From the NCBI RefSeq assembly GCF_006345805.1, contig NC_043011.1, positions 46,698,464-46,762,463 on the forward strand: a stretch of DNA of 64,000 nucleotides, in the 5' to 3' direction. The position numbers and the translations under genes are program-made. The notes beneath the pieces were generated by a model, which saw only the letters and a program-made list of their open reading frames with translations, searched no databases and was not told the origin of the DNA. Below, piece after piece: positions 1 through 64,000 of the stretch. This DNA is from Octopus sinensis. Taxonomy: Eukaryota. How positions within the stretch are numbered: the stretch's first letter is position 1; every line of letters starts with the position of its first letter.

Positions 1-1175
1 CGTTATCATCATCATCACAACAATCAGCAACATCAATACCAAGACAGTGCCTGTCGTTATGGTGATGATCATGATGAGGATGATGATGATGATGATGATG
101 ATGATAGCGGCAGTCATCATTGCCCTTATCCACATCATTTTTATCATTGATGATATCAATGGTATGATAGTGACCATCAATATAATGGTGATGGTAATGA
201 TGGTGGTGGTGATGGTGGTGGTAGTCATAAAGAGAAAATGTATGCAAAGCGAGAGAGAGCAGAGCGAAGGTGTGTGAATGTAAAGAAGCAATTCTTAATA
301 GATTATGCCGATGTTGTTGTTGTTGTTGTTATTGGTATTATTGTTGTTGTTGTTGTTGTTGCTATCCCCCCCCCCCGTCTAACAGAATCAATTGTTCATA
401 CAGTCTTGTTAGTGAGTGACTCCATATTGTTAAACAATATTCTTCTGAAAAAACTATTTATTATGAGACTATTTTCCTGTTACTGTTGTTGTTGTTGTTG
501 ATATCATGATTGTTGTTGTTGTTGTTGTTGGTGGTGGTGGTAGTGGTGGTGGTGGTTGTGATGTTTCTGTATCTTTTTGGGGTTTTTTTGTTTTTTTTTT
601 TACTGGTTTTCGTTGGTGCTTCTTCTTTTATAAGTTGGCGTTAAAAGGTAATCAAAAAAAAAAAAACAGAAAGACTTTTCCCCCCTCATTAGTCTGTAAA
701 ACACCATCAGCACTCACCCCCTCCCCCGCCCACTACCACAACCCCCCAATAATTCCTATCACACAGCAGCTTCACCATTCCAAGTTGACAGGGAGAGGGG
801 GAGAGATTGAGAGAAAGACAAAGAAAAGAAAAGACAGATAAAGAAAGAGGGAGAGGGAGACAATTAAAAAGTGAGAGAAAGAGACACAAGGAAGGAGAGA
901 GAGAGAGAGAGACAATAAAAGAGAGAGAGAGAGAGAGTCAAAGAAGGAGTAAGAGAGAAAGACAGAAAGAGGGAGAAAAAGAGACAAATAAAGATGAGAA
1001 TGAAAACTGGTGTGTGTGTGTGTGTATGTGTGTAAGTGTGTGTGTGTGAGAGAGAGAGAGAGACAGAGAGATGTACACACACACATGCACACACACAGTG
1101 TATGTGAGAGACAGTGAGAATGAGTGATAGAGAGAATGAGAGGATGTGTAAGAGAGAAAGTGAGAGACAGAGAGT
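1..1175. repeat. Compound microsatellite/low-complexity block: (ATG)n, (GTT)n, (GGT)n, (GA)n, (GT)n
   Basis: Directly visible simple repeats; overlapping ORFs are homopolymeric (poly-M/V/C, SL, CV). Confidence 0.9.
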
Positions 1176-1311
1176 CTGTCAAATTTTCCCTTAATAAATC
1201 ATTATCATGGTTATTTATTTTACTCAATTGTATTTAGATAAAATCAGCTCTTTGAGGATGATTTAGATATATATGTGTGTGTATATATAAATATATAAAT
1301 ATATAATATAT

Positions 1312-1664
1312 ATAAAACATTATTGGTGAATTGAAGAAATGGAGCTGAACGCAGATTGAACAGAAATCGTTTTATTCATTCTACACGTGTTCGAAAGGCA
1401 CAAATTACCAAAATCCGATTTTGGTAATTTGTGCCTTTCGAAACACGTGTAGAATGAAATAAAACGATTTCTGTTCAATCTGCGTTCAGCTCCATTTCTT
1501 CAATTCACCAATAATGTTTTATTTCAATTATCCGCACCAACGCACTGGTTGCAACGCCAGATGGTTGTACCTCCAACCGTGCTGTTTACTGCTGTGATTT
1601 TTGCTACTAAGGTATCGGTTAAACTTTTGATTAATCTACTACAAGATTATTCATCTTTCTATTT

Positions 1665-1668
<4 letters not shown>
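1312..1668 (+). mobile_element. 5'-truncated fold-back insert (Penelope-like pLTR derivative, family HP1, copy 1) in (TA)n
   Basis: Near-perfect palindrome 1312-1522 (centre ~1417) plus unique tail to 1668, flanked by TA tracts; same sequence as 1948-2260. Confidence 0.75.
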
Positions 1669-1706
<38 letters not shown>

Positions 1707-1734
1707 TATTATTTATATTATATATTTATATACA

Positions 1735-2260
1735 TATTGGTGAATTGAAGAAATGGAGCTGAACGCAGATTGAACAAAATCGTTTTATTTCATCTACACG
1801 TGTTTCGAAAGGCACAAATTACCAAAATCCGATTGAATAATGGGACCATATTGTGTCTTTCTCTCAGGAAGAAAAAAGGAAATCCGTTGGAAAAAACAAA
1901 ACAGAACAGAGGCGGAGCAAAAACAAATCGAATTATGCTCCTAAGAGCCAACGGATTTCCTTTTTTCTTCCTGAAGAGAAAGACACAATATGGTCCCATT
2001 ATTCAATCGGATTTTGGTAATTTGTGCCTTTCGAAACACGTGTAGAATGAAATAAAACGATTTCTGTTCAATCTGCGTTCAGCTCCATTTCTTCAATTCA
2101 CCAATAATGTTTTAATTTCAATTATCCGCACCAACGCACGGTTGCAACGCCAGATGGTTGTACCTCCAACCGTGCTGTTTACTGTGTGTGATTTTTGCTA
2201 CTAAGGTATCGGTTAAACTTTTGATTAATCTACTACAAGATTATTCATTTTCTATTTCAC
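1735..2260 (+). mobile_element. Fold-back insert family HP1, copy 2 (longer), carrying a hammerhead ribozyme
   Basis: Inverted arm 1735-1890, spacer 1891-1947, forward copy 1948-2260; flanked by (TA)n. Confidence 0.78.
1965..2052 (+). ncRNA. Type I hammerhead ribozyme (predicted)
   Basis: ttcttc-CUGAAGA(1971-1977)-stem II gaaag/a/cacaa...ttgtg/c/ctttc-GAAA(2033-2036)-palindromic stem III ACACGUGU-GUA cleavage triplet (2042-2044)-gaatgaa pairing back to ttcttc. Confidence 0.75.
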
Positions 2261-2336
2261 ATAATATATATTTATATATATATATATTTATATATATATA
2301 TACATATATTTATATATATAATATATATATTTATAG

Positions 2337-2422
2337 AAATAGAAAAACAAGACAGGCGACATAAAGAACAATCCCTTCAGTAGTTGTCCACTGTTTTATC
2401 TTCTCCGCATTTTGAGCACTAA
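2337..2422 (-). mobile_element. Short pLTR-like remnant in (TA)n with decayed 3' half of a hammerhead-like motif
   Basis: Minus strand reads gctc-aaaa-tgcgg, resembling gctc-GAAA-cg in the 24925 and 28820 motifs after CpG decay; TA-flanked. Confidence 0.3.
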
Positions 2423-2472
2423 TACATGTATGTGTGTGTATAAGTATATATATGTGTGTGTGGGGGGTGTAA

Positions 2473-2510
<38 letters not shown>

Positions 2511-2772
2511 ATAAAATAATGTTACAATTACTCAATATATAAGTGTGCGTTTGTGCATATACATATATGCATATACATATATATATACACACGCACCACA
2601 CACAAGTATATATATATATAATCAAAATAAGCAGCAAGGATATCCAGAGGTAATGCAGTACGATCGTTTCATGCAACTCCATTTAATTGAACAATGCAAT
2701 CATTACATCAATTTAAAATGTAGAGCAATCTACACTTTATGTTTATATATATGTGTATATGTATGTATATAT

Positions 2773-2803
<31 letters not shown>

Positions 2804-3557
2804 CACACACAAATACATATATATATACATATATATAAACATGCATATATACAGATATATATACATACATACATATATATATATATACAGACATATATAT
2901 ATATACATACATAGTGTGTGTGTGTGTGTGCATGTATATATGTATGTATGCATGCATGTATTTATGTAAGGTTATGAGATTTTATTTAAATTGTTTAGAA
3001 TTTCAGTAGCACTTCCATATTTTAGCATGCTAAGTGATTTCCAAAATGTCTCATAGGTATCATTGACCCTTCTTGTAAAGATTCATAGAACAAATGAGAT
3101 GAGTAGGTCTCAGTCCTTAAAAGGTATCTATTGAGTGAGTAGTGAGACAAGAACAGAATATTAAACAGATTGCAATTAAACTATTCGCCGGTATAATTTA
3201 AAATTTATACAACATGTAAGAATTTGGAAATAATTGGAAAAATTAGAAAGAAGCTTCCATATTATATTATAGTTAATGAGCATCCAGTATCAAATTGCTT
3301 TAAAGAATTAATGACAAAGTATTCTATAATTTCAGCTACTGCCATTATCTTGTGCAGTACGTAATCTTCTAAATCCAAAAGAAATTGAATAAACCAGAGG
3401 AATGTTCCATGTTTTGATGGTAATTCAAGCAACATGAAATATACAGCCATTTTTCATTTAGTACATGTACATATTTCAGCACACATTGCAAAGATAGTAT
3501 TAATCTTTATGAAAAATGGAGCTAGTGCTCAGCTAGCACAATGTGTGAAAAATAACT

Positions 3558-4305
3558 TGGATGTGTGGAAAGAAGCTTGCTTCCCAACCACATGATTCTG
3601 GGTTCAGTTCCAGTATGTGAAACCTAGAGCAAATGTCTTCTACTATAGTCTTGAGCAGACTAAATGCTTGCGAATGGATTAGGTAGATAGAATCTGAAAG
3701 AAGCCTATTATATATATATATATATATATAAATTGTCCAACCCATGCTAGCATAGAAAACGGACGTTAAAAGATGATGATGAAATTCTATAATTATGAGT
3801 ATAATTATGATTAGGGTTCAGCAAAATTTGCTTCACCTCATCCTGAAATTTAGAAATAGCAGTTAAACTACTTTTTTACTACCATAATATATCTCCCTAA
3901 TTATAATTATACTCATAATTATTGAATTTTTGTTTAAGTTTACCAATAATGGTTCTTTTAACGTGCAGAACTACTTGGTAAAATTATTAATTATTAATTA
4001 ATTAATTAATTAATTTTACCCTTTATATATATATATATATATGTGTGTGTGTGGTGTGTGTGTGTGTGGTGTGTGTGCGTGTGCTTGTGTCTATGTTCAT
4101 TACCCACCACTGCTTGATATCCAGTATTGGTTTGTTAATGTCCTTGCAACTTAGCAGTTCAGCAAAAGATACTGATAAAATAAGTTGCATGCTTTACAAC
4201 AATAAAAGAAAAAGTATTGTGCTTTATTCATTTGGATAAAAGTTCTTGAAGGCAGTGACCCAGCATGGCCACAGTCAAATGACTGAAACAGGTAAAAGTG
4301 TAAAG
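3558..4305 (+). mobile_element. SINE-A (tRNA-derived, bipartite with internal TA/TG microsatellite), interrupted by inserts at 3733-4023
   Basis: Head 3558-3708 (A/B-box-like tgtgtgg...ggttcagttcc); second half 4045-4305 ending cagcatggccacagtcaaatgactgaaac. Confidence 0.8.
3782..4023 (+). mobile_element. Fold-back insert family HP2
   Basis: Arms 3782-3816 and 3895-3929; 3' tail ends ttttaccctt then (TA)n; homologous to 25173-25490 (minus). Confidence 0.6.
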
Positions 4306-4336
4306 GGTATTCAATTTTTTTAAGGCTCTAGAATAT

Positions 4337-4735
4337 TCTTCTCTACTTCTGGCACAAGGCCTGAAATTTTTTGGGCAGGGGCTCAGTCGATTAGATTGAT
4401 CCTGGTATGCAACTGGTACTTAATTTATCAACCCCGAAAGAATGAAAGGCAACGTCAACCTCAGCGGAATTTGAACTCTGAACATAAAGACAGATGAAAT
4501 ACTGCTAAGCATTTCACCCAGCATGCTAACAAGGAACTAGAATATTTTTTTCTACTCTAGACACAAGGTCCGAAATTTTGGGTGATGGGGCCAGTTGATT
4601 AGATTGACCCCAGCACATAACTAGTATTTAATTTATCAACCCCAAAAGGATGAAAGGCAAAGTTGACGGAATTTGAACTCAGAACATAAAGACAGACGAA
4701 ATACCATCAAGTATTTTGCCCAGAGTGTTAACAAG
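4337..4735 (-). mobile_element. Two tandem SINE-B copies (4337-4532, 4547-4735)
   Basis: Reverse complement of ggcgagctggcagaa...gagttcaaattccgccgaggtcgactttgcctttcatcctttcggggtcgataaattaagtaccag core. Confidence 0.8.
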
Positions 4736-5157
4736 GATCTAGAATACTACAAACCAGACCTATCACTACTAGTGGCTGAAAGAATACAATATTTTGCCAT
4801 TAATTCCTTAAACTGATATTGGGGATTCATGAAATGGATTTCTGACATAGAACTTCTGAATAATTCTCCAAATTATTTATTTCCCCCCCTGAATTATTAC
4901 AGATAATAGATAACAAAAACTGTAGCAGCTAACACGTGAATTTGGAATATGTTGATATTTTGACATTATATCTATTTTTGTATCACCAAGGACATTGTTA
5001 ATGCAATAGAAACCTGAAGAATGAGATCCAATTACATCGTATGTATGTATGTAGTACGGATGTATGTATGTGTATGTATGTATATATACATATATATATA
5101 TATACATACATATTTGTATAATATACATACATATATATATATATATATATACATATA

Positions 5158-5218
<61 letters not shown>

Positions 5219-5867
5219 GCATATATATATGTATATACATATAATATGTATAGGCAGTGATATGTGTATATGTGTTTAGATATGTGTGTGCATTTGCATG
5301 TACGCATGAATGTGTGTGTATGCATGTCTATGAGTCTGACTGTTATGTATATTTGAAATATGATGAACTTATTGTATACAACACTCAAGTTCATACCTAT
5401 ACATACACACACAAACACATGCATATATATATACATTTATGCATACTTGTGGATGTGCGCATTATGTATGCATGCATTTTCCTCGTATTTATCAGCATCA
5501 TTGATTTAGCATTCACTTTGTTAGGCATGCATCGTTCCGGTGAAATTCATCGGTCCATTTTCAATAGAATCCATAAGCCAGAAGAATGCATGCACTGGTA
5601 CGTTTCTCAATAGAATGGGTATATTAAAACTTATAACATGTAGTATCATGCCAAGATCCATTTAAGCCAATTTTACCCATCAGTTTCAAAGAAAAGTTAG
5701 GTGATAACCCAGGATGGTGCCTGTAAAGAAGGACTGATTGAGAGTTGTCACCATACTTTTCATACCAGTCCCTCTGATGTGTGCTGTCTTAGGTTATCAC
5801 CTCAATCAAATTGTATGAAATGTATTGTGTATGTGTGTAAATATATATATAATAATAATAATGAAAT

Positions 5868-6235
5868 TATTGTATACAGTGCTCAGGTGCACCACAACTT
5901 GTCAGAAAGTGCGTATAAAGTATATGCAGTAATGTACAAATGTCTGGAAAGCGAACAATGTATGAGTCAGATACATGCTTGTGTGTGTATGGAGGGGAGG
6001 AAATCAGGTGTAGTGTTGGCGAATCTCAGAAAGCATGGATGTTTTGAAGGATGCAGTGCTCCGACAACTAACAACTGATGTTGGCAGTTTGTTCCATGCT
6101 TCAGCAACTCTCAGCGTGAAAAAATGTTTCCTATAGTCATGGGAGCTGTGCTGTTTTCTGACTTTGTAAATATGTCCACGGGTGTTAGAGTGGGTGGAGT
6201 GGAGTTGAAAAGGTTGCTCAGAGTTATTGTTTGTA
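5868..6235 (-). pseudogene. CR1-clade LINE 3' end (ORF2 C-terminus + 3' UTR + (ATT)n tail)
   Basis: Translation SNTRGHIYKVRKQHSSHDYRKHFFTLRVAEAWNKLPTSVV matches the CR1 ORF2 terminal TRGH..K...FF..RV...WN.LP motif; second copy at 18775. Confidence 0.85.
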
Positions 6236-6253
6236 AGATATATATATATATAC

Positions 6254-6309
<56 letters not shown>

Positions 6310-6314
<5 letters not shown>

Positions 6315-6465
6315 CTCTCCTAGTTTCTCTCCTTGTTTTTTCTGTGTCCCTTTCTGTAGGCTCGAAACATAAAAGACTTTTTCTATTCCTGAGCATTACA
6401 CTAATACATCTGTTTGTTTTGTACACCACCTGTCTTCGTCTTTTGTTTTTTTCATAAACTCTCCC
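6310..6465 (+). mobile_element. Single-arm copy of the HP5 pLTR-like family (see 24690-25060) in (TA)n
   Basis: tttctg-taggctcgaaacataaaagact...cacctgtcttcgtcttttg matches the 24925-25049 arm, with a deletion in the hammerhead core. Confidence 0.65.
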
Positions 6466-6466
6466 T

Positions 6467-6511
<45 letters not shown>

Positions 6512-6584
6512 CAGGGTGCGATGTATAAATTGTTGCCATTTTATATTTTTAATTTCCCATATGTGCATTGTTTGTTTTTGAAGA

Positions 6585-6838
6585 GACTTTGCTGCTGTAC
6601 TTGCATTGACACCTTCATGAAACCCATAGAGTAAGACATGTCTAATGTGACATTTAGATGGGATAAACATGGGTGCGAATATAGCAGAAGATTATGGCCA
6701 GTACCTTCAGAATCTGAAAGAAAAGTGTATAGATTAGTCATTGTGACATTCTTAAAACACTGCAAGAGGCACAATTTTAAAAAATACCTTCGAAAACTGT
6801 TTTCTAAAAACATCGGCCATTACCTTTGCACCAGCATG

Positions 6839-6842
<4 letters not shown>
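6585..6842 (-). mobile_element. Mariner-type transposon 5' fragment (TIR + transposase N-terminal HTH)
   Basis: Minus strand starts tatcatgctggtgcaaaggtaat (mariner TIR-like); ATG at 6670 gives MFIPSKCHIRHVLLYGFHEGVNASTAAKS, like mariner transposase N-termini; truncated. Confidence 0.7.
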
Positions 6843-6877
<35 letters not shown>

Positions 6878-6911
6878 TATGTACATATATATCGATAGAT
6901 AGATAGATAGA

Positions 6912-7050
6912 TTTCTTTATTGGCCACGCAGGGCTGAACACAGAAGGGACAAAATACAAAGAAGAGCTTTTCTTTTTCAGAAGAAGAGAAGGAAAAAAAA
7001 AAGAGGGTTGAATTCCGATCAAAAGGGATCAGGAAAAAAGAAAGAAAAAG
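6912..7050 (-). mobile_element. Retroelement 3' tail in (GATA)n, similar to SINE-B tail type 1
   Basis: tttctttattggccacgcagggctgaacacagaagggacaaa resembles tttctttactgcccacaaagggctaaacatagaggggacaaa at 21228. Confidence 0.5.
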
Positions 7051-7195
7051 ATAGATAGATGATAACAATGAAGATGATTATGAGAGTGATGATGATGATG
7101 GTATATAAGAAGAAAGATGAAACCATTGAATATTAATTAGAGTGCATAATGTGTAAGAAAACATACATACAATTGTTCTCAAACTACATTAAAAG

Positions 7196-7391
7196 ATTCT
7201 GTTTTGTCTGGGGAGAGTCATTTTCTTTTTGTGCCTTATAATGTAACTCACTCACCGGTAAAATTTCCACTTTTTTCTTATTTTTATTTTCCTAAAATTT
7301 TCGTTGCGTCTTGCAAGTGGAAATTTTACCGGTGAGTGTGTTACATTATAAGGCACAAAAAGAAAATGACTCTCCCCAGACACAACAGAAT
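7196..7391. repeat. Inverted repeat, ~77-bp arms, ~42-bp spacer (fold-back insert or MITE)
   Basis: 7196-7272 is the reverse complement of 7315-7391 with few mismatches. Confidence 0.8.
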
Positions 7392-7776
7392 ATGCTTCAA
7401 CACACGAACTCATATAAAGAATCTTGCAAACCAAATCCAAAAACGAAATACAATAAAAGATGTTTTTAAATAAATATAATTTATTAATATGTCCATTCCT
7501 ATTAGTGTACATTTAAAGGTTGAACATGTGTCCCTTAAAATAAGCAGCTTTAAGTGGTATTTTATCTATGAAATTCTGACTGGCTGATGGGACACTTATG
7601 ATATATGTGTATGCATGTGAAGAATTTAAAAGAAAAATATTTTTGCTATCTACAAGTCTGTTGTTAGATTCTTCAAATAGACATTTTCAACAATTTCTAT
7701 TTGAGTTAGTCACCATCCCAAATTAAAAGAATTACATTATTTCTTCGACTTTTCTTATGTATCATTATCATTATTA

Positions 7777-7809
<33 letters not shown>

Positions 7810-8254
7810 CATCATTATTATTATTATGATGATGATGATGTTTGTACTCTAAACATGATTTACAATTTAATTCCATTTCTAAACACTCAATCCCCACCTG
7901 TAAAAATAAATGAGAAACGAAATAAAAATATGTCTGAAGCTTTTAATTTTCATAGAAATAAAATCACATTATCAAAAGTAAACTATTTATTCTACCATTT
8001 TACTTTCCAGACAACAGCAGCAGCAGCACTGCTGCCATCGCCGCCACCACCACCACCATCACCACCACCACCACCAACTACAACAGCAAAAGTAAGAGCT
8101 GATGGGGCCCACCATGTTGTCATTTAATTTGCTAGATATAGTAACAGAATCTCCTTTAAATCTCATCCTAATAGCTTCAAAAATAAAATAGAAGTATACA
8201 TCGGACAAGATCATTGTAGAGATACAGCATGTCTAGATAAAAGACAAGATGGTT

Positions 8255-8600
8255 ACAAACCAAATGTCAGGTGAGACAGTGTCCACCTGGGGCTGCCTGC
8301 CGGAGTCTATGCGGCGGGTATTTAAAGGGAGAAATTTGACAAGACAGTCAGTCACTGGCTGACACTCACTGACGATACATCGAAGAGGCCAGGGAACAGA
8401 AGAAAGAAGAAGAAAGAAGACATGCACCCAACACAAAAAGCTGAAGACACCTCCGAAAAGGGGGGGCCCCACCATGTCAAAACAGTAAAGGAGTAGGGGC
8501 CGAAACCGGACGTGGTTCCTCCTGATGATGTCTTGAGCTAAATGGATCCTATAAAGGAGCTGTTGTGGTAGCAGACCATGAAACACGGTTGTAATTCCTC
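8255..8600 (+). mobile_element. GC-richer segment with several hammerhead-core-like motifs (possible Penelope-like LTR)
   Basis: TATA-like gggtatttaaaggg; CTGACGA 8369, CTGAAGA 8441, ggcccc/ggggcc-GAAACCGG 8502, CTGATGA 8522, GAAACACGG 8580. Confidence 0.35.
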
Positions 8601-9065
8601 AGTCCATCTTGACTGGAGTTAAACAAACCACAGTCAAATACAATGCAGAATCTTAACTGCAAGATGAAACAACTTTCTATGTGATCACAACTTGAACATC
8701 TAGAGCAGATGTTCTCAACCAGGGTCCACATAAGCGTGGGAATGAAATCTGCTTTGTGCAAACCCAAGTACAAATTGTCTTACAAACAAGGTTGCTAACG
8801 TTTCTCCCATCTCCCTGCCTTCTGATGAAATATATGCCGTAGTCTGAATCTATCAGTACTTTGCCCTTGGATGTTTTCAGCGGGGTTTGCTTTGTTGCAC
8901 ATCACAACCTGGTCCTCCAGTGCCTTTGATTAAGTCCTTTCTGTTGTAAACACACAGGCTCGGTCTCTAGTTTGAGAACAATTTCCTACCGCCTCTGAAC
9001 TACTTTGCTCTTCTCAATGCAATTACTCAAACCCATGCCAGCATGGAAAGTAGATGTTAAACAAT

Positions 9066-9810
9066 GGTGGTAAGTAGCTTGCTTATGAACCACATGGTTC
9101 CAGTTTCAGTCCCATTGCGTGGCACCTTGGGCAAGTGTCTTCTACTATAGCCTCGGGCCGACCAAAGCCTTGTGGGTGGATTTGGTAGACGGAAACTGAA
9201 TGGAGCCCGTTGTATATATGTATATGTATACATGTGTGTGTGTGTCTGAGTTTGTCTCCCCAACATCGGTTGACAACTGATGCTTGTGGGTTTACGTCTC
9301 CGTAACTTAGCGGTTCAGCAAAAGAGACTGATGGAATAAGTACTAGTCTTACAAAGAATAAGTTCTGGGGTCGATTAGCTCGACTAAAGGAGGTGCTCCA
9401 GCATGGCCACAGTCAAATGACTGAAACAAGTAGAAGAGTAAAAGAGTATGTAGGCTGTGTGGTAAGAAGTTTGTTTCCCAATCACATGGTTCTGGGTTCA
9501 GTGCCACAGTGTGGCACCAAGGGCAAATGTCTTCTACTAAAGCCAGATAAATGTATTTGGTAGATGAAAAGTGAAAGAAGTTTGTTGCATGTATGTATCG
9601 ATACGTGTGTGAGTTGACCCATACTATCTCACGAAAGATGTTCATGTATTTTGCACACTCGTAACTTAACAGTTTCACTAAAGAGAACGATAGAATAAGT
9701 GCCAAGCTTTAAAAGAATAAGTACCGGGGTCAATTTGTTTGACAACCCCTTTGAGGTGATACCCCAGCATGGCTGCTGTCCAATGATAGAAAGAAGTATT
9801 AAAGATAAAA
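9066..9810 (+). mobile_element. Two tandem SINE-A copies (9066-9447; diverged 9449-9810)
   Basis: Match to SINE-A head (ggtaagtagcttgctt...ggttccagtttcagtccc) and tail (ggtgctccagcatggccacagtcaaatgactgaaacaag). Confidence 0.85.
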
Positions 9811-9819
9811 GAAAGAAGG

Positions 9820-10115
9820 ATAAGTATTTGTGTGTGTGTGTGTGTGTGTGACAGAGAAAGAGAGAAAGAGAAAGAGAGAGAGAAAGAAAGAGAGAGAGAA
9901 AGAAAGAGAGAGAGAAAGAAAGAGAGAGAGAGAGAGAAAGAGAGATGAGAGAGAGAGAGAAAGAGAGAGAGGAAGAGAGAGAGAGAATGAGAGAGAGAAA
10001 GAGAGAGCGAGAGAGAGAGGGAGAAGGAGATAGAGAAAGAGAGGGAGAGAAAAAGAGAGAGAGAGAAAGAAAGAGAGAGAGAAAGATAGATAGATAGATA
10101 GAGAGAGAGATAGAT

Positions 10116-10147
<32 letters not shown>

Positions 10148-10150
10148 AGA
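9820..10150. repeat. (GT)n/(GA)n/(GATA)n microsatellite
   Basis: Visible simple repeats. Confidence 0.9.
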
Positions 10151-10457
10151 ATGTAGGGAAGATGTTGCTGTAGATAACACTTAATGTCAACACACTGAAG
10201 GAAAATGAACCAGAAAAAAAATGTATGCAACAAGGACCATCTTCATAGCTTTAGGGATGATTCTGTGATCAATGACATCAGAAGACACTGTTATAACAAT
10301 GAAAGGCATCAATAATGTTGAAGAAGAGATCTTGACACTGGGGAAACAACAAAGCATATGCGTGTGTGTGTATGTGTGTGTGTCTGCGCACATGTGTATG
10401 TGTACAAATATACATATATGTATGTGTGAGTGTATGTGTGTGTATGTGTATGTATAT

Positions 10458-10893
10458 ACTCTTTTACACATTTATCTGTTTCAGTCATTTGGCTGTGGCC
10501 AGGATGGAGCACCGCCTTTTAGTCGGGCAAATCGACCCCCCAGGACTTATTCTTTTCGTAAGCCTAGTACTTATTCTATCGGTCTCTTTTGCCGAACCGC
10601 TAAGTTACAGGGACATAAACACACCAGCTTCGGTTGTCAAGTGATGTTGTGGGGACAAACACAGACACACAAACACATACACACGCACACATACATATAT
10701 ATATATAAATATATATACATATATATATACGACGTGCTTCTTTCAGTTTCCGTCTACCAAATCCACTCACAAGGCTTTGGTCGGCCTGAGGCTATAGTGG
10801 AAGACACTTGCCCAAGGTGCCACACAGTGGGATTGAACCCAAAACCATGTGGTTCGTAAGCAAGCTACTTACCACACAGCCGCTCTTATGCCT
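10458..10893 (-). mobile_element. SINE-A, full length
   Basis: Reverse complement of both halves with internal TA/CA tract. Confidence 0.9.
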
Positions 10894-10949
10894 ATATCTC
10901 AAGTATTTATTATTAATATACATGTATTTGCATAGAAGTGTATAAAAGA

Positions 10950-11268
10950 ATAAAGACCCCCTTTGATCATGAATGACCATGGGATTGATCGCACCTAGAA
11001 AGCTCCCGGGTAAGGTTGTTAATGGATGACTAGTAGTCACCCATGCATACCAACCACCCCTCTCCATGCCATCCAGGTTGTCCATGGAAATGCCAAAGAT
11101 CAATATAGGTCATCACCAGTGATGTTGCAACCCATTTCTACAACCGAGTGAATTAAAGCAAAGTGAAATAATTTGTCTTGCTTGAAAATATCATGCATGG
11201 TTTGGTCAGGGAATTGAACTCACAACTTTGTGATTGTAGGGCCGACACTCTAACCACTGAACCATGCC
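10950..11268 (-). mobile_element. SINE-C (tRNA head + RTE-like tail), diverged
   Basis: Reverse complement of ggcatggttcagtggttagagtgtcgg...gtgagttcaattccc; homologous to 49186-49520. Confidence 0.75.
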
Positions 11269-11284
11269 CAGTTGCATGTGAATA

Positions 11285-11709
11285 CGCAGGAGTGGCTGTG
11301 TGGTAAGTAGCTTGCTAACCAACCACATGGTCCCGGGCTCAGTCCCACTGTGTGGCATCTTGGACAAGTGTCTTCTGTTATAGCCCCGGGCCGACCCATG
11401 CCTTGTTAGTGGATTTGGTAGATTGGAAAACTGAAAGAAGCCTGTCGTATATATGTATATATATATATATATAAATATATATATATGTATGTGTGTATGT
11501 GTTTGAGTGTCTGTGTTTGTCCCCCTAGCATTGCTTGACAACTGATGGTGTGTTTACATCCCCGTCACTTAGCGGTTCAACAAAAGAGACCGATAGAATA
11601 AATACTGGGCTTACAAAGAATAAGTCCCGGGATCGATTTGCTCAACTAAAGGCGGTGCTCCAGCATGGCTGTAGTCAAATGACTGAAACAAGTAAAAGAG
11701 TAAAAGAGT
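11285..11709 (+). mobile_element. SINE-A, full length
   Basis: gcaggagtggctgtgtggtaagtagc...gactgaaacaagtaaaagagtaaaagag. Confidence 0.9.
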
Positions 11710-12169
11710 ATGTCATTTAAGTAGGTATCTACAACCCTGTTCAACAATTGTATTTCAGGTCCTCTGACAACTTAAAAACCCTGCGACTCTGTGACTCTTA
11801 TATAATAGTATTAGAGGGATCTTGCAAAGTTATAGGTGACTCTTTTCTTCTATGATAAATCTAAAAAGAAAAAAGAAAAAAAAATATACCAGACATTTAC
11901 TAGAATCGACTTAAATTTTACTGTTTGCATCAGAACTCATTATTGCTTACCACTTACACTGTGTAACGAGATTTAATTTTTTTTTTTTTTTGTATCTTTG
12001 GTCAGCAAGTGTCATCTCCTATTTGCTTCTATCTAGAAATCAAAGGAAATGTTTACAATTCCCTTCAAACTTTGGTTTTGTGATCTGGACATCAATGATT
12101 TGAAACTGACCTATTTTCTATTACATTTCAGATAGATTCAGCACAGAGTTGCTGAAGAAGATATACCAT

Positions 12170-12340
12170 TATAGAAAATATTCTGTTCAATGGCACAGAT
12201 TTCCTTTTCAGTTACTTGACCTTAACCACTTAATCATGTCCCTTAGAGGCTGACAATATGTGCATCATTGATCATGAGCAGGAGTAGTAGGGGAGCATTA
12301 TAGTCATGTGTTGAGAGGGATTCTTTGGGGTTTGAATAAA
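12170..12340 (+). repeat. Internal fragment of the ~520-bp AAT-flanked element
   Basis: ttgaccttaacc...gctgacaatatgtgcatc...gggggagcatt...gagagggattctttggggtttgaataa matches 22860-22982. Confidence 0.75.
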
Positions 12341-12449
12341 TGTAACAAATGCAAAACTTGAAGGAAATATTAGCCATTTTTCATACTTTCTAAGGGTAAG
12401 CAAATAGGAAATAACAGGACAAAAACCATGTTACACAGTGTAATAATTA

Positions 12450-12585
12450 AAAGCTAGAATCATTAGTGTGCTGGACAAAATGCTGAGCAATATTTCTTCT
12501 GATTCTCTCCTTTCTGAGTTCAAATTCTGCCAGGGTTGACTTTACTTTTAATCCTTTTGGGGGATGAAATAAGTACCAATTGAAA
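12450..12585 (+). mobile_element. SINE-B, partial
   Basis: ttctgagttcaaattctgccagggttgactttacttttaatcc...aataagtacca. Confidence 0.7.
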
Positions 12586-12679
12586 TCCACAATTGGAGCT
12601 CGGCACTTCTTCACACAGCTCTCCTCATCCACATGCATCACATGACAAAACCATCACAGTCTTCTCCCTTGCACACAGC

Positions 12680-13080
12680 ACAGTTGCCCTAATGTTTTAA
12701 GAAAAAGGAGGGCACATTAAATAACGTAGTCCAAGATAGACTATGCCTGAAAAATAACAATCGAAGAAAAAAAAAGATGGGCTGGTTAGAGAATGAATTC
12801 CTGGTTTGTTGGATCAAACCTGACCAGGGACTAAACAACACACTGTTAAACACTACATAGGGTCTTCATGGGGAAGAAATCCCTATGTGATTGTTCAACC
12901 TGCTAAAATTAGCACCCAAATGCTCATTAAATCATAATTCACCATCTTGGGAACAGGAAGGACTCATTAGATAAGTAGTTTTACATATATTCTCTGACAG
13001 GTGTGATGGTCATGGTTTGAATAATTTGATCATAATTTTTTTGTTTTTGATTAGGGGTGACCAAGGGCTAAATAACTGGA
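12680..13080 (-). repeat. Old dispersed ~230-bp family (OLD), two degraded tandem units
   Basis: Reverse complements of tttagccccaggtcag...tgatcaaa...catgaccatc and atttgggtgctaattttagcaggttgaac. Confidence 0.55.
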
Positions 13081-13158
13081 AGACTGCTAGTAAATGAACG
13101 AAATAATATTAAAAAAAGAAAGGAAAAATGAAAGAAAAGAAGATTAAGTAATATATGT

Positions 13159-13559
13159 AGGTGCAAGCATAGCTGTGTGGTAAGAAGTTTGCTTCCGAAC
13201 CACATGATTCTGGGTTCAGTCCCACTGCGTGGAACCATGGGCAAGTATCTTCTACTATAGCCTTGGACCGACCAAAGCCTTGTGCATATATTTGGTAGAT
13301 GAAAACTGAAAGAAGCCTGCCCTTATGTGCATTTGTGTGTGTGAGTGCTGTGTGTGTTTGTACCTGTATTTGTCCCCATTACTGCTTGACAACCAGCGGT
13401 GGTGTAACTTAGCAGTTCAGCAAAGGTGATGTACAAAATAAGTACCATGCTTTAAAACAAAATTAGAACTGGGGTTTATTCGTTTGACTAAAATCCTTCA
13501 AGGATGTACTCCAGCATGGCCGCAGTCTAACAACTGAAACAAGTATAAGAATAAAAGAA
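13159..13559 (+). mobile_element. SINE-A, diverged
   Basis: Head and tail motifs present. Confidence 0.85.
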
Positions 13560-14653
13560 TATATTTTTCGATCATTTTATTATAAAACTTTATTATTTTA
13601 AATAATTTGCCTGAATTTTAGTCTGAGATTTACATACTTTATTATTATTTTTATTTATGTGAAATATTTTCTCTGAGATATTTTTCATTAAAGACACATA
13701 CCAGGTTTTGTTTATTAATTAATTAATTAAATTACTGTTTTTTATTTTCGTTAACGAATTTGATATTTATAAGTGAATGAAACGACAAAACAAGAATAAA
13801 ATCTAAAGGTCCCCTCCCCTCTAAGCTTCAAATAAATATTAAATGAAAATCAGGTGGAAATGGCCATTTTATTTCTAATAGCAAATAATTGTGAATGTGT
13901 CTCTAGCCGGTGGCAAGGTCGTCTGAAGGTGATCCTGTTCCAAAGTGATCACGTCTTACCTAAAACGACAATGTCCACTTCCACACACAGACACACAGAC
14001 TACATCTTCTCTGGAATTGCTGAGAGAGAGAAAGAGATAGAGATATATAGAGGAAGAAAGAGTGAGAGAAAGAGAAAGTGAAAAAAAAAGGGAGGGAGAA
14101 AAAAGAAGTGCAAGGGAGGTAACTCTGAGCTTCCTATACGGTTTTTTTTTTTTTCGGAAAATCTGTACTGATGTTTTGGGTATAGTAATGACCGATTCGG
14201 TCCAGTGTATCTTTAGACTGGTCAAAAATCGAAGAGAGGAGGAAGCAAAAGATCATGTATTTGACCTGTCGTCGGTGTTGTACGGTAGTCTTAGACCTTC
14301 GACCCAACGTATATAGCTACTTCTCCCTTAACACAGACCACTTGCTGTAAAGAAAGTGACCATGGCACCAGTCAGTCGAAAACAGGATCATTGGATAAAT
14401 AACAAACGTGTGAATTTCAAATGACCCTGCAATATCGAGTTCAAATACTGCTACAGCAAAATACGGCCAAGTTGAATTACGATCTTTACACTTAGGGCAT
14501 ATAAAATCATTAGTGGCAAACACCAAATTTTACAGTATGTTGTGGGACAAGCTACAGCATATACAAGTGTATATCTGCATGCATATATGTGTGTGTGTAT
14601 GCATGTATGTATAAGGTATAATCATCCTTTCATATATCTGAGTGTGTGTATGC

Positions 14654-14692
<39 letters not shown>

Positions 14693-14695
<3 letters not shown>

Positions 14696-14858
14696 AAACA
14701 AGTCAAAATAGAAAATGCTAAAATAATTTTATAAAGAACATTTCAGTACCGGTTTCGGTCATTTTGAGACCTTTTCAACTGTAACGATTAAATAATTAAA
14801 TTTAGAAAAATTAGAAGAAAAGTTTTTTTAAAGGAATATTTCTGCCTTTCTCTCTCTC
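14693..14858 (-). mobile_element. pLTR-like insert in (TA)n carrying a minimal hammerhead
   Basis: Unique 165-bp island between long TA tracts containing the fold at 14741-14784. Confidence 0.6.
14741..14784 (-). ncRNA. Minimal type I hammerhead ribozyme with U3-A8 core variant (predicted)
   Basis: Minus strand: ttacag-UUGAAAA-ggtc(tcaaaat)gacc-GAAA-ccgg-UA-ctgaaa; stems I (cag/ctg), II (ggtc/gacc) and palindromic III (ACCGGU) all pair. Confidence 0.65.
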
Positions 14859-14865
14859 TATATAG

Positions 14866-14933
<68 letters not shown>

Positions 14934-14936
14934 AGT

Positions 14937-14994
<58 letters not shown>

Positions 14995-15293
14995 GTGCTT
15001 GGGCAAACAAAATTTATAGACACACACAGGCATTTATATTTATGCATATACAATGGTATTTCCAAAAAGTCAAGGCTACTCTCATTCAAACATGTCCCAT
15101 ACAGGCACATTTTAACGAAATAATATATATTACAAATATCATAGAAGTATGAGTGAGTTTGTCTGACTGCATGTGTAATAACTATGTGTGTGTGTGTGTA
15201 TGCATATGTGGGTATTTTTCTTATATCTACACATACATGCATGTATATATATATATATATATTATATATACACACATACATATAAGCATGTAT

Positions 15294-15338
<45 letters not shown>

Positions 15339-15344
15339 GTATAC

Positions 15345-15380
<36 letters not shown>

Positions 15381-15381
15381 G

Positions 15382-15643
15382 CCAATTAAGGACTGAACAC
15401 GAAAAGGTGGACAGTCAACATGCTAGATATAGACGTCAAATCGCCATTCTCCACAAGGATTATGTTCTCATAATCCTTGTGGAGAATGGCGATTTGACGT
15501 CTATATCTAGCATGTTGACTGTCCACCTTTTCGTGTTCAGTCCTTAATTGGTATATAAAATATTTTAATCTTCGGATCTTTTTAATGTGCTAGACCACTG
15601 GTTTTAATTGACTAATATCAATTTCTACCCTTAATTTTTAAAT
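15382..15643 (+). mobile_element. Fold-back insert family HP3 in (TA)n
   Basis: Perfect palindrome 15382-15551 (83-bp arms, 4-nt loop ttct) plus tail ending tagaccactggtt...ttctacccttaatt. Confidence 0.75.
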
Positions 15644-15644
15644 A

Positions 15645-16400
15645 TATATATATATGTATATTTATACACACATACATATACATATGCATATATAGACATA
15701 TGCAAATATATATATATACGTATATATACAGATGCATATATATATATACATATACACATGCATATATATATATATGCATATATATATATGCATATATATA
15801 CATATGCATATATATATATACATATATATACATATGCATATATATATTTTTTCCACCTTGTTTCACATTTATGTGTTTACTCCGGTATATATATATATAT
15901 ATATATATGCATATATATACATATGCATATATGATATATACATATATATACATATGCATATATATATATACATACATATATATACATATGCATATATGAT
16001 ATATACATATATATACATATGCATATATATATATATTATATATATAATATATAATATATGGATATATATATATAAATATGCATATATATACATATGCATA
16101 TATGTATAGACATATGCATATATATATATACATATATATACTTATGCATATATATATATACATATATGTACATATGCAATATTATATATACTATATTACA
16201 TAGGCATTATATATATATATTATATATATATACATATATATATATTCATATATGTATATACATATATATATATATATTCATATATATATACATATGCACA
16301 TATATATATATCTATATCTACATAGATATATACATGCATATATGCATATATATATATATATATAACATATGCATATATATGTACATATGCATATATGTAT

Positions 16401-16449
<49 letters not shown>

Positions 16450-16565
16450 CATATACAAACATATATAAAAGCATATATATATATATATATATATACATAC
16501 ATATACAAACATATATATATTACATGCATTCATATGTATATATGCGTTTTTATATATATATATAA
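15645..16565. repeat. Long (TA)n-derived array with recurring catatgcatata units
   Basis: Visible. Confidence 0.9.
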
Positions 16566-17753
16566 CCTGCAAACTGCCAGTACATTTTCCTCTGTGTGTT
16601 GTGTGAGTGTGCAGTAAACCGGTAGACATGTAAATATTCACCTCAACTAAATTCAATTGTCGCTTCCAATTAAGCAAATATTGAGTTAATCAAATTGAAA
16701 TTCTTCAAATCTAACGAGATTATCTCCTCCCTAGGAGTGATATGTAGAGAATGGTTTACACTGATAACAATTCTGCATGGCTCATTTAAAAGTAAACAAC
16801 GTATATACATACACATATATAAGTGTGTGTATATACAAATACATATATACACACTCAAAAACACAAATGAAAAACAAAGCACACACATGTATGTATATGT
16901 CTAACATATTCATTTGTTTGTATATGGATATATGCATGCATGTATGTATGCGTATATAATCAATATCATTAATATAATTAATATCATCATCATCAACACC
17001 AATATCATCATTATCACCAACATTTTTATGTCTGTTTTTCAATGCTTTCATGGGTTTGATGAGTCCTCTCTAACAGAGTCTACCACCAATTATTGCACCT
17101 CCCATGTCTTTTGTCTCTCGGTCCATCTAACTCTTATTCTGAAGGCACTGTTCTGTAACCTATGATGGGTAGTGCATACTGACTTTCATGCTTTTAGTCT
17201 GTTTGAAATGTGATCAAGTGGTTAATTGGTTTTCTGAAAATTGAACTCCAGAAGCCTTGATCCATCCTCATTCACGGAACCAAATCTGTAACAGTAATTA
17301 CTCAACGGCAGCTGTCACAGTGCTTCCCAATATGTTTGCTGATTTCACCAACCATGATGATGAATTCTCTCTTCATCTGTTAGCGAGGTTGTATGCAAGA
17401 GAACCTCATGAAAGCAGAAATTTTTCTCATCTATTTAAGCACAACTGTAGGGCATGCCCAGAGATAACAGACATTCTTGCTTTGCCAACAACTAGTTTAA
17501 GTTTAATTATCATGTTACATAATCAAGATAGCTCAATTATTTATTTATCCAATTGAATTAGTATTTATCCAATACAAATTCAAACTAACCCAGAATCGTT
17601 TCCTATGCAGAAGAACTTGTACAGGTGTTCTCTACCTGTGAAGAGTTTCAGTCAGGTTTGATGCGCTCTTACTTTTTGCACACAGGTCATCTCACCAGAC
17701 CTACATTTCATTGTACCAATATCGGTGGCTGCAACTGAGAGGCATGACACATA

Positions 17754-18125
17754 TGCATAGACAAGGGTGTGAATACATATAAGTATACAGAAAGAAATGA
17801 GCAAATGTGCAAATATATAAATGGGTGTGCAGGTACCAGTTCTTATGGCTGTTTCTGCCAAGAGGCAACAAAATTTTGCTGCCTCTTGGCAGAAACGGCA
17901 ATAAGGAACTTGTACTTGCACACCCATTTATATTTTTGCTCATTTGCTTCTATATACTTATATGTATTCACACCCTTGTCGATGCAGTTCCCCAGCTTTT
18001 CCCACTCGCTAATCTGTATAAAGCATACCTGTGTGTGAATTCATCCTTTACAATGGAATAAATAGACGTACTTGAATGTTTACTGGATCATGTCTGTTGA
18101 ATTTATATCCTCTCCATTTTTTATC

Positions 18126-18130
<5 letters not shown>
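17754..18130 (+). mobile_element. Older fold-back insert (HP4) with truncated hammerhead-like 3' half
   Basis: Imperfect palindrome 17754-17986 centred on aaaatttt (~17873); right arm starts tgcc-tctt-ggca-GAAAC; tail runs into (TA)n. Confidence 0.55.
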
Positions 18131-18184
<54 letters not shown>

Positions 18185-18200
18185 CATATATATATATACT

Positions 18201-18264
<64 letters not shown>

Positions 18265-18317
18265 TATATACATATATATATATACACACATATATATATA
18301 CATACATATATATATAC

Positions 18318-18348
<31 letters not shown>

Positions 18349-18500
18349 TATACATACATATATATATATATACACATATATATACACACACATATATATA
18401 TACATACATATATGTATATATACACATATATACACACACACATATATATATATACACATATATATGTATGTATACACACACACATACATATGTATATACG

Positions 18501-18563
<63 letters not shown>

Positions 18564-18740
18564 ATTTGAAAAAATGAATAGAAATGGCTTTTCTGTGCGT
18601 ATAAATGCATACACATATATATGTATAATTAAATATCTAGAATCATAGAATCAAAGTTCACCTATACCTTGATACCTTGCATTTCACAAGCTACATTTGT
18701 CTAGATTATTGAGCATGGAAACTTTGATTAGAAGAAGACA

Positions 18741-18774
<34 letters not shown>

Positions 18775-18775
<1 letters not shown>

Positions 18776-19095
18776 TGTGTACAGTGCTCAGGTGCACTAC
18801 AACTCATCTAAAGTGTATATATAATCAGGTGTAGTTTCGGCGGATTTCGGAAAGCATGAGGGCCTTAAAAGATGCAGTGTCATGGCAGTCAACAACTGAT
18901 GCAGGCAGTTTATTCCATGCTTCAGCAACTCTGAGCGTGAAAAAATGTTTCCGAAAGTCATGGGAGCTGTGTTGTTTTCTGACTTTGTAGGCATGTCCAC
19001 GTGTGTTAGACACATGGAGATCAAAAAGGTGTTCAGTGTTGTTGTTGGTGAGGTGGTTGATAACTTTGTGGGTGTTTACCAAGTCCGTCGCCAAA
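18775..19095 (-). pseudogene. CR1-clade LINE 3' end
   Basis: DLVNTHKVINHL...SNTRGHAYKVRKQHSSHDFRKHFFTLRVAEAWNKLPASVV followed by (ATT)n tail. Confidence 0.85.
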
Positions 19096-19318
19096 TAGAT
19101 GGAGTAATACACGCCATATATTGATGACATGTTACTAGTCTGTTAGCATGGTTACAGCTTTCGTAAATGGGGCGGGGTCAAGCTGACTTACAACAGAAAA
19201 AAAAAAAAACAGGTAAAATTAAATAAATTGAAAGGTAGCACTTTAAATTGTCTTGATTATTAGTTTGTGTCCTGAATAATAAAAACATTTGTTGTGTGAC
19301 TTGTGAAATCTGTGCTAT

Positions 19319-19730
19319 GGGTGCAGGAGTGGCTGTGTGGTAAGTAGCTTGCTTACCAACCACATGGTTCCGGGTTCCGGGTTCAGTCCCACTGCGTGGC
19401 ACCTTGGACAAGTCTATTCTACTATAGCTTCGGGCCGACCAAAGCCTTGTGAGTGGATTTGGTAGACGGAAACTGAAAGAAGCCCATCGTATATATGTAT
19501 ATATGTGTGCATGTATGTTTGTGTGAGTTTGTCCCCTCAGCATTGCTTGACAACCGATGCTGGTGTGTTTATGTCCCCGTCACTTAGCGGTTCGGCAAAA
19601 GAGACCGATAGAATAAGTACTGGGTTTACAAAGAATAAGTCCCGGGGTCGAGTTGCTCGACTAAAGGCGGTGCTCCAGCATGGCCGCAGTCAACTGACTG
19701 AAACAAGTAAAAGAGTAAAAGAGTAAAGAG
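19319..19730 (+). mobile_element. SINE-A, full length
   Basis: Both halves intact; ggttccg duplicated in the B-box region. Confidence 0.9.
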
Positions 19731-19949
19731 TGAGGTTCAATCTGATTTCAGCTGATCTAATGAAATATATACTCTACCTCAGGTATTGAGCACTCTATGT
19801 TCTGTTTGCTGTCACTAATGAGCATGCATGTGTGTGTGTGTATATATGTGTGTATGTATATGGATAAGAACATGGAGTCCCTTTAATTCCTCAGCTCATC
19901 ACATGTTATGTGTCAGTTTCTGTATGGGAGTTTATAAGTAAAGTATGCT

Positions 19950-19998
<49 letters not shown>

Positions 19999-20289
19999 GC
20001 ACACAGAGAGAGACAGAGGGAGAGAAAGAGAAAGAGAGAATAAATATGAATGTATAGATAGACTGGCAGTTATAATGAGAGAAACAACAAATTATTAGAT
20101 AGATAAACTGCATTTGTGGCTAACAAACAAAGTTAATCTTTTTCCAAATCTGAAAAATCAATACAGTTTGTTTCCATGGCATTTAACAGAAGCGAATTAA
20201 ATTTCCCCATGGATAAGATGCTAGATTTTGCTTCTAATTATATCAGAAAAGCCATCTATGCCGTTGTCATTGGACTTCAGAGAAGTTTT

Positions 20290-20590
20290 CAAGAAGCACT
20301 TCTATGATCAAAGGTTTTCCACCTGTGACCACTCCATTTATTTTTTGCCTCTTTTTTCCTGCACACGATGCATCTAGCACCACCAGCATCACCAAATACG
20401 TCTTTCTTTTTTGTGTTTGTTCTTTAATCCAAGTTAGCGCTGGTTTAGCACACTTGTGATCATCGGCTTTCCAGCTATGACTACTCCAACTTGATTTCAG
20501 GAATAGTGTATCCAGGACTGTATCAGTCCATGTGTCAGTCTCTTTTCTAGATGGTAGGGCGATTTCAGAGATATCTACATGGTTGTTGCA
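20290..20590 (+). repeat. OLD family, degraded tandem units
   Basis: tatgatcaaagg...gtgaccactcc; gtgatcatcggctttccagctatgactactcc...atagtgtatccaggactgtatc...ggtagggcgatttcagagat. Confidence 0.5.
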
Positions 20591-21057
20591 CCTCTACTCA
20601 TGTAACACAGCCAATCATAATAGCCATTATGGTAGTGGCCACAGTGAAGTCACATCTCCACTCACATAACACAGCTAATCAAAATAATCATAACAGTCTC
20701 TGTAACCATGGTTACAATGACAGCATCCTTACAGCAAACAACTCAATGAACATTCAAAATATTCAGAAATGAGAAAACCATGACTAATATTTCCAATATT
20801 TCAAAAATTCAGTGAAGTGTGTAATTCTAAAGATTTCTCAAAACAACTGATAGTGGTCATTGTTATATATTTCATGGACTAAAGACAGTATATTTATAGA
20901 AGCTAAAAATAAAAAATCCATTCCTTTTCATTCTCTTTTTTTATTTTCTGAAGTGGTTGTCACTTCTCACTTGCAATGTTTTCTTCACAGTCTTTCATTT
21001 TAAAATATCATTTACTTTTACTGTACAAAACGGAAATAATATAATTATTTTTTTAGT

Positions 21058-21470
21058 CAGGAGTGGCTGTGTGGTAAGTAGCTCACTTACCAACCACATG
21101 GTTCTGGGTTCAGTCCCACTGCATGGCACCTTGGGCAAGTGTCTTCTACTATTGCCTCAGGCCGACCAAAGCCTTGTGAGTTGATTTGGTAGATGGAAAC
21201 TGAAAGAAGCCCATCGTATATATATATTTCTTTACTGCCCACAAAGGGCTAAACATAGAGGGGACAAACAAGGACAGACAAAGGGATTAAGTCGATTACA
21301 TCGACCCCAGTGCATAACTGGTACTTAATTTATCGACCCCGAAAGGATGAAAGGCAAAGTCGACCTCAGTGGAATTTGAACTCAGAACGTAACGGCGGAC
21401 GAAATACGGCTACGCATTTCGCCCGGCATGCTAACGTTTCTGCCAGCTCACTGCCCATCGTATATATGTG

Positions 21471-21517
<47 letters not shown>

Positions 21518-21708
21518 ATGTTTGCGTGTCTTGACAACCGATTCTGGTGTGTTTACATCCCCATCACTTAGCAGTTCGGCAAAAGAGCCTGATAGAATAA
21601 GTACTAGGCTTACAAAGAATAAGTCCTGGGGTCGATTTGCTCGACTAAAGGCGGTGCTCCAGCATGGCCACAGTCAAATGACTGAAACAAGTAAAAGAGT
21701 AAAAGAGT
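21058..21708 (+). mobile_element. SINE-A interrupted by a SINE-B
   Basis: Head 21058-21226; second half 21453-21708. Confidence 0.88.
21228..21452 (-). mobile_element. SINE-B, full length with TSD
   Basis: Flanked by direct repeat gcccatcgtatatat (~21209 and ~21453). Confidence 0.88.
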
Positions 21709-22659
21709 AATATTTCTCAAGCAAGATGGATTAGCAGAATTAATATAACATCAGACAAACTACCTTTGTGGTATTTAGTTACTACTCTTTACAACCTGAG
21801 CTCAAATCTTATAGAGGTCAACTTGGTCTTTTATCTTTCTGGGACTTGATAAAATGTTGACTTTTCCTTCCCACCCTCAAAAACTCATTAGCTTGCTCAT
21901 CCATCGATGGATGTCTCAGGTCACCAAAATGTCAAGATAACTTTATTAGTCCCAGTCTCAAATGGTATATTGTAAACATAGATAGAAATACCAGTTGCTA
22001 CAAAGGAATAAAAACTTACAGTTTACAGAAGTTAAGTGGAATATAACCATTACTTATAGCATGGTTTTTAAATGCAAAGAGCTTTTGAATGACAGATTTT
22101 GGCTTTGGGTTCAGTACATAAAACAGATTAAAAGATAAACTGTTCTTTATGTAATACAAAGAACATATCCAGATGATTTGGTTTCAGGTGTTCTGCCCAA
22201 TTAAACAGCAAAACTAGAAATCAAGACCTATCACTTTGTAGTCTTATAATCTATGCACTCAGCTATTTCTCGTCTAATGTAACTCATATTAGTTCTGTAG
22301 AGTAGCCTTTCCTTCGTTTAGTTTACAACCATCATTAATACCAGCAGAATGCTTCTATACTAGGGTTGGGGTTTCCTCTCCCACAAACTTCTGGCACAAT
22401 TTACCCTGCATTTAAATTCGAAACTTCCTGTTGATGAAGTCTTTGAAAACCCATATGAAAACTGTAATTAAATATTAATCATATATCTATGAATCTGTAA
22501 AATTAATGATTCATTACTTATTCTCACCATTTGGAATTTTCCCCAAAGACTAAACCGATACTCTCGCTCTTTCTCCTTGTGGCTATTCCACATGCTAGAA
22601 ACAGGAGCCAAAACTCTTTCAGTGCCATCTTAAAGAAAGGATGGATAAAAAGAATGTAT

Positions 22660-22701
<42 letters not shown>

Positions 22702-22710
22702 TATAATAAT

Positions 22711-23212
22711 AAATGCCCTGAAGTAGTACCAGACAGTCGCCCTCGTGGCTTCTGATCTTAACTGATTGGAAGTGTTATCACGTACATTGTTTTGTCTTGG
22801 TATAAAAGATGGGCTACAGCAAATATTCTGCTCAATACCAGATTTGTTTCTCAGTTGTTTGACCTTAACCATTTGACCATATCCCTTGGTGGCTGACGAT
22901 ATGTGCATCTCTGATCATGAGCAGAAGTAGTGGGGGAGCATCATAGCCATGTGTTGAAAGGAGTTTGGGTGGAGGTTGAATAATTCACTTTTGGAAACAT
23001 GGGTGGTTCATTCAACATCTTTAAACATTCCTTATTCAGGGACCATTTGAGCGGGATGGGATACTTGACCAGAAGAAAATTCTAACTGGGCCCCACCTGC
23101 AAGGTCATGCGCTATTTATCTTGATATGACATCACCATGTTGTAGACACATGGTTGTGATGCATGTGCCTAGTGTACCCTTAACAGATGGGTAGTCATGA
23201 TGAGTATACTCA
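22711..23212. mobile_element. ~520-bp non-coding element flanked by (AAT)n, copy 1
   Basis: Homologous to 47061-47592 and 53958-54496; both ends abut AAT arrays. Confidence 0.8.
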
Positions 23213-23221
23213 ATAATAATA

Positions 23222-23265
<44 letters not shown>

Positions 23266-23269
23266 TATT

Positions 23270-23936
23270 ATGTGGAGAATATGTGGAGATGGACAAGAAA
23301 CAATAAATCATATTATCTCTAGCTGCCCAGTCCTGGCTAAGAAGGAATATATTCACAGACATGACAGAGTTGGAACCTACATACATTGGAAGCTATGCCA
23401 ACATTATGGAATAACAACAGAAAAAAGATGGTATAGGCACACACCAGAAAAGGTCACAGAAAACGAGAAAGCAACCATACTCTGGGATATGCCGATACAC
23501 ACAGATAGAGAAATTAAGGCCAACAGACCAGATATAGTTGTCAGAGATCATGAAGAAAAAAAATGCTTTCTAATTGATGTATCAATACCGGCAGATGACA
23601 ACGTGTCTCTAAAAGAAATGGAGAAACTCTCAAAATACAAAGACCTGGAAATAGAGGTAACTCGAATGTGGAACCTGAAAACAGAAACAATTCCTATCAT
23701 AGTAGGTGCATTAGGCATGATAAAAAAATATTCAGACAAATACATAACAAAAACACCAGGACTTACAAACACATATAACATACAGAAAATTGCACTACTA
23801 GGCACTGCACACATCCTACGCAGAACACTTTCCATACAATAACCATCAGAGCATCACAACAAATCACAGCACATACCCAAGGCACACAGAGCTGCGCTCG
23901 GTAGTGAAGTGAAAGCACGCTATAAAAATAAAACTA

Positions 23937-23940
<4 letters not shown>
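23270..23940 (+). pseudogene. R4/Dong-type non-LTR retrotransposon 3' end (CCHC zinc knuckle + restriction-like endonuclease), ORF intact over 23270-23842
   Basis: RICGDGQETINHIISSC...RHD...LWD..IHTD....NRPDIV......LIDVSIP......KE.EK..KY.DL..E; 5'-truncated; embedded in (AAT)n. Confidence 0.9.
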
Positions 23941-23981
<41 letters not shown>

Positions 23982-23984
23982 TGA

Positions 23985-24300
23985 GTGAGAAGCATAAACT
24001 AGAAGGTATCACTCAAAATAATGAGTAGGATTTTACAATCCAGTGTGATTCAGTGATTGATACTTGGTGATCAGACTTAGCTGTAGTTGATAAAATGATG
24101 AAGGAAAGCAAGATCATAGATATTGCCATACCTGAGGATGTACGAGTGGATGATGAAGAACAGGAAAAGATTGAGAAATAGAAGCCACTAAAAGATGCGA
24201 TTGCATGGGTGTTGGTACTGTCATCCCAGTAGTTGTTGGGGTACTGGGAGCATTAACAAACGAGTCTGAGGAATTTCATTGACAAACTAACATTTAAATA
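23985..24300 (+). pseudogene. Degenerate R4/Dong-type RLE fragment
   Basis: DFTIQCDSVI..SDLAVVDK...IIDIAIPED.RV..EEQEKIEK...VIPVVVGVLG with stops; follows (AAT)n. Confidence 0.75.
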
Positions 24301-24325
24301 TATGCACATATATATATATACATGT

Positions 24326-24394
<69 letters not shown>

Positions 24395-24411
24395 TTCATA
24401 TATATATATAT

Positions 24412-24570
24412 AAAACATACTGTCCCATGATAGTAAGATCAACAAAAAAGTACTCCAACTGGTGAAAGATAAATATTATTTAATGGAAAAAATGCATGTT
24501 TTATGTGCTACCAATGGTTTCATATATAGAGAAACACTTCAAATATATTCATCAAGCAGAACCCCACCCG
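24412..24570 (-). mobile_element. pLTR-like insert in (TA)n with hammerhead fold
   Basis: TA-flanked unique island containing the motif at 24506-24558. Confidence 0.5.
24506..24558 (-). ncRNA. Hammerhead ribozyme-like fold (U3 variant)
   Basis: Minus strand: tgc-UUGAUGA-atatat(15 nt)atatat-GAAA-ccattgg-UA-gca. Confidence 0.55.
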
Positions 24571-24689
24571 TATATATATATATATCCAGCGGTAATCTGG
24601 ATAGAGTACTGGCATGTAGATGAAAATATGCAAGTTCAAAGAGCAGGATATTATTAAGGCAGGATAAAACTGGTGTGACTACGTGAGTG

Positions 24690-25056
24690 TATAATATCTA
24701 GTTGAAATTTATAGAAAAACAAAAGATGAAGACAGGTGTATTAGTTTGACGCTCAGGAAAATGAAAAAGTCTTTTACGTTTTGAACCTATGCTCTTCAAC
24801 AGAAGGAATAAGAGAAAACAAACAGAGATAGAATGGAAAACAAATTGTAGACTTAATGGTCAAGCATGGCAACTGCTATATCTACAAGTGTTTTGTCATT
24901 CTCTCTGTCTATTATCTCTTATTCCTTTCTGTTGAAGAGCGTAGGCTCAAAACGTAAAAGACTTCTTTATTTTCCCGAGCTTCAAACTAATACACCTGCT
25001 TGTTGTTCATATACCTGTTTTTGTCTTTTGTTTTTCTATAAATTTTAACGATATAT

Positions 25057-25060
<4 letters not shown>
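24690..25060. mobile_element. Fold-back insert family HP5 (two diverged inverted arms, each with a hammerhead-like motif)
   Basis: 24701-24850 is approximately the reverse complement of 24880-25049; right arm cttt-CTGTTGA-a-gagc(gtag)gctc-aaaa-cgta-aaag. Confidence 0.7.
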
Positions 25061-25131
<71 letters not shown>

Positions 25132-25172
25132 TATATATATATAATATATATATATATATATTCGATACATAT

Positions 25173-25487
25173 GAGGGGTGAAACATAATTAATTTAATAA
25201 AATTAATAAATTTCACCTTGTAGTTTTTTCGGTATGGAAATGACCATATTCGGTAAGGATTATATATAATTATAATAAAGTGTTATTTGCAACAAGTCGC
25301 TTAAACCACATACCAAAAATATTAGAAATAGCAGCCAAATAGGTTACCATTACTATTACTACAAAAATAAATCTCCACAAACAAACAGAATTTGTAAACC
25401 GTATATGGTAAAGAGAAGGAAGATAACGAAATCACAGCCTACGTTGGATCAATTATGGACGAATCGTTTCTGGATTAGAATCGAAAA

Positions 25488-25490
<3 letters not shown>
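25173..25490 (-). mobile_element. HP2-related insert in (TA)n (no inverted arm)
   Basis: Minus strand contains tatttggctgctatttctaata and a tail aactacaaggtgaaatt...attaattatgtttcacccct similar to 3940-4023. Confidence 0.55.
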
Positions 25491-25530
<40 letters not shown>

Positions 25531-25547
25531 TATATATATATACATGT

Positions 25548-25584
<37 letters not shown>

Positions 25585-25627
25585 TGTATATGCATATATG
25601 CATAAATTACATTTATGCATATACAAT

Positions 25628-25662
<35 letters not shown>

Positions 25663-26409
25663 CTATACACATGCATACTTACATAGACACATAAACAAGC
25701 AAGCACATACGCACACATATATATATGAATACCCAGTGGTGTAAGATGGTGTTTCAGTGTTCCATACTTAAGATTTATCATACAACCATAAAGTATTTCA
25801 AGCAAAAAAAATCATAATTAATTTTCCCTAATTGCTAATTTTAATGGTTATAGCTACACTTTGATGTTTTTTTTTAAACTTCAGCTACAAGTCCAGAGGT
25901 TCAATTACACAGAGTCTAAAGCTCAGAGGAGAATCTTCGACACAGAGCTACCTACCTCATTTTTCCGTCTTCATTTCAAGTTAATTAAATTGCCTACGTT
26001 AATTGAAAATATATGCGACAAATGTGAGTATTGCAACAAAAAAATTAAACAAGTAAAGGAAACCAAAAAAAAAAAAAATTTAACATTGAGTTAATTAAGC
26101 ATTTGCATACAAATTACCATTTTTGGAAATGGTTTTTCTTCACATCCTTGAACAGCTTATAACATTATCACATGCTTTGTTATGGTTTATTTTTACTAAA
26201 GCAGGAGTTAAGATGTAACTGTGTTGTTAAAGAAGTTTGCTTCACAACCATGCTGTTCTAGGTTTGAAAATAAGGAGAATAAAGCCTCCCTTAACTGAGA
26301 AACAGATAGGAGTTGACAATCTGGGTGTAAAGCAATGCATTAATGATAAACTTGCCTAACTTATGCTAGAAAGGAAAATCACACATTACAACAAAATCAG
26401 TGTATGTAT

Positions 26410-26629
26410 ACTCTTTTACTCTTTTACTTGTTTCAGTCATTTGACTGCGGCCATGCTGGAGCACCGCCTTTAGTCGAGAAAATCGACCCCGAGACTTATT
26501 CTTTGTAAGCCCAGTACTTATTCTATCGGTCTCTTTTGCCGAACTGCTAAGTTATGGGGACGTAAACACACCAGCATCGGTTGTCAAGCAATGCTAGGGG
26601 GACAAACACAGACACACAAACACACACAC

Positions 26630-26667
<38 letters not shown>

Positions 26668-26833
26668 TACGACAGGCTTCTTTCAGTTTCCGTCTACCAA
26701 ATCCACTCACAAGGCATTGGTCGGCCCGGGGCTATAGCAGAAGACACTTACCCAAGATGCCATGCAGTGGGACTGAACCCGGAACCATGTGGTTGGTTAG
26801 CAAGCTACTTACCACACAGCCACTCCTGCGCCT
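26410..26833 (-). mobile_element. SINE-A, full length
   Basis: Reverse complement of both halves. Confidence 0.9.
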
Positions 26834-26959
26834 ATGTATGTCATTATTCAGTTTTATTTCAAGATTTCTTGCCAACAGAGAAAGAACAGGTTTCTAACTT
26901 AGATCCAAAGCTCCTTCATTAGAATTTCAACATCAACAACAGGGCATTTGTTTGTTTAT

Positions 26960-27016
26960 TTGTATGTATGTATGTATGTATGTGTGTATGTGTGTATGTG
27001 TGTATGTATATATATG

Positions 27017-27050
<34 letters not shown>

Positions 27051-27054
27051 TGTA

Positions 27055-27089
<35 letters not shown>

Positions 27090-27144
27090 ATGTATGTATG
27101 TATGTATGTATGTATGTATATATATGTATGTATGTATGTATGTA

Positions 27145-27177
<33 letters not shown>

Positions 27178-27330
27178 ATGTATATGTATCTATGTATGTA
27201 TGTATGTATGTATGTGTGTGTGTGTATGTATGTATGTATATATATATATATATTTATTTATGTATGTATGCGTGTGTGTGTATGTATGTATGTATGTATG
27301 TATGTATGTTGTATGTATGTATGCATGCAT
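26960..27330. repeat. (TATG)n microsatellite
   Basis: Visible. Confidence 0.9.
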
Positions 27331-27579
27331 CTTGATGAGTGCCAAGATTCGGGGTGAGTGGCACTGTCCACGAATAACATACTGGCGTCTTGGTGTGGGT
27401 GGCCCTTCTGCTACGGTCACACTCTCCAGGTTGTACTTGTTGGGAAGCTTTCTCCCTTGATGGGTCACACCGCCCACCTTAATACAATGGCACCCCAGGG
27501 TCCCCTTGCCTTCAAATAATGTGATTATTAAGCTTTTACTTTTATATTATACTACGGAAGATGATAGGGATTTTATAAT

Positions 27580-27878
27580 TCTTGTGCCGGTGGCATGTAA
27601 AAAGCACCATCCATTCGTGGCCGTTGCCAGCCTTGCCGGTGGCACATAAAAAGCACCATTCGTCCGTAGCCGTTTGCCAGCTCCGTCTGGCACCTGTGCG
27701 GGTGGCACATAAAAAGCACCCACTACACTCACGGAGTGGTTGGCGGTAGGAAGGGCATCCAGCCGTAGAAACACTGCCGGATCAGACTGGGCCTGATGCA
27801 GCCTTCTGGCTTCACAGACCCCAGTTGAACTGTCCAACCCATGCTAGCATGGAAAGCGGACGCTAAATGATGATGATG
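27580..27878 (+). mobile_element. RTE-related non-autonomous element with tandem tgccggtggcac..aaaaagcacc units and (GAT)n tail
   Basis: Three internal units, the ggttggcggtaggaagggcatccagccgtagaaa motif typical of RTE-associated elements, and tail ccaacccatgctagcatggaaagcggacg; copies at 31353 and 46150. Confidence 0.7.
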
Positions 27879-28245
27879 TGTGACGTAATAGATTTGTCAC
27901 TGTTTAATTACATATTCAGGAGTAGTTGTAATTAACTTATTGAATTTATTTATCGATACGGTTGTATATAGGGTAAATGTATTTGAAAGTTGTGGTTTTT
28001 CTGGTTTGTTTGTTCCCAAAACAACACTTATTTTAGTACTGTTGACACATTGAATGGTACTGCCCAGGTGTCGAAATCATAATGATATCCATGGGGCAGC
28101 TGATGATGGAGGTATGTTAGATTGCTGGTATAGCTTTTTTTGTATATATGGAATAGTATTATTGAATTGTTGGTATGGCTGTGGAATAACATTATAACAC
28201 ATCCTTTTGATATATATAAGTGCAAGAATGGCTGTGTGCATAGGC

Positions 28246-28652
28246 ACAGACAGGAGTGGCTCTGTGGATAGGTGCAGCACTGGCTGTGTGGTAAGAAGCT
28301 TGCTTCCCAACCACATGGTTCTGTGTTCAGGCCAACTGTGTGGCACCTTGGGTAAGTGTCTTCTACTATAGCCTCAAGCTGACCAAAACCTTGTGAGTGG
28401 GTCTGGTAAACGGAAACCGAAAGAAACCCACCGTATTCACATATATATATATTTGTGTGTCTGTGTTTGTCGCCCCACCATTGTTTGACAACTGATTTGG
28501 TGTGTTTACATCCCAGTAACTTAGTGGAGCAGCAAAAGAGACTGATAGAATAATTACTAGGCTTACAAAGAATAAGTCCTGGGATTGATTTGTTTGACTA
28601 AAGGCAGTGCTCCAGCATGGCTGCAGTCAAAATGACTGAAACAAGTAAAAGA

Positions 28653-28655
<3 letters not shown>
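28246..28655 (+). mobile_element. SINE-A with duplicated 5' head segments
   Basis: tggctgtgtg motif at ~28229, ~28257 and ~28281 before the full body. Confidence 0.85.
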
Positions 28656-28708
<53 letters not shown>

Positions 28709-28711
28709 AAG

Positions 28712-28902
28712 TTAATCCAAACAAGAAAGCACAAAAAAACACAACAACTCAAGGACGTGGAACAAATATTGTATTATTGGATGCTCAGGAAAGAAGGAGG
28801 GTTTAATGTTTTGAGCGGAGCTCTTCGTTGGAAACATAGGAGAAGGAAAGATCCAGAGAAGGGAAGACAGAGGAAAAAAAATTGCCAACGGTACACATGC
28901 GG
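28712..28902 (-). mobile_element. HP5-related pLTR remnant with decayed hammerhead
   Basis: Minus strand gttt-ccaacga-a-gagc(tcc)gctc-aaaa-cat-t-aaac; restoring CpGs gives CCGACGA..GAAACGT. Confidence 0.55.
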
Positions 28903-29278
28903 TATGTATTTGTGTGTATTTGTGTGTGTGTGCGTGCATACACATTAGAAGCAAAATGGCCAAGGCATGATGCAATTGTCAAGCAGCTCTGACAGGTGTG
29001 TAGATAGGAAACTTTATATAAGATTACTTCAGTTAATAACTGTCTGAATAAGGGCTAAACAATTTAGGTGAAAGACACTGGAAGAATTTGTGAAACGTGA
29101 TATCAGGGAGCCAAAACCTCAGGAATGTCACACAGTGTGCACAATAAACGTGATACATACACGTATATAATGCTGGTCATAGCCTGAACTAATTTCTAAT
29201 TAGTTGTTGAGCATTCTCACTAAAAACATGTCTTTAGATGAATTATGGTGTAAGATGTTTCTTGTGAGGTTGACATGT

Positions 29279-29313
<35 letters not shown>

Positions 29314-29322
29314 ATGAATGAA

Positions 29323-29539
29323 TGAGGGGGTGATGAAAAGTTCCTGTCTCTAAGGGTATCGCAAAAGGCCTAGCTGGAGGTTCAACCTTCTGAGTTCTTT
29401 TACAGGGCTTTGAAAAACTGAAGGACTGCTGCAACAAGTATCTGTATCTCGGAGGAGAATATGTTAAATGAAATCGTAATTGACTGGTCTTACTCTATTT
29501 TCTTTTAACCAAAGCCAGGAACTTTGTAGCACATCCTTG
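29323..29539 (+). mobile_element. Mariner-derived MITE (TIRs + transposase C-terminus)
   Basis: TIRs gagggggtgatgaaaagttcctg / ccaggaactttgtagcacatccttg; internal FLQGFEKLKDCCNKYLYLGGEYVK* resembles the mariner C-terminus. Confidence 0.75.
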
Positions 29540-30089
29540 TATGTATGTATGTATGTATGTATGTATGCATGCATGTATGTATGTATGTATGTATGTATGT
29601 ATGTATGTATGTATGTACGTATGTACGTACGTGTACGTACGTATGTATGTACGTACATCCGTACGTATGTATGTACGTACATATGTATGTATTTTGTATG
29701 TATGCATGCATGCATATATGTATGTGTGTGCGTGCATGATTATATGTATTATGGTAAGTACCTAGACCCATGTGAACCTGCCAAAACTTGGTTCTCACTA
29801 TGCCTACACAAATGCATCATATCCTACATGTTTTTCATGGAATACTTTATACAATTTGCCAAAAATCACAAAACTCATATCTACAGTTTATGGACAACCT
29901 CCACTACCAAAATTTACTGAGATATCTTCTATAGTGAGCTCCAAATGACTAGGGTACCCATCACCAAAGCTGTAAAATTTAACTTAAAACTGGCATCTGA
30001 TGTTCCTACCATTGTTGAGTTTTTGTAACACACAAATCTGTAAAGTGAAGTTTCTCAAAGACAAAATCCTACTATTAGTGTTATTCTAC

Positions 30090-30130
<41 letters not shown>

Positions 30131-31352
30131 ATGATATACACATCATTATTTTAAATTTCTTTTAAATTTTATTCAAAGACAGTTTGTCTTGTGGAACCTA
30201 AGAAATTTTTACAAACTCCTTGGGGTTTCTGGGGAAACGTTTTAGCATACCCTGCCCTGAAGGAAGAAAATATTGCCACCCCTTCTGTCAGTATCAGAAT
30301 GGAGCTAGCTGATATCAATCCTGAGTGCATTTATGTGATGGTGGAATATATTTAGCATATTAGTAATAGCATAGATGTGCTATTTTTGACTGGGATAGAT
30401 GCATGAATAATGAATGAATATAAATATAATTTGTTATATTTGCACAGACAGACAGAGACACACACACTCACACACAACAATGTATACATGAACGAGATTG
30501 ATAAAACTTTTGAAAATCACGTTAGCAGTTTTAATGGTTTTAGAGTGAATAATTCCTCTGTCACTCTCGAAGTGAAGCAAACGTATTTAGACGGAATCAT
30601 TAGCTAACAGCAGACAAAGTGTTGTCATGGAAACATGTAAATATATCAAGTGGAACAGAGTATTCTGTTCATATTGCACAGATATTAAATTAATTGCTGC
30701 ACTTTCTCAATGAAATACAGGAAGTAAATTACGAGGAATTTTACTGAATAAAGTCTGCTGAATATTTCTTAACAAATTAATTACTAATGAGGAAAAAAAA
30801 TAATGATTTAACGAGTGTTTGAGGTGAACATCAAAACCTCCAATAGTGGTTTCTATGGAAATATATTTAGATCAAACCTTGCCAGTTAATATTACTGCTG
30901 CTGGTATCATCATCATTGTTGCTGTTGTTGTAGTTGTGGCATAGCTTTTATTATTTAGTGGACCCAGTTAGCATTGTTTCAGCAGACTTATTGTATGGCA
31001 AGGACTTACCTGATCAAAGAACTGCTCTATTGGAATTCTAGTCATCATAACTCTAATACTTATGTGAGACAAGTTGTCCTAATATTTCAAAAATAAACCT
31101 CACTCTATTCTTGTGTTGTCCTAATGTTTAGGCATAAACCATACTGTATCCCTGTGCTGTCCAAATATTTCAGACATAAATCACACAGTACTTCCATGTT
31201 GTCCTAATATTTCAGGCATAAACCACACAGTATCCCTGTGTTATCCTACTTTTTCTACTCAGACTACTACTTTTTCTCTCAGACTACTGTGACAGTACAT
31301 ATACAGAATCCCTATAAAGAACTTAGGAAGTTTCTTTTATGCATAATGTTTA

Positions 31353-31985
31353 CATCATCATCATCATCGTTTAACGTCCACTTTCCATGCTAGCATGGGT
31401 TGGACGATTTGACTGAGGACTGGCGAACCAGATGGCTGCACCAAACTCCAATCTGATCTGGCAGAGTTTCTACAGCTGAATGCCTTTCCTAATGCCAACC
31501 ACTCCGAGAGTGTAGTGGGTGCTTTTATGTGCTACCGGCACGAAGGCCAGTTAGGTGGTACTGGCAATGGCCACACTCAAATGGTGCTTTTTATGTGCTA
31601 CCTGCACAGGAGCCAGTCCAGTGGCACTGGCAATGACCTCGCTCAAATGTTTTTTACACGCGCCACCAGCACAAGTGCCAGAAAGGCAACGCAGGTAACG
31701 ATCATGCTTGAATGGTGTTTTTACATGCCATCGGCATGGAGTCCAGTTTGTTGCTCTGGCAACGATCTCACTCATATGGTACTCTTAGCGCTCCACTAGC
31801 ATGGATGCCAGTCATCGAATTTGATTTCGATTTCGCTTGCCTCAACAGGTATTCGCGAGCAGAGTTTAGTGTCCAATGAAGGAAAAGCATGCATAAGTGG
31901 ACTGGTTACACCCCTGGCATAGGCCACAAGGCTATGGTCTCACTTGCGCTTGCTGAGTCTTCTCAAGCACAGCATATTTCCAGAG
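31353..31985 (-). mobile_element. RTE-related non-autonomous element, longest copy
   Basis: Reverse complement of the 27580 family with about 5 internal ~55-bp units and extra 5' sequence. Confidence 0.75.
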
Positions 31986-31999
31986 GTCTACATATTTTT

Positions 32000-32660
32000 C
32001 AAAGATGATAACGTATAATTTGAGGCTGATATGGTTATTGTTTCTAGCAGGTTGAGTAACAATGCAAAAACTCTCTCATTGGCACACATTGATTTAAGTG
32101 TTGCTGTTGCAGTTATTATTTAGCCCTAGGTCAACAGAGTCCTAATGAAGCAGACCTATGATCAATGGCTTGTTACTACAGTGATAGATTAAGCAACCAC
32201 ACAGAATCTCACTAGATAATGATATAGGCCCAATTTTAAAGACAAAGGTTTTCTTGTTTGTTGGTCTTTTGGCTCTATATGTCTATTATACAGAGCAGAT
32301 CAATCAATCAACAATGAAGCTTCTTTATTGATTTATATAATCACTATATTAAATAATTTATAGGGAGCGTTTTGGCTGCTACATTAGAACAAGCTAGTCA
32401 ATGACATAGAAGAAAAGCCCGTATTGCAGTGTTTAGCCGGTTAATATGTTATTGATGTAATTTAGGTTGTGGTTTGAATTCTACTGTAAGATATTACAGC
32501 CAATAGATATCCTGAAGCCCAGATATTACCATAGCTGTACAGTTGATGTACAGATGAAATGCAATGCTGCTATTGTTGTTAGCTCAAGGTCAGATTTACA
32601 TCAGCAGATCTATGATCAAAGGCTTCGGTCATGACCATCCCTTCTGATTTTTATTTATTT
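32000..32660 (+). repeat. OLD family, several degraded units
   Basis: ttgaggctgatatggttattgtttctagcaggttgag (32020), tttagccctaggtcaa...cagacctatgatcaa (32119), ttggctgctac (32371), ttagctcaaggtcag...tatgatcaaagg...catgaccatccc (32579). Confidence 0.6.
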
Positions 32661-32676
32661 TTTTTTTGTGAAAGAT

Positions 32677-33093
32677 AGGCGCAGGAGTGGCTGTGTGGTA
32701 AGTAGCTTGTTTACCAACCACATGGTTCCGGGTTCAGTCCCACTGCGTGACACCTTGGGCAAGTGTCTTCTATTATAGCCTCGGGCAGACCAAAGCCTTG
32801 TGAGTGGATTTGGTAGACGGAAACTGAAAGAAGCCCGTCGTATATATGTATATATGTATAGACATGTGTGTGTTTGTGTGAGTGTGTTTGTCCCCCTAGC
32901 ATTGCTGGACAACCGATGCTGGTGTGTTTATGTACCCGTTACTTAGCGGTTCGGCAAAAGAGACCGATAGAATAAGTACTGGGCTTACAAAAGAATAAGT
33001 CCCGGGGTCGAGTTCCTCGATTAAAGGTGGTACTCCAGCATGGCTGCAGTCAAATGACTGAAACAAGTAAAAGAGAGAAAAAGAGAGTAAAGA
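32677..33093 (+). mobile_element. SINE-A, full length
   Basis: Both halves intact. Confidence 0.9.
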
Positions 33094-33132
33094 GATAGTT
33101 GACCATTTGCTTGGAACTACGTTAGCTATTGT

Positions 33133-33535
33133 CTTTTACTTGATCCAGTCACTAAGCTGTGACCATGCTGGGAGCTTTGCCTCGAAGAGTCTTTAGTCAA
33201 ATGAATCAGCTCCGGTACATTTTATATTTGTCTAAATCTGGTACTTATACTGTCAATCTCTTTTGCCAAACCACTAAGTTATGGGAATGTAAACAAACCA
33301 ACACTGCTCATCAGGTAGTTATGGGAGACAAGCACAGACACAAAGACACACACACACAGGGATGGATCAATACACACACACAATGGGATTCTTTAAGTTT
33401 CCATTTACCAAATCCACTCACTTGGTCAGCCCAAAGCTGTGGTAAAAGATACTTGCTCAAGGTGTCACACAGTGAGATTGAACCTGGAACCATGTGGTTG
33501 GGAAGCAAACTTCTCATTGCACAGCCATTCCTGTG
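33133..33535 (-). mobile_element. SINE-A, diverged
   Basis: Reverse complement of head and tail motifs. Confidence 0.8.
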
Positions 33536-34284
33536 TCTATCAAGTATTTTTTTAAAAGACAGTAGCTTGCGATCTGAGGCAAATATGTCTACTATTTCTA
33601 GCAATATCAATAACTATGCATAAGCTCCCACATTGGTTCAGTGTAATCTAATTTTGTTGTTGTTATTATTGCTGTACCTACACATCAACTCTGGTGCAGC
33701 AGACCTATAATCACAAGCATTCCAGCCATGACCATTCCATCATTTTAGAGGTTTGTTGGACTACATTACATAACATGTTATCTTCAGTGGTATCATTACC
33801 ATTTTACATCTGCCTTCTAGCAGACATGAATTGGAGAGGCTGTCATGAAGCAGTGAGTCCCTTTGCAGAATCCCTGCTCTCCTACATGAGCTGGAAGACC
33901 ATCTTTCACTCCTATGTTTGATATTGTGGTAAAGTTTTATGGCTGAATGCCCTTCCTGTTACTGACCACTTTATAAAGTGTACTCGACACATTATATCAT
34001 GGCACCAGCACTAGAGATGTTGCCTTGTTCCCTACAAGACTACAGAGGAATCTGGTCTATGTTGTTTCAGTTCAAAGCAAACACAAAAGAGAAGGCGAAT
34101 AAAAGTGAGAGTGATGACCAAATAGATGTATAGGAGAGCAAGAGAGAGAAAGAGAGAAAAGGAAAGTAATAGAAGACAAAGAGAGTGAGTGTGGTTGGGT
34201 ATAAGCTGGTTATTGATAAGGAGATTGAATTAAAACAGAAACACGCTATGAGAGGCATGACAGAATAGCAGTTAAGATAAAGAA

Positions 34285-34575
34285 ATACTTAAGGTGTGAT
34301 TTCAGAGAGATTTGGCTGTCATTTCTGGCAGGTTGAATAATCATGTAGACATTCCCTCTGATGTAGTTTTGGGTGGTATTTACAATGATGGTGCCCAAAA
34401 TTAGACACTCCAACCACGGCCAACCAGTTTTTTTTTTATTAGGTACAATATGTTTTAAACTACATTTTCTAGTGCTTCCTTTTCTTTTTAAGACAGTTTA
34501 GTTGTGATTTGAGGGAAATTTGGCTCATATTTTTAACAGATTAAATGACAACATAGGAAATCCTTTCATTGATTC
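34285..34575 (+). repeat. OLD family, two tandem 3' modules
   Basis: gtgtgatttcagagagatttggctgtcatttctggcaggttgaa (34294) and gtgatttgagggaaatttggctcatattttt (34504). Confidence 0.6.
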
Positions 34576-35411
34576 ACCATTTACTTTGACAGCAGTTGTG
34601 TATATATTTATATAAAAGGTGGCCATTCTAAAAGGTTATGTGGATAGATGAGAGAAAGTGTAGGGGGAAATTGCTCAAACACTTCATCTACTACTGAATT
34701 TTTAATTAAAAGTTTGATGGCATGGGAAGAAATGGATATGATGGGTTATAATGATGGCATGCATTAATAACAATCGCAATAACAAGAGCAGCATCAACCT
34801 GTTAAATTTTCTACCTTCACAAAAGTGCCAGATGGGATTATAGAATGCATGTGAAAAGATCAAACCCAACAGGTAATATGGAATTACTGAAATATTAAGT
34901 TAGGTTTTGGCCTTGAAGTACAAATGCAAACCTTACACAAAAACTGTCAATGGATGGATGTATGAGTATGTATGTACATGTATACACACACTCATAAATA
35001 CAAGCTCACGCATGCACATCTATGTATGAACATGTGTACATGCATATATATGTGTGTGTATGTATATGATGTATGTGTGTGTGTATGTGTGTGTATGTGT
35101 GTATGCACCAATAGTTGTGTGGCGAAGTTCTCGCCATAATTTGAGATGAGAAGAACAAACTCTCTGAATGGAAGTCACAAACTGATAATTAAATATGGAA
35201 ATGCTTTAACTTTGGGAAAAGTTCTGTCTTTGAGGCATTGACATTTATTCTTCATTCCATTACAGTAAAATGCTTTCTTCTACATCATGACAGCCAATAC
35301 AATACCCTTCACTGCTCTGTACAGTAACTGCCCCACTATTATTTTAACAATCATTTTTAAGGTATTAAGATGATACAACATACAGTACAATAATACCAGT
35401 GTTCTCATATC

Positions 35412-35565
35412 AACAATGACAACAACAGCAACAGCAGCAACAACAGCAGCGGTGGCGGCACACCAGCAGCAGTAACAAGCAAGATCAACAACAACAGCAA
35501 CAACAGCAACAGTAGCAGCAATAACTACTACTACTACTACTACTACTATCACTACTACCACCACC

Positions 35566-35619
<54 letters not shown>

Positions 35620-35730
35620 ACTACTACTACTGCTGCTGCTGCTGCCTCTGCTACTATAAGAGTAACAACAATAACAACTACCACTACTACCACTACTACT
35701 GCTGCTGCTTCTACAAGTGTAGCAACAATA

Positions 35731-35825
<95 letters not shown>

Positions 35826-35909
35826 CTCTGCTGCTATAAGAGTAACAACAATAACAACTACCACTACTACCACTACTACTGCTGCTGCTGCTACAAGTGT
35901 AGCAACAAT

Positions 35910-35945
<36 letters not shown>

Positions 35946-35972
35946 ACTACTACTACTACTACTACAACTACA

Positions 35973-36006
<34 letters not shown>

Positions 36007-36092
36007 ACTGCTGTTGTTGCTGTTTTTACCACTGCCTCCATTGCTGCTGTCGCTGCCACCCTCCCCATTACTACTACTGCCACCCTCCCCAT

Positions 36093-36130
<38 letters not shown>

Positions 36131-36150
36131 TTGTAGCAGCAACAGCAGAA
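35412..36150. repeat. Compound (ACA/GCA/ACT/GCT)n array with ~180-bp higher-order duplication
   Basis: Unit gctgcctctgct..tataagagtaacaacaataac...caagtgtagcaacaat at 35641 and 35821. Confidence 0.9.
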
Positions 36151-36554
36151 TAACACACAAAAAAGAAGAGAAATTGTAAGACCATTTGAAATATATCATC
36201 GATATGTAAAGAGTATCCAAGGAATCGGTTTACTGTTTAAACATGTTTTATACTAAAACAAACAGGAAAGATATATGTGGGTCGTATGGAATATTTATGT
36301 GGCTTACAGGCTATATTTATTTTTCTATTTAGCAACACCTTTTTACATCATAATATATCAGCAGAATGGTTTTACAGCATCAATGTCATTCCTCCCACTT
36401 AACACTGCACATTGGAAACCGAAGGAGGAGACCATGTTGTCAGTCAGGTAGACTGAGATAAAGTTCAAAAGTGGAGTCGGTTTCTCATGAAGAAGAGGGA
36501 GAAATATCTGTTTTTGGCACATCTTACTTTTTACGGGTATTGAATATATAAAAA

Positions 36555-36785
36555 GAGGCGAGCTGGCAGAAACGTTAGCGCGATGGGCGAAATGCTTAGC
36601 GGTATTTTGTCTACCGTTACGTTCTGAGTTCAAATTCCACCGAGGTCGACTTTGCCTTTCATCCTTTCGGGGTCCATTAAATAAGTACCAGTTATGCACT
36701 GGAGTCGATATAATCGACTTAATTTGTGTGTCTGTCCTTGTTTGTCCTCTCTGTGTTTAGCCCCTTGTGGGTAGTAAAGAAACAG
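36555..36785 (+). mobile_element. SINE-B, full length (tail type 1)
   Basis: gaggcgagctggcagaaacgttagc...gagttcaaattccaccgagg...ttagccccttgtgggtagtaaagaaa. Confidence 0.9.
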
Positions 36786-36810
36786 GTATTGAATTTATAA
36801 ACCAAGTAGA

Positions 36811-37203
36811 TGTAGGGGTGGCTATGTGGTAAGAAGTTTGCTTCTCAAACACATGGTTCTAGGTTCAGTCCTCCTGTGTGACACCTTTGGCAGGTGTCTT
36901 CTACTATAGCAGGTGTCTTCTGCTATGGCCTCAGGCTGATCAAAGCCTTGTAAGAGGATTTGGTTGACGGAAACTGAAAGAAGACCATCATACATATGCA
37001 TGTGTGTGTTTGTCTCCACAATACTGCTTGAAGACCAGTGTTGATGTGTTTATGTCCCTATAACTTAGTGGTGTGGCAAAAGCCACAGATAGATTAAGTG
37101 CTAGGCTTCAAAACAAAATAAGTCCTAGTTCAACTAAAACACTTCAAGGCTGGGCCCCAGCATGGCCACAGTCTAATGATTGAAACAAGTAAAAGATGAA
37201 AGA
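36811..37203 (+). mobile_element. SINE-A, diverged
   Basis: Head and tail motifs. Confidence 0.85.
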
Positions 37204-38989
37204 CAGTAACACACACAGAAAGTGTGGAGTGGGAATAAGCAAATAGAGAATATTAAGGTGATATTAAAAGACATTGTGTGTCTGGCTAGAGAAGCACAAA
37301 GCTTGGCAATTTGCTTAAAAAGGAGCCAAGTTCAAATATGTCATCAAAAACACACCAATTCTGTAACATCCAGACCAGGTTTATTTATTCATTTTTTTTA
37401 AAAATCCAAAGCCTTAGCTAGAGGAGAAAGGACAGCATTCATCATACTTTGCAGGGCTTAACAAGTGAAGAGAGAGAAAGAAGTAAGTTATTATCAAAGC
37501 AGAGATTTGGTCAAAATGTTTACAACAAATATTATTGAATGATATTAAAGGCACTCAAGAGCCAAGCAGTGGCAATCAACTGGATGATGGATTAAGTCAA
37601 TCACTGAAAAACAAGAATATTCCACCTATGACAGGCTTACAGAGACACATACAAAGCTCAATACCAGCTTAAAATTGTTATAACTTAAGGAAATATTTAT
37701 CTATGTTGCCATCACTAGATTTGAACTTGTATATATTTCAGAAGAAACAGATTGTTTAACTGATGCTGTTTACTTAGGTGCTTATGGCTTAGTGTCAAAT
37801 TATCAAATACTGAGAAAAGACCAAGATGTTTTGATTGAAGAGGACTTTGATTGAACGACCAGACAATTTTCATTTACTGGAAACCAAATCGGTCAATAGA
37901 TGTTTATTGTATTAGGTAGAGTGTCATTTGTTTTTACACAATTTTTATTTGTTGATATATTTTGTTATTGACTGTCTAAAGTCTAAATGCACAATTACCG
38001 AGAGGACATCTGAAAACTAAAAGCAATAAATTAAGGGCTGTAGTTCTGGTATACAGCATTCTGTGACTCAGAGTTTCATGAATCTGTCCTCAGATAATCT
38101 TCAGACTGGCTGGCTGGTTAGTTGAACTGATAATTCTTGTAGCTTGTGTTTATCAGCATAGTTCATGTTCATCCCTTTGTTGACTCACATTTTTTTTAGT
38201 CTATAGGACAATGACCTTTATATTTAATCTTGTTTAAGAACCCTGCTGGGAATGGAATGATAGAATTTGTTCTTATGATGACATATAAACATTAATTCTG
38301 ATCTCCTGTTTAAGGATTTAAGGAATCGTTAATTTTAGTAAAGATGAAGAACTCTTTGTAGTTAGAGATTCCACAAAAATTTCACAAGTGTACTTCTTGG
38401 TAAAATATAATATAGACCAGTCAATTTAGAACCTTGTGAGTGCTCTTTCTCTTACTCTGTCAGTCTGCTTGTCTATCTGTCTATCTCTCTCTCGCTCTCT
38501 CTACACACACAAACATATACATACACACACATTATGTGTACATAAATATGTTCATATACATATATGTATATATATATGTACATGCACACACACACACACA
38601 CATATATATATGTATATGAGATCCAGATATGTATATGGATCAATAATAACATATGTATACATTTGTGTACATTTTACATAATATATACATGATATATAGA
38701 TATATAATAATATATAAAATATCTATATCTATATATACACAAACACACACACATAAAATATATACATAATACATATATCAATAACATAAACATGGAAAAC
38801 ACTTGGTAGCACTCAAATGACTTGGGCTTACACTCCAAAATCTTTACTGAGGACTAAGTCTGTGGAATAAAGAGTGGCTAAAAAGAGGAATCCATGTGAG
38901 CAGATATGGAGATAATGATGCAAATAAATAAATAAGCTTGGGCTAAATATATAAAATATACATACATATATATATGTAAATAGAGAGAG

Positions 38990-39230
38990 AGACAAAGATT
39001 GGAAATATCCAGACAATAAGCATTCATGTTTAAATATACAGATATTAATATACACAGATACAAGGACACAAACAACTAAGGGGTGAAGGAATGGTATTAC
39101 AGGCCCGACAGCTGTTTCTGGAGGCTCGAGATTACTTAATAATGTTGGCAGATGTAGTTCACAAAATATCAGGTTGGTGTTCAGAAGGGTAGTCATCTGT
39201 AGAGACCACGCCAAAACAAACAACAGAGTT
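38990..39230 (-). mobile_element. pLTR-like remnant with hammerhead 3' half
   Basis: Minus strand GAAA-cagctg-UC-ggg (palindromic stem III) at ~39102-39119; matching 5' core not found. Confidence 0.35.
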
Positions 39231-39558
39231 GGACATAGTTCTCTAGCTTGTCAGCTCCTCTCAAACTATCCAATCCTCACCAGCATGAAAATGGATGTTA
39301 AATGATGATGATGTATATACATACATACATGTGTGTGTATGTGTGTGTGTGTGTTATATTGCATAAGATATAAAGTATTTATATCTTATATATATATGTA
39401 TACATTTATGTACATTTTACATAATATATATATGATATATAGATATATAATAATATTTATTAATATCTATATCTATATATATACACACATAAAATATATA
39501 GATAATACATATATCATAAACATAAATATATTTTACTATACTAAATATATATGTATAT

Positions 39559-39609
<51 letters not shown>

Positions 39610-40354
39610 TATGTATATATACACATAATTATATAATATATATATGTGTATGTATATATATATATATGATATATATATGAATACAGACATATAAATACAT
39701 TCTTGTTTCCTCACTAAATGAAAATGCTTGGTTATAATGGTGAGAAAAAATAATGAAAATATCTTTAGAATAGAATTATTGAATAATAATAATCATTTAT
39801 AGCATAATAATTTTTAGTATGTTTATTAATATAATACCTTTCCCCTGAATAACAACAATTGTAGTCATAAATACTGCTAATAATAAAAAAAACAAAAACA
39901 TAATGGCTATTATGATGATGTTGGTAATGATGATGATGATCAAAATTAAATAAGACAGCAAAAGCAGGACAAAAAAATAATGGAGAATTATAAAAAGAAT
40001 AGCTAAGAATAAACTACTTTATCTGGTGTGAGTTTGAATGTTGATAGAATTGTGAAATGTTATTACACCATGATGGATTTTCTTATTTTCTAAATAAGCA
40101 AAAAATATTAGCGAGAGAGAGAGGGGGGGGGAGAGGGAGAGAGGGGTGTGATGGTGGTGGTGGGTATTAAAGAAGAAAAATACAAACAGCAACAAACAAA
40201 TAATTGCCAATAATTTTACAGCAGTTGCTTTGACTATCTCTAAGGAACTAAGTGCTAACACACACACAAACAAAATACACACACACACAAACATGCATAT
40301 ATGTACACAAAGTAGTATGAGTATGTACCTGTGTGTATGTGTTTGTGTGTGCAG

Positions 40355-40393
40355 ATGGATGGATCGATAGAAAGATAGATAGATAGATAGATC

Positions 40394-40425
<32 letters not shown>

Positions 40426-40465
40426 TAGATTGAGTGATAGATAGATAGATATATATAGATTGAGT

Positions 40466-40500
<35 letters not shown>

Positions 40501-40571
40501 GGATATAGATTGAGTGATAGATAGATAGATAGAGATAGATAGATAGATAGATAGATAGATATAGATTGAGT

Positions 40572-40603
<32 letters not shown>

Positions 40604-40604
40604 T

Positions 40605-40638
<34 letters not shown>

Positions 40639-40669
40639 TGATAGATAGATTGATAGATATAGATTGAGT

Positions 40670-40705
<36 letters not shown>

Positions 40706-40748
40706 TAGATTAAGTGATAGATAGATAGATAGATAGATAGATAGAGAC
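40355..40748. repeat. (GATA)n array with recurring atatagattgagt spacer
   Basis: Spacer occurs about 6 times. Confidence 0.9.
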
Positions 40749-40793
40749 ACAGACATATATTTGAAAAAAGTTTTCCTAAAATAAAAAATTATT

Positions 40794-40997
40794 AACGTAA
40801 GGGGTATCAGCCATCTGAATGTGGCTAGCCACTGGGGGGGGGGGTGTTACTGATGCTTTTAGCCCCAGGCGATCAATGTCATCGCCTGGGGCTAAAAGCA
40901 TCAGTAACCCCCCCCCCCAGTGGCTAGCCACATTCAGATGGCTGATACCCCTTACGTTGTCGAGCGGTTACTGTTTATATCTCGTTCAGAGATTTAT
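40794..40997 (+). mobile_element. Fold-back insert (HP6) with 14-bp TSD
   Basis: Near-perfect palindrome 40794-40958 plus ~40-bp tail; direct repeat taaaaaattattaa at 40782-40795 and 40998-41011. Confidence 0.8.
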
Positions 40998-41485
40998 TAA
41001 AAAATTATTAATTATATAAGAATATCTTATAAAACCCAGAATGACAGACATCTTTTGGAAAGAAGCATTCATGTTTAAGGACTTTTCCTGATTACAGCTT
41101 TTCAAACAGAAGTGTTATTGGGGAATAATGTATAAAGGAGAATCGGTTTTGGGAACAGAGTTTACTATTTCCTGTTTAGTTTCAGATTTAGAATTTGTAT
41201 AAAGTATTCTTCTGTTGCCTTTTGAAGTTGAGTAGCCATTGTAACGATTGACAAGACCCTTTATAAGGACATGGTCTTAGAACAAATGAATGACCAGCAT
41301 TTCTACAAAAACAAAAATAGGAACCAATATGCTGAAACAAACAATGAACAAGATTGGTAAATTAATGGACAAATTCAAAAAATAACTTCACAGAAAAGAA
41401 GTTGGATTACCCGATCAATTATGAGGTAAAAAAACAAATGACTTTTATGGATTACAGAAAATTCATAAATCTAAAGGATTTCAGT

Positions 41486-41713
41486 TTAACCCTTTAGTGT
41501 TCAGATTACTCTGTTAAATGTAATACTTTTTCACTCAAATTGTTTTGAATTTATCAAGCATTATCTCATAGCTTTGAGGTTTCAATGATGTGATTGTTTA
41601 TTTTTAGAATGGCATTGTTGGTTAGGTGTGAAAGGCTAGATATTGCCAGTTTGAATATAAAACATATAGAATATTTGGGCCAGATATGGCCGGTTTAAAC
41701 ACTAAAGGGTTAA
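41486..41713. mobile_element. piggyBac-type MITE (TTAA TSD, CCCTTTAG TIR)
   Basis: ttaa-ccctttagtgtt ... aacactaaaggg-ttaa; second copy at 58474-58697. Confidence 0.8.
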
Positions 41714-42001
41714 AGGGTCTCAGTATACTATATGTAAAAGATTCCCAAACTGTCTGATTTATAATTATGCTTAATTGTTGCAGGACCAAGATCAATTACC
41801 TAGTAATTAAGCAATTTTAATTGATATAATTTTGGAACAATTATATGAATGGTCCCCAGTTTCATCAAAGATGACATGAACTTCTTAGACCACATTCCTG
41901 AAAGAGTGAATATAGAGTTGAATCCTGGTTAGATTTGATGTGGCCAACCTCAACTCAAATATCCCCCATAGTTTAGGATTGGAAACAGTAGAATTCTAGA
42001 T

Positions 42002-42322
42002 GTGGAGGTGCAATGGCCCAGTGGTTAGGGCAGCAGACTTGTGGTAGGAGGATTGCAGTTTCGATTCCCAGACCGGGCGTTCAGTGTGTTTATTGAGCAA
42101 AACACCTAAAGCTCCACGAGGCTCTGGCAGGGTGGGGTGATGACCCCTGTTGTATTCTTTCACCCCAACTTGCTCTCACACTTTCTTCCTGTTTCTCGAG
42201 TAAAGCTGCAATGGACTGGCGTCCCGTCCAGCTGGGGACAACACATATGCCATAGAAACCAGGAAACCGGGCCCATGAGCCTGGCTAGGCTTGAAAAAGG
42301 GTGCATAAATAAAAAAATAAAA
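42002..42322 (+). mobile_element. tRNA-derived SINE-D with A-rich tail and 12-bp TSD
   Basis: tggcccagtggttaggg...gtttcgattcccag head; tggactggcgtcccgtccag core; TSD agaattctagat at 41990 and 42323; second copy at 63882. Confidence 0.88.
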
Positions 42323-43707
42323 AGAATTCTAGATAGACATATAACCACATAGAATATGAGAATTACGAATGGCACTAGAAAACAACCACTTCTTTGATAA
42401 TCAGTATTACCTTTAAGTAAAAAGGATAGCAATGATCACAGTATTTGCACCCACATTTGCAACACTAGTAATGGGTTTTTTTCAAGACAAAAATCTATGG
42501 TTATTCTAGGATTACCTTTGATCAACATTTCCAAACCTATGTAGAGGAAAACTGGAAATCATTCCTGGATGATTGCTTCATATTTTAGAACGGAAGTAAA
42601 GCAAACCTTACAAGATTCCTTGAATCAATTTATAGAATGCACGAATCTATCCACTTCACAATAGAAACGATTGAAAGGGAACTTAATTTTTTGGATATTC
42701 TAATAATTAAGGAAAAGGAGACTCTTTCAACTGATCTTTAGAGGGAGGACATCGAGTCACACCAATACTTAAATTTTAGATCTTGTCACCCATCCTGTAT
42801 AAAAAAGAATATCCTTTTAATCTAGCAAGATGTAGACTTTCAATAGCTACAGAGAAAAATAAATGAGAGAAGGCTAGAATTTCCTTTAAAAAAAACCTAA
42901 AATACATAGTAAATCATGCAATAACTGAGGTAAGAGAGATCCCAATTTCTATCTTAATGAGAAACCTTCACCATGGCAATGAAACTAAAAGCTTAAATAT
43001 TCCATTTGTATTGATACGTAATCCTTGAAACCATAGCATCTTACATTCAGCCAAACTATAACTTTCAATTTCACATCGTTCATCAAGACTCAGAATAATA
43101 TTTAAAGAATCACATATAATCAATAAGCAAAGATAATTATCAAGTCTTGAAAGACTCTTAAGAAAGGCAATATTCATATCAGAAACTGCAATAACGCAGT
43201 TGTGGGAAATGTAAAATAATTGAAAAGAGCAAAACCAAAAGTCTCAAAACTGGGAAGGAATTGAAGAATAATGCAAAATTGAACTGCAAAACAATAAATC
43301 TTATTCACTGTATCGCAAGTCCACAATGCAGTGAGAATTATATTGGCCCAACAGGATCCATCTGATTATAACAATTAGGATACATAAGCAACAAATCAAT
43401 GATTCATCTCTTAGTAATGTTTCATGTAGTGAATACGTAGACATTTGTGCAAGTGAAAAATTCAAAACATTCTCTTTTTTTCAAAATAAAGGAAGAAAAT
43501 GACTAACAATGAAATGCAAAAGAAGAATATTTTAAAAGAATTCTTAGCCAGTGGGGTGGGATAGTTGGAAGGCTAAAACAATGCAAAGTGCATTGTGACC
43601 AGCGATGTGTAGCAGCATTTGATAGCCTGGTCAGTCACTGTGATCACGGTGATATATATGTGCATTTATATATATACATATATTGGATAAGCTCTTAGAC
43701 AAAGCTA

Positions 43708-43745
<38 letters not shown>

Positions 43746-43786
43746 CACGTTTTTATACATTTATATATATATAGATATATATATTA

Positions 43787-44172
43787 CTCTTTTACTTGTT
43801 TCAACCATTTGACTGCGGCCATGCTGGAGCACCGCCTTTAGTCGAGCAAATTGACCCCAGGACTTATTTTTTGTAAGCCTAGTACTTATTCTATCAGTTT
43901 CTTTTGCCGAACTGCTAAGTTACGGGGATGCAAACACACCAGCATCAGTTGTCAAGTGATGTTGGGAGGACAAACACAGATGCACAAATATATACACACA
44001 CATTATATACATATACATATATACAACGAGCTTCTTTCACTTTCTGTCTACCAAATCCACCCACAGGCTTTGGTCAGCCCGAGGCTATTGTAGAAGACAC
44101 TTGCACAAGGTGCCACACAGTGGGAATGAACCCAGATCCATGTGGTTGGTAAGCAAGCTACTTACCACACAA
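43787..44172 (-). mobile_element. SINE-A
   Basis: Reverse complement of both halves. Confidence 0.88.
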
Positions 44173-44282
44173 CACGTTTTTATACACACACGCATATATA
44201 AATAGACACATGCATACTTATACATGTATGTATTTAAACATACAAACACGCACATAAATATGTATGTATGTATATATATATA

Positions 44283-44680
44283 CTAGCAGTATCGCCCGGC
44301 GTTGCTCGGGTTTGTAAGGGAAATAACTATATAAGCATTTTTAGAGAGTTATAGCCAAAAAATAGCAAAAAAATGCATTAAAAATGGAAAAAAAATGATG
44401 GTAAATTGTTTTAAAAATCGTTGACTCATCGTAGACATTTTTAGAGAGTTACTTCCCTTATATAATAGCGAAAAAAATGAATTAAAATGGAAAAAACGAT
44501 GGTAAATTTTTTTTTAAGTCGTAGACTCAGCGTAGACGCGCGTTAATACCCAGAAGGGCTCGATATGAATCACGACTATAAGATACCCGGTTTTGGTTAA
44601 ACTGCACCGCAAAATGTGGGAGTAGTTAGGAATCTAAATCGTAGGAGACAGACACACAACTTCTCTTTTATATATAAAGA
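44283..44680 (-). mobile_element. Non-autonomous Helitron
   Basis: Minus strand starts TC, ends hairpin cccgagcaacgccggg + CTAG, inserted between A and T without a TSD; internal ~100-bp tandem duplication. Confidence 0.8.
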
Positions 44681-45287
44681 TATATATATATATATATAAA
44701 ATGTAGTAAAATGTAAAATCTATTGTGGTATAATAATCACAATGAAATTGTGTTAAAATTAAACCACAAAACATATAAATACAATCGTATATATGCATTC
44801 TACTCTACACAGTATACAGCATTATGGTTTACTAAATTAAAATATACGGCAATACTTAAGTGTTTTAAGTTATGTAAACAGTGACATGCAATTAGATTAG
44901 TATATATACATAGTCATGTGTTTATGCTCAAAGATATAAGTATAGATAATTAAACCTACATTATACATTATGGAAAAAATATCGAATAAACATTTGCACA
45001 TATTATGAATATATTTAAGTGCTTATGAAGACTGATATTCTCAGGCTGACTGTCAGACAGAAGGCATACGCACTTATATACATAAATACATACATATACA
45101 TGCACACATACACACACACACACATATATATAGCATACATATATACATACACACACATATACATATATATATATATGCACACAAATATATATACATGTGT
45201 ATACGTACATCTATCTATCTATCTATCTATCTATCTATATATATATATATATACATATATATAAATATATATACTCACACACTTACA

Positions 45288-45365
<78 letters not shown>

Positions 45366-45390
45366 CTTAAATTTACATTTCTACATATAA

Positions 45391-45427
<37 letters not shown>

Positions 45428-46149
45428 CGCACATAAACACATTTATGCAAAAAATCACCCCTATATATACATTTAAACATCATTGAACATATATAAATAT
45501 ACCTAAGTACACAATCACACAAACACTCACACATTATATACACCCTATGTATAAAACATATGCCTTCATATAATGTACGTGTATCCATGCATGTGTGTGC
45601 ATATATAATAAATAAATAAAACCCCATAAATCACATTTTTTCTGAAAACATATAAATACATATATATATATAATAGAAATGTGGACCTCAGCAACCGTTT
45701 CAACTAATGACAATTGACAATTGCGAAAAAAACCATTCTGAGAATGCCAAAATTACTAAATCATTATTTATATTTACTTTATTATATTTGCATGTCTTTC
45801 ATCAATATTTTCTTTCTGCACTTTGTATTTTTCCCCCAAACATTATGCTTGCTGCTTGCTTCTGTTTATTTCACACATCAAAAACTCTATAAAATTGTGA
45901 TGAAGGAACCACGTAAAAGTACACATTGACTTAACACATTAGGACAAATCAGTTGTTTATAATGCGATTATTATTGGCAGGATTAGCAAAGCAGAAAACA
46001 ACATGTCTAGCAGTATTTAGTTATAGTTTTCTATTTCGTGAGTTCAAACCCTCATATAGTTGACTTTGTTTTTCATCTTACTTGCATTGATAAAATATTT
46101 ACCAGTCAAATACCAACATAATCCTATATTTGTTAACCTGAACCTATCA

Positions 46150-46525
46150 TCTTCATCATCATCATCATCACCGTTTAACGTCTGCTTTCTATGCTAGCAT
46201 GGGTTGGACGGTTTGAATGAGGGATGGCGAACCAGATGGCTGCACCAGGCTCCAGTCTTGATCTGGCAGAGTTTCTACAGCTGGATGCCCTTCCTAACGC
46301 CAACCACTCCGAGAGTGTAGTGGTTGCTTTTACGTGTCACCGGCATGAGGGCCAGTCAGGCGGTACTGGCAACAACCTCGCTCAAATCTTTTTACACATG
46401 CCAACGGCACAGGTGCCAGTAAGGCGATGCTGGTAACGATCCCGCTCGAATGGTGCCTCCTACATTCCACCAGCACGAAAGCCAGTTAGCCGCTCTGGCA
46501 ACGATCACGCTTGCATGGTGCTCTA
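46150..46525 (-). mobile_element. RTE-related non-autonomous element
   Basis: Homologous to 31353-31790; more units on the + strand at 46655-46780. Confidence 0.75.
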
Positions 46526-46874
46526 TGTTAAGAACTATTATTATTGCAAGCTAACAAAGACCTTCTATCTTCTCGTGCAGCAAGTCAGAAATGGTAGTCA
46601 AATCTCCCTTAAATCATACCTTGCTATCTTTAAAAAGAGAGTACACCCTGACTAATTCCTGTGCTGGTGGCACATAAGAAACACTATTTGAATGTGATCA
46701 ATGACAGGACCATGTGACTGGCTCCTGTGCTGGTGGCACGTAAAAAGCACCATCCAAACATGGTCGATGCCAGTACCCCTTGACAGTCATCTTGTAGAAT
46801 CAATACCTCTTGTGGCCTGCATGTCTCGTGGTTTATGTCTCATTGTCCATATATTTTGTGATCTAGATGGCATA

Positions 46875-47007
46875 CTTATTTCATCGACCCAGAGAGGATG
46901 AAAGGCAAAGTTGACCTCAGCAGTATTTTGAACCCAGAACACGAAGACAAGCAAAATACCACTAAACATTTCACCCAGCATGCTAAGGATTCTGCCAGCT
47001 TGTTACC

Positions 47008-47008
<1 letters not shown>
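46875..47008 (-). mobile_element. SINE-B, partial
   Basis: gatgaaaggcaaagttgacctc...ttctgccagct. Confidence 0.8.
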
Positions 47009-47060
<52 letters not shown>

Positions 47061-47061
<1 letters not shown>

Positions 47062-47592
47062 CTCTCATGGCTTCTGATCTTAACTGATTGGAAGTGTTAT
47101 CATGTACATTGTTTTGTCTTGGTTTAAAAGACGGGCTACAGCAAATATTCTGCTCAATACCACAGATTTGCTTGTCAGTTGTTTGACCGTAACCAGTTGA
47201 CCATGTCCATTAGTGGCTGACGATATGTGCATCTCTGATCACGAGCAGAAGTAGTGGAGGAACATCATAGCCATGTGCTGAGAGGGATTCTTTGGGGCTT
47301 GAATAATTCACCTCTGGAAACATGAGTGTTTCGTTCAACATCTTTAAACAATCCTTATTCAGGGACCTTTTGAGTAGGATGGGTTACTTGACCAGAAGAA
47401 AATTCTAACTGGGCCCCCACCTGCAAGGTCATGTGCTGTTTATCTTGATATGAGATCACCATGTCGTGCACATATGGCTGTGATGCATGTGCCTAGTGTG
47501 CACTTATCAGACAGGTAGTCATGATTAGTATACTGGGCTTCGTATATTTTACCCCAGAGTCACTTTGATGGTATGCACTGCTCTCTCACTCA
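47061..47592. mobile_element. ~520-bp AAT-flanked element, copy 2
   Basis: Homologous to 22711 and 53958; (AAT)n on both sides. Confidence 0.82.
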
Positions 47593-47616
47593 ATAATAAT
47601 AATAATAATAATAATA

Positions 47617-47654
<38 letters not shown>

Positions 47655-47739
47655 GAAGAAGAAGAAGAAGAAGAGAAGAAGAAGAAGAAGAAGAGTTGTG
47701 GTGGTGGTGGTGGCGGCAGTGGTGGCGGTGGTAGTGGTG

Positions 47740-47813
<74 letters not shown>

Positions 47814-48616
47814 CGTACTAAAAATAATAACATTCTTATAATAAAGGTGGGAAATTGTAGAAATGGAAGTATGGATGAAATAATTGCTGTATTTAGCTTA
47901 CATCCATTTGTGTTGAGTGTTCCAATTCCACCAGGATGTATTATTTACCTTTTATCTGAGTGCAATGTGTGTGTGGTGATGGTGGTGGCAAGAGCTAGGC
48001 TCAATGAAAACAGGTTGTTTCATCATTTCTTCATTTTTAAATGATATAACATCGATATATCTAACACCATTAGTGTTATGAAATGTCAAAGCATTTGATA
48101 GCTTGACAAGGCATCCCACTTTATATGGTAATACTGACAATCTAAACAATATAATACCAATAAGGTTATGAATGCTGCTACAGGGATTATGTGACTGAAG
48201 TATGGTCATGGGTTACTCGGTTACTGGTTAAGCTTTTTCTTCTTTTTCTTTTTCCGTTTTTGTTCAAATAAACAAACTAGATTTCTCAGCAGCAGATGAA
48301 ACAATCCATTAGAGCTCTGTTCAAATTCTATGTTGTTGATTATAAACATTTACTAGATTGATGTTTTTTTTTCTGGCTGTTTAACCCTAAGTCAAACTTG
48401 AACTAGCAGACCTATATTAATAAAAGGCATTCCTGTTATGATCTAACTTTCAGACAGAAGGCATCCAATGTTATATTAACTAATATGTTGCACTTAATTT
48501 TTAAGGTAGAAGGCTATGATTTCAGGGATATAGCTCCACCATTTTTAGAAAAAAAATCTCCATAATTTTATTTGCTGTTGTTTAGTTGCAAATTAACTTT
48601 GATTTAGTATATCTTA

Positions 48617-48846
48617 TTTCTTTACTGCCGACAACAGGATACACACAGAGAGGACAAATAAGGACAGACAAATGGATTAAGTAGATTATATTGACCCCAG
48701 TGCATAACTAGTACTTATTTAATTGACCCTGAAAGGATGGAAGGCAAGGTTGACCTCGGCGGAATTTGAATTCAGAACATAGTGGCAAACGAAATACTGC
48801 TAAATATTTTGCCCGGCATGCTAACGTTTCTGCCAGCTCGGCGCCT
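48617..48846 (-). mobile_element. SINE-B (tail type 1) nested in OLD repeat units
   Basis: Full SINE-B; OLD motifs at 48375-48545 and 48860-48965. Confidence 0.85.
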
Positions 48847-48973
48847 TATTTAGTATATCTGTGATCAACAATATTTCAACAGTGACTGTCCTCTCATTTT
48901 TTTCAGATGTATATTTTGGATTACATTATCCTATGAGTTCTCCTTTAATTAGGAAAGTAAGGTAGAATTCCTA

Positions 48974-49017
48974 TCTCCTGGACCATGGTTTCTAGCTAGA
49001 AACCATAGTCCAGGAGA
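48974..49017. repeat. 44-bp palindrome
   Basis: tctcctggaccatggtttctagctagaaaccatagtccaggaga (one mismatch). Confidence 0.8.
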
Positions 49018-49185
49018 AAGATGGTAAATGTTTTTATTTTTCATTCCCTTCGAAATTTATCCCTAATAGTTGTTTGGATTTTGGCTATTCCTTCTAGCAT
49101 GCTAGGTTTCTTATGTTGGTTACCTCGTATGTGTTTCAATGTACACTGTATTTATATGAATAATATAGATATATATATATAGTGA

Positions 49186-49520
49186 AGGTGCATGGCTCAG
49201 TGGTTAGAGCGGCGAGCTTGTGATCGTGAGGTTGTGAGTTCGAATCCCGGACTGGATTGCATGTTGTGTTCTTGAGCAAGACACTTTATTTCACGTTGCT
49301 CCAGTTCAATCAGCTGTAGAAATGAGTTGCGACGTCACTGATGCCAATCTGTATCGGCCTTTGCCTTTCCCTTGGATAACACTGGTGGCGTGGAGAGGGG
49401 AGGCCGGTATGCATGGGCGACTACTGGTCTTCCATAAAAACAACTTTGCTTGGACTTGTGCCTGGGAGGGTAACTTCCTAGGTGCAATCCCATGGTCAGT
49501 CATGACCGAAAGTGGTCTCC
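49186..49520 (+). mobile_element. SINE-C, full length
   Basis: A box tggctcagtgg, B box gagttcgaatcc, core gtgttcttgagcaagacacttt, RTE-like tail tgcaatcccatggtcagtcatgaccgaa. Confidence 0.88.
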
Positions 49521-50127
49521 GCGTATATATATGTATGTGTGTGTATATGTCTGTGAGTATGTTTTGTCCCTACAACATTGCTTGACAGTCTTATGAAGAA
49601 TAAGTCCTGGGGTCAGTTTGTTCAACTAAAGGTGGTGCTCCAGCATAATCACAGAAACAAGTAACAGAATAAAAGAATATGTATATATGTGTGTGTGTGT
49701 CTATATCTATGCGTGTGTGTGTGTGTGTCTATATCTATGTGTGTGTGTGTGTGTGTTTGTGTAAGTCGATATGTATTAGAGAAAGAGTGAAATGAGTAGA
49801 ATGAATGAGAGAATCGTTTTTTCAAAGGAAACATAATGAAAAAAAAAACACAAAAGAGAATTAGAAAATAGTACAAAGATAGATTTATGCACAATCTCAC
49901 ACTTAGACACACATCATACTTACACATGAAACAGCAGCATATATGCATATGTTCTACATAACATAATTGCAATTCCACCGAAAAACAAAGTATTTTCCCT
50001 GCTAAAGTGCCCAATAAATAATTAACGAGAAGTTGAAAAATTTAGATCAGTGAGAGTGTTTATGAGAAAACTTAGAACAAAGTTATTGATCTCAGTATAT
50101 ATTACACACATACTAACATACACTCAA

Positions 50128-50161
<34 letters not shown>

Positions 50162-50394
50162 ACATGTTTACATGTATGTATACACACACATACACACACA
50201 CACACATATACACATATATATGCATACATATAGACATAAATATATATATATATATACATATATGCATATATATCTACACATATATAAACATATATATATA
50301 TATTCATATACATATATATATGTACACACATATATACATATACATATACATATATATATGTACACACAAATATACATACATATATAAACATATA

Positions 50395-50434
<40 letters not shown>

Positions 50435-50624
50435 ATATAGATACATACATACATACATATATACATATATATATATTACACACTTGAATGTTCATTATTT
50501 ATTAAGGAAGAAAATGGAAAAAAAGAAAGGAAAAGTTAAGTTAAACGTGTCAAAAGTTGGTTGCATATAAGACCAAATGAAGTAAACTGGAATAGAATGA
50601 TAAAATAATACTAAATCTTGGAGG

Positions 50625-51118
50625 AAGGGGCCAGTCGATTAGATCAGTCCCCAGTATGCAACTGGTGCTTAATTTATCAACCCCAAATGGATGAAAGGCA
50701 AAATTGACCTTGGCAAAATTTTAACTCAGAGCATAGTGATGGGCTAAATGCCACTAAGCATTTCGTCCAACATGCTAAGGATTCTGACAGCTTTCCACCT
50801 TAAATGATAATGATAATAATAATAATCACAATAATAATAATAACAATAATAATAATAATAATAATGATAAGAAGAAGAAGAAGAACAATAATAATAATAA
50901 TAATCCTTTCTACTAGAAGCAAAAGGCCTCAAATTTTGGGGAAGAGATCAAGTGGATTACATCGACTCCAGTCTGTAACTGGTATTTATTTAATCAACCC
51001 TGAAAGGGTGAAAGGCAAAGTTGATTCCTGTGGAATTTGAATTCAGAGCATAGATGCTAACTAAATGCTACTAAGCATTTCACCTGGTTTACTAATGATT
51101 CTGTCAGCTCACCACCTT
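50625..51118 (-). mobile_element. Two SINE-B copies (50625-50800, 50906-51118; tail type 2) separated by (AAT)n
   Basis: gaaaggcaaa..tga core in both. Confidence 0.8.
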
Positions 51119-51184
51119 AATAATTATAATACTAGTGATGATGATGATGATGATAATATAATAATAATAATAATAATAATAATA

Positions 51185-51545
51185 GTAAGCAATGCTGGAT
51201 CATAGGTATAGAATGCCTAGCTGACAACAAGGTATGTGAGGAAAGAAAAGACGATAGATATGACAGGTTAGCTTGGGAGGTTAAGCAGTTGTGGTCGTTG
51301 AAAATGGTGGTAGTAGTACCAATAATTGTTGGAGCCCAGGGAACAGTGAGTAAAAATCTTGAGAAGTACATGGAATAAACAGGGGCTGCAATAAGGGTGG
51401 AGCATTTGCAGAAAACAGCACTGCTTGGAACCACATGAATACTCTGGATGGTGCTCGAAAAATAAGAGGTGTTATCTTAGTTCACTGGTAGTGAACAACT
51501 AACACCATAGTACATCTCCAGTGTCAGAAACTGTGCAAAGGCAAC
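51185..51545 (+). pseudogene. R4/Dong-type RLE C-terminal fragment + 3' UTR
   Basis: KQCWII...RYDRLAWEVKQLWSLKMVVVVPIIVGAQGTVSKNLEKY...LQKTALLGT; in (AAT)n. Confidence 0.8.
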
Positions 51546-51574
51546 AATAATAATAATGATGATAATAATAATAA

Positions 51575-52300
51575 TGAGATTGAAACTATAGACCACCTAA
51601 TCTCAGGATGTAGAGTCTTAGCACCTGTAGAATATAAAGCAAGACATGACAGAGTCAGTCAGTATTTACACGTGACAATATGTCAGCGTTATAAAAGGAA
51701 AACCGCTGACAAATGGTATAAACACCATCTTAGAGCTGTGATCGAGGGAGAAAATGTGCTGATTCTATGGGACTTCCCCGTACATACCGACAAAACTATA
51801 AAAGCTAATAAACCGGATATTATTATAAAAGATCAGACAAAAAAGGTGTGTTTATTAATTGACATGAGTATTCTTTGCAATCACAATATAGCGGCGAAAG
51901 AATTTGACAAAATCAGTAAATATAAAGACTTGCTAATAGAAATTGAAAAACTGTGGCATCTCAAGGTGACTAAAGTACCAGTGATTGTAGGATCTCTAGG
52001 AATGATAAAAAAAGGTACTGAAACCTATTTGAAAATGATACCAGGCTTACCATCCCTGCAGGAAGTGTAAACAATCGTGTTAACTAGAATGACTCATGTA
52101 CTGAGAAGAGCATTATCACTGTGAAAATAACATCCATTCATGAATTTATTTATTTATTAATTTTTTAAAAAATACATATTTTATCTGTGAATTTGCATGT
52201 ATAATCTGGGTATGCATTAAATGAGCTTCTCTACTCTAGGTGTACGGAAAACACATGGCAAGAAATGGAACAAAATTTGCAGAAAGAAGGAAAAAAAATA
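51575..52300 (+). pseudogene. R4/Dong-type 3' fragment (zinc knuckle remnant + RLE)
   Basis: ETIDHLISGC..LA..EYKARHD...ILWDFPVHTDKTIKANKPDIII...LLIDMSI...KISKYKDL; in (AAT)n. Confidence 0.88.
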
Positions 52301-52607
52301 ATAATGAGGTTACTTTCTTACAGAGAAAATCACAAATTTTGGGCTAGGGAACAGTCAATGATAATGACTCCTGTATTTGAGTTGCACTTTTACTTATTGA
52401 CTTCAAAAGACAAATTTGCCTGTTGCTTGATTTGAATTCAGCCTAATAAAGAACTGGACCAAATACTGCAAGACATTTCCTCTGCAGTTCTAACAATTCT
52501 TCCCAGCTAAGATCAATAATATTTAAAAATAATAATAATAACAATAATTTTAATAACGACAACTACTACAACAGTAATAACAGCAACAACAACAATAATA
52601 ATAAAAG

Positions 52608-53705
52608 CTTGTCATCGAAGAAGCGAGTCTAAGTAAAAGCAATCCAAGGCCAGTATTTTCCATGGGTTGACAGAGAGGAAGTGAGCCTAAGTAAAAGCCA
52701 AGAATGGCTCAGAGGCTTTGGACTAAAAGCAGAAACAGAAGGACTGATTCTTGCTGCACAAGACCAATGTCTGACCATAAACAACTTTAAAAGCAAAATA
52801 AAGAAAACAAGCCCTAACATCAAATGCAGAATGTGTCACCAGCACAATGAGACAGTTGACCACATCAGCTGTGGTTGTCCAGTTCTTGCCAATGCTAAAT
52901 ATATATATACAGACACAACTAAATAAGTAGTTATATTCATTGGACAATATGCTAAAACTATAACAAAAACTAACAAGAAATGGTATAAACATGTGCCAAA
53001 ACAATGACCAGGCCACAATCATTTAGGCTATGCCTGCTCAAATTGTCAAAGAAATAAAAGCTAATCACCCAGACATAATAATCAAGGATTAAAAAAAGGG
53101 CCTGTTTACTAATGGATGCTGCATTCCTTTCTGTACAAAAAGAAGTGGAGAATTGTCAAAGTACAAAGACTTTGAAATTGAAGTATTCAAGACGTGGGGA
53201 ATGAAGGGGAAAGCAATACCTGTAATAATTGGAGCATTGGGTATGATAAAAGTCATATGCACAAAAATGTAGAAGCTATACCTAGACCATTACAACTACA
53301 CACTATCCAAAAAAATAGCCCTGCTAGGAACAGCCCACATCCTTACACAAGATACTATTAGTTTAATAATACAACCCAAACAAAACAATCCACAAAGACA
53401 AGACACACTCTGTACAGTAAATATCCAATAAAATAAACAGCCATCACAACATGTACTCCACAGACCGGATATCCACCAGAAGAACACAACTCACATTACA
53501 TACACAATACACAATACGAACATTGATATAACAAAAGACTGCAACCAAACTCTGTAGCAAAACAAACAGATGTAATAATACAATACTAAGAAGAGTTTGC
53601 ACTCCCCCAACAATAAAAGAAGTACACAAAAGACTGCACACACCTCAGCAACACAGAGGTGTAACAGGTAATGCAGTACAAATGTGCCTGAAACTATCAA
53701 ATGTT
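52608..53705 (+). pseudogene. R4/Dong-type 3' fragment, frameshifted, with long 3' UTR
   Basis: WLRGFGLKAETEGLILAAQDQ...KCRMCHQHNETVDHISCGCPVLA...KANHPDIII...KYKDFEIE...QKIALLGTAHIL; AAT-flanked. Confidence 0.88.
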
Positions 53706-53921
53706 GAATAATAAGAATAAGAATAAGAATAGTTTAAAATGTCGGTACAGGGCCTGCAATTTGAGGGAAAGGTTTAAGTTGACATCATTGACACCAGTGT
53801 TCCACTGTTACTTATTTTATCGACCTTGAATTAATGAAATGCTAAGTCGACCTTAATGGAATTTGAACACAAAATGAAAAGACAGATGAAATGCCATTAG
53901 TGATTCTACCATGTCAACATC

Positions 53922-53957
<36 letters not shown>

Positions 53958-53960
<3 letters not shown>

Positions 53961-54495
53961 GCCCTGTTGTGAGTACCAGGCAGTGGCTCTCATGGCTTCT
54001 GATTGGAAGTGTTATCATGTACATTATTTTGTCTTGGTATAAAAGATGGGCTACAGCAAAATATTCTGCTCAAATTCATAGATTTGCTGGAACTTAACCA
54101 GTTGACAATGTCTCTTAGTGGCTGATGACATGTGCATATCTGATCACAAGCAGAAGTAGTGGGGGAGCATCATAACCATGTGCTGAGAGGAATTCTTCGG
54201 GGTTTAGATAAGTCACCTTTGGAAATATGGGTGTTTTGTCCAACATCCTTAAACAACCCTTATTTAGGGACCTTTTGAGTGGGATGGGCTACTCAACCTG
54301 AAGAAAATTCTATCTGGGCCCCACCTGCAAGGTCATGTTCTATTTATCTTGATATGAGATCACCATGTCATGCACATATGGTTGTAATGCATATGCTTGG
54401 TGTGCCCTTATCAGACGGGTAGTCATGATGGGTATACTGGGCTTCATATATTTTACCCCAGTGTCACTTTGATGGTATGCACTGCTCTCTCACTC

Positions 54496-54496
<1 letters not shown>
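53958..54496. mobile_element. ~520-bp AAT-flanked element, copy 3 (both ends present)
   Basis: aaatgccctg...tgcactgctctctcactc between (AAT)n arrays. Confidence 0.82.
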
Positions 54497-54556
<60 letters not shown>

Positions 54557-55459
54557 GTAATAATAATAATAAAATGAAGAAAATAAATTATCAGAATGAT
54601 ATTGTTTAATTAAATAAAATTTCTTGACAGAATATTTTATTCCAAAATCAAAACCAGAAAATACGTAAAAAGTCAGATAAAATAACAATGAAATGGTAAA
54701 ACAGCAAATTCCATTATATTTTTGACTGTATTGATCTAAATTTCCATCAATAATTTTCCACTTGAACTGATTTTACCTCTTTTCTCCTCTCCTTGCCCCA
54801 CTTTCAAACCACTGCACCATCCGCGACCTAAATCCCCCACCACCATCCCCTGCCGTATCATAATCATCAACAGCATCATTGTCATCATTACCGTCATCTT
54901 CATCATCATCATCACTGCTTTTTCTTTTTTTTTTCAATAATCACCGCTCCACCAATGCCACAGCTACCATAATCACCCACCACCATCACCACCTCAATTA
55001 CCATTGCTCTTACTACCGCCTCTGCCACTATCACCACACCAGGTATCACCACAGTACTGTCACTGCCAAAAACACCATTACCATTTCCATCACTATTACC
55101 ACCACCACCACCACCACCACCACCACTACTATCACCATCGCTACAGTCTTTAATGAAACCTCCCCCACCTCACTGCAACCACCATCATGATCACCACCAC
55201 TACTTCTGCCACTGTAATCAAAAATACCACCACCACCACCACTGCTGCCACCGCCACCGCCACCACCACTACCCTGTCACCGCCTTCACTGCAACATACC
55301 GACACTCTCCTATTAGATTATTCATGAATTACTGTAGAGTTCTTAGAATATGGATGAAACCATGCTATCTTACCATTTTACCATTCTGGTTAATCATATT
55401 AAAGCAGCTTAAATTACATTCCTTAACAACGTTGAGATATATCTACAGAATACGGCCTT

Positions 55460-55652
55460 AGAAGAAACAATAATAATAATAACAAAAACAACAGCAACAA
55501 CAAAAACAAAAGCAATAATAACAACAACAACAACAATAATAATAATAATAATTATAATAATAATAATAATGATAATAATAATAATAATAATAATGATAAT
55601 AATAATAATGATAATAATAATAATAATAATGATAATAATAATAATAATAATG

Positions 55653-55695
<43 letters not shown>

Positions 55696-55715
55696 AGATG
55701 ATGATGGTGATAACG
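55460..55715. repeat. (AAC)/(AAT)n microsatellite
   Basis: Visible. Confidence 0.9.
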
Positions 55716-56294
55716 AAGAAGTTACTGATGACAGAAATCATTCTTGTGATTATCAATATTTATGTGTATAATGCTATGTGTGTGTGTGTATATGTAAATG
55801 TATATATGTATATATATATCTGTGATTGTATATGTGCATATTTGAGAAATAAGAAAGAAAAAGAATTAAATCTTTTATTTTATTTCATTTTTTAATTATG
55901 CAAAAAAAGATGTTTTGAAAGGAATTTTAAATTTTGTTGATTTTATATGAATCTATTTTTCAAGATACAAAATAAATGCCTTTATTTTATCATAGAATGT
56001 ATTTCTACCTAAGAAAAAAAAAACAAAAAACAAAACAAAAGAAAAACAAATAATAAAGATAAATAATAAATAAAAAATAAAATCATTAATGATATTGTTT
56101 TATTACATTTAAGTATTAAGAAGATTATATTAAAAATTAAAATTGATGAAACCAAACCAGATTTTCATCATAGGAATGGAATAAACAAAAAAAATAGCGT
56201 TAAAACCAAAGTGAAATTTTCTTCGGTATGACAACAGCTTAGCATTAACCTTATAAAAACGGAACTAATACTAAAGCGCAGAGAAAACTTATAC

Positions 56295-56332
<38 letters not shown>

Positions 56333-56665
56333 GCACCCACACACACATACACATACAACCACATATTTATGTGTGTGTTTGTGCATATATACAAACTGAT
56401 ATCTCATTTATTCTCTCTTACTTGTTTCAGTCATTTGACTGCAGCCATGCTGGAGCACCGCCTTTAGTCGAGCAAATCGACCCCAGGACTTATTCTTTGT
56501 AAGCCTAGTATTTATTCTATTGGTCTCTTTTGCTGAATCACTAAGTTACGAAGACGTAAACACACCAGCATCGGTTGTCAAGCAATGCTGGGGGGACAAA
56601 CACAGACACACAAACATATACACACACATACATACATATATATATATATATATACATATATATAT

Positions 56666-56943
56666 TTATTAATCAATATAAGGGTAGCAAAAAATTCAAG
56701 AAAAATTCAAGAAAAATTTTCTGCAACCAGCGGTCAAGTGAGAAAGTAGAAATAGTCACAGACTATATAATATATTCAACAATAGTATTAAGGAATGACC
56801 CTGACAGGCCGTTCAACTCACTTGAAAAGAGCAGCTAAACTCAAACCGCAAAATAGTAGTAATTCTGAAACTAAAGGAGTTTAGCTGCTCTTTTCAAGTG
56901 AGTTGAACGGCCTGTCAGGGTCATTCCTTAATACTATTGTTGA

Positions 56944-56945
<2 letters not shown>
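56666..56945 (-). mobile_element. Fold-back insert (HP7)
   Basis: Arms ~56771-56842 and 56878-56948; minus-strand tail ttgaccgctggtt...tgctacccttatattgattaat. Confidence 0.72.
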
Positions 56946-56973
<28 letters not shown>

Positions 56974-56981
<8 letters not shown>

Positions 56982-57208
56982 TAATTAAGGGCTAAAGAGG
57001 GTTATTCTAAAGCCAATACACTGATTTATCCACTTATAAGTGGATTATAAGTGGATAAATCAGTGTATTAGCTTTAGAATAACCCTCTTTAGCCCTTAAT
57101 TATATGATGTTTATACTTCAACCGTAACGGTTTTTTTAAATATACTGCCCACGCTTCCTGATGGATTCCTTTTCTGTAGAGAAAGGGACTTCATCCTATA
57201 TTGCTAGT
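56974..57208 (+). mobile_element. Fold-back insert (HP8)
   Basis: Palindrome 56974-57110 plus ~100-bp tail; TA-flanked. Confidence 0.72.
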
Positions 57209-57209
57209 A

Positions 57210-57240
<31 letters not shown>

Positions 57241-58473
57241 GATGGGCTTCTTTCAGTTTCTGTCTACCAAATCCACTCGCAAGGCTTTGGTCGACCCGAG
57301 GCTATAGTAGAATACACTTGCCCAAGGTGCCACACAGTGGAAATGAACCCGGAACCATGTGGTTGGTTCTTTCATTCTTTGCTTCAGACATTTTACTGCG
57401 ACCATGCTGGAGCACCGCCTTTAGTCGAACAAATCGACATCAGGACTTCTTAGTAAGCCTAGTATTTATTCTATCAAACTGCTACTAAGTTATGGGGATG
57501 TAAAGACACCAATATCGGTTTTCTGGCTTTTTTGACTAAACATTTCCAGGTTTTGTCCCAGCATGGTTGTAGTCCAATGATTGAAACAAGTAAAATCTAA
57601 AAGATATACATATATATACAAAATGTACACAGAGGCATGTATGTATGCATTTAAATACGTATGAATGTATATAGACACACACATACACATATGTATTGGT
57701 TTATTTGATTAACAAAATGATTTAGGATACTAATAAAATGGATGATCAAAGCAGACTTTTGTGGTAATCTTTTGATTTTTGATTCTATTAAAAGTTAAAA
57801 AATAACCAGTTAAGAATTGTGTTATGCAGGAAGGTGTGGACAGAAATGATGGTTGTGAAGATATATCTTGAAAGGACGCTGTTGTAAACATTCTGTTCAG
57901 TGATAAATATGTCATATGCAGGTCTTCGATTTCATAGCTACCAAATTCCAATACAGAAAGTGTAAAAATATATTTCCAGATGTATAAGTAATTTATTTAC
58001 TAATTCATTAAAAGACTTAATCTGTAATTTTTATTCTTTTATTTTTTGAGTCAAACCACAGTTTGAGATTTTGATACATTTTGAGAAACCATGGATCTAC
58101 CCCAGGAAAGTTTTTTTCTAAAGTGCAGAACAGGACAAACTTTTAATGGAAGACTATGCACATTTCCTCTCTCCACACCACCAAAATTGTTTTCATGAAA
58201 AGCAATGCCAGTACAGTTTAGTACCAGTGTCATCACAGATATTGCTATCAGAATATAATGCACTTGAACAGATAAAGCAGGCATGCTGTCTGATATTCTA
58301 ATAATTCCTCTAATCTGCTGCGCTCAACTGGTATTTGATTTGTCAGCTTGTACTTTATTTGTCAACTGTTACTTTATTAGAAGACTCTTAAAAGGTACAA
58401 AGATGAACTTGGTAGGATTTGAAGTGAGAATGCCGAATTCCAGAAGAAATACTGCAAGTTATTCTATCTTAGA

Positions 58474-58697
58474 CTTAAATGTTTAGCATTCAGATTACTT
58501 TGTGAAATATAATATTTGTTTATTGACATTGTTTTCAATTAATGATGAGTTATCTTATAACTTCAAGATTTCAATGTGATAGTTTATTTTTAGAATGACA
58601 TTACAGGATAGGTGTAAGAGGTCAGATATGGCTCATTTAAACATGAGAGGGAGAATATTTGGGCTGGATATGGCTGGTATAAATGCTAAAGGGTTAA
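58474..58697. mobile_element. piggyBac-type MITE, copy 2 (left TIR decayed)
   Basis: Homologous to 41486-41713; ends gctaaagggttaa. Confidence 0.7.
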
Positions 58698-60047
58698 AGG
58701 ATTCAGTCAATTTACCTCAATAGGAAGAAATGTAATAAGCTGTTTGAGTTATCATGATATCAGCGAGCTGGTCTGAAAACTTGCAACAGAATAAATGCCA
58801 CCAAAGGCAGCCAAGGGCCAGGTAGTGGTGTTAAACAGCTGATGAATAAAACCTTCCACCTAACAACAGATATAGATCCTGCCTAGCCAAATTCACTCAC
58901 AAAACTTGGGTTGGCTGCAGGTTATGGTAGAAGACACTTGCTGGTAATGCTAAACCTGGAACCATATTTGAGTGTTTCTTTGAAGCAGCTAATCTTAGCC
59001 CAGCCCAGAATTGCCCAGCTAGGCCTAGCCCTGATTAGTTCCTGTTAGTCTCATTATACACTAGCCAGCATCCTCCTGTATCATCAACACTATCAGACTG
59101 TTATCTGACATGACTACAAGAGAATCCATGTTGGTACTTTGCCACTGGTGTTATAACATGACAACAGTGAGTCACTTATAAGCAGGAGATATATAATTAA
59201 CTGAACACAGACAAACCACACCTTTATACAACTAGTAACCACTTACCAAAATTTTTAATTAAAGACAAAAATATAAAGCATTAAAAAAACAGCTAAAATA
59301 ATTTTAAAAAATAATTAGTAATTCTTTTCACATAAGTCCCAACACACCAAAGACCAAAAATTAATAAAGAAATAATATTGATAAAATAAAAAAAAAATGC
59401 AAGTAACAGAAGACCTAAACATACATCTTGGATTTAATGGATATTCCAATAGCAATATATTTGCCAAACTTAATTTTGTAATAGAATGTTTATTTATATC
59501 TATTTATTTCATTTTTTTTTGTGAGTGTGTGTGTGTGTATAATGGCTATGTTCCAAAGTTAATTACTTACTTATTGCAAAGGAAAATTCAATTTCAGATA
59601 AAGTTTCAAATATTACATTCAAGGCTTGGCCTTCCTATTCCTTCTTAATTCATTCTAGTTCTTCCTGTTTTTTTCTGCTTTTTTTTTATTTCCGACATTT
59701 AAAAAAAATATTATTATTTTTATCTTTACCTTTTTTTCTTGGATTGGTTCATTTAAGAAATTCTTAAACATTGTAGTGAAGTGGGAACACAAGAGTGCTA
59801 AAATTTGATTGCTGCTTATTTTTCTTCGAAAAAACAAAAAAAAAAAACAAAAAACAAAACAGAAAATACACGTTACACTACAGACACTCACATAAGTACA
59901 TAGACACACATACATACTCATATACACACCAATACTGGTACTAAATAACCAAATAACAATTACCGACTTTACATCCCTTTTACATACCTATGAAGCAAAA
60001 CAGAGCTTTAGTTCGTTGGAGTTCATCCTCGTAAATGACAAGACATA

Positions 60048-60282
60048 AAGCTGTTGTTTAGCCAAGGTCAGCCTTGATTGAGCAGGCCTATGATCAAAGG
60101 CATTCCAACCATGACCACCCTGTCTTTTTTCTTTTCTTTCCTTTTTTATTTTTAATATAGCATTCTGGAACTAACTTATGTATGTGTCCTTCTTTTTCTA
60201 GCAATTTAAGGGCTGCGATATGAGGGATATTTGGGTGCTCTTTCTAACTCATCAAGTAATGACATACAGATTCCCTTATTAT
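60048..60282 (+). repeat. OLD family, best-preserved complete unit
   Basis: gctgttgtttagccaaggtcagccttgattgagcaggcctatgatcaaaggcattccaaccatgaccaccc...gagggatatttgggtgctctttctaa. Confidence 0.65.
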
Positions 60283-60514
60283 AGCATGTTCTGGGGGTAA
60301 CATGTTTTAACAAATGTGGATGACTTCAAACTATTTTTCATTCTTATGTTACCAGAATAACGACTAAGTTACTTAACTAATCTGTCACAGAATTTAAAGA
60401 GGATCATTGAAGAAATTTAATGAATTGGATGATTCTGTTATGGCTACAGGTTCACACCTACTTCGAAACTTTTTAGAATGAAGAGGAAAATAGTTAGACT
60501 GCTACTGCAGCTCC

Positions 60515-60545
<31 letters not shown>

Positions 60546-60589
60546 GATGGTGATGATGATGTTGATGGTGATAATGATGATGATGATGA

Positions 60590-60832
60590 TGGTAGTAGTA
60601 GTGTTGGAGGTGAAATTGGAGATAGGTGACGTTTATAAAAGACAGTTACGATGATGATGATGATGATGAAGATGAGACAATCCTGCAAATAGATGATGAT
60701 GATGATGATGATGATGATGGTGGTGGTAGTAATAGTGTTAGAGGTGAAATTGGAGGTAGGTGGCGTTTATAAAAGACAGTTATGATGATGATGAAGATGA
60801 TGAAGATGAGGCTGAGACAATCCTGCAAATAG
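60590..60832. repeat. ~135-bp tandem duplication within (GAT)n
   Basis: gtgtt.gaggtgaaattggag.taggtg.cgtttataaaagacagtta...gagacaatcctgcaaatag occurs twice. Confidence 0.85.
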
Positions 60833-60839
60833 AAAAAAA

Positions 60840-60871
<32 letters not shown>

Positions 60872-61280
60872 AGCAAAGATACTGACACTGAAGATGTTAA
60901 TAAGGAAGAAGATTATTGTTGCTATAGTGACCATGTTGATTATTCCATCCTCATTAATAAATGACAAAACACAAGAAAATATCATACACCAAAGTAATCA
61001 CATGTCATATGGCATCTGTGTTGGAATTTTTAATGTAAAATACAGTGTGGAGGAAACGGAAGCAAAATTGGCCTCCACACAATCTTGTCTTGGAAGTCTA
61101 TACACTTCCCTTTCGCAGAAAATTAATCTTTGCTGTTGTAGCCATAAATTTCCACCAGCATTTTTTAAACTTGAAAATTAATTAAAAACTATGACGCATT
61201 TATTTACATTGCTGAGCAGGCAATTTCTCTGTCCACCGTAGCTGGAAACATTGAAAAGTTCTCCTGGTTATATACTCTTA

Positions 61281-61697
61281 TTCTCTTTTTTTTTTTTTTC
61301 TTGTTTCAGTCTTTTGACTGCGGCCATGCTGGAGCACCGCCTTTAGTCGAGCAACTCGACCCCGGGATTTATTCTTTGTAAGCCCAGTACTTATTCTATT
61401 TGTCTCTTTTGCCAAACCGTTAAGTGATGGGGACATAAGCACACCAGCATCGGTTGTCAAGCAATGCTATGGAGACAAACACAGACACACAAACATACAC
61501 ACACACACACATATATATACATATACATATATATGACGGGCTTCTTTCAGTTTCCGTCTACCAAATCCACTCACAAGGCTTTGGTCGGCCTGAGGCTATA
61601 GTAGAAGACATTTGCCCAAGGTGCCACGCAGTGGGACTGAACCCAGAACCATGTGGTTGGTAAGCAAGCTACTTACCACACAGCCACTCCTGCGCCT
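61281..61697 (-). mobile_element. SINE-A, full length
   Basis: Reverse complement of both halves. Confidence 0.9.
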
Positions 61698-61825
61698 ATA
61701 TAGATTTTTGACACAAATGTTCAAGGAATCAAGTGGACTAATCAAAACTAACCCAAGAATATAACTGGTACTATTGTCAGTGTTCTGACAATCCAGGGTG
61801 TACTGGATGCTTTCTTTTTTTCTTT

Positions 61826-62348
61826 TCTTTTACTTGTTTTCAGTTATTAGACTACAGTCATACTGAGGACTCTACCTTGAAAGGGTCAGTTGATTAAATC
61901 GACTCCAGGACTTAATTTTTTTGAGCCTGATGCTCATTCTGTCAGCTGCTTTTGCTGAACCACTACATTATAGGAACATAAACAAACCAACACTGGTTGT
62001 CAAGTTGTAGTGTAGCACACACATGCATGCACGTATGTATGTATGTATGTATGTATGTATGTATGTATGTATGTATGTATGTATGTATGTATGTATGTAT
62101 GTATGTGTGTTTGTTCTCCACTACAGCCTGGCAACCAGTGTTGTGTGTACACACACACATATATATAAATATATATATTTATAAAAATCAGGCTTCTTTC
62201 AGTTTCTGTCAACCAAATCTACTCACAAGGCTTTGGTCAGCCTGAGGCTATAGTGGAAGACACTTGCACAAGGTGCTATGTTGTGGGTCTGAACCCAAAA
62301 CTATGTAGTTGGAAAGCAAGCCTCTTACCACACAACCATGTCTGTACC
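61826..62348 (-). mobile_element. SINE-A, diverged, with internal (TATG)n expansion
   Basis: Head and tail motifs. Confidence 0.8.
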
Positions 62349-62799
62349 TATAGGGTGGAATAAAAAAGGTACTCTGAAGTATTTACTTATAGCACTATAA
62401 GTTATGATTTCAAATCTGGCTGTGGTGGGACTTGAGAGGATTCAGGCTGCTATTTCTAACTAGGTGAGCAACCACATAGAGGTTGTCTCATTTGAAACAT
62501 AAGCTAAAACGTAAGCTTACAACAAACAGAACTAAAGATATGGCAGTTGGTCTTTAGGAAAGATTTTACTTTCATTTTTGTTTCTTCTTTACAACAGAAG
62601 AGAAACAAAAACATACAAAAAAAAAACATGGTATGTTTTTGAACTTGATCTGCTCCACTTGGAGGTTTAGCGGTTAATGTTTGTCTTTTGCTATTTGGCA
62701 CCAAAGGTTGGCAGCAGCATTAAAGTGAACTACTTCGTTTAATCTATTCCCAATACAAAATTACAAAGTTTTTATCATGCCAACATGTGAGCTGGCACC

Positions 62800-63180
62800 T
62801 TGTCTAAGTGGTTGCTATATCTGAGAAAAATAGCAGCCATATCTCCCTCCTTAAAATGGAAAGAGACACTGGATACTGTAGTTCTATATATATTAGGCAT
62901 GAATAAACAGTAAAAGATAGTTGGTCGCTGCTGGAATACCTTTTCATCATAGATCCGCTGGATCAAGGCTAAGCAGCAATGATAACAATTATAGGCATAT
63001 GGCGGAAGCTTCTAAGTGGTTGCTAAAAACAGCAGACAAATCTCCCTTAAATTACACTTCACTGTCTTTAAAACAAAAATGACATATTGGGAAATATGTT
63101 CCTAGAATAATTAAAGAAGCTGATGGTATGGCATGGCTGGAACATCTTTGATCAAAAGTCTGCTGGATGAGCACTGGCCT
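62800..63180 (-). repeat. OLD family, two tandem units
   Basis: aaaatagcagccatatctccctc (62827) and aaaacagcagacaaatctcccttaaatt (63026), each followed by reverse-complement tgatcaaa/ttccagc modules. Confidence 0.6.
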
Positions 63181-63723
63181 CATTTGATGACTCTTAGCAC
63201 CACACCCTGGTAACCCACTTCAGATGGTGGGCTAAAGAAAATTATGGGATTGTGTTAATACTGCACCTGTAGGCAAAAGACTCCAGGTGAGTCTTCCCAA
63301 TGAGTTACCTGGTAGAGCAGAGGAGCCTGCTCAGGTCAACAGCCAAGGTGTGTCTCAGGTAGAAGCATATGGTTGTGGCTAACAGCCTGGAGAGGAAGGG
63401 GTGCTGCCATGCTAACTTGCCCATGACACACTCATGAGATGACCAAAAACGCATGACCTATACCAGATTTGTCATCACTTAGGGTAACATTAAGAGTGGT
63501 CAGGCTTTAAGTTTGTAAACTCAAAGAAGGCAGTAGATGACCACGAGAAGTGGCAAAATCTGATTGAGGCATCATCAATGAATGGCCCAATGACAACAAA
63601 GTCAAGGGATGGGAAGGAAGGAATGTAGTCCCAGACATAGCATACCAGAAAAAGACAGGTGGGTCATGGCTAGAAACATGTTTGATGAATCATTAGATTC
63701 GTTCAGATGTTAAACATCTATAA

Positions 63724-63850
63724 CAGTGATTCTCAACTGGGGTCTATATGCCCCTTGGGGGTTCATATAAGAATTTGGTGGGGAGGTCCATGCTACAAAA
63801 TAGTAAGTTAGGGATCCAAAAATAGCATTTTAAGGGCCTCTGAAAAAATG
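63724..63850 (+). mobile_element. Possible hAT-type MITE end
   Basis: cagtgattctcaactggggtc resembles CAGTGGTTCTCAA hAT TIRs; partner TIR not seen. Confidence 0.35.
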
Positions 63851-63881
63851 TTGCTTTAAATGTATGTATTAGTATATACTG

Positions 63882-64000
63882 TGGAAGTGTAGTGGCCCAG
63901 TACAGTCAGAGGATCATAGTTTCGATTCCCAGACTGGGCGTTGTGTGTGTTCATTGAGCAAAAACACCTAAAAGCTACATGAGGCTCCAGTAGGGGGTGG
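63882..64000 (+). mobile_element. SINE-D 5' part (runs off window)
   Basis: tggcccagt...gtttcgattcccagactgggcgtt...gagcaaaaacacctaaa matches 42002. Confidence 0.8.

What the first reader, a model, noticed from the sequence alone, without database searches (positions are those of the whole stretch)
1312..57208. System-level: diverse ribozyme-bearing fold-back retroelement derivatives colonising (TA)n tracts
Seen: about 10 mutually divergent short inserts (1312, 1735, 3782, 15382, 17754, 24690, 40794, 56666, 56974, possibly 7196) share one architecture: an inverted duplicate of the truncated 5' part, then a forward copy with a unique 3' tail, usually inside (TA)n. Hammerhead folds or remnants occur in several of these and in related single-arm inserts. 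Established: Penelope-like elements (PLEs) leave inverted or partial pseudo-LTRs, carry minimal hammerheads with a palindromic helix III, and some clades favour microsatellites. Inference: these are a radiation of PLE pLTR or retrozyme-like non-autonomous families, possibly not catalogued in cephalopods.
Basis: partly seen in the sequence, partly recalled or inferred. Interest (0 to 1): 0.8.

Follow-up and report, generated by a model that had tools for sequence, protein, structure and literature searches.

The report
Ribozyme repeats carrying Penelope insertion footprints
Ten fold-back inserts are truncated copies of nine repeat families, among them an intact Penelope-like retrotransposon and five short tandem units with a predicted hammerhead ribozyme and no long reading frame, and their shared two-ended footprint suggests these short units are likely moved by Penelope-type enzymes.

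Summary
The fold-backs are real: ten inserts, nine multicopy families. Family A (1312, 1735) is the 3' end of a young, intact Hydra-clade Penelope-like element (PLE): 895-aa RT plus GIY-YIG-type endonuclease, pseudo-LTR, hammerhead. Family I (24690) runs into a Neptune-like RT/endonuclease in one copy. B, C, D, E and F (56974, 15382, 40794, 56666, 3782) come from 355-540-nt head-to-tail units, each with its own hammerhead and palindromic helix III: non-LTR retrozymes. G and H are unresolved. Two-armed insertions pair one tailed end with one tail-less end at a fixed site (64 of 66 in A-E; 16 of 16 in an unbiased G sample), are flanked by 10-14-bp target duplications where visible, and have variable, microhomology-rich apexes. 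This is the published PLE footprint, and Hydra and Naiad PLEs are already listed for Octopus. Most window copies have lost the ribozyme: only one of ten has it whole. New in my searches: retrozymes showing the PLE footprint, which is direct genomic evidence for a partnership so far argued from phylogeny and co-occurrence. The partner enzyme was not found; reads and expression are untested.

The parts
1313..1667 (+). Family A (Hydra-clade PLE) 3' fragment: inverted arm 1313-1420, forward arm 1412-1667, tail about 1520-1667; apex at a natural hairpin inside hammerhead stem II; in (TA)n
1735..2262 (+). Family A, second insertion: inverted arm 1735-1949, forward arm 1948-2262 (2-nt microhomology), in (TA)n
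1971..2044 (+). Whole type I hammerhead of family A (core CUGAAGA, long stem II, palindromic helix III ACACGUGU); activity untested
3782..4025 (+). Family F, older (80-95% to other copies): fragment of a ~540-nt tandem unit whose hammerhead was seen in one long copy (L124)
7196..7450 (+). Family G: fold-back plus ~60-nt tail, 12-bp target duplication with one mismatch; no frame or hammerhead found in ~360 nt
15381..15640 (+). Family C: fragment of a 505-nt tandem hammerhead unit; tail about 84 nt; in (TA)n
17754..18130 (+). Family H, old (77-91%): fold-back plus ~144-nt tail; longer copies hold a half hammerhead; source element unresolved
24690..25060 (+). Family I, old: two decayed arms with a minimal hammerhead remnant (24929-24956); one copy (L253) runs 5' into RT and endonuclease frames
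40794..40999 (+). Family D: fragment of a 355-nt tandem hammerhead unit; tail about 42 nt; 14-bp target duplication at 40782-40795 and 40998-41011
56666..56945 (-). Family E: fragment of a ~490-nt tandem hammerhead unit; tail 56666-56763 (about 97 nt); in (TA)n
56975..57208 (+). Family B: fragment of a 492-nt tandem hammerhead unit; tail 57116-57208 (93 nt); shares a (TA)n tract with E
24413..24575 (-). Single-arm insert in (TA)n with a whole hammerhead (24555-24509), helix III like that of published Hydra-1_Obim; family not searched
14691..14860 (-). Single-arm insert with hammerhead remnant (14778-14747); 95% over 150 nt to a stretch downstream of a Neptune-like endonuclease frame in L250
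6313..6465 (+). Single-arm relative of family I, hammerhead partly deleted, in (TA)n

Best explanation
The ten fold-backs are truncated insertions of nine repeat families, likely written by Penelope-like RT-endonuclease proteins that would nick both strands of AT-rich DNA and copy RNA inward from both nicks, starting at two fixed sites in the RNA. Shown: the families, the frames, the tandem units, the two fixed ends, one of each per insertion, the target duplications and the variable apexes. Inferred: a protein dimer nicks the two strands 10-14 bp apart; one subunit starts at the outer site (tailed arm), the other 42-150 nt further in (tail-less arm); both cDNAs stop early and join through short complementarity, giving a head-to-head pair. 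The five short units would be copied in trans from tandem or circular RNA, because arms read through the ribozyme site and across unit borders. The hammerheads are predicted to work as dimers through palindromic helix III and probably process the RNA without defining insertion ends.
For: A: L209 has inverted tail-less copy + pseudo-LTR + 895-aa frame + tailed 3' end; 150 of 150 scored RT matches at 90-100%. B-E: seamless tandem units of 355-505 nt, longest ATG frame 60 codons or less (the B unit used there lacked its tail); one hammerhead per unit in A-E, 0 of 300 shuffles each. End pairing: 68 of 94 distinct A-E loci are two-armed; of 66 not cut by a locus edge, 64 pair a tailed with a tail-less end, 2 are complex, 0 have two tails. 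G with an interior query: 16 of 16 two-armed copies have exactly one tail (9 left, 7 right) while single arms split 7 tailed to 6 tail-less. D duplications of 10-14 bp in 8 of 13 two-armed loci, the window's read by eye. Apex overlap >=2 nt in 35 of 68 against 17.5% by chance. In vitro a PLE protein nicks and extends both strands and starts at two RNA sites that delimit the tail (PMC11167929).
Against: No partner enzyme found for B-F: no similarity to A or to the other PLE 3' ends I held. A-E queries contained the tail, so tail-less/tail-less pairs could not be sampled there. One F copy (L114, 1 of 20) has two tails. The in vitro paper saw no difference in start site between strands, so it does not explain the strict pairing. 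Tails here are 42-150 nt against 30-40 nt in print. 16 of 68 apexes have gaps or extra bases, and overlaps are BLAST-end estimates. G shows neither frame nor ribozyme; H is unresolved; I rests on one copy. D has a U3-G8 core and I a U at position 6, so cleavage is uncertain.
Confidence: 0.7

Rival explanations
1. Same PLE machinery, but the inverted arm comes from one template folding back and self-priming, and the endonuclease then resolves the intermediate asymmetrically, leaving a tail on one side.
For: Proposed for rotifer Penelopes (PMC3846280) and for the tail (PMC8557442). It explains one tail per insertion without coupling two enzymes. 4 of 18 two-armed A copies share one apex at a natural hairpin.
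Against: Arms are often unequal, separated by long non-palindromic spacers, and either arm can be the longer or span several units. Single arms end at either site about equally. Both strands are extended in vitro.
Confidence: 0.2
2. The short units B-F are moved by a LINE (twin priming) and only resemble PLE insertions.
For: No PLE partner was found; LINEs were named as candidates in PMC7229834; LINE fragments are present in the window.
Against: LINE twin priming (recalled) gives non-overlapping arms and a variable internal site; here arms duplicate each other from a fixed site exactly as in family A. No poly(A) or short-repeat tail is shared with a LINE in the units printed.
Confidence: 0.05
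3. The fold-backs are MITEs or foldback DNA transposons with terminal inverted repeats.
For: G copies are short, have long inverted repeats and 10-13-bp duplications.
Against: The inverted repeat is not terminal (tail on one side), apexes differ from copy to copy, single arms are common (13 of 29 in G), and A encodes RT + endonuclease.
Confidence: 0.03
4. The palindromes are sequencing or assembly fold-backs.
For: The assembly has many small indels inside copies; raw-read support is untested.
Against: Arms stop at family-specific sites, flanks are not mirrored, target duplications frame the whole two-armed unit, and old copies show arm-to-arm decay (75-85%).
Confidence: 0.02

Closest known systems
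Hydra-clade PLEs, including Hydra-1_Obim (Craig et al. 2021, PMC8557442)
   Same: C-terminal endonuclease, DKT motif, no CCHH, CxxC and CxH around the conserved E and N, hammerhead in the 3' end, (TA)n targets, inverted 5' copy and one-sided tail.
   Different: Family A is longer (unit about 3.66 kb against under 3 kb), has RWL for RWK, has lost the CxCX5C linker, carries a long low-complexity linker and a ~148-nt tail; its hammerhead differs from the one listed for Hydra-1_Obim.
Non-LTR retrozymes (Cervera and de la Pena 2020, PMC7229834; Li et al. 2026 preprint 10.64898/2026.07.22.740005)
   Same: Short AT-rich head-to-tail units, one type I hammerhead each, no long frame, dispersed monomers to oligomers, coexisting with PLEs.
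   Different: Units B, C, E, F (490-540 nt) exceed the 170-400 nt RNAs of the 2020 paper (within the 51-972 bp of the preprint); hammerheads have long helix III palindromes; insertions carry the PLE inverted arm and tail, which neither text mentions by term search; no homology to a PLE pseudo-LTR was found here; RNA is untested.
Poseidon of Anolis, PAc (Frangieh et al. 2024, PMC11167929)
   Same: Two RT start sites delimiting a tail, AT-rich nicking on both strands, templates read through the hammerhead.
   Different: Different clade; tail 30-40 nt; no strand difference in start site in vitro, whereas genomic pairs here are strictly one of each.
Neptune-clade PLEs
   Same: L253 RT and endonuclease motifs and the Cys-rich endonucleases in L249/L250 look Neptune-like (motif-to-clade assignment partly recalled).
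   Different: Frames are decayed; no tree against reference sequences was made.

Membership tests
EN+ PLE (family A) | Single frame with RT and C-terminal GIY-YIG-type endonuclease | tested here: met
   895-aa frame with MGS and YRDD RT motifs and VY..YVG endonuclease core, aligned to 12 homologs; Pfam gave no significant family, homologs often carry PF26215
EN+ PLE (family A) | Partial tandem forming a pseudo-LTR, inverted 5'-truncated copy, tail at one end | tested here: met
   L209, L208, L216; 18 of 20 loci two-armed
EN+ PLE (family A) | Hammerhead in the pseudo-LTR | tested here: met
   stem II pairs kept through changes in subfamilies L213, L214
Hydra clade (family A) | DKT in place of DKG; CCHH absent; CxxC and CxH around E and N; (TA)n targets | tested here: met
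   against the definitions read; (TA)n at 20 of 20 3' ends
Hydra clade (family A) | RWK motif | tested here: inconclusive
   RWL at the aligned place
Hydra clade (family A) | CxCX5C linker and length under 3 kb | tested here: not met
   one Cys left at the aligned place; unit about 3.66 kb. A second family in the genome matches a query holding the linker
Hydra clade (family A) | Placement in the RT tree with reference Hydra proteins | not tested
   reference proteins were seen only in a supplement; so A is Hydra-type by motif, a divergent member at best
Non-LTR retrozyme (B-F) | Head-to-tail units of a few hundred bp, each with a type I hammerhead | tested here: met
   B-E; F from one copy, core with one change
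Non-LTR retrozyme (B-F) | No protein, no LTR | tested here: met
   longest ATG frame 37-60 codons in B-E; Hydra and one Neptune-like query hit only three flanks, none inside a unit
Non-LTR retrozyme (B-F) | Self-cleavage and abundant linear and circular RNA | not testable with these tools
   dimer folds are more stable than two monomers for C, D, E, a prediction only
Neptune clade (family I) | RT + endonuclease with CX2-5CxxC and CCHH | tested here: inconclusive
   L253 has RT and endonuclease motifs but decayed Cys motifs; one copy; link to the 3' end shared with L252 for only 394 nt
MITE / foldback DNA transposon (G) | Fixed terminal inverted repeats | tested here: not met
   one-sided tail, variable apex, 13 of 29 single-armed

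The most novel reading that the evidence does not exclude
A guild of unrelated hammerhead circles parasitises one PLE enzyme through a short shared start signal (CCTWW just upstream of 8 of 10 start sites in B-F, absent at both sites of A), and each insertion is built by an asymmetric dimer copying two RNA molecules, possibly held together by the ribozyme's own palindromic helix III, with one start site assigned to each DNA strand.
Probability: 0.25. Interest if true: 0.7.

Novelty: new member of a known kind. Interest (0 to 1): 0.42.

Why it matters
Which enzyme moves animal retrozymes has been argued from shared ribozymes, co-occurrence and trees. Here five retrozyme families leave the same integration footprint as an intact PLE in the same genome, which is a direct genomic argument. 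The strict one-tail-per-insertion rule, with target duplications and apex microhomology, constrains how PLE inverted repeats form, a step still unexplained, and young intact Hydra-type frames make it testable in vitro. For annotation, such short fold-backs can be mistaken for MITEs, SINEs or miRNA hairpins.

Tried and rejected
Rfam: only sub-threshold miRNA hairpin matches, taken as artefacts of palindromes and microsatellites. First hammerhead scans missed real motifs because stem II was capped too short. Pfam did not recognise the A frame or its pieces; PDB sequence search gave 0. My first recalled label, Nematis, was dropped after the motif test. Search for a partner of B-F: a second Hydra-type family (30 loci) gave no match to the window over the stretch tested (empty BLAST output ended the script) or to the units; PLE fragments in flanks gave none either. 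No pile-up of 5' ends at the predicted cleavage site in B-D; five E copies end 8-12 nt downstream of it (read by eye). The 5865-6237 and 18770-19052 inserts are LINE-type 3' ends by a recalled motif, not part of this. Sequencing runs: no RNA holder listed; no reads were laid, so raw-read support stays open. Earlier findings of the scan: none. Dfam and Repbase could not be searched.
Full report
Observation. The window is AT-rich, microsatellite-laden animal DNA without N. It lies in G000, contig C15. All ten fold-backs exist. They belong to nine families: A (1312, 1735), B (56974), C (15382), D (40794), E (56666, minus strand), F (3782), G (7196), H (17754), I (24690). Each query gave 40 or more places; first-look candidates ran from 88 to 2767 and only 40 were scored, so these are lower bounds and biased to the closest copies. 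A-E are young (94-100%), F-I older (77-97%).

Family A is an autonomous PLE. Extending copies 5' gave RT and endonuclease pieces. A 100-aa RT query gave 150 of 150 scored matches at 90-100%, with open frames up to 923 aa. Of 12 loci chosen for long frames, 11 had an RT frame over 500 aa; L209 shows an inverted tail-less copy, a pseudo-LTR, an 895-aa frame and a tailed 3' end. The protein has DKT, no CCHH, and CxxC and CxH around the conserved E and N, the marks Craig et al. give for the Hydra clade. It has lost the CxCX5C linker and is longer than described members; no tree was made. Its hammerhead (window 1971-2044) keeps stem II through paired changes in subfamilies.

Families B-F are short tandem ribozyme units. 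B (492 nt), C (505), D (355) and E (about 490) occur as seamless head-to-tail arrays with no ATG frame over 60 codons. Each has one type I hammerhead about 215-256 nt upstream of the 3' end, with a helix III that is its own complement; 0 of 300 shuffles of each unit gave such a motif. C, D and E fold more stably as dimers. F shows a 538-nt unit and a hammerhead with one core change in one long copy; the strict scan missed it. The units are not alignable with each other or with A. G has no frame or ribozyme in the roughly 360 nt recovered. H has a half hammerhead in longer copies. One I copy runs into RT and endonuclease frames that look Neptune-like.

The footprint. After dropping 6 duplicate rows of 100, 68 of 94 A-E loci are two-armed. 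Of the 66 not cut by a locus edge, 64 have one end at the family's 3' site and the other at a fixed inner site (about -148 to -156 in A, -93 in B, -84 in C, -42 in D, -97 in E; two E arms stop further in), 2 are complex and none has two tails. These queries held the tail, so no-tail pairs could not appear. For G an interior query avoided this: among 29 distinct loci, 16 two-armed copies all had exactly one tail (9 left, 7 right), while 13 single arms split 7 to 6; independent use of the sites would give this with odds of about 1 in 65,000. One of the 16 is the query's own locus. One F copy of 20 has two tails. Where the target is not a microsatellite, duplications of 10-14 bp frame the whole unit (D; G: by eye). 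Apex overlaps are 2 nt or more in 35 of 68 and 5 nt or more in 14 of 68, against 17.5% and under 1% by chance; 16 of 68 have gaps. (TA)n of 10 nt or more follows the 3' end in A 20/20, B 16/20, C 14/20, D 6/20, E 16/20, F 10/20, G 2/15, H 10/15, I 9/15, against 7-8% background (duplicates included). CCTWW lies within 32 nt upstream of 8 of 10 start sites in B-F and of neither in A; the motif was picked by eye, so its 1 in 20,000 control is optimistic.

Mechanism. PLE-type origin for the set: about 0.93. The two-nick, two-start model: about 0.7. In vitro, a PLE protein nicks and extends both strands, starts at two RNA sites that delimit the tail, is predicted to be a dimer and uses uncleaved RNA. 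Two cDNAs, one from each site, truncated and annealed at short complementary stretches, give the observed head-to-head pair. Arms cross the ribozyme site and unit borders, so the template must be tandem or circular RNA; these two cannot be told apart here. Self-priming on one template remains the main rival.

What is known. The inverted copy and one-sided tail are standard PLE anatomy (PMC8557442, passages; PMC3846280, passages; PMC8969392, passages). Hydra and Naiad families are listed for Octopus (supplement rows). PLEs are counted in cephalopod repeat surveys without the word ribozyme (PMC13282606 and PMC8967140, passages). Palindromic helix III and dimer action are described (PMC4209133, passages). 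Retrozymes are known from coral, mussel and axolotl, with PLEs proposed as partners (PMC7229834, passages). A 2026 preprint supports this by co-occurrence and trees, mainly in vertebrates, and does not use the words tail or cephalopod (parts 1-3 of 5 read; term search). PMC11167929 was read in parts 1-2 of 4; PMC10886601 (passages) was irrelevant. Seven searches showed no paper on cephalopod retrozymes or on retrozymes with PLE inverted arms; the library lacks most subscription papers, Dfam, Repbase and preprint supplements.

Verdict. Real, mostly ordinary PLE debris; new members of known kinds. The useful new point is the footprint shared by retrozymes and an intact PLE, and the strict pairing of start sites. 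Interest 0.42.

Noticed in passing
L053/L057 (family C array): The inverted arm holds a 222-nt shortened unit, lacking the hammerhead, repeated twice with the same deletion junction, next to full units; it could be rolling-circle copying of a deleted circle or a copy of an older array.
   Followed up: no
L218-L247: A second young Hydra-type family with frames up to about 766 aa, a ~1.2-kb 3' UTR and a minimal hammerhead-like motif just before the (TA)n end.
   Followed up: partly
L248:367-2050: A third Hydra-type family (about 64% identical to A in the RT thumb) inserted in the (TA)n tract right behind a B insertion; PLE-type inserts stack in the same tracts, as B and E do at window 56666-57208.
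   Followed up: partly
L207, L211-L214: Family A has subfamilies 80-92% identical at the 3' end, four of these five with long open frames, suggesting several lineages active together.
   Followed up: partly
window 3808-3817 and F copies: The F inner start region contains a telomere-like TTAGGG on one strand; B, C, D and E have looser versions of the same word near their start sites.
   Followed up: partly
window 2321-2479, 2621-2740, 5434-5841: Further short unique inserts between (TA)n tracts; the first has a partial hammerhead-like core on the minus strand by eye.
   Followed up: no
window 9067-9450, 10457-10885, 19317-19730, 26409-26835, 32675-33094, 61274-61700 and others: An abundant ~400-bp repeat in both orientations accounts for most other inverted pairs in the window; SINE-like by appearance.
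   Followed up: no
window 22715-23839, 47061-47591, 51157-52923, 53961-54495: Fragments of a non-LTR retrotransposon with a restriction-like endonuclease (recalled motif) beside (AAT)n tracts.
   Followed up: no
L268, L270, L271, L273 (family G): Four longest G copies begin near the same CA-rich word about 360 nt from the 3' end, which may be a true 5' end.
   Followed up: partly
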